Shown here piece after piece: positions 1-51,445 of a stretch of DNA of 51,445 nucleotides. The notes beneath the pieces are model-generated. The model was not told the DNA's origin, made no database searches, and was given only the letters and a program-made list of their open reading frames with translations. A program made the translations under genes and the position numbers. Position 1 is the first letter of the stretch. Every line of letters starts with the position of its first letter. Source of the DNA: an uncultured Bacteroidales bacterium (GTDB taxonomy: Bacteria; Bacteroidota; Bacteroidia; Bacteroidales; UBA7960); the NCBI GenBank assembly GCA_964410015.1, contig CAYPFV010000003.1, forward strand, positions 1 through 51,445, written 5' to 3'.

Positions 1-52
1 GACTGTTGGCGAGCTCCATCTGACCGAATTAATCAAATTATAAACAGATGAA
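1..52 (+). repeat. Modular dispersed repeat copy (hairpin module ending in 18-bp core), truncated by window start
   Basis: GACTGTTGGCGAGCTCCATCTGACCGAATTAATCAAATTATAAACAGATGAA closely matches 37983-38034 and 21093-21131; CATCTG...CAGATG stem. Confidence 0.9.
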
Positions 53-608
53 AAATTATTTATTTGCACTTCTTATCTCTTCACTGGTTTGCCCAATATT
101 TGCACAAACCGTTGAAAATACAAATGTTTACCCCTCCAACCTCGAAGAAAACATGTACTTTGAGGAATTCGATGCCGAGACAAATGTTATTCATGGATTA
201 AACTTTATGGTATTATCTGATGGTAATGATTCTCAGTATATTACACCTGGTTTTGAGGTGAGTCTGTATTTACTGCCCGAAGGCAGTTCGAGTGCAGATG
301 ATCTTATTATTGTAAAAAAATATCCTCTCGACGGTATTTATCATTTTGGAAGTCATGAATTTGAGAACGAAACGGTAAATCTTGAGGAAGTTGCTGGTAT
401 TTCGCCGGGTAATTACCGGTTGGGTGTATGGGTTAATTCTGCTTCCGACTTTGCGGAAGATGAAAATGACAACGCAACACTGTTCCGCCAGGGCGTTACT
501 ATTACCAAAGCCACCTCAGGAGTCTCATCTGAATCTTCCAAATCTACATGGGATGATGACGATGATGATGACTGGGATTATGATGACTGGGACGATGATG
601 ATTGGTAA
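48..608 (+). CDS. Secreted hypothetical protein with acidic Asp/Trp C-terminal tail
   Basis: 186-aa ORF; signal-peptide-like N-terminus (MKNYLFALLISSLVCPIFA-Q); ends WDDDDDDDWDYDDWDDDDW. Confidence 0.75.
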   Translation: MKNYLFALLISSLVCPIFAQTVENTNVYPSNLEENMYFEEFDAETNVIHGLNFMVLSDGNDSQYITPGFEVSLYLLPEGSSSADDLIIVKKYPLDGIYHFGSHEFENETVNLEEVAGISPGNYRLGVWVNSASDFAEDENDNATLFRQGVTITKATSGVSSESSKSTWDDDDDDDWDYDDWDDDDW

Positions 609-644
609 AAAACAATCAAACAATTTTATTATTCGTAAGTTTAG

Positions 645-685
645 AGACTGAGCGAAACAGAATGAAATGTTTCTCTCAGTCTTTC
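645..685 (+). terminator. Stem-loop, probable intrinsic terminator or leader hairpin
   Basis: AGACTGAGCGAAACA...TGTTTCTCTCAGTCT followed by a short T-rich stretch. Confidence 0.5.
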
Positions 686-723
686 TTAATCAATTTTATT
701 TTTTCACTTAAAAACCGAACAGG

Positions 724-2775
724 ATGAGAACACAACAAACAATCAGTAACGTACTCACTTTTAAACGCTGGAAACGGACTTCATATGCTGTTTTCAGCAG
801 TTTGAAAAAAGTAGTACGTATTGGTGTGTTATCGGTTGGTTGCAGCATCCTCGTATTGCCGGTTTTTGCCCGCGAAAGTAATACCCGTATTCCTGAAACC
901 ACCAACTCCGATACACTCGATCTGGAAGAGGTGGTGGTAAGTGCACAACTCACCCCCATGCTTCAATCGGAGTTGATGAGGATTGTGCAGGTAATTTCGC
1001 GTCCCGAAATTGAGAAAGCACCCGTTCATGATCTGGCCAGTTTGCTGGGAAATGTGCGTGGTGTTGACATCAGAACCCGCGGACAATGGGGCATGCAGGC
1101 CGATATAAGCATACGTGGAGGTTCTTTCGACCAAACGTTAATACTCCTCAATGGTATCAACATTACCGATCCCCAAACCGGGCATCACAATCTTAACCTG
1201 CCAGTAGATCTGCAATCTGTTGAGCGTATAGAAGTACTGCAAGGGGCGGGTGCCCGTATTTTCGGACCCAATGCCTTTAACGGAGCGGTGAATATTATAA
1301 CCCGTCAGTCGGGAACTTCTGGTGGTTCCCTCTCATTGGTTGCCGGTGAATATGGTCTTATTGCACCTTCTGCCTCCGGCGCATTCAAAACAAGGCAGGC
1401 GGGTCATTTTTTATCCGCATCCGGGAAGATTAGCAATGGGTCTTTTGAAAATTCTGATTTTCAGACCGGGAATATTTTTTACCGGTTCAATTATCCGGTC
1501 AGCGATTTCTCACTTGATATGCAAGCAGGGTTTAATCAAAAAGCTTTTGGTGCCAATAGTTTCTACACCCCTGAATATCCTGAGCAATTTGAAGAAACCC
1601 AAACATTTTTTACATCTCTGCAATTAAAACCTGAAGGAAAGATCAACTTCAATCCCAAAGTATATTGGCGAAGACATACTGACAGGTTCGAGCTCTTCAG
1701 ATACGAATCACCAGAATGGTATAGCGGACATAATTATCATCTTACAAATATTGCTGGTGCCTCCGCCGATTACAGTTTTTCTACCGGTGCGGGGGAAACG
1801 GCATTGGGTTTTGATTACAGATATGAGCACATCTTAAGTAATGTTTTAGGACATGAACTTGAAGAACCTCTATTGGTTAAATCAGGTACTGATAATTTTT
1901 ACACACATTCCTACAACCGTTCGGGAATTGGTGTGATGATAGAACACAGTATAACTGGCGAAAAATTTTCTCTGTCAGGCGGATCACTGATTTATAGCAA
2001 TACCGATCTTGAAGAGCCGGTTACTTTGTTTCCGGGCATTGATTTTGCCTGGAATATTGCTCCCCGCTACAGGTGGTTTGCTTCTCTGAATCGTACTTTA
2101 AGACTTCCTACGTTTACTGATCTGTTTTATTCTGGTCCCACCAACCAGGGTAATGAAATGTTACTTCCTGAAAAGGCAATTTCTTTAGAAACCGGTTACA
2201 TCAGTCAATTCGAGGGTTTTGGTTTTGATGTTGCAGTATTTCACCGGTGGGGTATAGATTTAATTGATTGGGTGAAAAGTCCTGGAGATGAGCGATGGAA
2301 AAGTATGAATCATACAAAGGTAAATATTGCAGGATTGGAAACTGGTATCCGCTTTCAACCCTTGTCCTTTGCTCCTTACTTCACACCCCGGATAGAATAT
2401 ACTTACATCTACGCCGATAAAAACAGCGACCAACTGGTTTCTAATTATGTACTTGATCATTTAAAGCATAAGTTAGATGTTGGATTAAACATTGATATTA
2501 CCCCTTCAATGCAGGTAAACGTTATCGCATCCTATCGCCAGAGGGAAGGAGGTTATATGCTTTATGAAGATGGAGTTTTTACTTCCACTACCGGTTTTCA
2601 ACCCTACTGGTTGATCAACGCCCGTGCTGCTTATGGTTTTGATAAATGGAATATTTTTGCGGATGTTTCCAATATGCTGAATACCACAAGAGTTTCAATT
2701 GCTAACGTTCCACAGCCGGGGCGATGGTTCACTTTCGGCATAAGTTATCAGTTTTCTTCAAATATTTCTTCCTGA
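724..2775 (+). CDS. TonB-dependent outer-membrane receptor (BtuB/CirA-like)
   Basis: TonB-box-like LEEVVVSA, plug motifs SIRGG and ERIEVLQG...FGPNAFNGAVNIIT, C-terminal PGRWFTFGISYQF beta strand. Confidence 0.9.
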   Translation: MRTQQTISNVLTFKRWKRTSYAVFSSLKKVVRIGVLSVGCSILVLPVFARESNTRIPETTNSDTLDLEEVVVSAQLTPMLQSELMRIVQVISRPEIEKAPVHDLASLLGNVRGVDIRTRGQWGMQADISIRGGSFDQTLILLNGINITDPQTGHHNLNLPVDLQSVERIEVLQGAGARIFGPNAFNGAVNIITRQSGTSGGSLSLVAGEYGLIAPSASGAFKTRQAGHFLSASGKISNGSFENSDFQTGNIFYRFNYPVSDFSLDMQAGFNQKAFGANSFYTPEYPEQFEETQTFFTSLQLKPEGKINFNPKVYWRRHTDRFELFRYESPEWYSGHNYHLTNIAGASADYSFSTGAGETALGFDYRYEHILSNVLGHELEEPLLVKSGTDNFYTHSYNRSGIGVMIEHSITGEKFSLSGGSLIYSNTDLEEPVTLFPGIDFAWNIAPRYRWFASLNRTLRLPTFTDLFYSGPTNQGNEMLLPEKAISLETGYISQFEGFGFDVAVFHRWGIDLIDWVKSPGDERWKSMNHTKVNIAGLETGIRFQPLSFAPYFTPRIEYTYIYADKNSDQLVSNYVLDHLKHKLDVGLNIDITPSMQVNVIASYRQREGGYMLYEDGVFTSTTGFQPYWLINARAAYGFDKWNIFADVSNMLNTTRVSIANVPQPGRWFTFGISYQFSSNISS

Positions 2776-3518
2776 TATTCAGCACCTAAAAAATAAAGTC
2801 CATAGCCGGGTACTGAGTACCCGGCGTTTTTTCTATCCTTGCTTACAATAATATCTTTGAATTCTTCAAGACTTATTTTTTCTGCACCTACATCTGTTAG
2901 GGTGCCCACAATAGCACGGATCATGTTTCTCAAAAACCGGTTTGAACTAATTTTGTAAACCCAAAGATGCCCTCTTTTTTCCCATCCCGATTGGGTTATG
3001 GTACATAAATAATTGTTAACCTGTGTATTGCTTTTCGAGAAACTTTCAAAATCGGAGTATTCCATCAGGATTTGAGATGCTTGCTGCATACTTTCAAAGT
3101 TGAGAGGCCATTCCACCTGCCAGGCTCTTTTAATCAGGAAAGGGTCTTTACGTCTGCAAATACAATACTCATAACTCCTCTTTATAGCGCTAAAGCGGGC
3201 ATGGGCATCACTTTTCACCCTCACAATTTTTTCTATAGATATATCCGGTGGCAATATCCGGTTTAATTTAAAGCAAAGTTGTGCTTTTTCCTCCCCCGAT
3301 AGCAGGGAACTATAATCAAAATGTGCTGTATATTTCCTTGCATGCACTTCGGTATCGGTGCGTCCGGTTCCGGTAACTTCCGTGGGGGTTTTTAAAAGTA
3401 TCGACAGGGATTCTTCCAGTTTCTGTTGTACAGTAAGGGTTCCGGGTTGTTTTTGCCATCCTTTAAAATTTATACCCAAATAACTCAGATAAATAAAATA
3501 CCGGTAAGATTTTTTCAT
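2748..3518 (-). CDS. truA: tRNA pseudouridine(38-40) synthase
   Basis: YLGINFKGWQKQ, catalytic GRTD, HARFSA, RFLRNMIRAIVG motifs. Confidence 0.95.
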   Translation of the reverse strand: MKKSYRYFIYLSYLGINFKGWQKQPGTLTVQQKLEESLSILLKTPTEVTGTGRTDTEVHARKYTAHFDYSSLLSGEEKAQLCFKLNRILPPDISIEKIVRVKSDAHARFSAIKRSYEYCICRRKDPFLIKRAWQVEWPLNFESMQQASQILMEYSDFESFSKSNTQVNNYLCTITQSGWEKRGHLWVYKISSNRFLRNMIRAIVGTLTDVGAEKISLEEFKDIIVSKDRKNAGYSVPGYGLYFLGAEYQEEIFEEN

Positions 3519-3768
3519 GATAAAATAATTGTACCGTAAAGATAAAAGGTAGATGCAAACGTAAGGTAATTTTCTGTTTTACTTTCCTTTTGTAATGTGG
3601 AAAAATTATTCTTTTAAAAGTTTTGTTTCTTTATTTTATTTGATGTTAAAATTCACCATATCAGCGATTAACCAGTCTATTTCAGAAAAAATTATTTATA
3701 ATCTTTATAAATAACTACTAATTACCAAAATAAATAAAGAAAAAAGTCTCTAATTAAAAAACACTTCT

Positions 3769-3776
3769 TATATTTG
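3769..3776 (+). promoter_or_regulatory. Bacteroidetes sigma-70 -7 element upstream of hydrogenase operon 1
   Basis: TATATTTG matches TAnnTTTG, about 85 bp upstream of the ATG at 3861. Confidence 0.45.
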
Positions 3777-3860
3777 GTGCTGAAAACAAAAAAAGAAAGT
3801 AAAAAAATAAAAAAGCAAGGTAAGGTATAATCTAAATTTTTAACAGAAAGGGACTATTCT

Positions 3861-4328
3861 ATGACAAAAATCGAAGAATTTGTGAAACAACAGGCAGAAG
3901 TACACGGAAAAAAGCGTGAAAACCTTATGCCTATTCTTCAGGCAGTTATCAAAGAGCACCATTATCTGTCTGAAGATGCCATGGTAGCCATTGCTGCTGA
4001 GTTAGATATCAGTACAGCGGATGTGTATGGAACTGCTTCATTTTATACTTTTATGGATACTGTTCCACGCGGAAAGAACATCATTAGGGTTTGTAAAACC
4101 ATAACCTGCCATATGAAAGGGAAAGATGCAGTTATAGAAGCATTGCAAGACACATTGAAGATAAAAATCGGCGAAACTACATCAGACGGTCAGTTCAGCT
4201 TGTTGCAGGCCAATTGCCTGGGTTGGTGTCATAAAGGTCCTGTAATGCTTATCAACGATGAGGTTTATCCGGAGGTAAACCCTAAGTCTGCTGTTGAGAT
4301 TATTCAGAAGTATCTGAAAGAACAATAA
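3861..4328 (+). CDS. hydC: NuoE-like [2Fe-2S] subunit (HydC) of [FeFe]-hydrogenase 1
   Basis: CKTITC and CLGWC thioredoxin-like 2Fe-2S motifs; first gene of the operon. Confidence 0.88.
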   Translation: MTKIEEFVKQQAEVHGKKRENLMPILQAVIKEHHYLSEDAMVAIAAELDISTADVYGTASFYTFMDTVPRGKNIIRVCKTITCHMKGKDAVIEALQDTLKIKIGETTSDGQFSLLQANCLGWCHKGPVMLINDEVYPEVNPKSAVEIIQKYLKEQ

Positions 4329-4360
4329 ACCGAATACTTATTCCTAAAAAGAACAATAAA

Positions 4361-5521
4361 ATGATGGAAAATAAAATAAAAAAAGTTGATCTGATATTTG
4401 AAAAGGTTGATTATCTCGATATTTTAAAAAAGTCTTTTGCCCGTTCGCAGGATGATATCATTCTTGATGTTATTGATTCGGGCCTGCGTGGCAGAGGTGG
4501 AGCAGGTTTTCCCACCGGATTGAAATGGAAGTTTGCCAAAAATGAGGAAGCAGAACAAAAGTATGTGATTTGTAATGCTGATGAGGGAGAGCCTGGCACT
4601 TTTAAAGACCGTGAAATACTAACAGAAGCACCCGAAAAAGTACTGGCGGGTATGGCACTTTGTGGCAAAGCTACCGGCGCCAATGAAGGTTTTATATACC
4701 TCAGGGGCGAATACAATTTTCTCTTGCCCCAATTACATAAGATTATTGAGCAGTTTCATAAAGATATGCGAAAATTGAATTTCGATTTTACCATCCGTAT
4801 CAATTCAGGTAGTGGCGCATACGTTTGCGGCGAGGAAACTGCACTTATGGAATCTATGGAAGGAAAGAGGGGAGAGCCACGCAACAAGCCACCATTTCCT
4901 ACTTCTGCCGGTTATCTGGGTAAGCCTACGAGTATCAACAATGTTGAGACCCTTGTTTTTGCCCTGATGATTGCTAAAGAAGGTCCGCAGAAATTTAAGG
5001 AAATGGGTACCTTCGACTCCAGAGGTTCCAAGGTTTTCTCCGTGTCGGGCGATACACCCAAAGCAGGTATCTATGAACTAGAACTGGGTATGAGTTTGGA
5101 GGATTTTGTCAACGAATTTGGCGATGGTGATACCAAAGCCGTGCAAATTGGAGGTGCATCGGGTTTTTGCGTGGCAAGAAAACATTTTAAAGAAACTGTA
5201 ATTGGTTTTGAGGGAATTCCTACCGGAGGGTCTATGATGCTTTTTAACAGTACGCGTTCTATGTTTAATATTCTGAACGATTACCTCGAGTTTTTCGAAG
5301 AAGAATCCTGTGGGCAATGCACCCCTTGCCGGGTAGGTTGTCAGCAATTGCTCAAAGGAATAGAAGCCGTTAAAAAAGGCATCAAACCACCTGTTTATCT
5401 GGAAGATTTGCAAAAACTTTCTGAAACAATGAAAATTGCTTCTAAATGTGGCTTGGGGCAATCAGTTCCCAATCCTTTCAACTCTATTATCAACAATTTC
5501 AGAGAAGAGATTATTTATTAG
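4361..5521 (+). CDS. hydB: Short NuoF/HoxF-like FMN/NADH-binding subunit (HydB) of hydrogenase 1
   Basis: LRGRGGAGFPTG, NADEGEPGTFKDR, GAYVCGEETAL, single CGQCTPC...C cluster; no N-terminal 2Fe-2S or C-terminal 2x4Fe-4S domain. Confidence 0.9.
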   Translation: MMENKIKKVDLIFEKVDYLDILKKSFARSQDDIILDVIDSGLRGRGGAGFPTGLKWKFAKNEEAEQKYVICNADEGEPGTFKDREILTEAPEKVLAGMALCGKATGANEGFIYLRGEYNFLLPQLHKIIEQFHKDMRKLNFDFTIRINSGSGAYVCGEETALMESMEGKRGEPRNKPPFPTSAGYLGKPTSINNVETLVFALMIAKEGPQKFKEMGTFDSRGSKVFSVSGDTPKAGIYELELGMSLEDFVNEFGDGDTKAVQIGGASGFCVARKHFKETVIGFEGIPTGGSMMLFNSTRSMFNILNDYLEFFEEESCGQCTPCRVGCQQLLKGIEAVKKGIKPPVYLEDLQKLSETMKIASKCGLGQSVPNPFNSIINNFREEIIY

Positions 5522-5641
5522 AGAAGGTCTTTATAAAACAAGAATGTCTTGTTTAGAAAATTGCCTTCAAAACATGAAACAGATTCTCCATAACCTGAAA
5601 ATCCGATAAAGAACAGATTAAAAAACTTAAAAATCAAAAAA

Positions 5642-7423
5642 ATGAGTACATATAAGGTAAATCTAAAGATCAACAATTTGCCCGTTTCCGTTGAAGAGGG
5701 CACCACCATACTGGAGGCAGCGCGAAAACTCAATTTTAAAGTACCTACTTTGTGTCATCACGATGATTTGTGTGTTGCCGGAAACTGTCGTGTATGTGTG
5801 GTAGAGCAGGAGGGCAACAGGGTATTGCCAGCAGCGTGTGCCACGCCGGTTTCTGAAGGTATGGTAATTCATACCAATAGCATGAAAGTGCGCCAGGCAC
5901 GTAAGCATATAATTGAATTGCTGCTTTCAGAACACAATTCTGAATGCACCATATGCTATAAAAACGGAAATTGCGAGTTACAGGAACTTTCCAATGAATA
6001 TCGTACAGGCAACCGGATGTTTTTGGATGTAATGCATAAGTCACCCATTGATATTTCCTCACCATCCATTGAAAAGGACGATTCAAAATGCATTCGTTGT
6101 CAGCGCTGTGTACGCACCTGTTCTCAGTTGCAGGCAGTAAGTGCACTTACAGTAGCCAACAAAGGAAAAGATATGAAAATATCAACCTTTCTTGAAAAAC
6201 CCATGCACGAAGTGGTTTGCACCAACTGTGGGCAATGCATCAATCGCTGCCCCACCGCTTCATTGGTAGAGCGTAACTATATCGACCAGGTTTTTGATGC
6301 CATCTACGATCCCAATAAATTTGTGGTGGTGCAAACTGCACCTGCCACCAGGGTTGCTATCGGAGAGGAATTTGGACTGGGTCCGGTTCGAAGTACAGGA
6401 AAAATGGTTTCCGCCCTGCGCCGCCTAGGTTTCGACAAGGTGTTGGATACCGATTTTACTGCCGACCTTACCATTATGGAAGAAGGCACCGAATTGCTTA
6501 CCCGGTTAAAAGAAGCATTGGTTGAAGGAAAAGATGTGGCATTACCCATGATGACCAGTTGCTCGCCTGGATGGATCAAATTTCAGGAACATCTTTTCCC
6601 TGATATGCTTGATAATTTATCAACCTGCAAATCACCTCAGCAGATGTTTGGTCCTTTGGCCAAAACATATTATGCCGAAAAGATCAATAAAAACCCTGCT
6701 GAGATGGTAGTAGTGTCTATCATGCCCTGCACCGCTAAAAAATACGAAGCCGACCGTCCTGAAATGCGAGGCAGTGGATACAAAGATGTAGATTATGTGC
6801 TTACCACACGTGAGTTAGGTATGATGATCAAACAGGCAGGGATTGATTTCGACAAACTGGAGGATGAGAACTACGATAGCATTTTGGGCGAATCTTCCGG
6901 TGCAGCCGTTATTTTTGGCGCTACCGGTGGGGTAATGGAAGCGGCATTGCGCACCGCTTATGAGATCGTAACAGGTCGTGAGGTTCCTTTTTCCAATTTG
7001 AACATTAAGCCCGTTAGAGGCATGGAAGGGATTAAAGAGGCTTCTGTGAAAATAAAAGATGTGAAACCCGAATGGAGTTTCCTCGAAGGTGTTGAGTTGA
7101 ATGTTGCCATAGCGCATGGTTTGGCCAATGCCAAAACCCTTATGAATAAAATAAAAGATGGTAGTGCTAACTATCATTTCATCGAGATCATGGCTTGTCC
7201 GAGCGGGTGCATCGGTGGTGGTGGTCAGCCCATACCCACAAATATGGAGATCAGAAAAAAACGCGCTTCTGCTATTTATGAGGAAGATGAAAAGAAAGCA
7301 GTGCGGAAATCTCATGAAAACCCTGAAGTTGTTGAAGTGTACAGATCATTTCTGCATAAACCTCTTGGGCACAGGTCTCATGATTTGCTGCATACGCACT
7401 ATTCTGCGAAAAAAAGATATTAA
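5642..7423 (+). CDS. hydA: [FeFe]-hydrogenase catalytic subunit, group A (hydrogenase 1)
   Basis: H-cluster motifs TSCSPGW, MPCTAKKYE, EIMACPSGCIGGGGQP; N-terminal 2Fe-2S, His-ligated 4Fe-4S and 2x4Fe-4S motifs; C-terminal LLHTHY. Confidence 0.95.
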   Translation: MSTYKVNLKINNLPVSVEEGTTILEAARKLNFKVPTLCHHDDLCVAGNCRVCVVEQEGNRVLPAACATPVSEGMVIHTNSMKVRQARKHIIELLLSEHNSECTICYKNGNCELQELSNEYRTGNRMFLDVMHKSPIDISSPSIEKDDSKCIRCQRCVRTCSQLQAVSALTVANKGKDMKISTFLEKPMHEVVCTNCGQCINRCPTASLVERNYIDQVFDAIYDPNKFVVVQTAPATRVAIGEEFGLGPVRSTGKMVSALRRLGFDKVLDTDFTADLTIMEEGTELLTRLKEALVEGKDVALPMMTSCSPGWIKFQEHLFPDMLDNLSTCKSPQQMFGPLAKTYYAEKINKNPAEMVVVSIMPCTAKKYEADRPEMRGSGYKDVDYVLTTRELGMMIKQAGIDFDKLEDENYDSILGESSGAAVIFGATGGVMEAALRTAYEIVTGREVPFSNLNIKPVRGMEGIKEASVKIKDVKPEWSFLEGVELNVAIAHGLANAKTLMNKIKDGSANYHFIEIMACPSGCIGGGGQPIPTNMEIRKKRASAIYEEDEKKAVRKSHENPEVVEVYRSFLHKPLGHRSHDLLHTHYSAKKRY

Positions 7424-7483
7424 TACCATTGAAATCCGGTGGTAATTTTTCAATATATGCTACCAGTCACAAATAACAAACTC

Positions 7484-7523
7484 ACCGGAGCAGCTTATTT
7501 CTTAATCTGCTCCGGTATTTTTT
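7484..7523 (+). terminator. Intrinsic terminator of hydrogenase operon 1
   Basis: ACCGGAGCAG...CTGCTCCGGT stem followed by ATTTTTT. Confidence 0.75.
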
Positions 7524-7529
7524 GCTAAA

Positions 7530-7636
7530 TAGTGCTTGCCAGAAAACACTTATTTTTTGTCTTTGATAAGAAATCGCCAAAGACAAGGCTCTGTAAGTTT
7601 ATGAATATAAGGAGATTGCATTTCGTAAATGACTCA
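7530..7636 (+). repeat. About 105-bp repeat module abutting the 18-bp core, homologous to 51052-51161
   Basis: Shared blocks TAGTG, TGTCTTTGATAA, AAATCG.CAAAG.CAAGGCT, TAAGGAG, GTAAATGACT in the same order, both followed by TTCATCTGTTTATAATTT. Confidence 0.8.
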
Positions 7637-7891
7637 TTCATCTGTTTATAATTTTATTAAATAGGTCAGATGGAGCTCGCCAAAACTCCGGTTTTGTATT
7701 TTTGTCCATGCTACGAATTATAATCATCCGTGTGTGTGTCAATATTATTGTCATGGCTCGGTTCATCTGTTTATAATTTTATTAAATAGGTCAGATGGAG
7801 CTCGCCAAAACTCCGGTTTTGTGTATTTTAACCGTGCTACGAAATCTAATCATCCGTGTAAGTGTCAATAATATTGTCATGGCACGGTTCA
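7637..7891 (-). repeat. Two tandem 125/126-bp units of the modular dispersed repeat
   Basis: TTCATCTGTTTATAATTTTATTAAATAGGTCAGATGGAGCTCGCCAAAACTCCGGTTTTGT identical at 7637 and 7762; second halves diverged; reverse complement matches 21006-21131. Confidence 0.92.
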
Positions 7892-7959
7892 AAAATGAGA
7901 ATAATGCAGTATTTGGCATTTTCCTGCAAAGGCTAAATAAATCTTTGTTTTACATTGAT

Positions 7960-8090
7960 GAGTCCACTCCGAAAACAAGTTTTCGGGAAATCTGTGTTCA
8001 TTTTTCGTTTTTAAAACCACTGATAATCAATATTTAGCATCTGTGAAAATCTGTGTAATCTGTGGATAATTAACTTTTCAGAGTTGACCC
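7960..8090. mobile_element. 131-bp MITE, copy 1
   Basis: Imperfect terminal inverted repeats GAGTCCACTCCGAAAA / TTTTCAGAGTTGACCC; flanked by direct repeat ATTGAT (7954-7959, 8091-8096); inverted homolog at 13760-13890. Confidence 0.85.
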
Positions 8091-8134
8091 ATTGATTTAT
8101 TTTTAATTCTATGTGTCCATCAGTATTCAAACCA

Positions 8135-8186
8135 ATAAACAGAGGTTTGAAAATAATATTGACACACAAGCGGGGGATTTTAATTT
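8135..8186 (+). repeat. Degenerate copy of the modular repeat
   Basis: ATAAACAGA...AATAATATTGACACACAAGCGGGGGATTTTAATTT resembles core plus ACAATAATATTGACACACACACGGATGATTATAATT with an internal deletion. Confidence 0.45.
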
Positions 8187-8615
8187 ATCATACTGGTTAT
8201 AATAACACAGCCAATATTTTTGGCGAAGTTATTTAGGTATAAAACGAGAACCGGTCTGAGTAACGCATAAAAATATGAATGTACAAGGCGTTTTTTATTG
8301 ACGCGTCATAAATTATGATGATAGCATGGTTGATTATTTTTATCCGGTAAAACTATAAAATGATATTAATGCAAGGATTAAAAAAAAAGTGAACAGGGAT
8401 GCCAATAGATCAATTGGTTTTATTTGTACTGATGAAGATGTTTGTGGTTGTCAAATAAAGAAAAATTTATTTTTTTTGTCATGTAATTTTATTTTTAGGC
8501 GGCGAAATAAATCTTTTGTTTGTAATTTTATGTAAACTTTTATTAGATTCCATATGTTTAAAGTGTTACAAATCATTTAAATAATTGCGGAAAAAACAAA
8601 GTAATCAAACGAATG

Positions 8616-8633
8616 TTGTTAAAAAAATAACAA
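8616..8633. promoter_or_regulatory. Putative Rex operator upstream of rex
   Basis: TTGTTAAAAAAATAACAA within the palindrome ATGTTGTTA-N6-TAACAACAT; resembles TTGTGAA-N4-TTCACAA; TAATTTTG elements at 8646 and 8672. Confidence 0.65.
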
Positions 8634-8777
8634 CATATACAATTTTAATTTTGTTATATTGTTATAATGATTAATTTTGCAATAAAGAAAAAAATACATA
8701 ATAAGGATTATTTTGTTTCCTCAAAATACAATGAATAGAATGAGGAAAGAATCTAGTCAAAAAAAATATTGATTAAG

Positions 8778-9425
8778 ATGAGAATGAAATCAAACAATGG
8801 TGAGGTTGCCCCCATTCCAGAGCCAACGCTTCGCAGATTGCCGGGTTATTTGAGTTTTTTCAAATCCCTGAAAATAAATAATGTTGCACATGTTTCGAGT
8901 GGGCAGATTGCATTAAATTTTAAAATGGATTCCACGCTTGTAACAAAAGATTTGTCTTATACAGGTATCAAAGGGCGGACGAAGATTGGTTATAATGTAG
9001 ACGACCTGATAAAGAGTATTGTCAAGTTTCTTGATTTTAACAACCAGGAAAAAGCCTTTTTATTTGGTGTGGGTAATCTTGGTAAAGCTTTAATCAAGTA
9101 CCAAGGTTTGAAAAGCTATGGTTTGCATATAGTTGCTGGTTTTGATATCGATCATGAAGTGATTAATACGACACTCAATGATGTAAAAATATTTTCACTG
9201 AATGATTTCCGTGATATGGCGCAAAAGTTGAATGTGCGTCTTGGTATTATAACTACACCTGATGCTAAAGCACAGGAAATTGCTGATCTGATGGTTGCCT
9301 GGGGAATCAAAGCAATCTGGAATTTCACGCCACAATCGATCAAGGTACCCGACAGTATCATTGTTGAAAACACCTCTATTTACTCCGATCTGGCAGTCAT
9401 TTTAAACAAACTCAATAGTTCGTGA
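8778..9425 (+). CDS. rex: Redox-sensing transcriptional repressor Rex
   Basis: PEPTLRRLPGY, KDLSY, GRTKIGY, GVGNLG Rossmann motif, IWNFTP; ATG at 8778 or 8784 preferred to TTG at 8769. Confidence 0.93.
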   Translation: MRMKSNNGEVAPIPEPTLRRLPGYLSFFKSLKINNVAHVSSGQIALNFKMDSTLVTKDLSYTGIKGRTKIGYNVDDLIKSIVKFLDFNNQEKAFLFGVGNLGKALIKYQGLKSYGLHIVAGFDIDHEVINTTLNDVKIFSLNDFRDMAQKLNVRLGIITTPDAKAQEIADLMVAWGIKAIWNFTPQSIKVPDSIIVENTSIYSDLAVILNKLNSS

Positions 9426-9564
9426 ACTATGTGTAATCGCTTTTTCTGCTGCTTGTTTAAGTTAGACTCGTTATAAATTGAGCATTCACCAAACCTTTAG
9501 CGGAAGGAAATTTCCTTATTTTATGGTACATTCAGAAGGGGAAAAAAAGAAATTGAAATCCGAG

Positions 9565-9618
9565 ATGTGAAAAAAATAACAACATTATTGTTTAAGGAAT
9601 TTTAAAGTTTTACCTTTG
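9565..9618 (+). promoter_or_regulatory. Putative Rex operator plus -33/-7 promoter of the signalling cluster
   Basis: ATGTGAAAAAAATAACAA (9565-9582), TTG (9588-9590), TACCTTTG (9611-9618) with 20-bp spacing. Confidence 0.65.
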
Positions 9619-9660
9619 CATAGTAATAGTGAATTTCACAGATATTTAAAAATTAACCAC

Positions 9661-10005
9661 ATGACCATAAAAGAAATTGCAGAATTGTTGGATGCCCGGT
9701 TGCTATGCGGTGAAGATAAAGCTGATCTGGAAATAGAGGTTGCATTTGCTTCTGATCTGATGAGTGATGTACTCACATTAATTGACGACAATGTTTTGTT
9801 GATCACCGGATTGACCAACACTCAGGTATTGAGAACTGCAGAAATGTCAAACATTCAATGCATCATATTTGCCCGCAATAAAGTTGTTGGTGAAGATTTG
9901 ATTGCGCTTGCCAGGGAAAATGAAATAGCAATTATTTCTTGCAAGTATTCTGTTTTTAAAACCTGCGGTATTTTATATGGTGCAGGAGTAAAAGCAATTT
10001 TTTAG
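9661..10005 (+). CDS. DRTGG domain protein
   Basis: MTIKEIAELL start, ASDLMSDVL and LLITGL motifs; start moved to ATG 9661 because TTG 9616 overlaps the promoter element. Confidence 0.8.
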   Translation: MTIKEIAELLDARLLCGEDKADLEIEVAFASDLMSDVLTLIDDNVLLITGLTNTQVLRTAEMSNIQCIIFARNKVVGEDLIALARENEIAIISCKYSVFKTCGILYGAGVKAIF

Positions 10006-10023
10006 TCATGTTAATTTTTACTT

Positions 10024-10440
10024 ATGCATTTTGAATATCAGATAGAAGGTGGCAATTTTACCCGGGCAGGATTGGCATCAAGCGAGATCAAAAAAATACT
10101 CAAGCAACTCAACGTTGATTTGAGTGTTATAAAAAAAACTGTGGTTGCCACATACGAAGGAGAAGTAAATATAGTAGCACATGCTTATAGCGGAACCATA
10201 TATGTTGATTTAGACCCTGAGAAAATTGTGATTGTACTGGAAGATGAAGGACCTGGTATTCCCGATATTGATAAAGCGATGACAGAAGGATTTTCCACTG
10301 CCAGCAGCACGGTAAGGGAAATGGGATTTGGAGCCGGAATGGGATTACCCAATATGAAAAAAAATGCCGATGATCTCCAAATTTCCAGTGAAGTAGGAAA
10401 AGGTACAACGGTTCGAATCACCATGTTTTTGAAATCATGA
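10024..10440 (+). CDS. RsbT/anti-sigma-factor-like Ser/Thr kinase (GHKL ATPase)
   Basis: EGEVNIVAHA N-box, DEGPGI G1 box, GFST, GAGMGLPNMKK, GKGTTV. Confidence 0.85.
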   Translation: MHFEYQIEGGNFTRAGLASSEIKKILKQLNVDLSVIKKTVVATYEGEVNIVAHAYSGTIYVDLDPEKIVIVLEDEGPGIPDIDKAMTEGFSTASSTVREMGFGAGMGLPNMKKNADDLQISSEVGKGTTVRITMFLKS

Positions 10441-10532
10441 ATGCGAATAAAAATTTTTGACTATAGGTTCGATCACTTCCTGAAGATACATCTAAAATGT
10501 ATTCATCTATCTATGTTTAAAATATAAAAGCA

Positions 10533-11903
10533 GTGAACCCAAATAACCCTGTTTTCCATCACGCACTCAAATTTCGTAAAGATGTTTGCATCGGTTGTTC
10601 ACATTGCATGAATGTGTGCCCTACTCAGGCTATCCGTATCAGAGCAGGAAAAGCGGAACTCATGGATAATTATTGTGTTGATTGTGGAAAATGTTACCGC
10701 GCATGCCCGGTGGGAGCAATTATTGTTGAGCAGGATGATTTTAACGAGATTTTTAATTACCAACACCGGGTGGCACTCATTCCCTCTGTTTTGATGGGGC
10801 AATTTCCCGAAAAAGTTTCCTTTACACAGGTTTGCAGCGTTCTTTGCGAGTTGGGTTTTAATCATATCTATGAAGTAGAAAACGGAGTTGAGATATTAAA
10901 AGATCAGATGATCGAATATATTGAAAACCATCAGGAAACCAAACCTCTGATCTCCACTTTTTGTCCGGCCATTGTAAGACTTATTCAGGTTCGGTTTCCC
11001 ACCTTCACCAACCATTTTATTCTTATGAAATCTCCTTTGGATGTTTCGGCGGCCTACTATCATCAAAAATTGATTGATGAAGGGGTAGACCCCGAACAGA
11101 TCGGAATTTTTTACATAACGCCCTGCGCCGCCAAAATAGCGGCTGTTAAGAGCCCAGTTGGGCAAGACCGGTCGCCCATTACAGGAGTTATCAATATGGA
11201 TTTCATATTTAATAAAGTGTACACTTCCGTGAAACAGGGGTTTATCGGAAAAAAGACTTGCGAAGTACCTCCTGTAGATCCGTTAAAATCAAGTGGAATC
11301 ATGTGGGCATCCACTTATGGTGAAGCCAAACATATGCCAGGAAAAAATCTCGCCATTGATGAGATCAGCAATGTAATCGATTTTTTGGATGAATTGGAAA
11401 ATGAAGAAAATGTGGATGTCGGTTTTTTAGAACTTCGTGCTTGTGATCAAAGTTGTACAGGGGGTATCTTAACCAGTGCCAATCGTTTTCTTGCAGTGGA
11501 AAGAATGCGTAAACGTGCCAAAAAAATACGCACCAAAGTGAAAGAACAAGATCCTTTTTATACAAAACCAGGACCGATTAATCAATACGGTGATTTCCTA
11601 AAACAGCAGATCAGCATTGATAGTATTCATCCGCGCCCTATGGAAAAACTGGATGAAGATATGGTGGTTGCCATGAAAAAAATGCAGCAGGTACATTCTT
11701 TAAAAAGTTCCCTTCCTTATGTAGATTGTGGCATTTGTGGATCACCATCATGTGATTCTTTTGCCGAGGATATTGTACAGGATAAGGCCGAACTCAATCA
11801 ATGTATATACATTCAAAAAAAACTTGAGAACTCAGGAAAACTTTCTGCTTCTGATACCCTTGAAATGATGAAAAAAGTATGGGGCGAAGAAAAATTTAAG
11901 TAA
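10533..11903 (+). CDS. Atypical [FeFe]-hydrogenase-like protein (group C/D-like, putative sensor)
   Basis: N-terminal 2x4Fe-4S; degenerate H-cluster motifs STFCPA, TPCAAK, ELRACDQSCTGG; C-terminal DCGICGSPSC...C FeS domain; no PAS domain seen. Confidence 0.8.
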   Translation: MNPNNPVFHHALKFRKDVCIGCSHCMNVCPTQAIRIRAGKAELMDNYCVDCGKCYRACPVGAIIVEQDDFNEIFNYQHRVALIPSVLMGQFPEKVSFTQVCSVLCELGFNHIYEVENGVEILKDQMIEYIENHQETKPLISTFCPAIVRLIQVRFPTFTNHFILMKSPLDVSAAYYHQKLIDEGVDPEQIGIFYITPCAAKIAAVKSPVGQDRSPITGVINMDFIFNKVYTSVKQGFIGKKTCEVPPVDPLKSSGIMWASTYGEAKHMPGKNLAIDEISNVIDFLDELENEENVDVGFLELRACDQSCTGGILTSANRFLAVERMRKRAKKIRTKVKEQDPFYTKPGPINQYGDFLKQQISIDSIHPRPMEKLDEDMVVAMKKMQQVHSLKSSLPYVDCGICGSPSCDSFAEDIVQDKAELNQCIYIQKKLENSGKLSASDTLEMMKKVWGEEKFK

Positions 11904-11956
11904 TCCTGATTTTTTTTAAGCAACAAATAAATATTATAAAAAAAACATATAAGACC

Positions 11957-12289
11957 ATGACAGTAAAAGAGATTGCAGAAAAATTAGAACTTAAAGTATT
12001 GGGAGGTGAGGCTGGTTTGTCATCTCCAATATCGGGTGGATATGTATCAGATTTGCTTAGCGATGTAATGGGCAATGCCGAGGCAGGCAATGTTTGGATA
12101 ACCTTGCAAACGCATAAAAATGTAATGGCTATTGCTTCTTTAAAAGACCTTGCTGCCATTATTCTGGTAAATGGCAATAAACCCGAGAAAGACATGCTGG
12201 ACCAAAGTAATGAAGAAGGAATCCCGGTATTGTCTACGTCTCTGAGCACTTTTGAGATCACCGGGAAAGTTTACGAAATTCTCAAGTAA
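11957..12289 (+). CDS. DRTGG domain protein
   Basis: MTVKEIAEKL, GGYVSDLLSDVM, VWITLQTHKN; paralog of 9661-10005. Confidence 0.8.
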   Translation: MTVKEIAEKLELKVLGGEAGLSSPISGGYVSDLLSDVMGNAEAGNVWITLQTHKNVMAIASLKDLAAIILVNGNKPEKDMLDQSNEEGIPVLSTSLSTFEITGKVYEILK

Positions 12290-12303
12290 CAACCAATTCA
12301 TCT

Positions 12304-13044
12304 ATGAAAGAATACAGGGCCGACATACATATACATACTTTGCTTTCTCCTTGCGGAGATCTGGAGATGAGCCCTGCTAATATTGTTCAACGCGCCTGTT
12401 TGCTCGGATTGGATATTTTGGGTATTGCCGACCATAATTCCACCAAACACGCCCCACTGATAAAAAAACTGGCAGAAAAAGAAGGCATTTTTACTTTGTG
12501 TGGCGCAGAGGTAACTACCAAAGAAGAGGTGCATTGCCTTGCATTCTTTGAAAATGAATCTTTTCTCAACCAATTTCAGGTTTATCTTGATGAAAACCTA
12601 CCCGATATAAAAAATAATCCGAAATATTTTGGTTATCAGGTTGTTATAGATGAGCAGGAAATGATTACCGAAGAAGTTGACAAATTGTTGATATCGGGTA
12701 TCGACCAAACTTTCGATCAGGTGCAGCAAAAAGTCAGCCAACTCAACGGTATCTTTATTCCTGCTCATATCGATCGGTCTAAATTCAGCATTACCAGTCA
12801 GTTGGGATTTGTACCACCTGATATCAAAGCCGATGCTTTAGAGGTTTCTGTGCACAGCAGTAAAGAAAAAATGCTGAAAATGTTTCCGTATCTGCAAAAA
12901 TTTTCTTTTGTGCGCGGCTCTGATGCCCATTATATCGAACATCTGGGAAGCAGTTATTCTATATTCAGAATGGAGGAGATCACTTTTGAAGAAATCAGGA
13001 AAGCACTGCTTCAGCAGGATGGAAGAAGCGCCTGGTATCAATAA
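12304..13044 (+). CDS. PHP-family metal-dependent phosphoesterase
   Basis: DIHIHT, IADHN, GAEV, PAHIDR, GSDAH motifs. Confidence 0.88.
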   Translation: MKEYRADIHIHTLLSPCGDLEMSPANIVQRACLLGLDILGIADHNSTKHAPLIKKLAEKEGIFTLCGAEVTTKEEVHCLAFFENESFLNQFQVYLDENLPDIKNNPKYFGYQVVIDEQEMITEEVDKLLISGIDQTFDQVQQKVSQLNGIFIPAHIDRSKFSITSQLGFVPPDIKADALEVSVHSSKEKMLKMFPYLQKFSFVRGSDAHYIEHLGSSYSIFRMEEITFEEIRKALLQQDGRSAWYQ

Positions 13045-13196
13045 AAAAAACAGACCTGGAAACAGCAAACCATTAACATATTTACGATAATATTTTAGAA
13101 TCAAAACGCTATGAATTTTTTTTAAGATAAATCTGCTTTCACCTCAAAACGGTTCAGGTGATTTTATCCAGATTGAAATTTTTAAATTATAAAAGA

Positions 13197-13748
13197 ATGA
13201 AAGAACTCGCTTTGCATATTCTTGATGTTGCCCAAAATTCGGTAACTGCCAAAGCTGCTAATATCCGCATTGAAATACAGGAGGACACGCAAAACAATAC
13301 ATTTATCGTTTTGATAGAAGATGATGGGAAGGGTATGAGTGAGGAAGTTTTAAAGAAAGTAACCGATCCTTATTTTACTTCACGCACCACGCGGCATGTT
13401 GGGATGGGCATACCCCTTTTAAAACAAAATGCTGAAATAGCGGGTGGAAGTTTTCAGATTACTTCGCAATTGGGAAAAGGAACCCTGGTTAAAGCATTGT
13501 TTCAGCACAATCATTATGATCGCCCACCATTAGGTGATATACCAGGAGTAATATCTATAATGGTAAGTTCCAATCCGGATATAGATTGGGTTTACAAGCA
13601 TAGCAAAAACGGAAGAACTTTTGTTTTTGATACCCGTGAGGTAAAGGAGGTATTGGAAGGTATTCCGCTTAGTGAACCTTCCGTTAATGTGTATCTTAAA
13701 GAAATGATTGAAGAGAATCTGAAAGAAATAGGGGTAGACTTTTTTTAA
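13197..13748 (+). CDS. Stand-alone histidine-kinase-like (HATPase_c) ATPase
   Basis: LDVAQNS, DDGKGM, DPYFTSR, GMGIP, GKGT boxes; no sensor or HisKA region; ATG at 13197. Confidence 0.82.
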   Translation: MKELALHILDVAQNSVTAKAANIRIEIQEDTQNNTFIVLIEDDGKGMSEEVLKKVTDPYFTSRTTRHVGMGIPLLKQNAEIAGGSFQITSQLGKGTLVKALFQHNHYDRPPLGDIPGVISIMVSSNPDIDWVYKHSKNGRTFVFDTREVKEVLEGIPLSEPSVNVYLKEMIEENLKEIGVDFF

Positions 13749-13759
13749 AAGATATAAAT

Positions 13760-13890
13760 GAGTCCACGCTGAAAAGTAAATTATCCACAGATTACACAGA
13801 TTTACACAGATGCTAAATTCTGATAATCAATGTGATTGAAAAAAGAAAAAGAACACAGATTTGCCGAAAACAAGTTTTCGGAGTGGACTC
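13760..13890. mobile_element. 131-bp MITE, copy 2 (inverted relative to copy 1)
   Basis: TIRs GAGTCCACGCTGAAAA / TTTTCGGAGTGGACTC; flanked by direct repeat ATAAAT (13754-13759, 13891-13896); internal CACAGATTACACAGATT repeats. Confidence 0.88.
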
Positions 13891-13951
13891 ATAAATAGAG
13901 AATAATTTGTTTATTTGCGATCACAAAGGCAATATTAGGAAAACCCTAAAG

Positions 13952-13969
13952 ATGTTATTTTATTAACAA
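13952..13969. promoter_or_regulatory. Putative Rex operator (distal)
   Basis: ATGTTATTTTATTAACAA, same 18-bp palindrome family. Confidence 0.4.
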
Positions 13970-14593
13970 CGTTTGGTTTTCACTCTTTAATGTCGTATTT
14001 GCCTAAACAATTTTTAGTTTTCCAGGTATTTGAATGTGCTTGCTGCCAAGCATGTAAATAACTCTTTTTTATTTTAATGTAGCACAGAAAAGAAAAAATG
14101 AATTCATGTCCGCTTGTTGAAAACGAGCCTTAAAATATCACTGAGCGATTGATATATAATGGTTGGGTATCAGGGAAACATGATTTTATAAGGGTTTTAA
14201 TCAATTTTTTGCATAAAGTATTTTGTTGTCGTAAGTTTTAAATGGTAAAAAGGAGGCAACACAGGTGAAGTTTTCTCAACATATTTAACTTACAACTTAT
14301 TTAGAATAAATATAAAATAGAGGAAAATACAATTTTGGATCGTCCAAATCATACGGGTTAAGTTTAATTGCATTATCTTTGTCAAAATGTTGAAAAGCAA
14401 TGAGGAAGGCAGCAATTTGTAAACCCTGAATTTTTAAATTACTGCCCATTCTTTCCCAGTCAATAACAATAGTTAATCATTGATATACAAGTCATTAACG
14501 TTCTTTGACGATATTTTTTCAGAATGCTGCTTTTTTATCATTACACCAGTGCAGGTATGCTGAAAATAATATCACTTTAAATGCTACGTTATA

Positions 14594-14611
14594 TTGTTAA
14601 TAAATTAACAA
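14594..14611. promoter_or_regulatory. Putative Rex operator upstream of hydrogenase operon 2
   Basis: TTGTTAA-TAAA-TTAACAA, perfect 7-4-7 palindrome about 150 bp upstream of the ATG at 14758. Confidence 0.7.
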
Positions 14612-14757
14612 CGCAGATAAATATCTGGTCTGCGAATAGTGAATTTTTTTACTCAGGTAAAGTATCCACTTTTACAAAATGACCATGGTAATTTTACTGA
14701 CCTATTTTCAATAAAATAATAAGACCAATAAATTATTTATCAAACAGGATTACAGAT

Positions 14758-15174
14758 ATGAGCAAAATCAAATCTTTAGCAGATTTAAAAAAGATGAAGA
14801 GCAATCTTCAGTCTAAAATCTCCCTCAGAGAAAGAAGCGATAACCCCGAAGGACGCGTATTAATCAGGGTAGGTATGGGTACCAGTGGAATTGCATCAGG
14901 TGCCAAGCAAATCATGGAATTTTTCCTTGAAGAAACAGAAAAAAGGAACGTTGATGCCATCATTACACAAGTTGGTGATATGGGTTACAGTTATGCCGAT
15001 CCCACCATCGAGGTAACGCTACCCGGCAAAGAACCCCTTGTATTTGGTGATGTTGATTTGAAAAAAGCAGATGACATCATCGAAAAGTATATTAAGAACG
15101 GGGAGATGCTTGACGGTATTATCCCTGTAAACTATGAAACCATTAACGAAAAAACTGAAGGAGGAAAAAAATAA
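14758..15174 (+). CDS. hndB: HndB/HydD-like thioredoxin-fold subunit lacking cysteines
   Basis: VGMGTSGIASGA and QVGDMGYSYADPTIEV align to the HndB-type motifs; translationally coupled to the next gene (TAATG). Confidence 0.75.
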   Translation: MSKIKSLADLKKMKSNLQSKISLRERSDNPEGRVLIRVGMGTSGIASGAKQIMEFFLEETEKRNVDAIITQVGDMGYSYADPTIEVTLPGKEPLVFGDVDLKKADDIIEKYIKNGEMLDGIIPVNYETINEKTEGGKK

Positions 15175-16967
15175 TGGCAAAATACAAAATGCATTTGTTG
15201 GTATGTGGTGGTACGGGTTGCCGTGCTTCTGCCAGCGACATGCTTTATGAAGGCTTAGTTAAAGAAGTACAGGATCATAATTTGCAGGATGAAGTGCAGG
15301 TGGTTACAACCGGATGCTTTGGATTTTGCGAGAAAGGACCCATTGTGAAAATGATCCCCGATAATACATTTTATGTTTCTGTAGAACCCAAAGATGCCAA
15401 AGCCATTGTGGAGGAACATGTTATAAAAGGAAGAAGTGTAAAAAGCCTTCTTTACAAGGATCCTACCAATAAAGAAATTATTTCCGATTCGAAGCACATG
15501 GGTTTCTATAAAAAGCAATTGCGTATTGCTTTAAGAAACTGTGGTATGATTGATCCGGAAAACATTGATGAATATCTGGCAGCTGATGGATACGAAGCCA
15601 TGGGGAAAGTTTTACTTGAAATGAAACCCGAAGAAGTTATCAAAGCTGTTATAGATTCTGGTTTGCGCGGCAGGGGAGGCGGTGGTTTCCCTACAGGTAT
15701 AAAATGGCAGATTGCCAGCAAAGTAAACGGCGATCAAAAATATGTTGTTTGTAATGCTGATGAGGGAGACCCTGGTGCTTTTATGGACAGATCGATCCTG
15801 GAAGGTGATCCTCATACTGTGATAGAAGCGATGGTGATCAACGGATTTTGCATTGGCGCTACCAAAGGTCTGATCTATATCAGAGCAGAATATCCATTGG
15901 CTATTCAACGCCTTAAAATTGCTTTGAATCAGGCGCGTGAGCTGGGTCTGCTTGGAAAAGATATTTTGGGCAGTGGTTTTGATTTCGATATAGAAATACG
16001 CTATGGTGCGGGTGCATTTGTTTGCGGCGAGGAAACTGCCCTAATTCACTCTATGGAAGGAGAAAGGGGAGAACCCACTTTTAAACCACCTTTTCCTGCT
16101 CAAAGTGGTTATTTAGGCAAACCCACCAATGTAAACAATGTGGAAACTTACGCCAATATACCCGTTATTATTAACAAAGGTGCCGAATGGTTTGCGTCCA
16201 TAGGGTCTGAAAAATCAAAAGGTACAAAGGTTTTTGCCCTGGCGGGTAAGATCAACAACGTAGGACTGATAGAAGTACCTATGGGCATTACCCTGCGCGA
16301 AGTGATTTACGAAATCGGGGGTGGTATCAAGGGTGGCAAAAAGTTTAAAGCGGTGCAAACCGGAGGTCCCTCAGGCGGTTGTCTTACTGAAAAACATCTG
16401 GATATACCCATTGATTTTGATAACCTGCTTGCTGCCGGTTCTATGATGGGTTCGGGTGGTATGATCGTGATGGACGAAGACGACTGTATGGTATCTGTTG
16501 CCAAGTTTTACCTCGATTTTACCGTTGAAGAATCATGTGGCAAATGCGCACCTTGTCGTGTAGGAAACAAGCGCCTTTATGAACAACTCGATATCATCAC
16601 CAAAGGCAATGGCAAAGAGGAAGACCTTGATAAACTGCGCAATCTTTGTAACGTTATCAGAGACACCTCTCTCTGTGGTTTGGGGCAAACTTCTCCCAAC
16701 CCTGTTATTTCAACCCTCGATAATTTTTACGAAGAATACCTTGCTCATGTAAAAGACCAGCAATGTCCTTCGGGAGTTTGTAAGGAATTGATCCGCTATG
16801 AGGTGATTCCCGAGAATTGTGTAGGATGTACGGCATGTGCACGGAACTGTCCGGTAAATTGTATTGCCGGAGAGCGAAAACAGGTACATGTCATCGATCA
16901 GTCTCTCTGCATCAAATGTGGTGCCTGCCTCGAAAAATGTAAGTTTAACGCAATAGCCGTAATTTAA
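15174..16967 (+). CDS. hndC: Full-length NuoF-like flavin subunit (HydB/HndC), bifurcating type
   Basis: N-terminal CGGTGC...CFGFC, NADEGDPGAFMDR, GGPSGG, CGKCAPC, HxxxxxCPSGVC, C-terminal 2x4Fe-4S. Confidence 0.93.
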   Translation: MAKYKMHLLVCGGTGCRASASDMLYEGLVKEVQDHNLQDEVQVVTTGCFGFCEKGPIVKMIPDNTFYVSVEPKDAKAIVEEHVIKGRSVKSLLYKDPTNKEIISDSKHMGFYKKQLRIALRNCGMIDPENIDEYLAADGYEAMGKVLLEMKPEEVIKAVIDSGLRGRGGGGFPTGIKWQIASKVNGDQKYVVCNADEGDPGAFMDRSILEGDPHTVIEAMVINGFCIGATKGLIYIRAEYPLAIQRLKIALNQARELGLLGKDILGSGFDFDIEIRYGAGAFVCGEETALIHSMEGERGEPTFKPPFPAQSGYLGKPTNVNNVETYANIPVIINKGAEWFASIGSEKSKGTKVFALAGKINNVGLIEVPMGITLREVIYEIGGGIKGGKKFKAVQTGGPSGGCLTEKHLDIPIDFDNLLAAGSMMGSGGMIVMDEDDCMVSVAKFYLDFTVEESCGKCAPCRVGNKRLYEQLDIITKGNGKEEDLDKLRNLCNVIRDTSLCGLGQTSPNPVISTLDNFYEEYLAHVKDQQCPSGVCKELIRYEVIPENCVGCTACARNCPVNCIAGERKQVHVIDQSLCIKCGACLEKCKFNAIAVI

Positions 16968-16989
16968 TAACAATAACAGGAAATAAATC

Positions 16990-18768
16990 ATGGAACTTAT
17001 AAAATTAAATATAGATAACAGAACTGTTGAGGTGGAAAAAGGTACGACCATCTATCATGCAGCAAAAAAGTTAAATATCCACATTCCTACTTTGTGCTAC
17101 ATGAATCTTACCGACCTCAACATAGAGCATAAACCCGGTGGTTGCCGTATTTGTGTGGTAGAGGTTGAAGGACGCCGTAATCTGGCTCCCTCCTGTGCCA
17201 CAGAATGTGCCGAAGGTATGGAGGTAAAAACACATTCATTAAGGGTGCTCAATGCCCGCCGCACCGTTTTGGAATTGCTGATCTCTGATCACCCCTTCGA
17301 TTGTTTGGTATGTGCCAAATCCGGTAACTGCGACTTGCAGGACCTGGCCATCAAACTGGGTGTTCGCGATATTCCTTTTCAGGGCGAGAAATCGACTTAC
17401 AAAGAAGATTTTTCACCTGCTATTATTCGCGATATGGATAAATGTATCATGTGTCGTCGTTGCGAAACCATGTGTAACGATTTTCAAACTGTAGGTGTAC
17501 TCTCCGGAATACATCGTGGTTTTGAATCTGTTGTGGCACCAGCTTTTGAACGCGATCTCGATCATAGCGAATGTACTTATTGCGGACAGTGTGTTGCTGT
17601 TTGCCCCACCGGCGCACTCACAGAGGTTGACCATACTAAAAATGTAATTTCTGCCCTTGCCGATCCTAAAAAAACCGTTGTCGTACAAACTGCTCCTGCC
17701 GTTAGAGCTGCTTTGGGAGAAGAGTTTGGCATGGAACTAGGTTCGCTGGTAACAGGTAAAATGGTTGCTGCTCTGCGTCAGCTTGGCTTCGACTTTGTTT
17801 TTGATACCGATTTTGCTGCCGATCTTACCATTATGGAAGAGGGTACCGAAATGCTTGATCGCTTAACACGACACATGAATGGCGACAAACAGGTGAAACT
17901 ACCAATTCTTACTTCTTGCTGCCCGGGATGGGTAAACTTCTTTGAATACAACTACCCCGATATGCTCGATATTCCTTCTACTGCCCGTTCACCACAACAA
18001 ATGTTCGGGGCAGTTGCCAAATCCTATTTTGCCGAAAAGCAAAAGATTGATCGTAAGGATATGGTGGTGGTTTCTATTATGCCTTGTGTGGCCAAAAAAT
18101 ATGAATGTACCCGTGAAGAATTTTCTGTGGAAGGCAACCCTGATGTTGATTTTTCAATTTCTACACGCGAATTGGCCAAATTCATCAAAAATTCAAATAT
18201 AGATTTTGCATCTCTGCCAGATGAGGATTTTGATCTTCCATTGGGAGAATCTACCGGAGCAGGAGTAATTTTTGGTACCACCGGTGGTGTAATTGAAGCT
18301 GCCACCCGTACTGCTTACGAACTGCATACCGGTAAAAAACTTGAGAGTGTTGAATTTGAAGCACTGAGAGGCTTTGATGGTATCCGTTCTGCCACGGTTG
18401 ATTTTAACGGAACCGAAATCAGAATTGGCATAGCACACGGATTGGGCAATGCCCGTAAACTTCTGGATAAAGTAAAAAGTGGAGAAGCCGATTTTCACGC
18501 TATTGAGATCATGGCTTGTCCTGGTGGTTGTATTGGGGGTGGTGGGCAGCCGCTGCATCATGGCAATACTTCGATCCTGAAAGCACGCTCAAGGGCTCTT
18601 TATACCGAAGACAAAGGCAAAAAAATCAGAAAATCCCATGAAAATCCAAATATTATCAAACTCTACGACGAATATTTATCGAAACCTGGTAGTGAAAAAG
18701 CACACAAACTTCTTCATACACATTATTTTGCCAAAAAAAAGCAGGTATTTATAGAGCAAGATATCTGA
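16990..18768 (+). CDS. hndD: [FeFe]-hydrogenase catalytic subunit, group A3 (HydA/HndD)
   Basis: TSCCPGW, MPCVAKKYE, EIMACPGGCIGGGGQP and four accessory FeS motifs. Confidence 0.95.
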   Translation: MELIKLNIDNRTVEVEKGTTIYHAAKKLNIHIPTLCYMNLTDLNIEHKPGGCRICVVEVEGRRNLAPSCATECAEGMEVKTHSLRVLNARRTVLELLISDHPFDCLVCAKSGNCDLQDLAIKLGVRDIPFQGEKSTYKEDFSPAIIRDMDKCIMCRRCETMCNDFQTVGVLSGIHRGFESVVAPAFERDLDHSECTYCGQCVAVCPTGALTEVDHTKNVISALADPKKTVVVQTAPAVRAALGEEFGMELGSLVTGKMVAALRQLGFDFVFDTDFAADLTIMEEGTEMLDRLTRHMNGDKQVKLPILTSCCPGWVNFFEYNYPDMLDIPSTARSPQQMFGAVAKSYFAEKQKIDRKDMVVVSIMPCVAKKYECTREEFSVEGNPDVDFSISTRELAKFIKNSNIDFASLPDEDFDLPLGESTGAGVIFGTTGGVIEAATRTAYELHTGKKLESVEFEALRGFDGIRSATVDFNGTEIRIGIAHGLGNARKLLDKVKSGEADFHAIEIMACPGGCIGGGGQPLHHGNTSILKARSRALYTEDKGKKIRKSHENPNIIKLYDEYLSKPGSEKAHKLLHTHYFAKKKQVFIEQDI

Positions 18769-18832
18769 CAGGCATTAACAGAGAGATGTTTGTATTTATA
18801 AAATAAAATACTTTAAAAAAATATACGAAATC

Positions 18833-19324
18833 ATGACTTCAGTAAAATTAAAGTTGAAAGAAAATGATGTGAAGAAGCTCCATGAAGTATGCGATTCGTT
18901 TAACAACGAAGCAGGAGAGCTCATCAACGTTTTGCATAAAGCCCAGGAGATTTTCGGATATCTTCCCGCAGAGGTTCAGGAGGTAGTGGCCGATGGGTTA
19001 AACATACCTGTTGCGAAAGTTTACGGGGTAGTAACCTTCTATAGTTTTTTCACCATGTTGCCCCGCGGACGTTATCCTATTTCTATATGTACAGGTACTG
19101 CCTGCTACGTTAGGGGTGCAGAAAAGGTACTTGATGAATTTAAACGCATTCTGAAGGTGCCTGTGGGTGAAACAACCGAAGATGGCAAGTTCTCTATTAC
19201 CTGCTTGCGGTGTGTAGGTGCTTGCGGACTGGCACCTGTAGTAATGGTAGGCGATAAAACCTATGGCCGCGTTACTACGGATGGCGTAAAAGATATTCTG
19301 AAAGAATACGAGACTGAAGACTAA
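18833..19324 (+). CDS. hndA: NuoE-like [2Fe-2S] subunit (HydC/HndA)
   Basis: VYGVVTFYSFF, CTGTAC, CVGACGLAP. Confidence 0.92.
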   Translation: MTSVKLKLKENDVKKLHEVCDSFNNEAGELINVLHKAQEIFGYLPAEVQEVVADGLNIPVAKVYGVVTFYSFFTMLPRGRYPISICTGTACYVRGAEKVLDEFKRILKVPVGETTEDGKFSITCLRCVGACGLAPVVMVGDKTYGRVTTDGVKDILKEYETED

Positions 19325-19358
19325 CAGGCGAAGCAAAATCGAAAGAATCTTTGCCAGC

Positions 19359-19404
19359 AAAAAAGAGGAGCATACCTGTAACGGGTGTGCACCTCTTTTT
19401 TTTT
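19359..19404. terminator. Bidirectional intrinsic terminator
   Basis: AAAAAAGAGGAGCATACC...GGTGTGCACCTCTTTTTTTTT between convergent genes. Confidence 0.8.
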
Positions 19405-19527
19405 GAAGGATTATTTCTTTCCCTGGTTTACTAAAACCCCTAAAAGGTTGCTGCATTTTGTTCTGTTTCAATATCCTGTACCCGGATAGTTTTACGGTGG
19501 TCAGTCAGAAATAAAAGTAAATCTGTT

Positions 19528-20643
19528 TTATTTCTTTGGATAGTATTCATCTATCAGAAACAGGTAGTTTTTCGGAAGATGATGTGCATAAATGTTTTCC
19601 TGATCATCCGGAAAAATTTTATCATATTCACCAGTAGGTTTCAAAACAATGGTATGTCCGGCGCGGGAATAATTTATAGTTTCATAATATTCGGGGGGTA
19701 CAAATTCGGGCATAAAATTCTTAATTTGTTTTGAAATGGCTCTGCCCAGATATTTTTCATAGTTTTTTCTTGTTCTTTCCGCAGGTTTGTATAATCTTTT
19801 GTAAGCATGCATCAAATAAAGGCGTCTTGGAAATTTTTGACTTCTGATACCCTTGCGGGCGTTTTTGAAAGGGTTTATTTCATTAAAATTATAGATCGTT
19901 TGAACAGTTAGAGGTGTTTCAGGCACCCAATCAGCTGTATTTACCACGTTAAATGCCCATCCATTGTGGTTCATCATTTCGTAATCATAGGCAAAAAACA
20001 AATTGCCGGGTTTGGGAGCAGCACTGCTGTATGTCTTAAACCGGATACCAGAGGGTAACAATTCCTGCTTTTGCAAATGTTGAAGATGTGCGTTGAGCAG
20101 AAAACTGATGGCACCCCCCTGACTGTGCCCGGTGATCATAAAATGACGTGTTCCGGTTTGATAAAGCGAATCAATTCGCGGCAAAATATCAATGGAAAGG
20201 CTTGCCATTCCGATCATCCATCCGGTATGAACTGCCGCCTTAGGGTTTTCTGCTACTTTATAATTGATCGTATTATCCCGCGACAATACGAGCGATCCCT
20301 CGGCAGGTATCATCGCTACATAATAATTGGCCAGCCAACTTTCTGTTTTTGGAGTGGTGCCCCTGATACTGATCACTGCCACACCATCATCCCGCATCCA
20401 TAGTTCCCATAAATGATCCAGCCCCATAGGTTCCGAACGGTAAATTTTTTTGTAATCTGCCGGATGTGTAAGTCCGGAAAGCTTTGTACTATCGAGATTA
20501 TTTGTGAATTCTGCAATCAGTAGCATATCACGATACTCAGTACTATTGAAACCAGACTTAAGTTTCTGACCGAAAACAGTTGACGGGAATAAGATGATGG
20601 TAAAGATGGAAATAGAATAAAAAAATAAAATCTTCGTGTTCAT
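19528..20643 (-). CDS. Secreted lipase, class 3 family
   Basis: ISIRGT, VHTGW, TGHSQGG nucleophile elbow, DWVP; signal peptide from ATG at 20643. Confidence 0.85.
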   Translation of the reverse strand: MNTKILFFYSISIFTIILFPSTVFGQKLKSGFNSTEYRDMLLIAEFTNNLDSTKLSGLTHPADYKKIYRSEPMGLDHLWELWMRDDGVAVISIRGTTPKTESWLANYYVAMIPAEGSLVLSRDNTINYKVAENPKAAVHTGWMIGMASLSIDILPRIDSLYQTGTRHFMITGHSQGGAISFLLNAHLQHLQKQELLPSGIRFKTYSSAAPKPGNLFFAYDYEMMNHNGWAFNVVNTADWVPETPLTVQTIYNFNEINPFKNARKGIRSQKFPRRLYLMHAYKRLYKPAERTRKNYEKYLGRAISKQIKNFMPEFVPPEYYETINYSRAGHTIVLKPTGEYDKIFPDDQENIYAHHLPKNYLFLIDEYYPKK

Positions 20644-21003
20644 CTCAACAAAATTAAAAGGGGTGCGTATTTTATTTTGTGTCAAAAGTATGGTTTTTCA
20701 ATCTTAATCAAAATGTTTTTTTGAAAAATATTTCATATACCAGGATAATGTATTTTTGTAGTACATTTCAATATCCAAAACTTTCAAAGACTACTATTCA
20801 TTACTTTTTTCGATTGAGATTTTTATCATAAATGTTTTGTTCATATTTGAAAAGTTGAAGATTTTCTTTCAATTATTTGCAAATGAAGGGAGGTGACTTA
20901 TAAGAGTAAAAGTTAATAATAGGTATATGTGGTCATTTTTACATATTGAAATATTGTTTTGACAATCCTGGTTTTCGATTTGCCTGAATGTTTTTTTTAT
21001 TTA

Positions 21004-21221
21004 TGCACCGAGCCATGACAAAAATTTTGACACACACACGCGAATGATTAGATTTCGCAGCATAGTAAAAAAAAAACCGGAGTTTTGGTGAGCTCCATCT
21101 GACCGATTTAATCAAATTATGAACAGATGAAACATCCATGATTAAAGATTAAACACACACGAGGATGATTAAATTGGATGTTCCATCTGACCGAATTAAT
21201 CAAATTATAAACAGATGAAAC
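21004..21221 (+). repeat. Array of the modular dispersed repeat (two cores)
   Basis: Cores at 21114-21131 (one mismatch) and 21202-21219; CCATGA...ACACACACG...ATGATTA modules at about 21006-21050 and 21132-21171. Confidence 0.92.
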
Positions 21222-21256
21222 AATTCTGTATTTTTGAAAAAATTTAAAATAAACAC

Positions 21257-21814
21257 ATGAAAACATCAAAAATTATTTTCGGTATCGTGCTTTCCCTTAT
21301 TCTTATTTTGGTTGCCATATACGCGTATTATGGTGGCTTTTCAAAAATTGATTTTGAAGTAAGACAAGGAGGGGGAGAAACATTGGTTTACCAATCCTTA
21401 AAAGGTGATTATTCGCAAACTGCAATGGTTACAGATGAGATTTATGAGATTTTACTTTCTGATTACGACATAGAAACTTTTAAAGGTTTTGGAATCTATT
21501 ATGATAATCCTGCTGAAGTAACCACAGAGGAACTCAGATCGGATGTAGGATGTATTTTGCCTGAGGAACATGCAGACAAAAAACCTATGCTCGAGAGTGA
21601 GTTTAAAGTAGAGACCGCACCTTATGGTGATTTTGTTGTAACCGAGTTTCCCTATCGTGGACAACTATCTTTCATGGTTGGGGTTATGAAAGTGTACCCT
21701 GCTATGACACGATTTATTCAACAAAAAGGATTAAACCCCAATACACCGGTAATGGAAATTTATGATATTCCCAATAAAAAAATTATTTATCGGAAAGAGA
21801 TGGTAGAATTGTAA
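21257..21814 (+). CDS. Membrane-anchored GyrI-like small-molecule-binding protein
   Basis: N-terminal hydrophobic helix; GIYYDNP...LRSDVG and MEIYD motifs. Confidence 0.75.
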   Translation: MKTSKIIFGIVLSLILILVAIYAYYGGFSKIDFEVRQGGGETLVYQSLKGDYSQTAMVTDEIYEILLSDYDIETFKGFGIYYDNPAEVTTEELRSDVGCILPEEHADKKPMLESEFKVETAPYGDFVVTEFPYRGQLSFMVGVMKVYPAMTRFIQQKGLNPNTPVMEIYDIPNKKIIYRKEMVEL

Positions 21815-21917
21815 GAAGATCCCGGCAGAAAAACAAGTTATTTTTATCTATATTGGCTGGCGATTGTAAAATGTAGTAAAAGAATTATTGATTGTTGTTC
21901 TGTTTGTTTTTCAATGA

Positions 21918-22820
21918 TCATATCACTTCACCCAACCCAAAGAATAAGGCATAGGCGAGGGTGGAAAGGGCAAGTCTTTTCAGTTCGGGGTAGAGTTGCA
22001 TAGGGTGAGTATGACGAAAAACCGCTACAATGTTTTGAATGAGCAGGGGTAGTGTAAGGATAAACAGAAACTGGTAGTTTGACTGGTAATTAAAAATTAC
22101 ATACAGTGTACCTAAAACAACCGAGCCACCAACCAGTGCCAGGTGATAGTATTTTGCTTTTTGGCTGCCCATCCAAACTACCATAGTATTCTTTTGAGCT
22201 TTTTTATCGCTTTCATAATCGCGCAAATTATTGAGATTAAGCACCCCTGCGCTCAACAGCCCGATGGAAGCTGCAGGTAGGATCAGCCAGGGTTTCAGAA
22301 GTCCGGTATGCAGAAAATACGTACCTAATACACCAATAAGACCAAAGAATAAAAACACGGAAATATCTCCCAATCCTCTGTATCCGTAAGGATTTTTACC
22401 CACCGTATAGGTAATGGCTGCTATGATGGCGGCAAGACCGATACCAATAAAAACAAATATTGTTTTCATATCTTGTCCACGCAAACCGAAATATATAAGC
22501 ATCAATCCAGAAATTAGTGCCAGCATCACTGTAAGGATAATTCCTTTTTTCATATGTTTAGGGGAGATCATTCCACTTTGAACCAACCGGCGCGGGCCAA
22601 CTCTTTCCATACTGTCGGCCCCACTTTTAAAATCACCATAATCGTTGGCAAGGTTAGATAAGATCTGTAGGAAAAGTGTGGTCAGAATCGCCAGGATCAG
22701 AACTATCCAATGAAAAGAACCATGAGCATAAGCAAAGAAACTCCCCAAAAGGGGGCTCGACAATGCAAGGGGCAGCGTTTTAAGTCTGGCAGCTTCTATC
22801 CATGCTTTAATTTGGTTCAT
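21918..22820 (-). CDS. menA: 1,4-dihydroxy-2-naphthoate polyprenyltransferase
   Basis: ARLKTLPL, NLANDYGD, NNLRDYESD UbiA-family motifs; men cluster context. Confidence 0.93.
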   Translation of the reverse strand: MNQIKAWIEAARLKTLPLALSSPLLGSFFAYAHGSFHWIVLILAILTTLFLQILSNLANDYGDFKSGADSMERVGPRRLVQSGMISPKHMKKGIILTVMLALISGLMLIYFGLRGQDMKTIFVFIGIGLAAIIAAITYTVGKNPYGYRGLGDISVFLFFGLIGVLGTYFLHTGLLKPWLILPAASIGLLSAGVLNLNNLRDYESDKKAQKNTMVVWMGSQKAKYYHLALVGGSVVLGTLYVIFNYQSNYQFLFILTLPLLIQNIVAVFRHTHPMQLYPELKRLALSTLAYALFFGLGEVI

Positions 22821-22935
22821 TTTGGTGGAAATTGTCAGGGTTTTGATTTTGCCAGGTAATTACAATAGATACCAGTTTAGGTTTATTTCATCATGCAAAT
22901 ACCGTTTATAAATCTATCTGTTTCAGATGCTTTGA

Positions 22936-23760
22936 TCAGGGAAACTTCGGGTATTTTTTAAAGTCCGGGGCTCTTTTTTCCAGGAATGCATTTTTTCCTT
23001 CCTGTGCTTCTTCTGTGAGGTAGTAAAGCAATGTGGCATTGCCGGCCAACTCCTGCACACCAGCCTGCCCGTCGAGTTCGGCATTCAGCCCCATCTTAAT
23101 CATACGTAAAGCAAGTGGGCTTCTCTGCATCATTTTTTTACTCCATTCCACGGTAGTATCTTCCAGTTGATCAAAAGGTACCACTTTATTGACCATACCC
23201 ATCTCACGTGCCTCTTCGGCAGTGTACTGATCGCAAAGAAACCAGATTTCCCGTGCTTTTTTTTGCCCTACATGGCGGGCAAGATAAGAAGAACCAAATC
23301 CTGCGTCGAAACTGCCAACTTTAGGTCCGGTCTGACCGAATATGGCATTTTCGGAGGCAATGGTAAGATCGCAAACAACATGCAATACATGTCCACCGCC
23401 AATGGCATATCCGTTTACCATGGCAATAACAGGTTTGGGCAGAGAGCGTATCTGGCGTTGCAAATCCAGCACATTCAACCGGGGTACACCATCTTTTCCT
23501 ACATATCCACCAATGCTTTTTACGTTTTGATCGCCACCGCTGCAAAAAGCTTTATCTCCTTCACCAGTAATCACCACTACATATATGTCCTGATTTTCAC
23601 GACATATCACCATGGCATCTTTCATTTCCTGTATGGTATCAGGTGTAAAAGCATTATAATATCTGGGGCGGTTGATTGTAATTTTAGCAATGCCTTCAAA
23701 AATTTCAAATTTTATCTCTGAATATTCTTTAAGGGTTTTCCAATCTCTTTTAGTGCTCAT
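22936..23760 (-). CDS. menB: 1,4-dihydroxy-2-naphthoyl-CoA synthase
   Basis: [32 protein letters not shown]; start at ATG 23760 overlapping the menD stop. Confidence 0.96.
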
Positions 23761-25438
23761 TTTTAAATGATATTTGTTGAAAATACTGTTTAAATATATT
23801 TGCGGAAAGATCTCCATCTGTTGTTATATGAAGAACAACAGGACGAGAGTTTGGTTTGAAGAAATCTTGTAAAAGTTCAGACAATTCATTTTTGTTGCCG
23901 GCATGATGGTAATCTGTGTTATATGCCATACATAGTTTTTGAATGTCTACATGATGGGGTGTTTCCAGAAATTGTCTAACCCTGTTTGAGGCACTACCTG
24001 TATCGATGATCTTAAAAATATTTCCACCATTGTTATCCAGAACAATAATCCTGAGATTATTTGGCAGATGGTTGTTCCATAAACCGTTGGAATCGTAGAT
24101 AAAAGCAAGGTCTCCTGTTAATAAAATATTGAGGTTTTCTGTAACACTTGCTGCTCCGGTTGTCGTAGATACACATCCATCGATGCCCGAGACACCCCGG
24201 TTGCTGAAATAATGGATATTGCTGTGTGTTGGAAAAAGTTGAGAATACCTTATGGGTGTACTGTTAGCCAAATGAAGATTGATGTTTTCGGGAAGTGTCT
24301 GCCATATTTGATCGAAAACATACAAATCGCAAAAAGGGATGGTTTTTAAAAACCGGATATGTTTTTCAAAACTTTTACGGTATGCTTGCAATGCTTTCCC
24401 TGCATAGTCATTGGAGCTATCTTTGTTTCTCTTTAGTTGATCAAAAAAAGTAACCGGGGGTAGGTTTATCAGATCAGATAGTGCCTGAAAGGTGTCAATA
24501 AGTTTTGAAGACCGGCTGATGTGCCAATGTTTCGTGGGTTTGTATAGGCGTAAATATTGTTTCAGTTTTTTCGACAATACTGCCCCTCCCATTGTAATAA
24601 GCAAATCTGGTTGAAAATCTTTTCTTTCACTTTCATTCAATGATGCCAGAAAACGGTCGGGGTTATCAATAAAATTACTGCCGGCAATTCCGGAAATGTT
24701 TTCAGCTATTACTACAGCTTCTTTATCAACTGCAATATTGTGAAGAATATGATGTGGAATTTCTTCCTGGTACATCCCACAAATAATGAGTCTTTTTTCA
24801 GATGTCTTCCATTGTTCCGAAAAAGAGGTAAGGTTTTCAATGTTGGTATTAAATGAGGGTTGAGTGGTTTTTATGGAATGATGTAAGTTCAGTGGTTTTG
24901 GTAATGGATCATAGAGAGGTTCACGAAGCGGTACATTGATGTGAACAGGGGCGAACAAGTTTTGTGTGGCTGCTTGTAATGCTTCTGCCAGTGTTCTTCT
25001 GAACAACCATAAATCATTGTCATGTGCAGTTTCCACAGGCAATTGAAATGATTTTCTGACCACCTGGTCAAAAACATTATTTTGTCTGATGGTTTGCCCG
25101 TCGTTTTGGTCTATCCATTCCGGTGGTCGGTCGGCTGTAATGGCAATAAGCGGAATATGGGCATATAGTGCTTCGGCAAGAGCAGGGGCATAATTAAGAA
25201 CTGCAGTACCCGAGGTACACACAATGGCAACAGGTTGGCGTAATTGCTGCGCCATTCCCAGGGCAAAATAACCGGCACTTCTTTCGTCGGTAATACTTTT
25301 GCAATGGATTAAATTGTTTTGAGTAAGAGACATAACAAGCGGTGCATTGCGCGATCCGGGCGAAATAACAGCATGATGAACACCATTTTGTTTCAGGATA
25401 AAAGGCAATTCGCTTATTCCCCTTCTGCTGCTGTGCAT
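23750..25438 (-). CDS. menD: SEPHCHC synthase
   Basis: [45 protein letters not shown]...NNGGNIF; start at ATG 25438. Confidence 0.95.
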
Positions 25439-25440
25439 AA

Positions 25441-26583
25441 TCAGGGTGTATTTAATGATTCTATGATGGATTCCAGTGTTTTTTTCTTCGAGAGGGTTTC
25501 TTCCCATTCTTTTTGAGGGCTTGATCCAGCAGTTATGCCTGCGCCCACGTAATAATTATGAAAACCATCTATTATTTTCATGCACCGGAGGTTTACAAAA
25601 AGTTTCCATTCATTTTCGAGGTTTACAGGCCCCAGATAACCTGTATAATACTCTCTTTCATGCTTTTCCAGTTTGCTAATCCATTCTTTAGCGATATCCT
25701 TGGGTAAACCACATACCGATGGTGTGGGGTGAAGGTCGTTGATAAATGCCGATAGTTTTTCGTTTAATTGTGAAGCAGGAAAAGAAAAAGTTGATTTCAG
25801 ATGTTCAATATTTGCCGCTTTGCAAGTAAATGGTCCTTTTTTTATGTAATTATCAATCTCATTATTTTGTAAAACTTTTTCTATATAATTGGTAACAATT
25901 TCCTGTTCGTCCAGTTCTTTATCATGCCATGGTTTTTGGGTCTGACCTTTCAGGTAAGGGCGTGTTCCTGCCAGAGAAACGGTGCTGGCGGTACCATTTT
26001 CTATGATCAATAGTGGTTCGGGAGTTGCACCAAACCATAAACCTGATTCATGAGTGTAAAGCATGTAAACAAATGCGTGAGGATAAGATTTATTGAGTGC
26101 CTGAAAAAAGCCCGAAGGTGAGAAATTTTCACTAACCCTTGTTCGCGATAAATGTGAAAGCACTAGCTTATCCAGCGAACTATGATGAATAATTTTTTTT
26201 ATGGATTTCACATTTTGAAAAAAATCGGTTGGGTTGGTTATATCTCTATGATTTTCGATTTTATCAATTTTTCTTACCTCTGGATATTTTGAAAGATCCA
26301 TCTCTTTTAAAAGATCCATATCTTTTGTGTCATGAATAATTTTTTCTGGTTTAATAAACCGGATGGGATGGCGTTCATGATTATCGAAAGGGGCGAAGAT
26401 GAATCCTTTTTTATCTTCAACCTCATGAATATTCTTAATTATTTCTGGTTGTGTTTTCCATTGCAGCAAAGTTGTGGGTCTGCTTTTTTGCGGACTTCGC
26501 CAGGTTACAAAAGAAAACCCCTTTGCCATTGCTATCTTATAAAATTCGTCTAAACTTTTTTGTTCTGAAATTAATGCTTCCAT
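25441..26583 (-). CDS. menF: Isochorismate synthase
   Basis: KLVLS, GATPE, SLAGT, LHPTPSVCG, YVGAGIT...EWEET. Confidence 0.9.
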   Translation of the reverse strand: MEALISEQKSLDEFYKIAMAKGFSFVTWRSPQKSRPTTLLQWKTQPEIIKNIHEVEDKKGFIFAPFDNHERHPIRFIKPEKIIHDTKDMDLLKEMDLSKYPEVRKIDKIENHRDITNPTDFFQNVKSIKKIIHHSSLDKLVLSHLSRTRVSENFSPSGFFQALNKSYPHAFVYMLYTHESGLWFGATPEPLLIIENGTASTVSLAGTRPYLKGQTQKPWHDKELDEQEIVTNYIEKVLQNNEIDNYIKKGPFTCKAANIEHLKSTFSFPASQLNEKLSAFINDLHPTPSVCGLPKDIAKEWISKLEKHEREYYTGYLGPVNLENEWKLFVNLRCMKIIDGFHNYYVGAGITAGSSPQKEWEETLSKKKTLESIIESLNTP

Positions 26584-26606
26584 GAATATTGTGCAAATAG
26601 TAATTC

Positions 26607-27017
26607 TTAACTTGTTTTTTCAATAATCATATTGGTAATCCTGCTCACCGATATTTTTCTACCTGTTTCATCGGTTATGGTTATATCCCAAACGTGTGTT
26701 TTTGTTCCTTTGTGCAATAAAGAGGCATGGGCGTAGACAAATCCAGATGAAACCGAACCAATATGATTGGCATTGAGCTGCATTCCCACCACAATGTATT
26801 TAGAAAGGTCTACCAGGTTGTAAGAAGCTGCCCCACCAATTGTTTCTGCCAAAGCCAAACTGGCACCACCGTGTAAAATGCCCATGGGTTGTAAGGTACG
26901 TTGATCAACAGGCATTTTTGCTTTCAGAAAATCTTCTCCGGATTCGGTAAATTCAATACCCAGAAGGTCTACCATTGTATTGCGGCATATTTCATTGAGT
27001 TGCTTTACAGTGATCAT
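26607..27017 (-). CDS. menI: Hotdog-fold thioesterase (DHNA-CoA hydrolase-like)
   Basis: QPMGILHGGASLALAET motif; heads the men cluster; start at ATG 27017. Confidence 0.8.
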   Translation of the reverse strand: MITVKQLNEICRNTMVDLLGIEFTESGEDFLKAKMPVDQRTLQPMGILHGGASLALAETIGGAASYNLVDLSKYIVVGMQLNANHIGSVSSGFVYAHASLLHKGTKTHVWDITITDETGRKISVSRITNMIIEKTS

Positions 27018-27208
27018 ATTTTTTGTTCGTTTATGATTTTTATGCACCTGTGGGACAATTTAAATTCAACATCCCATGATTAAAAGTGGGTATTTAAGTT
27101 AACATTGCTTCGTTTGAAATGTTTGCGTTTGCAAGCAAACATTCGGGCCAAGATAACTGTTTATAAACCTGGTTGCACGACAAGGCAGGGATAAAAAATG
27201 GATAATTA

Positions 27209-27253
27209 GTTCCAGCAAGAAAACACTTGTTTTTTGTGTTTTCTTGCTGGAAC
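27209..27253. other. Perfect 18-bp inverted repeat (terminator or processing hairpin)
   Basis: GTTCCAGCAAGAAAACAC-N9-GTGTTTTCTTGCTGGAAC downstream of apbE. Confidence 0.65.
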
Positions 27254-27294
27254 AAATTAAATTATACCAAAATAGATGATTTTGGCTATCTGAT

Positions 27295-28314
27295 TTATAG
27301 TTCACTTCTTGGTATAATTTCCAGATCTCCTACTATTCTGGTATCATACTCACCTTCAGGATTTGAAAAAATGAAAAATGCTTTCAGATTATCTGTGTTT
27401 TCAACAAATTCAGTAGCTTTTTCCAGTCCCATTACCATAAAAGCAGTAGCATAAGCATCTGCTTCCATACAAGTTTCAGCAAATACTGATGCACTAAGCA
27501 AGTTATGTTTTACAGGTTTTCCTGTTTTCGGATCAATGGTGTGCGAAAACCGTTGGCCTCCTTCTTCGTAGTATTTGCGGTAACTACCAGAGGTTGCCAG
27601 CGCCTGGTCTGTTACTTTCACCAGGTATTCCCATTCCTGTTGTGCGTACCTATCTTCAGCTGGTTTTTCCAGTCCGATACGCCATTTAGACCCATCAGGT
27701 TTTAGCCCTTTTGCTACCAGGTCGCCTCCAATTTCAACCATATATGTTTGCACTCCTTTTTCTTCTAAAATCTTACCTGCCAGATCTGAAGCGTATCCTT
27801 TAGCAATAGCATTGAAATCGAACTGTATTTCAGGAATTTCTTTGATAACCTTATTCCCTTCTATCCTTACCTTTTCATAACCTGTTATACTGAGCATGCT
27901 ATCGATCCTGACCTGATCCATATTTTGGCGGTTTTCAAAACCAAATCCCCATGCATTGACAAGAGGAGAAACGGTAGGATCGAAAGCACCGTTGGTTTTT
28001 TCGGCAATAGCGATACTTTTTTCCAGGACAGATAAAAAATATTCATCTGCCTCATTTGTCTCATTTCGGTTAATTTTTGATATTACAGAATTAGGTACGT
28101 AATAGGATAGCGATTCATTAAATGAATCAAAAAAAGATTCAATTTCAGGTTCATAATTAGTTCCCTGTTTATCATAATAAGAAATGGTGTAGTAAGTACC
28201 AAAAACTTCCCCTTTCAGAATTACGAGTTGCATCTCCTTTTGCCGGTTTCCACAACTGGCATTCAGCAAAAGAGATACTCCAATGATAAATAATATTTTA
28301 TGCATGTTTTTCAT
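27295..28314 (-). CDS. apbE: FAD:protein FMN transferase lipoprotein
   Basis: Lipobox-like LNASC, GAFDPTV, DFNAIAKGY, VEIGGD, ATSGSYR, HTIDPKTG, ADAYATA; start at ATG 28314 or 28305. Confidence 0.93.
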   Translation of the reverse strand: MKNMHKILFIIGVSLLLNASCGNRQKEMQLVILKGEVFGTYYTISYYDKQGTNYEPEIESFFDSFNESLSYYVPNSVISKINRNETNEADEYFLSVLEKSIAIAEKTNGAFDPTVSPLVNAWGFGFENRQNMDQVRIDSMLSITGYEKVRIEGNKVIKEIPEIQFDFNAIAKGYASDLAGKILEEKGVQTYMVEIGGDLVAKGLKPDGSKWRIGLEKPAEDRYAQQEWEYLVKVTDQALATSGSYRKYYEEGGQRFSHTIDPKTGKPVKHNLLSASVFAETCMEADAYATAFMVMGLEKATEFVENTDNLKAFFIFSNPEGEYDTRIVGDLEIIPRSEL

Positions 28315-29215
28315 CGTTATTTTGAGTGTGTAAAGGTTCGGTATGAACTGAAATATGGGTTTCTTCTCCATATTTTCTTCTCAGTGATTTTTCAAGGTCA
28401 GTAGCAATATCGTGAGCCTGTTCGATGTTCAGATGATTTTCAACTTTTATATGAATATCAATGGCAATATGATTTCCAATTTTTCTTGTTTTGAGTTCAT
28501 GTGGAAAGTGCACTCCATCAACCTCATGGGCAATATTTAAGATTTCTGATTCTTTTTCTTGAGATAGAGATGTTTCAATGAGTTCAAGCAATGTGTCGCG
28601 TGTAATGGTAAAGGCAACTTTAAAGATAAAGAATGAAACGATTAGTGCTGCAAGAGGATCGAGAATAACCCATTTGTTTCCCAGAAAAATAGCCCCAGCA
28701 ATACCCGCAAAAGTTCCTAAAGAAGAATACACATCGCTTCGATGATGCCAGGCATTGGCTATTACTGCCTGACTATTTGTTTTTTTACCTGTTTTTAGTG
28801 TATATCTGTAAAGCAGTTCTTTGACAATTACCGATCCGATGGAGGCGTATAAGGCAGCCATTCCGGGTTGTTCCAGTATATTTCCCTGATAAACATAATA
28901 TATTTTAGAAAGTCCACTGTAAAGTAATCCGGAACCGACCATTATCAGCACTATGCCCACAAAAGCTGTGGCAAGTGTTTCTACCTTACCGTGTCCGTAT
29001 TTGTGATTATGGTCTCGGGGTCTGCCTGCCACAGATAAACTTCCCAATACTACCAGGTCGGTTGCAAAATCGCTGATAGAATGAATCCCATCGGCAATCA
29101 TTGCAGTGCTTTTGGCCAAAATTCCGGTAATAATCTTGATAAGTGTAAGAACAAGATTGACAATAAACCCAATTAAAATAACCTTACGAGCCTGGGAATT
29201 TGCTAATTTTTCCAT
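28298..29215 (-). CDS. Cation diffusion facilitator (FieF-like) transporter
   Basis: ADGIHSISD, HKYGHGKVE, AWHHRSD, C-terminal VHTEP; start at ATG 29215. Confidence 0.9.
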   Translation of the reverse strand: MEKLANSQARKVILIGFIVNLVLTLIKIITGILAKSTAMIADGIHSISDFATDLVVLGSLSVAGRPRDHNHKYGHGKVETLATAFVGIVLIMVGSGLLYSGLSKIYYVYQGNILEQPGMAALYASIGSVIVKELLYRYTLKTGKKTNSQAVIANAWHHRSDVYSSLGTFAGIAGAIFLGNKWVILDPLAALIVSFFIFKVAFTITRDTLLELIETSLSQEKESEILNIAHEVDGVHFPHELKTRKIGNHIAIDIHIKVENHLNIEQAHDIATDLEKSLRRKYGEETHISVHTEPLHTQNNDEKHA

Positions 29216-29232
29216 AAGGAGCAAAATTAGAT

Positions 29233-29260
29233 AAAAAACCCCGGGCATTTCGCCCGGGGT
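29233..29260 (-). terminator. Intrinsic terminator of the nqr operon
   Basis: Minus strand ACCCCGGGC-GAAAT-GCCCGGGGTTTTTT. Confidence 0.85.
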
Positions 29261-29269
29261 CGTATTATT

Positions 29270-30532
29270 TTATCCTCCGAAGTCGTCTAAATCAATATTT
29301 TCTTCGGGAACACCAAGGTTATCGAGCATTTTAAGTACCGATTCGTTCATGATGGGTGGCCCGCAAAGATAATATTCTACTTCTTCAGGTTCTTCGTGTT
29401 TGCTAAGATAATTATCAAGAGCCACCTGGTGGATAAAGCCGGTATATCCATCCCAGTTATCTTCAGGTAGCGGTTCAGAAAGTGCGATATGAAATTTAAA
29501 ATTAGGAAATTCTTGTTCTATCTTTCTGAATTCATCTTCATAAAAAACTTCTCTTTTTGAGCGTGCACCGTACCAATAAGAAACCTTTCTATTGGATTTC
29601 AGGGTATGGAAAAGATGAAAAATGTGTGAGCGCAAAGGCGCCATTCCTGCCCCGCCACCAATGTATACCATTTCTCTTTCTGTGGGTTTGATGAAAAAAT
29701 CGCCATAAGGACCGGAAATGGTTACTTTATCGCCGGGTTTACGGGAAAAAATATAAGAAGAACAGATTCCGGGGTTCACCTTCATAAACTGGTTTTTCTC
29801 TCTGTCCCATGGGGGTGTGGCAATACGTACATTTAGTTTGATGATATTTCCTTCTGCCGGGTGATTGGCCATAGAATAGGCGCGGAAAATGGGTTCAGGG
29901 TTTTTCATTTTCAAATCCCACATATTTAGTTTATCCCAATCTTCGCGGAATTCGCCTTCTACTTCAATATCTTTACTAAAATCTACTTCGCATTCCGGTA
30001 CATCAATCTGAATATATCCTCCCGACTGGAATTCAAGGTTTTCACCTTCAGGGAGTCTTACAACAAATTCTTTGATGAAAGTTGCCACATTTTTATTGGA
30101 AACTACCTCGCATTCCCATTTTTTAATACCAAATATCTCTTTAGGCACTTGTATTTTCAGGTCTTGTTTTACTTTTACCTGGCAAGATAATCTCCATTTT
30201 TCCTGTATTTCCTTGCGGCTAAAATAACCCACTTCCGTGGGGAGTATATCTCCAGCACCTTCAAATATCTGGCATTTGCACATAGCACAGGTGCCGCCTC
30301 CGCCACATGCACTGGGAAGGTATATCCCTTGCTCAGAGAGAGTGGAAAGCAGTGTGCTTCCCGAATTTGCTTCTATTTCTTTATCTTCATTTATAGTGAT
30401 TTTAACGGGTCCGCTGGGAACAAGTTTATGTCGTGCGTATAATAAAACACCAACCAGCAATAGCATAATTCCTAAAAACATCACAACACTGAGGGTTATC
30501 ACCCACATGTTGTTACTTAGCAGAAAAAGCAT
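29270..30532 (-). CDS. nqrF: Na+-translocating NADH:quinone reductase subunit F
   Basis: [12 protein letters not shown] 2Fe-2[22 protein letters not shown], terminal DDFGG. Confidence 0.96.
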
Positions 30533-30557
30533 GATAAATTTTCTTTAAGTTAATAAA

Positions 30558-31175
30558 TTAAAGTTCAATTCCCATGAAACTCATAAAGGCAATTCCCATC
30601 AGTCCGGTAATGATATAAGTAATACCAAGTCCACGCAGCGGAGCAGGAACATTTGAATATCTGATTTTTTCGCGAATAGCAGCAATACCGGCAATGGCTA
30701 TAAACCAACCAACTCCGCTTCCTAAACCAAAGGAAACGGCTTCACCCAAGTTGGCATAGTTTCTCTCTTGCATAAATAGTGAGCCTCCCAGTATAGCACA
30801 GTTTACAGCAATAAGCGGCAGAAAGATACCAAGCGAACTATATAATGTAGGACTGAATTTTTCAATAATCATTTCTACCAACTGAACCATAGCCGCAATA
30901 ATGGCAATAAACATGATGAAGGTGAGAAAACTAAGATCAACATTTGCAAACTGCGGCGATATCCAGGTTAAGGCACCACTGCCCAAAATAAAGTTTTCAA
31001 GCAGATAGTTAACAGGCACAGTTATTCCTAGAACGAAAATCACTGCCAGACCAAGCCCTACTGATGTTTCAACAGTTCGCGATACAGCCAGATAAGAACA
31101 CATGCCTAAAAAGTAGGCAAAAATCATGTTGTCAATAAAAATTGATTTTACGAAAATATTTAAATACTCTTCCAT
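30558..31175 (-). CDS. nqrE: Na+-NQR subunit E
   Basis: [23 protein letters not shown]. Confidence 0.95.
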
Positions 31176-31228
31176 TATAATTCTTTTTTGATTTATATTG
31201 AATTGGTTTGTTTATAGTGTTGATGATC

Positions 31229-31891
31229 TTAACTTACATCCACAAGTTCGCGGTTTTTATACCTTTGAATCCATATGATTACTCCCACAGTAATGAGAGC
31301 CATAGGTGGAAGAATCATCAAACCATTATCAACATATCCGATATCATACATAAAATTGGGTACTACCTGGTATCCCATTAATTTTCCTGAACCTAACAAT
31401 TCTCTTATGGCTGCCACGAGCAACAGAATGGATCCATATCCGGCAGCATTACCAATACCATCTAAAAAAGAAGGCCATACTTTATTGCTCAAAGCAAAAG
31501 CTTCCAAACGACCCATGATGATACAGTTGGTAATGATCAAGCCTACAAAAACTGATAGTTGCCGGCTTACATCATAAACAAAGGCTTTTAATACCTGGTC
31601 TACAAGGATTACCAGCGAGGCAATTACCGTTAATTGTACAATAATTCTGATACGTGGGGGTATTCCATGACGGAGCAGCGAAATAATAACGTTGGAAAGT
31701 CCCATTACAGCTACGACTGAAATGGCCATAACCAATGAAGCTTTTAACTGCACTGTAATAGCCAGAACAGAGCAGATTCCCAGCACCTGCACAGTGATAG
31801 GATTGTCTTTACCTATGGGGTCGCTGAGTAACTTTTTATTCTTTGCTGATAATAGTTTTTCTTTGGGTTTATTTTCTTGTGTATCACTCAT
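31229..31891 (-). CDS. nqrD: Na+-NQR subunit D
   Basis: NPITVQVLGICS, GLIITNCIIMGRLEAFA. Confidence 0.95.
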   Translation of the reverse strand: MSDTQENKPKEKLLSAKNKKLLSDPIGKDNPITVQVLGICSVLAITVQLKASLVMAISVVAVMGLSNVIISLLRHGIPPRIRIIVQLTVIASLVILVDQVLKAFVYDVSRQLSVFVGLIITNCIIMGRLEAFALSNKVWPSFLDGIGNAAGYGSILLLVAAIRELLGSGKLMGYQVVPNFMYDIGYVDNGLMILPPMALITVGVIIWIQRYKNRELVDVS

Positions 31892-32586
31892 AGCATGGAT
31901 ATCTTTTGTTTTTTAAAATAGGGTTCATAAACTTTTAAACCATTTCTTAGCATATCTGTAACACCGTTAGATGTAATAGTTCCGCCACTGATTCCATCAA
32001 CGGCATAAGGATCATCATCGGGTGCATCCCCTTTTACAACTACCGGTGGATTAAAATTTCCCTGCTCATCAAATATTCTTTTACCTGTAAATTGTACTTC
32101 AAATGGTCTATCGCCAATTTCAGCACCCAGTCCGGGGGTTTCGCTTGCATGGTCAAAATTAGCACCTGCGATGGTTGTCAGGTCGCCTCTAAAACTGAGA
32201 TAACCCCATATCGGGCCCCACAAGCCTGTACCTCTTACGGGTACTATGTAAAAATTTTCACCTTCTACATCTGCAATGTATATCGGTAGTTTTCTTTGAT
32301 CGGCCGGCTTTCGGTTTTCTTCTTTCAGGTCTATCTCAAAAGCATCGCCTTCAACTTCTTCTCCCTTGTTATTCAATACTTTGGTAGTTGTAATGTAGCG
32401 ATCAAACATTTCAATTGCTTCTGATTTACTGGCATCGATTTCGATGGTGGAAAGGATGTTTTGCATCTTTTCTATCTGCATATTTTTTTGTTGCATAGGA
32501 TTTAGTAATGTTGATGTAGCGGACAACACAATTGCCACAACAATCACCATTACAGATGCATACATAAACACATATTTATTACTCAT
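31888..32586 (-). CDS. nqrC: Na+-NQR subunit C
   Basis: GLWGPIWG, ETPGLGAEI, FMN attachment motif DGISGGTITS. Confidence 0.95.
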   Translation of the reverse strand: MSNKYVFMYASVMVIVVAIVLSATSTLLNPMQQKNMQIEKMQNILSTIEIDASKSEAIEMFDRYITTTKVLNNKGEEVEGDAFEIDLKEENRKPADQRKLPIYIADVEGENFYIVPVRGTGLWGPIWGYLSFRGDLTTIAGANFDHASETPGLGAEIGDRPFEVQFTGKRIFDEQGNFNPPVVVKGDAPDDDPYAVDGISGGTITSNGVTDMLRNGLKVYEPYFKKQKISML

Positions 32587-32597
32587 TTCGGTTAATT

Positions 32598-33785
32598 TTA
32601 AGTAGTGATTTTTGTATTGCTTTGTAGTTTTATATTTTGCATGCGTCGCAACCGTCTTTTTATATTGCTTTGCACTACATAATGATCGATAAGCGGAGCA
32701 AACACATTCATAAACAAGATGGCAAGCATCATTCCTTCAGGATAAGCAGGGTTTACTACCCTGATAAGAACAGTAAGTATGCCTATGAGGGCACCATAAA
32801 TATATTTTCCCATTTCCGTTTGCGAAGCTGAAACCGGATCGGTGGCCATATATACTGCACCAAAGGCAAATCCGCCCATAATCAGATGCTTGTAAGCAGG
32901 CATGGCCATAAAATCATTAATGGCAAAGGCATTTAATATCAACCCCATAAACATACCACCTGCAAATACAGATGCCATTATTTTCAGACTCCCCACACCT
33001 GTGATGATAAGAATGGCTGCGCCCAAAAGTATTGCCACCATAGAGGTTTCACCAATCGAACCTGGTATAAATCCCATAAACATATCATAATCGCTGAACA
33101 ATGTACCTTCTCCTGATGCCATAATGGCCAGGGCAGTTGCGCCTGAAAATCCATCAACGAGTTGTTGCCCTTCCTGCAGTGTTGTATCTATCCAGACCTC
33201 ACCTGAGAGATAAGAAGGATAGGCGAAAAACAGAAATGCACGCGCCAGCAGAGCAGGGTTTAGAATGTTCATACCAGTTCCGCCAAATACCTCTTTACCA
33301 ATTACAACTGCAAAGATAGTGGCAACTGCTACCATCCATAGCGGGATGGTTACGGGTAAAACCAATGGTATCAACATACCCGATACCAGGAATCCTTCAT
33401 TTACTTCGTGGTCTTTTACTGTAGCGAAAATAAATTCTACTACCAATCCTGAAATGTAACTTACAATGACAATGGGTAGAACCTTTATGAGCCCGAAAAC
33501 CACCTGATCCATAAAAGAAACTTCAAGTCCCAATGCTTTGTAATGCTGAAAACCTACATTCCAGATACCAAAAAGAAGGGTGGGTATCAGGGCAATGATT
33601 ACATGCACCATGGTACGTTTCATATCCATAGCATCTCTTATATGGGCGCCTTTTCTGGTAACATCTCCGCGCACATACAGAAATGTTTCGAAGGCTTCGA
33701 AGGTACGGTAGAGTTTCTCAAATCGTCCACCCTTTTCAAAATTGGGTTTTACTTTTTCTTCAACAAAATTTATCAATGCTTTCAA
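32598..33785 (-). CDS. nqrB: Na+-NQR subunit B
   Basis: KEVFGGTGMN, FMN site SGAT, GSIGETS, MATDPVS; TTG start. Confidence 0.95.
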   Translation of the reverse strand: MKALINFVEEKVKPNFEKGGRFEKLYRTFEAFETFLYVRGDVTRKGAHIRDAMDMKRTMVHVIIALIPTLLFGIWNVGFQHYKALGLEVSFMDQVVFGLIKVLPIVIVSYISGLVVEFIFATVKDHEVNEGFLVSGMLIPLVLPVTIPLWMVAVATIFAVVIGKEVFGGTGMNILNPALLARAFLFFAYPSYLSGEVWIDTTLQEGQQLVDGFSGATALAIMASGEGTLFSDYDMFMGFIPGSIGETSMVAILLGAAILIITGVGSLKIMASVFAGGMFMGLILNAFAINDFMAMPAYKHLIMGGFAFGAVYMATDPVSASQTEMGKYIYGALIGILTVLIRVVNPAYPEGMMLAILFMNVFAPLIDHYVVQSNIKRRLRRMQNIKLQSNTKITT

Positions 33786-33856
33786 TTTCTAATGCTTTTA
33801 AAGTTTATCAATGCTTTTGCATTTGTAATGGGTTATCAATAATGATGCGAAACAGA

Positions 33857-35218
33857 TCACGCAAATTCTTGTCTCATGGTGTCGAGTCCCTCTCTGATAC
33901 ATTCCTGTATCTCTATTTTTGAAGGACAAACATATTCACACAGGGCAAAGTCTTCGGGTGCTACTTCATAAATACCTAATTTTTCCATCATATCAATATC
34001 GTTAATCATGATAGATTTTAATAATTGCATTGGCATTATATCCATGGGTAATACTTTTTCATACAATCCTGTAATCACAAATGGTCTTTCCCCACTTCTG
34101 ATATTTGTATTGTGTCGAAATTTTTGACCAGGGATGAGAGATGAGGGAAAGGTAGGGGACACACTGAATTTGTCGAAATTGGGTGCTATCCATCCAAACA
34201 GTTCAGGTTGATCGCCTTCAGGAAGGATTGTTATCATATCGTCATAAAACCTCAGGAAATCATTTTCTTCCAGTTTGGTGCCCGTAAGTGCTGTTCCGCT
34301 GATAAAACGTGGATGCAGACCTTCCTCTTTTCTTACATTGTTTTGAACAATATCTTTTACAGAAGCACCATTTGTAACATTGTAGTATCTGGGATTTAAA
34401 ACCTCTGATCCGGCAAGGGCAATTTTTTTCCGGGCATCATAAATACCTTTTGAAAATAACCGACCGAGCATAATAAGGTGTTGTATGCCAATATACCATA
34501 CCAGGTCTCCTTTATTAATGGGTGAGATATGATGAATCTGAATTCCTACATTTCCTGATGGATGAGGTCCTTTAAAAGAGTGGATTTTCACATTTTCAGC
34601 ATTAATAAATGCTTTATTTTTTGTCTTTTCAGCATGTATTCCCAGGTGTACTTCTCCTTCTGTTAGTTGGGCGAGCACATCCAATCCTTTTTGAAAATCA
34701 TCTTCCTGTCCATTGACTATAAAATCCATGTCAGGTGCTAATGGAGAAGAGTCGAAGGCAGAAACAAAAATGGCTTTGGGTTTTTCATCAGGATTGGCAA
34801 CAATAGAATAAGGTCTTTGGCGAACAGAGGGCCACAATCCACTTTGAAGAATTTTTTCCACAATTTTTTCTCTGCTTAATAAACCAGGTTCTGCTGCACC
34901 AAAATCCAGATAACTATCCTCAGGGTCTGCTTCGATCACTATCCGCAAAATCCGTCTTTTTTCTCCCCTGACCAAAATCTTAAATGTACCACTCACAGGA
35001 GAGGTGTAAATGATTTTTTCATTGTACTTATCGAAAAACAAAGGGGAACCTGCTTTTACTTTTTCTCCTTCTTTGACCATCATTTTTGGTGTTAGTCCAT
35101 GAAAATCAATAGGAAAAACAGCATAATGAGAAGAACGGGGGGCATCATTAAGAATTTTTTCTGCCTCGCCTTTCAGAGGAATATTCAACCCTTTTTTAAT
35201 CTTGATTACCTTTGACAT
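33857..35218 (-). CDS. nqrA: Na+-NQR subunit A
   Basis: IKIKKGLNIPLKG, GPHPSGNVG, EDFALCEYVCPSK. Confidence 0.95.
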   Translation of the reverse strand: MSKVIKIKKGLNIPLKGEAEKILNDAPRSSHYAVFPIDFHGLTPKMMVKEGEKVKAGSPLFFDKYNEKIIYTSPVSGTFKILVRGEKRRILRIVIEADPEDSYLDFGAAEPGLLSREKIVEKILQSGLWPSVRQRPYSIVANPDEKPKAIFVSAFDSSPLAPDMDFIVNGQEDDFQKGLDVLAQLTEGEVHLGIHAEKTKNKAFINAENVKIHSFKGPHPSGNVGIQIHHISPINKGDLVWYIGIQHLIMLGRLFSKGIYDARKKIALAGSEVLNPRYYNVTNGASVKDIVQNNVRKEEGLHPRFISGTALTGTKLEENDFLRFYDDMITILPEGDQPELFGWIAPNFDKFSVSPTFPSSLIPGQKFRHNTNIRSGERPFVITGLYEKVLPMDIMPMQLLKSIMINDIDMMEKLGIYEVAPEDFALCEYVCPSKIEIQECIREGLDTMRQEFA

Positions 35219-35344
35219 TTCTTTTTTACTTATATAAAATTATTTTTAGAGCAAATTTATGGATATTTTTACATCTTTGAAATATTTTTACCTTCTGAAT
35301 TTCGTTTAATTTATTGAAATATAAACATAATTAACTATGTATAA

Positions 35345-36784
35345 GTGATGAAGCATTATCAACATTATTTCTTTAATAACTTTCTTTTACTTTTAGGAAA
35401 AAAAACAACTCAAGGCATCCCACTGAATGTCATCCTGTTGTTTTTTGTTTTTTTTATGATTACAAATCCGGGAAAAACCGGCGATAATGGAAAATTTTCT
35501 TCATTAAGTAAAGAGAATGAATCAGAGCATGAAAACATTCTAAATCAACCGCCAGATGAGGATTATTACCAAAAGAACTTTATGAAATATGGTGATTTTG
35601 TTTATCAAAACAACATAAAAAGTGTTTTGTTTAACCGTAAAAACTGGGAATTATCACCACCAATAATAGAGATGAATTCTTTAGAAAAATTGGTTTTACG
35701 TTTTGATGATATGGATGCGGACTTTAAAAATTATGCTTATACCATCATACATTGCAATGCCATGTGGAAACCCTCCGATCTTCAGCAATATGAGTATATT
35801 GAGGGGTTTTATGAAGATCGGATTGAAGATTACAGTTTTTCGGTAAACACCAGGATGCCTTATACGCATTATCATCTTGAGATTCCAAATCCGAATATGA
35901 AACCACTTATCAGTGGAAATTATATATTGAAAATTTTCATTGATGGAGACCCCGATGATGTGGTGCTTACCCAAAGATTTATGGTTTTTGAAAGGCATCT
36001 TACCGCTAATGCCGAAGTGAAACAGGCAACCAATCTGAATCAGAGAAAAACTCATCAGGAAATTGATTTTACGATCAATACTTCGGGCTACAGTGTTTCA
36101 AATCCTTACCGCGACCTTAGGGTGGTGATTACACAAAACGGAAGATGGGATAATGCTATTTTTGATCTTGAACCCCGGTTGGTGCAGGGAAATGAATTGA
36201 TCTATGATTACGAGAATGAAAACTTATTCAGGGGTGTCAACGAATTCAGAAGCTTCGATATAAAAAGTTTACGATACCGAAGTCTGAATGTTCAAAGTAT
36301 CACCACAGGTAGAGAAGGGTGGTTGGTAGAACTTTCAGAAGATCAAAGCAGGCAATTTCTTCAATATACCAGCAGAGAAGATATAAACGGGCAATTTCTG
36401 ATCAAAACAGAGGATTACGATAATGATTTCTTGGAAAGCGATTATGCATATGTTGATTTTTTTCTTGAACTTTCCAAACCCCTTGCTGATGGTAATGTTT
36501 ATGTAATGGGTGATCTTACAAGCTGGAATTTTACTGATCTCAATAAAATGAAATACAATTATCAGCGCTCGGGCTATGAGCTTTCCTTGTTACTCAAGCA
36601 AGGATTTTATGATTATATGTATGGTTTTCTTGAAGATGGAGAAGAAACGGCAGACCTAACCAAATTTGAAGGGAGCCATTCTTTTACTGAAAACAATTAT
36701 TCTATCTACATTTACCACCGGAAGCCAGGAGATTTTTTCGATAGTTTAGTGGGTGTTTCGCATATTAATTCTTCAATCAGGTAG
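35345..36784 (+). CDS. DUF5103-like protein (putative type IX secretion plug protein)
   Basis: YTIIHCNAMW, YTHYHL, SGNYIL, QNGRWDNA, NEFRSFD, LKQGFYDY, TENNY motifs; start uncertain. Confidence 0.7.
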   Translation: MMKHYQHYFFNNFLLLLGKKTTQGIPLNVILLFFVFFMITNPGKTGDNGKFSSLSKENESEHENILNQPPDEDYYQKNFMKYGDFVYQNNIKSVLFNRKNWELSPPIIEMNSLEKLVLRFDDMDADFKNYAYTIIHCNAMWKPSDLQQYEYIEGFYEDRIEDYSFSVNTRMPYTHYHLEIPNPNMKPLISGNYILKIFIDGDPDDVVLTQRFMVFERHLTANAEVKQATNLNQRKTHQEIDFTINTSGYSVSNPYRDLRVVITQNGRWDNAIFDLEPRLVQGNELIYDYENENLFRGVNEFRSFDIKSLRYRSLNVQSITTGREGWLVELSEDQSRQFLQYTSREDINGQFLIKTEDYDNDFLESDYAYVDFFLELSKPLADGNVYVMGDLTSWNFTDLNKMKYNYQRSGYELSLLLKQGFYDYMYGFLEDGEETADLTKFEGSHSFTENNYSIYIYHRKPGDFFDSLVGVSHINSSIR

Positions 36785-36822
36785 TATCTTCTAATATCTA
36801 AAAAAAAAATCATCTCAGGCTT

Positions 36823-37338
36823 TTATAAAAATTTTCTCGCCTCTGCTTTTACAAAATCAAGTGCTTTGCGTGTTGATAGTTTTGTAATGCTCAATTCAAG
36901 AACCGCTTTGCTGAGATCGGTAGCGGATGCTTTTTCATCTAACTTTCCTGCCGAAATATTTATTTGCTGTATCAATTCCTCCTTGGCATTTTTCACCTTA
37001 TCCCATGCCTCGGGTGAGATGTAAAGCTGTTGCGACAAGTTATGGTCGTATTCTTCCCGAATGGTTTGAATTAATAATTGCTGAAACTGTTTGACCGTCA
37101 GATTGGGTTTGTTGATACGCATGATCAGATTTCCGGGAGATATTCTCTCCAGGAAAAGTACAGTTCTTTCATAAGCCTGTAACCGAACCGGGAATGATAA
37201 TTTTTGTTTTTCCTGTAAAAGAGTAAAACGACGGTTTTCGTTTTCTTTTTTGAAAAATTCTTTCAGGATCATCCATGCTGTGATAAAAACCACAACAGAA
37301 GGTATAGTAAATTGAAGGGTTTTGAAAATTGTTTCCAT
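36823..37338 (-). CDS. Conserved Bacteroidota membrane-anchored hypothetical protein
   Basis: N-terminal TM helix; RLQAYER...LERISP and EYDHNLSQQLYIS motifs. Confidence 0.75.
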   Translation of the reverse strand: METIFKTLQFTIPSVVVFITAWMILKEFFKKENENRRFTLLQEKQKLSFPVRLQAYERTVLFLERISPGNLIMRINKPNLTVKQFQQLLIQTIREEYDHNLSQQLYISPEAWDKVKNAKEELIQQINISAGKLDEKASATDLSKAVLELSITKLSTRKALDFVKAEARKFL

Positions 37339-37534
37339 GACTTTTTGGGGTAAAGTTAAAAGTAATAACGATCATTTCTCCTCATGCATTGCAAATGTTT
37401 ACAAATTATTTTGTGTAGCACAAAACAAGTATTGTAGATCAGTACTATTTGCTTGAAAGTGAAAAGAAAAATAAAAAATTAAAAAAAACAATTTTTCCCG
37501 AATTTTTGTCAGACACTTTTCTGACAATATGTTT

Positions 37535-37632
37535 GATGAACCGAACCATGATCTTATTATTGACAAACACACGGATGATTGTAATTTCTCAAAACAGCAA
37601 AAAGTAAAAAAAACAAATTTTTGTCACGCTCT
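37535..37632 (+). repeat. Degenerate copy of the modular repeat
   Basis: GATGAACCGAACCATGATCTTATTATTGACAAACACACGGATGATTGTAATT matches the CCATGA...ACACACGGATGATT module. Confidence 0.7.
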
Positions 37633-37908
37633 TTTGTTTATTCCACTTTTTTGAGCATTCAAAGTCGTCAGACGAGTAAAAGTATGTATAGAGATCAATA
37701 CCTGGATTTTTCTAACCCCGGATTTCTTTCAATTGAACCATTTCGTTGATCAGATGGTTTGAATTTATTTGCCGGATATGATTTTAAGGTTTTTGCTATA
37801 TCAATGATTATCAAATGATCAATTTTTTATCAGGTATATTTCATATATTTGCCGTCCGAAAAGCCTTGTCAGTTTTTATCATAATAAAACTGGAATTTTG
37901 AAGTATGG

Positions 37909-38109
37909 TGAACCGAGCCATGACAAAAATTTTGACACACACGCACATGATTATAATGCGCGGCATGTAAAGCATGCAGTCAGACTGTTAGCGAGCTCCA
38001 TCTGACCTATTTAATCAAATTATAAACAGATGAAACCTCCATGATTGGCTTAAAACACACACGAGCATGATTATTGGCCAAAGAGCAAAGCGCGTAGCGC
38101 TGACATTAT
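37909..38109 (+). repeat. Array of the modular dispersed repeat
   Basis: TGAACCGAGCCATGACAAAAATTTTGACACAC, core at 38017-38034, second module, then GCAAAGCGCGTAGCGCTGACATTAT identical to the reverse complement of 51391-51415. Confidence 0.92.
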
Positions 38110-38160
38110 GGTAGAAATCTTATTATCTCATTGAAATACATCCTATAAATTAAAAAATAA

Positions 38161-39351
38161 ATGACTGTGAAACTATCGGAAAGAATTACGAATATGGCAG
38201 AATCGGAAACCATTGCCATGTCAAGAAAAAGCAGGGAGTTAACCTCAAAAGGATATGATGTGATTAATCTGAGTTTGGGAGAACCTGATTTTTTCACACC
38301 TGAAGAAATAAAATCCGCTGCCAAAGATGCTATCGATAAAAATTTCTCTTTCTATACCGCTGTAAATGGATATCAGGAATTGAGAATTGCAATTTCCAAA
38401 AAATTAAAAAGAGATAATCAACTGGATTATTCACCTGATGATATTGTTGTAAGTACGGGTGCCAAACAGGCGTTGATGAATGCGGTTTTGTGTCTTGTAA
38501 ATCCTGGCGATGAGGTAATTATTCCTGTTCCTTTCTGGGTTAGTTATGTTCAAATGGTAACTTTTGCTGAGGGCAAACCACATTTTCTGGAAACGGGTAT
38601 TGGGCAAGATTTTAAAATTACACCTGAGCAACTGGAGGCAGCCATCAGCCAAAAAACAAAGGTTTTCATTTTTTCCAGCCCTTGCAATCCGTCCGGTTCA
38701 CTGTATACCAAAAAAGAGCTTGAAGCCCTGGCGCAGGTGTTTAAAAAGTATCCACATGTTTATGTTATATCTGATGAGATTTATGAGTTGATCAATTTTA
38801 GTGGAAATCATGAAAGCATTGCACAATTTAGTTACATAAAGGACCGGGTGGTTATTATCAATGGAGTTTCAAAAGGTTTTGCCATGACCGGATGGCGATT
38901 AGGGTATATGGCAGCACACCCTGCTTTGGCAAAAGCAGCCACTAAGTTGCAGGGTCAATTTACCTCGGCCACCTGTTCTATTACACAAAAAGCAGCCGAA
39001 AAAGCAATGGAGATGAAACCCTCTTTGGAAATGCTCAACAAATTCAGGGAAAGAAGAGATCTTATCCTTGATTTGATAAAAGATATACCCGGCATTAAAA
39101 CCAATGTTCCTCAGGGGGCATTTTATATTTTTCCGGAGGTGAGTTACTATTTTGGAAAATCTGATGGGAAAAACGTTATTAAAAATGCAGGAGATTTGTC
39201 TATGTATCTGCTGAACAATGCCCATGTAGCTGTTGTGCCTGGAAATGCTTTTGGCGCTCCGGGTTGTATAAGAATATCCTATGCCACTTCAAATGATTTG
39301 ATCACTGAGGCAGTGCAAAGGATTAAGAAAGCACTGAAATTGCTCCAATAG
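38161..39351 (+). CDS. aspC: PLP-dependent aminotransferase class I/II (aspartate aminotransferase-like)
   Basis: LSLGEPDF, GAKQAL, PCNPSG, SDEIY, GVSKGFAMTGWRLGY, RISYA. Confidence 0.88.
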   Translation: MTVKLSERITNMAESETIAMSRKSRELTSKGYDVINLSLGEPDFFTPEEIKSAAKDAIDKNFSFYTAVNGYQELRIAISKKLKRDNQLDYSPDDIVVSTGAKQALMNAVLCLVNPGDEVIIPVPFWVSYVQMVTFAEGKPHFLETGIGQDFKITPEQLEAAISQKTKVFIFSSPCNPSGSLYTKKELEALAQVFKKYPHVYVISDEIYELINFSGNHESIAQFSYIKDRVVIINGVSKGFAMTGWRLGYMAAHPALAKAATKLQGQFTSATCSITQKAAEKAMEMKPSLEMLNKFRERRDLILDLIKDIPGIKTNVPQGAFYIFPEVSYYFGKSDGKNVIKNAGDLSMYLLNNAHVAVVPGNAFGAPGCIRISYATSNDLITEAVQRIKKALKLLQ

Positions 39352-39629
39352 TGCCAGTATGAAAACAATAAATTCATGATTTTTTTAATCATCCTATAAT
39401 AATTGAATTAAATTGGTATGATGCAACCCCCATTTCACTGATTACTAAATTATTATTATGTTTTTGTGTAATAACACATGGAGGTTTTATCATGGCAATC
39501 ATGAACAACCAGGCAAATTTTCACATTTGAATCTCACGATTTTTATATTTGCTGCCTGCTCTCATTCGCAGATAGAAAAAATGAAATTAATTACTCATAT
39601 TCAATAGTCAATTAAGAAATTACACATAT

Positions 39630-40640
39630 ATGAGTCAGGAGAATTATATTCGGGAAGTTTTTGATGCATTTCAGAAACAAAATATTCTGGTGATAGGGGA
39701 TGTGATGATTGATTCCTATCTATGGGGAAGGGTTGACCGCATATCGCCGGAAGCTCCGGTGCCGGTAGTAGCACTTCACCATCGTGAGAACCGCATGGGA
39801 GGGGCAGCAAACGTAGCGCTTAATGTTCAAAGTCTGGGAGCAAAACCATTGCTTTGCGCATCTATCGGCGATGATGAAAGTGGCCATAACTTTTTGAATC
39901 TCATGGGAAAACAGCGTTTGGATACTTCTGCTATCATAACGGTGCCGGGCAGAATAACCACAACAAAACACCGGGTTATTGGGAATAATATGCAAATGCT
40001 AAGGGTAGATCATGAAACCGTTCAGGAATTGGAAGAATCTGTAATCTATGATCTTTTTTCAAAAATAGAACAACTTGTTGTCAAAAAAAAAATAGATGCT
40101 ATTCTTTTTGAAGATTATGACAAAGGGGTAATCACACCGCTTTTGATCAGCAAAGTTGTAAATCTTTCACGAGATCAAAACATACCCGTTGTGGTAGACC
40201 CCAAAAAAAGGAATTTCATGAACTATAAAGGGGTAACATTGTTAAAACCTAATCTGAAAGAATTGCACGAAGGTTTGAAAACCGATCAATCATTAGATAC
40301 AACAGAAAAGCTGGCAGCCCAAATACAGTTACTTCAGCAAAAACTGGGCGTGCAAATGGTGCTTGCCACTTTATCAGAAAAAGGAGTTTTTTACAGTGAA
40401 CAAACCGGAAATCATCAATACAACACCGGTTCTGTGAAAGCACATATTCGTTCTATAGCAGATGTATCGGGTGCTGGCGATACAGTTATCAGTATTGTTG
40501 CCATGTGCCTTGCGGCAGGTTGTTCGCTGCCTTTTACTTCTGCACTTGCCAATCTGGCAGGTGGTTTGGTTTGTGAAAAAGTAGGTGTGGTTCCCGTAAA
40601 TAAACAGGAATTACTCCGGGAGGCAATTGCATTGCTGTAA
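39630..40640 (+). CDS. rfaE1: D-glycero-beta-D-manno-heptose-7-phosphate kinase (RfaE domain I / HldA)
   Basis: RISPEAPVPV, GGAANVA, DYDKG, VDPK, DVSGAGDTV. Confidence 0.88.
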   Translation: MSQENYIREVFDAFQKQNILVIGDVMIDSYLWGRVDRISPEAPVPVVALHHRENRMGGAANVALNVQSLGAKPLLCASIGDDESGHNFLNLMGKQRLDTSAIITVPGRITTTKHRVIGNNMQMLRVDHETVQELEESVIYDLFSKIEQLVVKKKIDAILFEDYDKGVITPLLISKVVNLSRDQNIPVVVDPKKRNFMNYKGVTLLKPNLKELHEGLKTDQSLDTTEKLAAQIQLLQQKLGVQMVLATLSEKGVFYSEQTGNHQYNTGSVKAHIRSIADVSGAGDTVISIVAMCLAAGCSLPFTSALANLAGGLVCEKVGVVPVNKQELLREAIALL

Positions 40641-40657
40641 ATGAAAAATTTTAATGT

Positions 40658-41305
40658 ATGAAAGTAGAGAAAAATCTTTATCAATTCAGGAAAAACTACC
40701 GGGGCAAGTCTTTGGAGTTAGAAAAGATGCACCCTGATCCGTTAAAGCAATTTTCTGATTGGTTGGGCATAGCTATAGATTCTGGCTTGCCAGAGCCCAA
40801 TGCCATGATTCTCTCTACTGTTTCGATTACCCAGGGGGTATCATCGCGCACTGTGTTGCTCAAAAACCTGGATAGTAAAGGGTTTGTGTTTTTTTCAAAC
40901 TATAATAGCCGGAAAGCTCAGGAGATTGAATCTAACCCATTTGGGTCTTTGTTGTTTTTGTGGCTTGAATTGGAAAGACAGGTAAGAATTGAGGGTAAGA
41001 TTGAAAAAATCCATGAGAATGAGTCAGATATGTATTTTAAGACCCGTCCGCGTGAAAGCCAACTCAGTGCCTGGGCATCAGACCAAAGCGCTGTTATTTT
41101 TGATAAAAAAGTACTTAAAGACAATTACAGCAAAACAGAACAGCAATTTAAAGGGAAACCCGTTCCTCGTCCCGATTTTTGGGGAGGTTACAGACTTACT
41201 CCCATCAAAATTGAGTTTTGGCAGGGACAACCCGGAAGAATGCACGACCGCCTTCTCTATATTCTAACTGGTAAAACATGGGAAATCAAAAGATTATCTC
41301 CTTAA
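40658..41305 (+). CDS. pdxH: Pyridoxamine 5'-phosphate oxidase
   Basis: EPNAM, RTVLLK, NSRKA, RQVRIEG, EFWQG...HDR. Confidence 0.95.
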   Translation: MKVEKNLYQFRKNYRGKSLELEKMHPDPLKQFSDWLGIAIDSGLPEPNAMILSTVSITQGVSSRTVLLKNLDSKGFVFFSNYNSRKAQEIESNPFGSLLFLWLELERQVRIEGKIEKIHENESDMYFKTRPRESQLSAWASDQSAVIFDKKVLKDNYSKTEQQFKGKPVPRPDFWGGYRLTPIKIEFWQGQPGRMHDRLLYILTGKTWEIKRLSP

Positions 41306-41311
41306 GAAAGT

Positions 41312-42004
41312 ATGGCAAAAAAAGAAGATGTAAGAGGCATGTTTAACCGCATTGCCCACCGTTATGATTACCTGAATCATTTTTTATCTTTGGGGATAGA
41401 TTATTCCTGGAGGCGGACATTAAGAAAAAAACTGACGCCTTATCAACCTGCTGCTATACTTGATGTAGCCACGGGTACTGCAGATTTGGCTATAGAGCTG
41501 GCAAAGCTCAACCCCGAACGTATTATAGGAGTTGATATTGCCGAAACTATGCTCGCTTACGGCGATAAAAAACTAAAACGGAAAAAACTCGACAATATCA
41601 TTACCCTTCAGCAAGCCGATTCCGAAGATCTTCCATTTGAAGCAAACACTTTCGATGCAGCTGTTGTGGCATATGGTGTTAGAAACTTTGAAACACCGCT
41701 GAAAGGATTAAAAGAAATCTACAGAGTGCTCAAACCTGGTGGCGTAATCATGATCCTTGAATTTGGAATGCCCGACAGGTTTCCTGTAAAACAAGGGTAT
41801 AATTTGTATTTCAATTTTATTTTACCCCTATGGGGTCGTGTTTTTAGCGGTAGTTATCAATCCTACAAATATTTACCTGAGTCCGTAAAGAAATTTCCCT
41901 ACGGCGATCATTTTTTGGAATGGATGGAACAGGCAGGTTTTCAGAACAATCAGTTTCATAAACTTTCAATGGGTATCACATATTTGTATGAAGGTGTAAA
42001 ATAA
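41312..42004 (+). CDS. menG: Demethylmenaquinone methyltransferase (MenG/UbiE)
   Basis: MFNRIAHRYDYLN, LDVATGTADLA, YGVRN, RVLKPGG, YLPESV. Confidence 0.93.
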   Translation: MAKKEDVRGMFNRIAHRYDYLNHFLSLGIDYSWRRTLRKKLTPYQPAAILDVATGTADLAIELAKLNPERIIGVDIAETMLAYGDKKLKRKKLDNIITLQQADSEDLPFEANTFDAAVVAYGVRNFETPLKGLKEIYRVLKPGGVIMILEFGMPDRFPVKQGYNLYFNFILPLWGRVFSGSYQSYKYLPESVKKFPYGDHFLEWMEQAGFQNNQFHKLSMGITYLYEGVK

Positions 42005-42216
42005 ATTTTGCAATAATACTTTTTTGGCAGCGTTTTAAAATGAAATTTCTTGTGGTCAAAGCAACTTTTTTTCCATTGACACTGTTTAATGAAAAATAAG
42101 ATTGGTTATAAAAGATTTTCTCTGGATTTCAATCCAACAGATACACAGTTTTAAAAAGTATTTTCAGGAATCAAGGGAAAACAGTCGCTTTAAGTATATT
42201 TTATAATTTCCAAACA

Positions 42217-42987
42217 GTGAACTACTTTCATTCCAGCATTTTCAGAGTTTCGCTATTAATACTTTCCTTTTTTGTGCTATTGCCGTTTTTTGCCTGTGCA
42301 CAAATTCAAAAATCCTTCAAACCCGAGAATCTACCTTATCATGACCAAAAGCCTTATCATTTCGGATTTTCTCTGGGTTTCAACAAACTGGATTTTGCTC
42401 TTAAACCCATAGAAAATCTCGAAGGGGTTCAGTTTTCCGGGATGGATGGTAGTCCTGAATTTGACACCTTATATTCAGTAACCACTCAACCCGAAAACGG
42501 TTTTAACATTGGCATAGTTTCTAATTTGCGTCTGGGAAATCAATTTGATCTTAGGTTTGTTCCTACCTTAACTTTTGGGGATAGAAATATTATATACGAA
42601 GGCAGGAAAAATGGCGATAACATCCGACGCACGGCACCCATTGAAAGCACTTTTATTGATTTTCCTTTGCATGTCAAGTACAAATCAGTCAGAATGCTTA
42701 ACACACGTGTTTATATAATCGGAGGAGTGAAATATAGTTATGATCTGGCGTCGATAGAAGATAAAGAAGACATTGAAAATGAACTGATCGCAAGCATATC
42801 AAAGCATGATTTTTTTTATGAATTAGGTGTGGGTTTTGATTATTATTTCTACTATTTCAAGTTCTCCACTGAAATAAAAACCTCTTTTGGGATGCGCGAC
42901 ATGCTGGAAAGAGAAAATTCTATGTTTTCCAATTCCATTGATCGCTTAAACTCAAAGATCATTATGATCTCTTTCTTGTTCGAATAA
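42217..42987 (+). CDS. porT: PorT/SprT-family outer-membrane beta-barrel (type IX secretion)
   Basis: Signal peptide, D.KPYHFGFSLG, DLRFVPTLTF, GVGFDYY...KFSTEIK, terminal FE; follows ubiE/menG as commonly seen in Bacteroidota. Confidence 0.78.
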   Translation: MNYFHSSIFRVSLLILSFFVLLPFFACAQIQKSFKPENLPYHDQKPYHFGFSLGFNKLDFALKPIENLEGVQFSGMDGSPEFDTLYSVTTQPENGFNIGIVSNLRLGNQFDLRFVPTLTFGDRNIIYEGRKNGDNIRRTAPIESTFIDFPLHVKYKSVRMLNTRVYIIGGVKYSYDLASIEDKEDIENELIASISKHDFFYELGVGFDYYFYYFKFSTEIKTSFGMRDMLERENSMFSNSIDRLNSKIIMISFLFE

Positions 42988-43002
42988 GTTAAGTATTGCT
43001 GA

Positions 43003-43950
43003 TTAATTATCCCGCCGTTTTTCCCAATCATCAAGATATTCAAGGTAGGTTTGCAAATATATCTCCTGGTGCGTTTCCATGGGATTATGCCCTGCATTGG
43101 GAATAATCTCTAATTCATAAGAAGGGATAAGTTCGAGTAATTCTTTACTTTCTGCAAAAGGTACCCATGTATCTTTCTCACCCCAAATCGCCAAAACAGG
43201 TAAATGAAGATTTCCAATTTTTAGTTTTCCGGGTTCATTTGCCCTGCGGGCATTGTTGAGTATCGCACGAGAGTTTCCTTCCATACTGAGTGGTTTGTAG
43301 TATTGCTCTATTTGTTCATTTGAAGGTTCTTCACCATAGGCTGATTGCAGCATCAACTGTATTTGACGCTGGGTTATAAACCATTCCTGAGCGACATTGC
43401 CTGCAAAAGATGCGATACCAGGGATTTTTAACAAAAAGGGGAGGTTATACTCACCCGGAACAAGTGAATCAAACAGGGCAGGTGCTGTTAAATTCAGCGT
43501 GAGAAATTGTTTTGGGTTCTGCAATGCCATTGCTACAGCAATCGATCCTCCCATTGAATGCCCCACCAGGTGCCAATTGGTTTCCGCATCAAGATATTTT
43601 ATAAAGTCATTGACCAGTTCTGCCCTTGCCCCAATGGAACCGTTCAGGTTACTTCTTTTTTGACTGAAACCAAATGGTGGTACATCCACAGCCACAACAA
43701 AATAACCATTATTGCTTAACACTGGTGCTATCTTTTCCCATGAAAAAGTGGAACCTCCAAAACCATGAATCAGCAATATTTTTCCCTTTGGTTCAGCCTC
43801 ATCTGTAGTCCATAATCTGTAATGCAAAGAAACATTATCTGTTTTGGCGAAGTTACTGTTGTTGAAATACTTGTCATTCAACGATCTGCTGTATACTTGT
43901 AAAGGGAAAAGAGACAAAACAAAAGGTAATAAAAAAAGATATTTTCTCAT
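43003..43950 (-). CDS. Secreted alpha/beta-fold hydrolase
   Basis: IHGFGG, GHSMGG, WGEKD, AGHNP catalytic triad motifs; signal peptide. Confidence 0.88.
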   Translation of the reverse strand: MRKYLFLLPFVLSLFPLQVYSRSLNDKYFNNSNFAKTDNVSLHYRLWTTDEAEPKGKILLIHGFGGSTFSWEKIAPVLSNNGYFVVAVDVPPFGFSQKRSNLNGSIGARAELVNDFIKYLDAETNWHLVGHSMGGSIAVAMALQNPKQFLTLNLTAPALFDSLVPGEYNLPFLLKIPGIASFAGNVAQEWFITQRQIQLMLQSAYGEEPSNEQIEQYYKPLSMEGNSRAILNNARRANEPGKLKIGNLHLPVLAIWGEKDTWVPFAESKELLELIPSYELEIIPNAGHNPMETHQEIYLQTYLEYLDDWEKRRDN

Positions 43951-44187
43951 TTTTGAGATGCCATTAAAAGTTTTGGGTCGTAAATCAAAATCATTTATAC
44001 ATTTTCAAACAATAAGGATAAAACAATTGTTGAAAAATTGTTTATAAAAAGGATTCAAATTTGATGAACATGTAAATTAAAATATAAAAAAACACATCAA
44101 AACAAAGAATTAATCTGATAAAATTTTATCATTGAATAAAATAATAATTACTAAATCATATATAAACCCTCAAAAACAAAATTAAAA

Positions 44188-44703
44188 ATGAAGAGAAATT
44201 CAAACGTGGTTACATTTGGAGGCAAACCAGTAACACTGTTAGGTAAGATAGCTAAAACCGGAAATAGCGCTAAAAATTTTATAGCCACAGATGGCGATCT
44301 TAAACCTGTTCAATTAAGTGATTTCCAGGGAAAGGTGCGTATCATTTCTTCTGTTCCCTCGGTAGATACTTCAGTTTGTGCAGATCAAACCCGTCGTTTT
44401 AATATGGAAGCTTCAAAACTGGAAGGAGCTCAGATCATTACCATTTCCTGTGATTTACCGTTTGCATTGAAAAGATTTTGTGCTGCTGAAGGAATAGATA
44501 ATATTCTTACGGTTTCAGATCATAAAGATACCGAGTTTGGTGTTAAGTATGGTTTTTTAATAGAAGAGTTTCGTTTGCTGGCAAGAGGCATTGTAATTAT
44601 AGATCAGAATGATATCATCAAATACGTGGAAGTAGTGCCCGAAATTGGTGAGCATCCTGATTACGATAAGGCGATAGCGGCAGCTAAAAAGTTATTATCC
44701 TAA
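44188..44703 (+). CDS. tpx: Thiol peroxidase (atypical 2-Cys peroxiredoxin)
   Basis: VPSVDTSVC, DLPFALKRFCAAEG, LLARG, EHPDYD. Confidence 0.93.
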   Translation: MKRNSNVVTFGGKPVTLLGKIAKTGNSAKNFIATDGDLKPVQLSDFQGKVRIISSVPSVDTSVCADQTRRFNMEASKLEGAQIITISCDLPFALKRFCAAEGIDNILTVSDHKDTEFGVKYGFLIEEFRLLARGIVIIDQNDIIKYVEVVPEIGEHPDYDKAIAAAKKLLS

Positions 44704-44777
44704 AGATGTATTTATTTCCAAAAATCATCTTTTATGGAAGCTTATTCATAAGAAATTAAACACTTTATAATTCATAC

Positions 44778-44814
44778 AAAAAAAGCGAACTTCTTTGAAA
44801 GTTCGCTTTTTTTT
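44778..44814. terminator. Bidirectional intrinsic terminator between tpx and dnaK
   Basis: AAAAAAAGCGAACTT...AAGTTCGCTTTTTTTT. Confidence 0.88.
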
Positions 44815-44836
44815 GTTTTTGCAGTACTGAAAAAGA

Positions 44837-46762
44837 TTATTTAACTTCTTCAAAATCAACATCAGTCACTTCACCATCGTCTTTTCCTTTGTTGTTTGCG
44901 CTTTGTCCTTGCTGTTGTTGCCCAGCATTAGCTTGCTGGCCATCAGCACCAGGTTGTCCCTGAGTGGCATTGTACATTTCAGCGCTGGCGGCCTGCCATG
45001 CAGTATTGATAGCGGCCATAGCAGTATCAATGGCAGCGAGGTCTTTATTTTTATGCGCTGTTTTTAAATCTTCAAGCGATTTTTCGATCGGTTCTTTCTT
45101 TTCAGCCGGAATTTTGTCACCAAATTCTTTCAACTGTTTTTCGGTTTGGAAGATCATGCTATCAGCAGCATTGATTTTTTCTGTTTCTTCTTTAAACTTG
45201 CGATCCTTTTCAGCGTTCTCTTCTGCCTCTTTTTTCATTCTTTGAATTTCATCTTCACTCAGTCCGCTGGAAGCTTCAATTCTGATATTTTGGGATTTAC
45301 CAGTTGCTTTATCTTTAGCGGAAACATTGAGGATACCGTTGGCATCAATATCAAACATTACTTCGATCTGAGGCACTCCTCTTGGAGAAGGTGGAATACC
45401 GTCGAGATGGAAGCGTCCGATGGTTCTGTTGTCTTTAGCCATAGGCCGTTCTCCCTGGAGAATATGTATCTCTACACTGGTTTGATTATCTGCAGCAGTA
45501 GAGAATGTTTCTGTTTTTTTAGTAGGGATTGTGGCGTTGGCTTCAATAAGTTTAGTCATTACCCCACCCAGGGTTTCAATACCCAAAGAAAGAGGAGTAA
45601 CATCGAGCAACAGTACATCCTTAATTTCTCCGCTAAGAACAGCACCCTGGATAGCAGCACCAATTGCTACCACTTCGTCGGGGTTAACCCCTTTAGAAGG
45701 TTTTTTTCCAAAGAATTTTTCTACTACTTCCTGTATTGCGGGTATGCGTGTTGATCCACCTACCAGGATCACTTCATCAATATCAGAAGAATCTAATTTT
45801 GCATCGCTCAGCGCTTTTTTACAAGGTTCAAGAGTAGCTTGTATAAGTTTGTCACTGAGTTGCTCGAATTTACTTCTGGAAAGGTTGCGCACCAAGTGTT
45901 TAGGAATACCGTCCACAGGCATAATGTAAGGGAGGTTGATTTCTGTTGAAGTAGAGCTCGACAATTCTATTTTGGCTTTTTCAGCTGCTTCTTTGAGTCG
46001 CTGCATAGCCATGGGGTCTTTTCTCAGATCAATATTTTCATCTTTTATAAATTCGTCGGCAAGCCAATCAATAATAACATTATCGAAGTCATCGCCACCC
46101 AGATGCGTATCGCCATTGGTTGATTTAACTTCAAACACACCGTCGCCCAATTCAAGTATTGAGATATCGAAAGTACCCCCACCTAAATCAAATACGGCAA
46201 TTTTGACGTCTTTATTTTTTTTATCGAGCCCATATGCCAATGAGGCAGCTGTGGGTTCGTTAATAATTCTTTTTACGTTTAATCCGGCTATTTCACCTGC
46301 TTCTTTGGTTGCCTGACGCTGCGAATCGTTGAAGTAAGCAGGAACAGTAATTACTGCTTCTGTCACTTCAGATCCCAGATAATCTTCAGCGGTCTTTTTC
46401 ATTTTTTGAAGTACCATAGCAGATATCTCCTGAGGTGTGTAGAGGCGATCATCAATTTTTACTCTTGGCGTTGAGTTGTCGCCTTTTACAACCTCGTAAG
46501 AAACCCTTGAGCGGTCGTTTGAAGTTGATTCAAATGTTTCACCCATAAAACGTTTGATGGAGGAAACTGTTTTGGCAGGATTTATTATGGCCTGGCGTTT
46601 TGCAGGATCACCCACTTTTCTTTCACCATTTTCAGTAAATGCAACAATAGAAGGAGTTGTTCTTCTTCCCTCACTGTTAGGAATTACAACGGGTTCGTTA
46701 CCCTCCATTACTGCAACGCAGGAGTTTGTTGTTCCTAAGTCTATACCTATAATTTTACCCAT
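44837..46762 (-). CDS. dnaK: Chaperone DnaK (Hsp70)
   Basis: [34 protein letters not shown], terminal DVDFEEVK. Confidence 0.98.
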
Positions 46763-46975
46763 ATGTAGTTATTTTTTAAGGTTTATCGAATTTTTTTTTC
46801 GCCTTGGTGGTTTCAATGATTGTGCCAATGCCAGATATAACCGTATTTTGTTACAATGTCATACCAGATTGGCTTAAAAATCAGGGTGATTATGAACAGT
46901 ATTGGATTTAAGATACAGATATACAGAACTTTGCGTTATATTGCCGAATAGTGACAAAAAGGCAGTTTTAAATTT

Positions 46976-49468
46976 TTAAAATCTTGTTACAAGTTTTATA
47001 TTGATCAGTCGGCTTGTAAGAAAGTTAGGAACAGCATACATGTCGTTGGAAACGTCTGTGATCCAAAGATAGCTGATCGTGTTGTTGATTTCGAGTAAAT
47101 TAAATACCTCTGCTGTAATCCACATACTTTCGAAGCTATTAAGTATGTTCTTTTCAGAAAACCGGGTTGATTCCCCGATGAGTTGTTTGGAAAAGCCTAT
47201 ATCAACTCTGCGGTATGGTGGCATTGTGGTAAGATTTTTTGATTTTTGATCTGTTGGGGGAGCTAAGGGCAGTCCGCTGCCATAAACAAGTGCCAGGTTT
47301 ACTTTATAACTGGGGTTTCTGGGCAGAAAGTCCTGGAAAAACAAGCTAAATGTCATTCGTTGGTCTGAAGGGCGTGGTATATAACCCAGCGGCACTTTCT
47401 CGCCATCTTCGTTGGTAAAAGTTGCACCTTTGATGATCTCTTCTGTTTTCATCAGAGAAAAACTGGCCCAGGATTCAATTCCTGGCACAAATTCTCCGTT
47501 GATCTTCATATCAATACCTGCGCCGTATCCTTCTGCTACATCATTAGCATAGTATCTGATTCTAACATTGTCGAGTTCATAGGGGATCAGGTTGTTAAAA
47601 TGTTTATAATAAACTTCTGCAGTATATTTAAAAGGTCGATCCCATATTTGCATGTTGTATTCTGAACCCAAAACCAATTGCAAACTTTCCTGTGCTTTGT
47701 TGTTTTTATTTAATATCCCATTCATGTCCCTAAGTTCTTTGTAAAAAGCGGGTTGTTGGTATAGTCCTCCCGATAGTCTGAAAACCATCCGGGGAAATTT
47801 AAGGGGTTTGAAAAGCACTGTTGCTCTTGGCGAAAACAACCATTGCCGGTTAAAATTCCAGTAATGTGTTCTGATACCCCCTGTGAGAATAAATCTACCA
47901 TGTTTACTATCCAATTCGTAAGAGTTTTGTATATACCCTGAGACCCTTCCTGATTGCAGAAGGATTCTGGTATTGAGAGTATCTTTCAGTGTCAGGTAAT
48001 CAGGATTGGGGTTACGTGGAATGGAAAAACCCGCAGAATCTGTGACAGACCATTCCCGCAAACGGTCAAAAATATCTTCATACTGAAATTTTATCCCGTA
48101 TTTAAAAATATTATTGTCGGTTGCAAGTTTGGCTTTGTGTTCAATATTCCAAACAATGGCATTCAGGTAGTTACGGGCATGATTATGAAAAGTACCCACC
48201 CCAAGGGGGGTACCTGTTGCCTGGCCAAATTCAGAGGATCCTAAATCGGTTTCAACGCGTTCCAGCAAATATTGTCCTCTTATATCGAAGTTTTCGGTTT
48301 CATCGGTTTGAAATAAAGAGGTGATGATTTGATATTGCTGATTTTCGGCAGGTGTGTAGTTGAGGGAAAGGGCACCAAGTGCAGTAAGGAACTGATCAGC
48401 CTCCTGTCCCTCAAAAAAAACAGTGAACTGTCTGACTTCTGAAATGGTGCCAAACCTTGTGGTTTGAACATCAGGAATAAACTGGTATTGGTTTCTGGAA
48501 AAATTACCCAAAAAATTCAACTCCCATTGGGGATTGAATTGCCATCCAACAAATGCCTGTGCATCAGAAAATTGCGGTTTGTATTCACCTTGGGTATCAA
48601 GTGTACCAAGTAAGTATTGATTGGATTTATGGCGCAATCCAAAAAGGTATCTGAGTTTGTTATTAAATTTTGAGTCTTCTATGTGCAAAGACCCTTCAAG
48701 CAGGCTAATGGAGAACGATCCTGCAAATGAGTCGGGATTTTTATAAGTAATATCCAAAACTGACGCCATTTTATCACCATATTCTGCATCAAAACCACCA
48801 GCAGAAAAAGAAATAGATGAAACCAGATCGGAATTTAAAAAGCTAAGTCCTTCCTGTTGGCCGCTTCTAACCAAAAACGGACGATAGATTTCTATACCAT
48901 TGACATATACCAGATTCTCGTCGTAGTTGCCGCCCCTTACCGAATATTGTGAGGAGAGTTCGGTAGCAGAGCTTACACCAGGCATGGTTTTTACAAGGTT
49001 TTCAACACCATTACCAGGGCCGGGTATCACAGCCGTAAGATTGGGGTCTATTTTAGTGTATTGACCCGATATGATTTGGCGTTCACGGATTTCTATATCC
49101 GGGAGTTTGGTGGCAACAGGCAGAAGAATGATCTCTGTAATAATTTCCTGACCCGGTTCAAGCATAATCTCTCTGGTAACACTCTGATATCCCAAAAAAC
49201 TAAACACTACTTCCTGTTTTACATGGGGTTGTATCTGTAGTGAGAAAAATCCATTACTATTGGTTGTAGTACCTGTTTGTGTGCCTTTTATGGAAACACT
49301 CACAAATTCCATGGGGTTGTGGTTCTCGTCTTTTACGGTTCCACTCAGATTGCCTTGCTGGGCAGAAGCAGGTAGAATTAATGTCCATGAGAACAGTGCA
49401 TAAACAACGAAGAAGAAAATTCTGTAAAAACCGTACACAATAAATTTTAAATATGAAATTTGGGGCAC
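46976..49468 (-). CDS. TonB-dependent receptor-like protein with N-terminal carboxypeptidase-regulatory-like domain
   Basis: GTTTNSNGFFSL, FSFLGY, plug motif YSVRGGNYDEN, terminal aromatic strand KLVTRF; start uncertain. Confidence 0.85.
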   Translation of the reverse strand: MPQISYLKFIVYGFYRIFFFVVYALFSWTLILPASAQQGNLSGTVKDENHNPMEFVSVSIKGTQTGTTTNSNGFFSLQIQPHVKQEVVFSFLGYQSVTREIMLEPGQEIITEIILLPVATKLPDIEIRERQIISGQYTKIDPNLTAVIPGPGNGVENLVKTMPGVSSATELSSQYSVRGGNYDENLVYVNGIEIYRPFLVRSGQQEGLSFLNSDLVSSISFSAGGFDAEYGDKMASVLDITYKNPDSFAGSFSISLLEGSLHIEDSKFNNKLRYLFGLRHKSNQYLLGTLDTQGEYKPQFSDAQAFVGWQFNPQWELNFLGNFSRNQYQFIPDVQTTRFGTISEVRQFTVFFEGQEADQFLTALGALSLNYTPAENQQYQIITSLFQTDETENFDIRGQYLLERVETDLGSSEFGQATGTPLGVGTFHNHARNYLNAIVWNIEHKAKLATDNNIFKYGIKFQYEDIFDRLREWSVTDSAGFSIPRNPNPDYLTLKDTLNTRILLQSGRVSGYIQNSYELDSKHGRFILTGGIRTHYWNFNRQWLFSPRATVLFKPLKFPRMVFRLSGGLYQQPAFYKELRDMNGILNKNNKAQESLQLVLGSEYNMQIWDRPFKYTAEVYYKHFNNLIPYELDNVRIRYYANDVAEGYGAGIDMKINGEFVPGIESWASFSLMKTEEIIKGATFTNEDGEKVPLGYIPRPSDQRMTFSLFFQDFLPRNPSYKVNLALVYGSGLPLAPPTDQKSKNLTTMPPYRRVDIGFSKQLIGESTRFSEKNILNSFESMWITAEVFNLLEINNTISYLWITDVSNDMYAVPNFLTSRLINIKLVTRF

Positions 49469-50240
49469 AAAAATACAAAAAGAAGGTATGTGTAGTGAAA
49501 AAATTACTCAATAAACAAAACCATTTTTTTTCGATAAAATTATATGATCCCAATGATTTTTTGTTTAAATGGTATTTTTCAGATTAAGTTCTTTATGGTT
49601 TTAAAGATACAAGAAATATCATCGATGCCTTAAGAGATTATCATTTTTCCCTTTCTTTCATTTCATTCATGGACAAACTGGTTTAAATATATTGATTCGA
49701 GGTTATCCTGAGTATTATGGTTTTTAATGCTTCAAGAATCACTTAACATTCCCCCGGTAAATTCAATAGTGGCATTTAAATCTGTAGGTTAGAATCAATG
49801 TTTATTTACCGGCACTACTGAATTACTTCATTACAATGAAGGTAACGAACTGGAAATTCTGAACAAAATTCAATCCGGTTTAAATTCACAAAAAAAAGAA
49901 TAGTTTTTCCGATCCTGTGCTTTTATTCCCTTTATGGAATTTATTCAATCTGATGCAAAGATTTGTTTTTTTCAGATACAAACATGGCAGAATGTTTTCT
50001 GGCAGATGCCAGGCAAAAGGTTGTCAAAGGTGTTTCTATGATTTTTCACATGAGTTTAATGAGTTTAATGAGGTTTTTTTGTAATTCAGTGTAAAATAGT
50101 GAATGATGCATTTGGTTTCAAGTCAGCGTAAAAAAAGTTGCCATTACGGACTGCTCAAAGATTACCTGGGGAAATGGTTCTTCAGTTTACATTTAATGGA
50201 TATGGATAAGGAGTATTGTTTTGTTTAAACCAGAGACAGG

Positions 50241-50915
50241 TTAATCTTTTCTTTTAAAATCACCGTCTTTCCATGCTTTAAAAAATTTAGCCCAGGCAAA
50301 AGGGTCAAAGATACGCATGGGTGGGCGCTGCCCGGCATAGTAAAGTCTTTGAGTTTGCTGGTTGTTCATATTTCTGAATGCAGAGTAACCGTCAAGGGGC
50401 ATTTTTTCCAATCTTTCACGCATCTCTTCTCTTTCGAGGTTTCGCATGGCGCGGTCATAATCATCATCTGGTATTTTGGTGTTAAGAAAAGCATAGCGAA
50501 ACTGTTCGCGCGTTGGCCATGGGTATATAACAGTTTCCGGAAGGTTAATGGTGTCTCGTGTCATCAACTGCACGGCAGAGTATCTTTGGGAGGAAAGAGT
50601 ATCAGGTACAACATAATTGATTTCCTTAAAACCTACGGCAGTAAATCTCAGTGTATCCAGTTCGCGCACCGCAATGGAGAAAAATCCCTGAAAGTCGGTT
50701 ATGGTGCCCCGACGGGTATTTTTTACCCATATATTGGTGAAGGGAACGGGTTGCAGACTATCACCTGTAACCACCAGCCCACTGAATTGAACCACTTTTC
50801 GTTTTTCGGGTTTGGGTTCGGGAGTATCTCTACCATAAAGTGAGTAACCCATTGCCAAAATAAGCAAAACACCCAAAAAACGAAAAAAAGAGTATTGCTG
50901 AATTGAAGTAATCAT
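50241..50915 (-). CDS. Secreted carboxypeptidase-regulatory-like domain protein
   Basis: Signal peptide, GTITDFQGFFSI, DTLRFTAVGF, LPETVIYP. Confidence 0.78.
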   Translation of the reverse strand: MITSIQQYSFFRFLGVLLILAMGYSLYGRDTPEPKPEKRKVVQFSGLVVTGDSLQPVPFTNIWVKNTRRGTITDFQGFFSIAVRELDTLRFTAVGFKEINYVVPDTLSSQRYSAVQLMTRDTINLPETVIYPWPTREQFRYAFLNTKIPDDDYDRAMRNLEREEMRERLEKMPLDGYSAFRNMNNQQTQRLYYAGQRPPMRIFDPFAWAKFFKAWKDGDFKRKD

Positions 50916-51051
50916 TTTTAGTTTTTAATGATTTAGCGTTAAAAATAATGATAATAGAAAAACTACTTTGTTCTTCAACCAGATATTACCCATTTTTAAC
51001 AAATATCTTTATATAATGAGGGTAAGAACCATCAAAAATTGTGCATATAAT

Positions 51052-51445
51052 TAGTGTCAGCAGAAAAACTCTTACTTTTTGTGTCTTTGATAAAAAAATC
51101 GTCAAAGCCAAGGCTTTCCAGATTTTTGAATCTAAGGAGTTTACTTTTTGTAAATGACTGGTTCATCTGTTTATAATTTTCCACAATTAATATTAGAACG
51201 CTGATGACGCTGATTTTACAGATAATCGTTGATAGAAAAAATCTGTGCAAATCCGCTCAATCTGTGTCATCTGCGTTCCATTTATCTTAATCATCCTCGT
51301 GTGCGTTTAAGGATTAATCATGGATGGTTCATCTGTTTATAATTTTCAATGTTTTGATTATGAGGTGCTTATGGCTTTAATGAGGACCCGATAATGTCAG
51401 CGCTACGCGCTTTGCCATTACCCCAATAATCATCCTCGTGTGTGT
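51052..51445 (-). repeat. Composite array of the modular dispersed repeat, truncated by window end
   Basis: Cores at 51162-51179 and 51328-51345; TAATCATCCTCGTGTG at 51288 and 51427; 105-bp module at 51052-51161; palindromic insert at 51196-51278. Confidence 0.9.

Follow-up and report, generated by a model that had tools for sequence, protein, structure and literature searches.

Repeats in the window

The window, which is the whole 51,445-nt stretch of DNA analysed here, contains eight good copies of an 18-mer core, AAATTATAAACAGATGAA. Seven are exact, at 35, 21202, and 38017 on the + strand and at 7637, 7762, 51162, and 51328 on the - strand, and the eighth, at 21114 (+), has one mismatch; a search of the window agrees in this with a first-pass annotation that had listed the same eight positions. 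When a match with three mismatches is included, there are 9 matches versus 0.26 expected and a shuffle maximum of 2 (100 shuffles). This additional match, at 13184, lies within an ORF and looks like chance. All eight good copies are located between long ORFs, as had been claimed, with the exception of copy 35, whose ATG (48-50) is the start of an ORF (48-608) encoding a 186-aa product with a signal-peptide-like N-terminus.

The core is the final 18 bp, and thus the right end, of non-autonomous elements that are 88-166 bp long in the window. These mini elements are composed of three parts: a left end of ~45 bp with the consensus [A/C]C..CCATGA..ACACACACG..ATGATTA, a variable filler, and the right end. 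The filler distinguishes types A, C, and D and an 88-bp minimal form. The mini elements lack terminal inverted repeats and carry ATGAA on either flank, and conservation ends directly after ATGAA.

On the + strand, the contig start cuts a type-A element of which the right-end part remains (1-52, core 35-52). A type-A element of 124 bp (21008-21131; left flank ATGCA; one-mismatch core 21114-21131) is followed head to tail, directly behind its core, by the minimal element of 88 bp (21132-21219), which consists of the left end, a stem ACATCC/GGATGT, the box TCCATCTGACC, and the core (21202-21219). The orthologous spacer of a related genome, G013, lacks both elements at this locus and contains an inverted copy at another point within that spacer. 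Another type-A element, of 122 bp (37913-38034; left flank GGTGAA; core 38017-38034), abuts a type-C element of 131 bp (38035-38165) with a decayed right end, AAATTAAAAAATAAATGAC, whose ATG at 38161 begins an aminotransferase ORF (38161-39351).

On the - strand, two type-A elements form a tandem pair, the first of 126 bp (7762-7887, core 7762-7779) and the second of 125 bp (7637-7761, core 7637-7654). The left flank of the first, TTTTTGAA, is a site within a TIR-MITE, whose 'U' half (7888-7937, -; ..GCCAAATACTGCATTATTCTCATTTTTGAA) and 'B' half (7527-7636, -; GTCATTTAC..GTCTTTG..CAAAGAC..GTTTTCTGGCAAGCACTATTTA) are the host DNA on the two sides of the inserted pair. At the other end of the contig, a type-D element of 166 bp (51162-51327, -; core 51162-51179) has the usual left end and core with a different filler, and a type-C element (51328-51445, -; core 51328-51345) is cut by the contig end. 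Directly behind the core at 51162 comes the B half of a further TIR-MITE copy (51048-51161, -). The 'B' and 'U' segments were considered as modules of the repeat and rejected, being instead halves of an unrelated TIR-MITE split by insertion.

Several parts of the first-pass description can now be reassigned. An upstream element, CCATCTGACC, said usually to precede the core, does so at six of the eight copies and is missing at 51162 and 51328. The downstream 'arm', CCATGA..ACACACACG..ATGATTA, is present after four of the eight cores (7762, 21114, 38017, and 51328), where it belongs to the following element as its left end. Of two suggested degenerate copies, the one near 8135 is confirmed as a decayed copy on the + strand (8117-8195), in which a core-like AAACCAATAAACAGAGGTT is followed by a decayed left end; the other, near 37535, is no decayed core, being a solo decayed left end (CCGAACCATGA..ACAAACACACGGATGATTG; 37541-37605, +) that has a GATGAA left flank and no right end after it.

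Genome-wide distribution and conservation of the core

The genome-wide count that had been proposed gives 278 core copies at no more than 2 mismatches, 146 of them exact, in the 3.09-Mb genome. They are spread over 129 of the 194 contigs, and 137 of the 278 lie within 400 bp of a contig end, indicating that the assembly breaks at the repeat. Across the genome, the distribution of element lengths has its maxima at 120-129 bp (88 elements), 140-169 bp (47), and 190-200 bp (12). What follows a core is the next left end in 66 cases, a B half in 38, a contig end in 23, and unique DNA in 151. Among the genomes of relatives, the 18-mer extends beyond a single genus.

The claim that the core is better conserved than its flanks holds in 90 copies gathered by an internal box, GCGAGCTCCATCTGACC, alone, so that no ascertainment effect enters. 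The core could be located in 88 of these (no more than 4 mismatches), 79 at the standard spacing. For these 79, mean identity is 0.949 within the core, 0.81 in the 9-nt spacer, 0.68 in the 20 nt 5' of the box, and 0.48 in the 15 nt downstream.

Target and insertion sites

The sequence directly before a left end is TGAA, in most cases as part of ATGAA. A regex collection of 217 left flanks, with tandem and U-type flanks excluded, has A in 141, T in 160, G in 144, A in 149, and A in 162 at positions -5 to -1, respectively; G is present at -6 in 97 and A at -7 in 95. Between 25 and 35% of regex-collected left flanks differ from ATGAA at some position, for which decay, off-target insertion, and wrongly called left ends are jointly responsible. 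To the right, A is found at +1 in 108 of the 151 copies with unique DNA after the core. The left flank A-N-ATGAA and the A-rich right flank, seen with mini elements and with full-length copies (described below), indicate a sequence-specific target.

Of 115 solo elements, 43 have ATGAA on either side. Others have ATGAA on the right and a different left flank, namely TTGAA (17), GTGAA (2), ACGAA (2), or CTGAA (1). Since the left flank varies while the right stays ATGAA, the right-hand ATGAA belongs to the element, and the pairing of TTGAA, GTGAA, or ACGAA on the left with ATGAA on the right limits the shared stretch to 3-4 nt at most.

A comparison of empty and filled orthologous sites, as had been proposed, yielded a precise empty site in the congener G009. 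There the site reads ..ggaaaggaaaaaatATGAAcattcttcaactt, while in this genome (G000) and in G013 it is filled, ATGAA[ccgagcc..aaacagATGAA]cattcttcaactt, between two overlapping ABC-transporter genes. Insertion is therefore precise. Contigs from four sequencing runs, compared with positions 20300-39500, showed for the most part joints across repeats, and no clean allele with an empty site was among them. One run-contig joint, present in 2 runs, skips 124 nt (21059 to 21184); its sides are short (27-28 nt), and it was set aside.

The same parts do recur in different combinations, as the first-pass annotation stated. What it described as module shuffling is, however, the head-to-tail and nested insertion of whole small elements, as each right end recreates the target.

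An IS110-family parent

A same-genus genome, G009, contains an element of ~1.5 kb that shares its left and right ends with the mini elements. On the minus strand of contig C524, the order is a type-A core, ACATCCATGATTGGCTTAAAACACACACGAGCATGATTA, an 85-nt leader, a 415-aa ORF, ~190 nt of non-coding DNA, ..AAAAATAAACAGATGAA, and unique DNA. The ORF encodes an IS110-family DEDD transposase (N-terminal RuvC-like domain PF01548, 6.9e-25; C-terminal PF02371, 1e-22), which is 41-45% identical to the products of genes annotated 'IS110 family transposase' and aligns with the IS621 transposase (8wt6) via the C-terminal domain (E 1.9e-12). The first 39 nt of window positions 38035-38075 match the left end of the G009 IS at all but one position (by eye), and at the right end the last 12-13 nt of mini elements and IS are identical. 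Full-length relatives are present on ~36 other contigs from genomes and metagenomes.

These alignments identify the core as the right end of an insertion sequence of the IS110 family. The suggestion of an undescribed system therefore falls, the core being the end of a known IS family, while the suggestion that the core is a recombination site gains support. The ends of the element are not inverted repeats; by eye, AAATTATAAAC in the right end and GATTATAATTT in the left end of type A are inverted matches at 10 of 11 positions, and this pairing is shorter in types C and D. Members of the IS1111 subgroup have subterminal inverted repeats of 7-17 bp and, according to PMC11187229, transposases of 330-350 aa, versus 415 aa here, and transposases of IS110 proper are 395-455 aa long, the class into which the 415-aa parent falls.

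The expectation that no enzyme is encoded beside the copies was correct, and a transposase was not found elsewhere in the assembly either. Neither a PF01548 profile nor a protein search detected an IS110-family transposase in this genome, and the best tblastn E value was 0.41; blastn and regex searches of it found no copy of the parent's RNA. This assembly is 87% complete and breaks at repeats. Among the three genomes with more than 150 copies (G000, G009, and G013), only G009 holds the IS. In G000, the intervals of more than 330 bp that run from a left end to the following core were inspected as candidates for a long autonomous copy, and every one holds ordinary genes between two separate elements; a search of this genome for a reverse transcriptase was also negative.

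A structured RNA and its guides

The 3' non-coding regions of the full-length elements, in 36 distinct versions, share four helices in which 96.9% of cells are paired, versus 34-52% with slid partners. Twelve of 26 pairs have changed on both sides, a number reached by 0 of 500 shuffles. Multiple segments of this RNA co-vary with the DNA that they match. In 33 of 35 copies, one segment is identical to the final 7 nt of the right end (N-N-ATGAA), in four states (AG, AC, AT, and GG), which makes it a left-donor guide. In the two misses, the regex took an earlier ATGAA. Another segment reads like the target flank on the left (A-N-ATGAA) and is thus a left-target guide; it agrees with that flank in 17 of 19 copies at -6 (G 6, T 4, A 7), again in 17 of 19 at -7, and in only 3 of 19 at -8. 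Opposite the target-guide side of the loop lies a U-run that is compatible with the A-rich right flank. In 21 of 22 copies, the 5' side of loop 2 (CACACA-NN) is identical to a motif within the left end, in five states.

This co-variation with right end, left flank, and left-end motif is the pattern of a bridge/seek RNA. The mini elements of this genome fit the G009 RNA as well. They end ..CAGATGAA and prefer the left flank A-G-ATGAA, and both the donor guide and the target guide of G009 read AAGATGAA; their left-end motif is CACACACG in 123 of 150, and the G009 RNA reads CACACACGAC.

A right-donor guide would be expected to match the outermost bases of the left end, but no part of the RNA was found to be antisense to them. 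Published geometry does not predict a same-sense match ~25 nt inside the left end, such as that of CACACA-NN, which could be a third contact between guide and donor. A search of the window with Rfam 15 gave nothing at gathering score, and at the IS locus L007 nothing was obtained at E <=1, no known bridge-RNA model being matched. A hit to snR67 at window positions 20950-21300 (16.9 bits versus a 55-bit threshold, E 0.36) is chance.

Probable origin and proposed mobilisation of the mini elements

Given the observed copy numbers and boundaries, the empty site, a parent with both ends, the RNA structure, and its co-variation with donor and target, the repeats are very probably miniature, transposase-less derivatives of an IS110-family insertion sequence, that is, MITE-like elements without inverted ends. 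MITE-like features found here are both IS ends, no transposase, 278 dispersed copies, and an empty site. Because no transposase was found in this assembly, and because the ends and flanks of the mini elements fit the G009 RNA segments, we infer that the recombinase and RNA of the IS mobilise them in trans.

A complex of recombinase and RNA, supplied in trans, would excise the mini element as a circle, an intermediate whose RE-LE junction has the same sequence as the junctions in tandem arrays. This junction would then recombine with a target A-N-ATGAA-A(n), the crossover spanning 3-4 nt at most within TGAA; a predicted target for a G009-type recombinase and 3' RNA acting on the mini-element RE-LE junction is AGATGAAAAA. 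After insertion, ATGAA would stand on both sides of the insert, so that a gene that is hit would keep its start codon, now supplied by the element, and an upstream gene ending in an overlapping TGA would retain its stop codon. Each right end would recreate the target and allow further elements to insert behind it, and such recreated targets, together with insertion into other repeats, would produce the 'exchangeable modules'. Any effect on expression would be a further consequence predicted from this scheme.

Several observations count against this explanation. Neither transposase nor RNA was found in this assembly, the IS is present in only one of the three high-copy genomes, the run contigs gave no clean empty allele, the expected right-donor guide was not found, and a part of the left flanks differs from ATGAA. 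In addition, a box of the mini elements, TCCAT-N-TGAC, is complementary to the element's own right end and co-varies with it, has no counterpart in the full-length IS, and is not accounted for by the proposed scheme.

Small, abundant, oriented intergenic repeats that lack TIRs and rely on an enzyme in trans are also known from IS200/IS605 PATEs, REPIN/RAYT, and BIMEs, whose defining features (a Y1 gene, subterminal hairpins, or REP palindromes) are absent here. A PATE-like derivative of IS200/IS605, moved as a single strand by a Y1 HUH transposase and inserted 3' of ATGAA, would explain the absence of terminal inverted repeats, the strictly oriented insertion directly behind a fixed 4-5-nt sequence, and, the element end being the target letters, the tandem arrays. 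However, PF01797 (Y1 transposase) and PF07282 (TnpB zinc ribbon) are absent from this genome, and among 41 relatives, strong Y1 matches are absent in G000, G009, and G013 yet present in many genomes with zero copies. Of the Y1 loci in relatives, one is ~900 bp from a copy (G008:C364), and its flanks lack the ends. In addition, the two ends, read by eye, share no tight subterminal hairpin, only long-range stems, and both occur on an element of the IS110 family, with an RNA that co-varies with these ends; this origin is thus very improbable. The hallmark of REP/REPIN-RAYT and BIME systems is 20-40-nt imperfect palindromes, often in inverted pairs, that flank a RAYT gene. The first-pass reading, a BIME/REPIN-like or cassette-type system, here taken as a host-domesticated or integron-like one, agrees with the many intergenic copies, the short conserved site, and the lack of an enzyme gene beside them, but there are no GC-rich REP-type palindromes, no inverted doublets, and no RAYT/Y1 gene in this genome, and the presence of Y1 in relatives is unrelated to copy number. 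The mini elements carry no genes and so are not cassettes; their insertion is precise, with the empty site kept in a congener, and their ends are the ends of an IS, which together leave this reading with hardly any probability.

Two other possibilities concern the ATG of the core. The core might be kept invariant mainly as the host's portable translation-start or 5'-leader (or promoter) module, under selection for expression rather than transposition. In favour of this, a long ORF starts at the core ATG in 31 of 117 copies, the 18-mer is shared among genera, and an A/T-rich stretch of 13 nt leads up to the ATG, as would suit the Shine-Dalgarno-less initiation of Bacteroidota. Yet the core is equally intact before another element (66) or a B half (38), where no gene starts, and those of its bases that do vary change together with the RNA encoded by the IS, a sign that the transposition machinery exerts the selection; a leader module is therefore improbable, if the least so of these alternatives. 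Short ORFs also recur from the core ATG, with frames of 38-44 codons (for example, MNRAMTKFLTHT.. and MNQSFTKSKLLRFKNFESL..) in many copies, as if the units encoded small peptides. This is highly implausible, as the MNQSFTK.. frame is the B half of the TIR-MITE, the MNRAMT.. frame corresponds to the left end of the element that follows, frame length and stop position vary freely among copies, and the ATGA overlap is a consequence of the junction sequence itself. An origin from an IS110-family element remains the preferred explanation.

Comparison with known IS110-family systems

IS110-family elements are described in PMC11208160 as excising as circles, recombining at a short core, and using guide loops for both target and donor strands, and PMC11187229 places the top-strand match 5' of the bottom-strand match in ISs with a downstream non-coding region. 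The parent shares this guide order with such downstream-RNA elements, ISEc11, ISPa11, and ISKpn4 (PMC11187229). It also resembles them (PMC11187229, PMC11208160) in its DEDD + PF02371 transposase, its short left end, its long right non-coding end with a structured RNA, guides for both strands, a site-specific target, a short core repeated at both junctions, and no terminal inverted repeats. Unlike that group, whose targets are given there as REP, attC, or a transposon end, it has the fixed target ATGAA, very often a start codon; its left donor arm ends in ATGAA, and insertion regenerates target and start codon; and the extra same-sense RNA match is present ~25 nt inside the left end. Like the IS621 bridge RNA (PMC11208160; 8wt6), the RNA has two internal loops pairing with target and donor, with the core within every pairing. 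In IS621 (PMC11208160), however, the RNA is in the left end, the guide order is opposite to that of the parent, and a CT core lies within an 11-14-nt target with no relationship to coding sequence.

A similar small element is MITEPpu9 of Pseudomonas putida KT2440, a transposase-less element with the IS110-family ends of ISPpu9, which is found beside the IS and elsewhere in the genome and is thought to be mobile with transposase in trans (PMC12288879). MITEPpu9 has 8 copies, an sRNA gene, and REP targets, versus more than 200 copies per genome in three genomes, lengths down to 88 bp, several fillers, and ATGAA/start-codon targets here. The tandem non-coding units beside IS110 elements in bioRxiv 10.64898/2026.08.14.744561 are similar in their head-to-tail build-up, retained left-donor matches, and lack of target immunity. 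Those arrays were described beside the transposase module, whereas the units here are dispersed over 129 of 194 contigs of an assembly in which no transposase was found.

Start codons

Of the 151 cores that precede unique DNA, 117 carry ATG, and this ATG opens at least 80 codons in 31, versus 0 and 5 of 117 for the other two frames, which served as the null. A genome-wide null (14,723 ATGAA, of which 18% open at least 80 codons) was discarded as unsuitable because it also counts in-frame internal ATGAA. Products begun at the core ATG include pyrH-, RNase HII-, and response-regulator-like N-termini. Among 31 full-length copies followed by unique DNA, 12 lie on an ORF of at least 60 codons or one open to the end of the locus, 10 on short closed frames, and 9 have flanks too short to judge; in 5 further copies, another element follows.

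In the main texts of the papers searched, no IS110-family elements that target or regenerate start codons and no such MITEs in Bacteroidota were found. The IS110 family is itself a known kind; the ATGAA lineage within it and its start-codon habit did not appear in those papers. It is conceivable, although somewhat less than an even bet, that the lineage is specialised for start codons, given that its RNA reads A-N-ATGAA followed by A's and its right end ends in ATGAA. A-N-ATGAA plus A's is how many genes begin, with Met followed by Lys or Asn, and insertion there would be silent for the coding sequence and replace the leader. Such specialisation could explain more than 200 copies per genome by way of 88-166-bp riders, versus the usual few REP-like sites.

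Implications

The repeat that fragments the 3.09-Mb assembly, with half of its copies at contig ends, now has a probable explanation. For the bridge-recombinase field, it would represent a natural case of large-scale mobilisation in trans, with natural donors down to 88 bp and ~36 RNA variants in which single-base changes of the guides go along with those of donor and target. If the CACACA-NN match and the TCCAT-N-TGAC box prove functional, the mini elements would be a natural minimal donor with new rules of donor recognition. Because ATGAA is restored on both sides of the insert, start codons and overlapping stop-start junctions can take up insertions without genes being broken. Since each start-codon insertion swaps the leader of a gene, the family could rewire the expression of dozens of genes per genome.

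Core and boundaries of the repeat

The 18-mer AAATTATAAACAGATGAA, reported in the first-pass annotation at eight places in the window, is present at all of them, seven times exactly and once (at 21114) with one mismatch; 0.26 occurrences are expected by chance. The window is one complete contig (C3). The assembly to which it belongs (3.09 Mb in 194 contigs, 38% G+C, 87% complete) contains 278 copies with at most 2 mismatches, 146 of them exact, distributed over 129 of the 194 contigs. Contig ends are no more than 400 bp away from 137 of the 278, so it is the repeat that breaks the assembly. The claim that the core is better kept than its surroundings also holds: in 79 copies of standard spacing, consensus identity is 94.9% in the core; it falls to 81% in the spacer and to 68% farther upstream, and on the downstream side it is 48%. 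The test set (90 copies, with the core locatable in 88) was gathered through the internal box GCGAGCTCCATCTGACC alone, and thus the conservation is not an artefact of collection.

When copies are aligned on the core, conservation spans about 35 nt upstream and drops at once past ATGAA, indicating that the core is the 3' end of a larger unit. Unique DNA follows the core in 151 of the 278 copies, an arm (CCATGA..ACACACACG..ATGATTA) in 66, a module designated 'B' in 38, and a contig end in 23. Every arm has TGAA, in most cases as ATGAA, immediately before it, even at sites with unique DNA beyond that. When an arm is paired with the core that comes next, the resulting lengths are 120-129 bp (n = 88), 140-169 bp (n = 47), and 190-200 bp (n = 12). 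Together, this pairing and the flanks define a unit composed of a left end (the arm), a filler, and a right end (the core), flanked on either side by ATGAA; an arm behind a core is the left end of the next unit. These transposase-less mini elements fall by filler into types A, C, and D and an 88-bp minimal form (e.g., window 21132-21219), all of which have the same two ends; these ends are not inverted repeats.

The fillers themselves vary. Type C (for example, window 51328-51445 and 38076-38110) contains the unit AAAGGCGCGTAGCGCTGACATTATGGTAGAAATCTAATGCTACCAGTGAA once or twice, the number differing among elements. Some type-A elements carry a 25-nt hairpin (CCCC[G/T]TAAGA[G/A]AAGAACGGGGCAGG) within the box GAGCTCC^ATCTGACC, as at about 3300-3325 of contig C36 (locus L026) and in many type-A copies genome-wide. 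At one site between ABC-transporter genes, the hairpin is present in the window's genome (G000) and absent from its congener G013; it therefore arose in place, or there were two independent insertions.

Insertion at ATGAA and the supply of start codons

The same ABC-transporter site, which lies between two overlapping genes, provides a comparison of empty and filled states. In a second congener, G009, it is empty and reads ..aaaaatATGAAcattcttcaa, while in G000 and G013 it reads ATGAA[ccgagcc..aaacagATGAA]cattcttcaa... The TGA stop of the upstream gene is kept from the left ATGAA copy, and the ATG of the downstream gene is supplied by the element. Neither element at window locus 21008-21219 is present in G013, where another part of that spacer contains a copy in inverted orientation; thus, these insertions post-date the split of the lineages. 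Among 115 solo elements, ATGAA is found on both sides in 43, and another 22 have TTGAA, GTGAA, ACGAA, or CTGAA on the left with ATGAA still on the right. This variation on one side only indicates that the right ATGAA belongs to the element and that no more than 3-4 nt are shared at the crossover.

An ATG is present in 117 of the 151 cores that abut unique DNA, and in 31 of these 117 it opens at least 80 codons, compared with 0 and 5 in the other two frames. Proteins that start in the core begin credibly, for instance with a signal peptide or with a pyrH-, RNase HII-, or response regulator-like N-terminus. Within the window, the ORF at 48-608 takes its start codon from a core, and the aminotransferase ORF at 38161 takes its ATG from a decayed element end. 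The insertions, which swap the leader of such genes, may influence their expression. In G025, a genome from another family of the same order, mini elements of about 90 bp occur (loci L012 and L013), and all 3 examined lie on the ATGAA start of a lipoprotein-like gene (MKRNLL.., MKRIVW.., MKKVVL..).

Tandem arrays and a second, inverted-repeat element

The first-pass annotation proposed a family of exchangeable modules. The same parts do recur, but the modules are whole mini elements in tandem, varied fillers, and nested insertions. Head-to-tail piling follows from the right end (..A-G-ATGAA), which restores the target at every insertion. The module 'B' (TCAGTCATTTAC..GTGTTTTCTTGCTGACACTAATTA) belongs to a separate, TIR-type MITE: in 14 copies it is contiguous with a module 'U' (..GCCAAATACTGCGTTATTCTCGTTTTTGAA), forming an element of about 160 bp with inverted ends (TAATTAGTCTTTGCAAGAAAAC and GTTTTCTTGCTGACACTAATTA). 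In the window this MITE occupies 7527-7636 plus 7888-7937, and 51048-51161. Of 48 'B' and 45 'U' halves genome-wide, 14 'B' have 'U' directly upstream and are intact; in the other 34 'B' copies, mini elements sit at the internal TTTTTGAA and split the MITE. Further small repeats on the minus strand at 7938-8075 and 51225-51290 are clusters of CACAGAT(T/G) words and a hairpin unit, CCGAAAACTTGTTTTCGG, which is found again beside other copies in either orientation (contigs C43 and C114, for example).

A full-length IS110-family parent

Searches of the 87% complete G000 assembly for a reverse transcriptase, TnpB, and transposases of the Y1 and IS110 types were negative, and nowhere in G000 do a left end and a core enclose a long copy of the element. 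With at most 1 mismatch, the 18-mer is present in 28 of 41 related genomes (the reversed control in 0) and exceeds 150 copies in three: G000 (229), G009 (212), and G013 (166). Among the 41 relatives, the occurrence of Y1 genes does not follow these copy numbers. G009 has a single IS110-family gene, and this one is bounded by the ends of the repeat, with a type-A core directly before the IS. This IS begins with a type-C left end, ACATCCATGATTGGCTTAAAACACACACGAGCATGATTA, which by eye differs from window 38035-38073 at a single position. Behind it come an 85-nt leader, a 415-residue ORF, and about 190 nt of non-coding DNA, and the IS ends in ..AAAAATAAACAGATGAA before unique DNA. The ORF contains the PF01548 and PF02371 domains, aligns with the IS621 transposase, and is 41-45% identical to annotated IS110-family transposases.

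Like architecture is found at 8 further genome-contig loci and at about 30 from a metagenome pattern scan. In Carboxylicivirga sp. M1479, mini elements lie head to tail behind IS copies. A contig of metagenome run X4, matched at window 38074, has a type-C left end followed by 30 letters, 28 of which match the G009 leader by eye; thus, a full-length copy appears to be present in a metagenome that contains the organism, though not demonstrably in the same genome. L049, L050, and L051 also contain IS copies, with proteins 67-83% identical. They lie on short contigs from MAGs that carry the labels Kosmotogaceae, Zixiibacteriota, and Heimdallarchaeota, so the IS has spread horizontally or the contigs are mis-binned; at L049, two copies stand head to tail.

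A structured 3' RNA and its guide segments

Four RNA helices are shared by 36 distinct IS copies in the non-coding region 3' of the gene. Within these, 96.9% of cells are paired, versus 34-52% when the partners are slid, and both sides have changed in 12 of 26 pairs (a number reached in 0 of 500 shuffles; co-variation here and below is counted by sequence rather than by independent event). In loop 1, the 5' side, AUUUUUA, could pair with a top-strand A-run to the right of the target; at the mini-element sites, position +1 of the right flank is A in 108 of 151. The 3' side reads NNN-AUGAAA. In 17 of 19 full-length copies (G in 6, T in 4, A in 7), its -6 base is the same as the one in the left flank, and the -7 base agrees in 17 of 19 versus only 3 of 19 for -8. 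Since the -6 base mostly differs from that of the element's own right end, this side matches the target.

Loop 2 corresponds to the element itself. Its 3' side is GAGCAUGA-NN-AUGAAA, and in 33 of 35 copies the element finishes with the same 7 nt, NN-ATGAA, in four states; in the 2 misses, the pattern search had taken an earlier ATGAA. The 5' side, CACACA-NN, has the same sequence, in the same sense, as a motif about 25 nt into the left end, and the two co-vary in 21 of 22 cases, in five states (loci L048-L134). This same-sense match is not predicted by the published bridge-RNA geometry, and a search of the RNA found no guide that is antisense to the bases with which the left end begins. Otherwise, the top strand is matched first and the bottom strand second, 5' to 3', in an RNA that lies behind the gene; this order is that of IS with a downstream non-coding region as described by Siddiquee et al. 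(PMC11187229). Loops that pair with both strands, core included, follow the principle given by Durrant et al. (PMC11208160).

Fit of the mini elements to the G009 RNA

By sequence, the G000 mini elements fit the G009 RNA in three ways. They end in ..CAGATGAA, where the donor guide is AAGAUGAA. Their favoured left flank is A(-7) G(-6) ATGAA (95 and 97 of 217, respectively), where the target guide is also AAGAUGAA. Finally, their left-end motif CACACACG, present in 123 of 150, has its counterpart in the 5' side of loop 2, CACACACGAC. The mini elements would thus be mobilised in trans, presumably through a circular intermediate.

About 30 nt before the end, mini elements carry a box, TCCAT-N-TGAC (as TCCATCTGACC; e.g., window 21176-21190 and 38001-38010, and loci L052, L053, and L055), in place of which full-length IS have ATATGA(A/G). 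The N of the box and the -6 base of the right end (arm CA-N'-ATG) are complementary and co-vary in three states: C/G in G000 and G025, and A/T and G/C in Carboxylicivirga loci. The CATCTG/CAGATG stem noted earlier corresponds to this pairing of box and right end.

Place among known systems

The tests contradict an assignment of the repeats to IS200/IS605 PATEs. IS110-family elements with bridge or seek RNAs are already established. A MITE-like rider with 8 copies, MITEPpu9, is described in one report (PMC12288879), and tandem non-coding units beside IS110 elements in another (bioRxiv 10.64898/2026.08.14.744561). A literature search found no paper on an IS110 lineage with a fixed ATGAA/start-codon target regenerated by its own end, or on such IS110 amplification to hundreds of copies per genome. 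The parts that deserve experiment are the start-codon logic and the two co-variations, that of CACACA-NN and that of TCCAT-N-TGAC.
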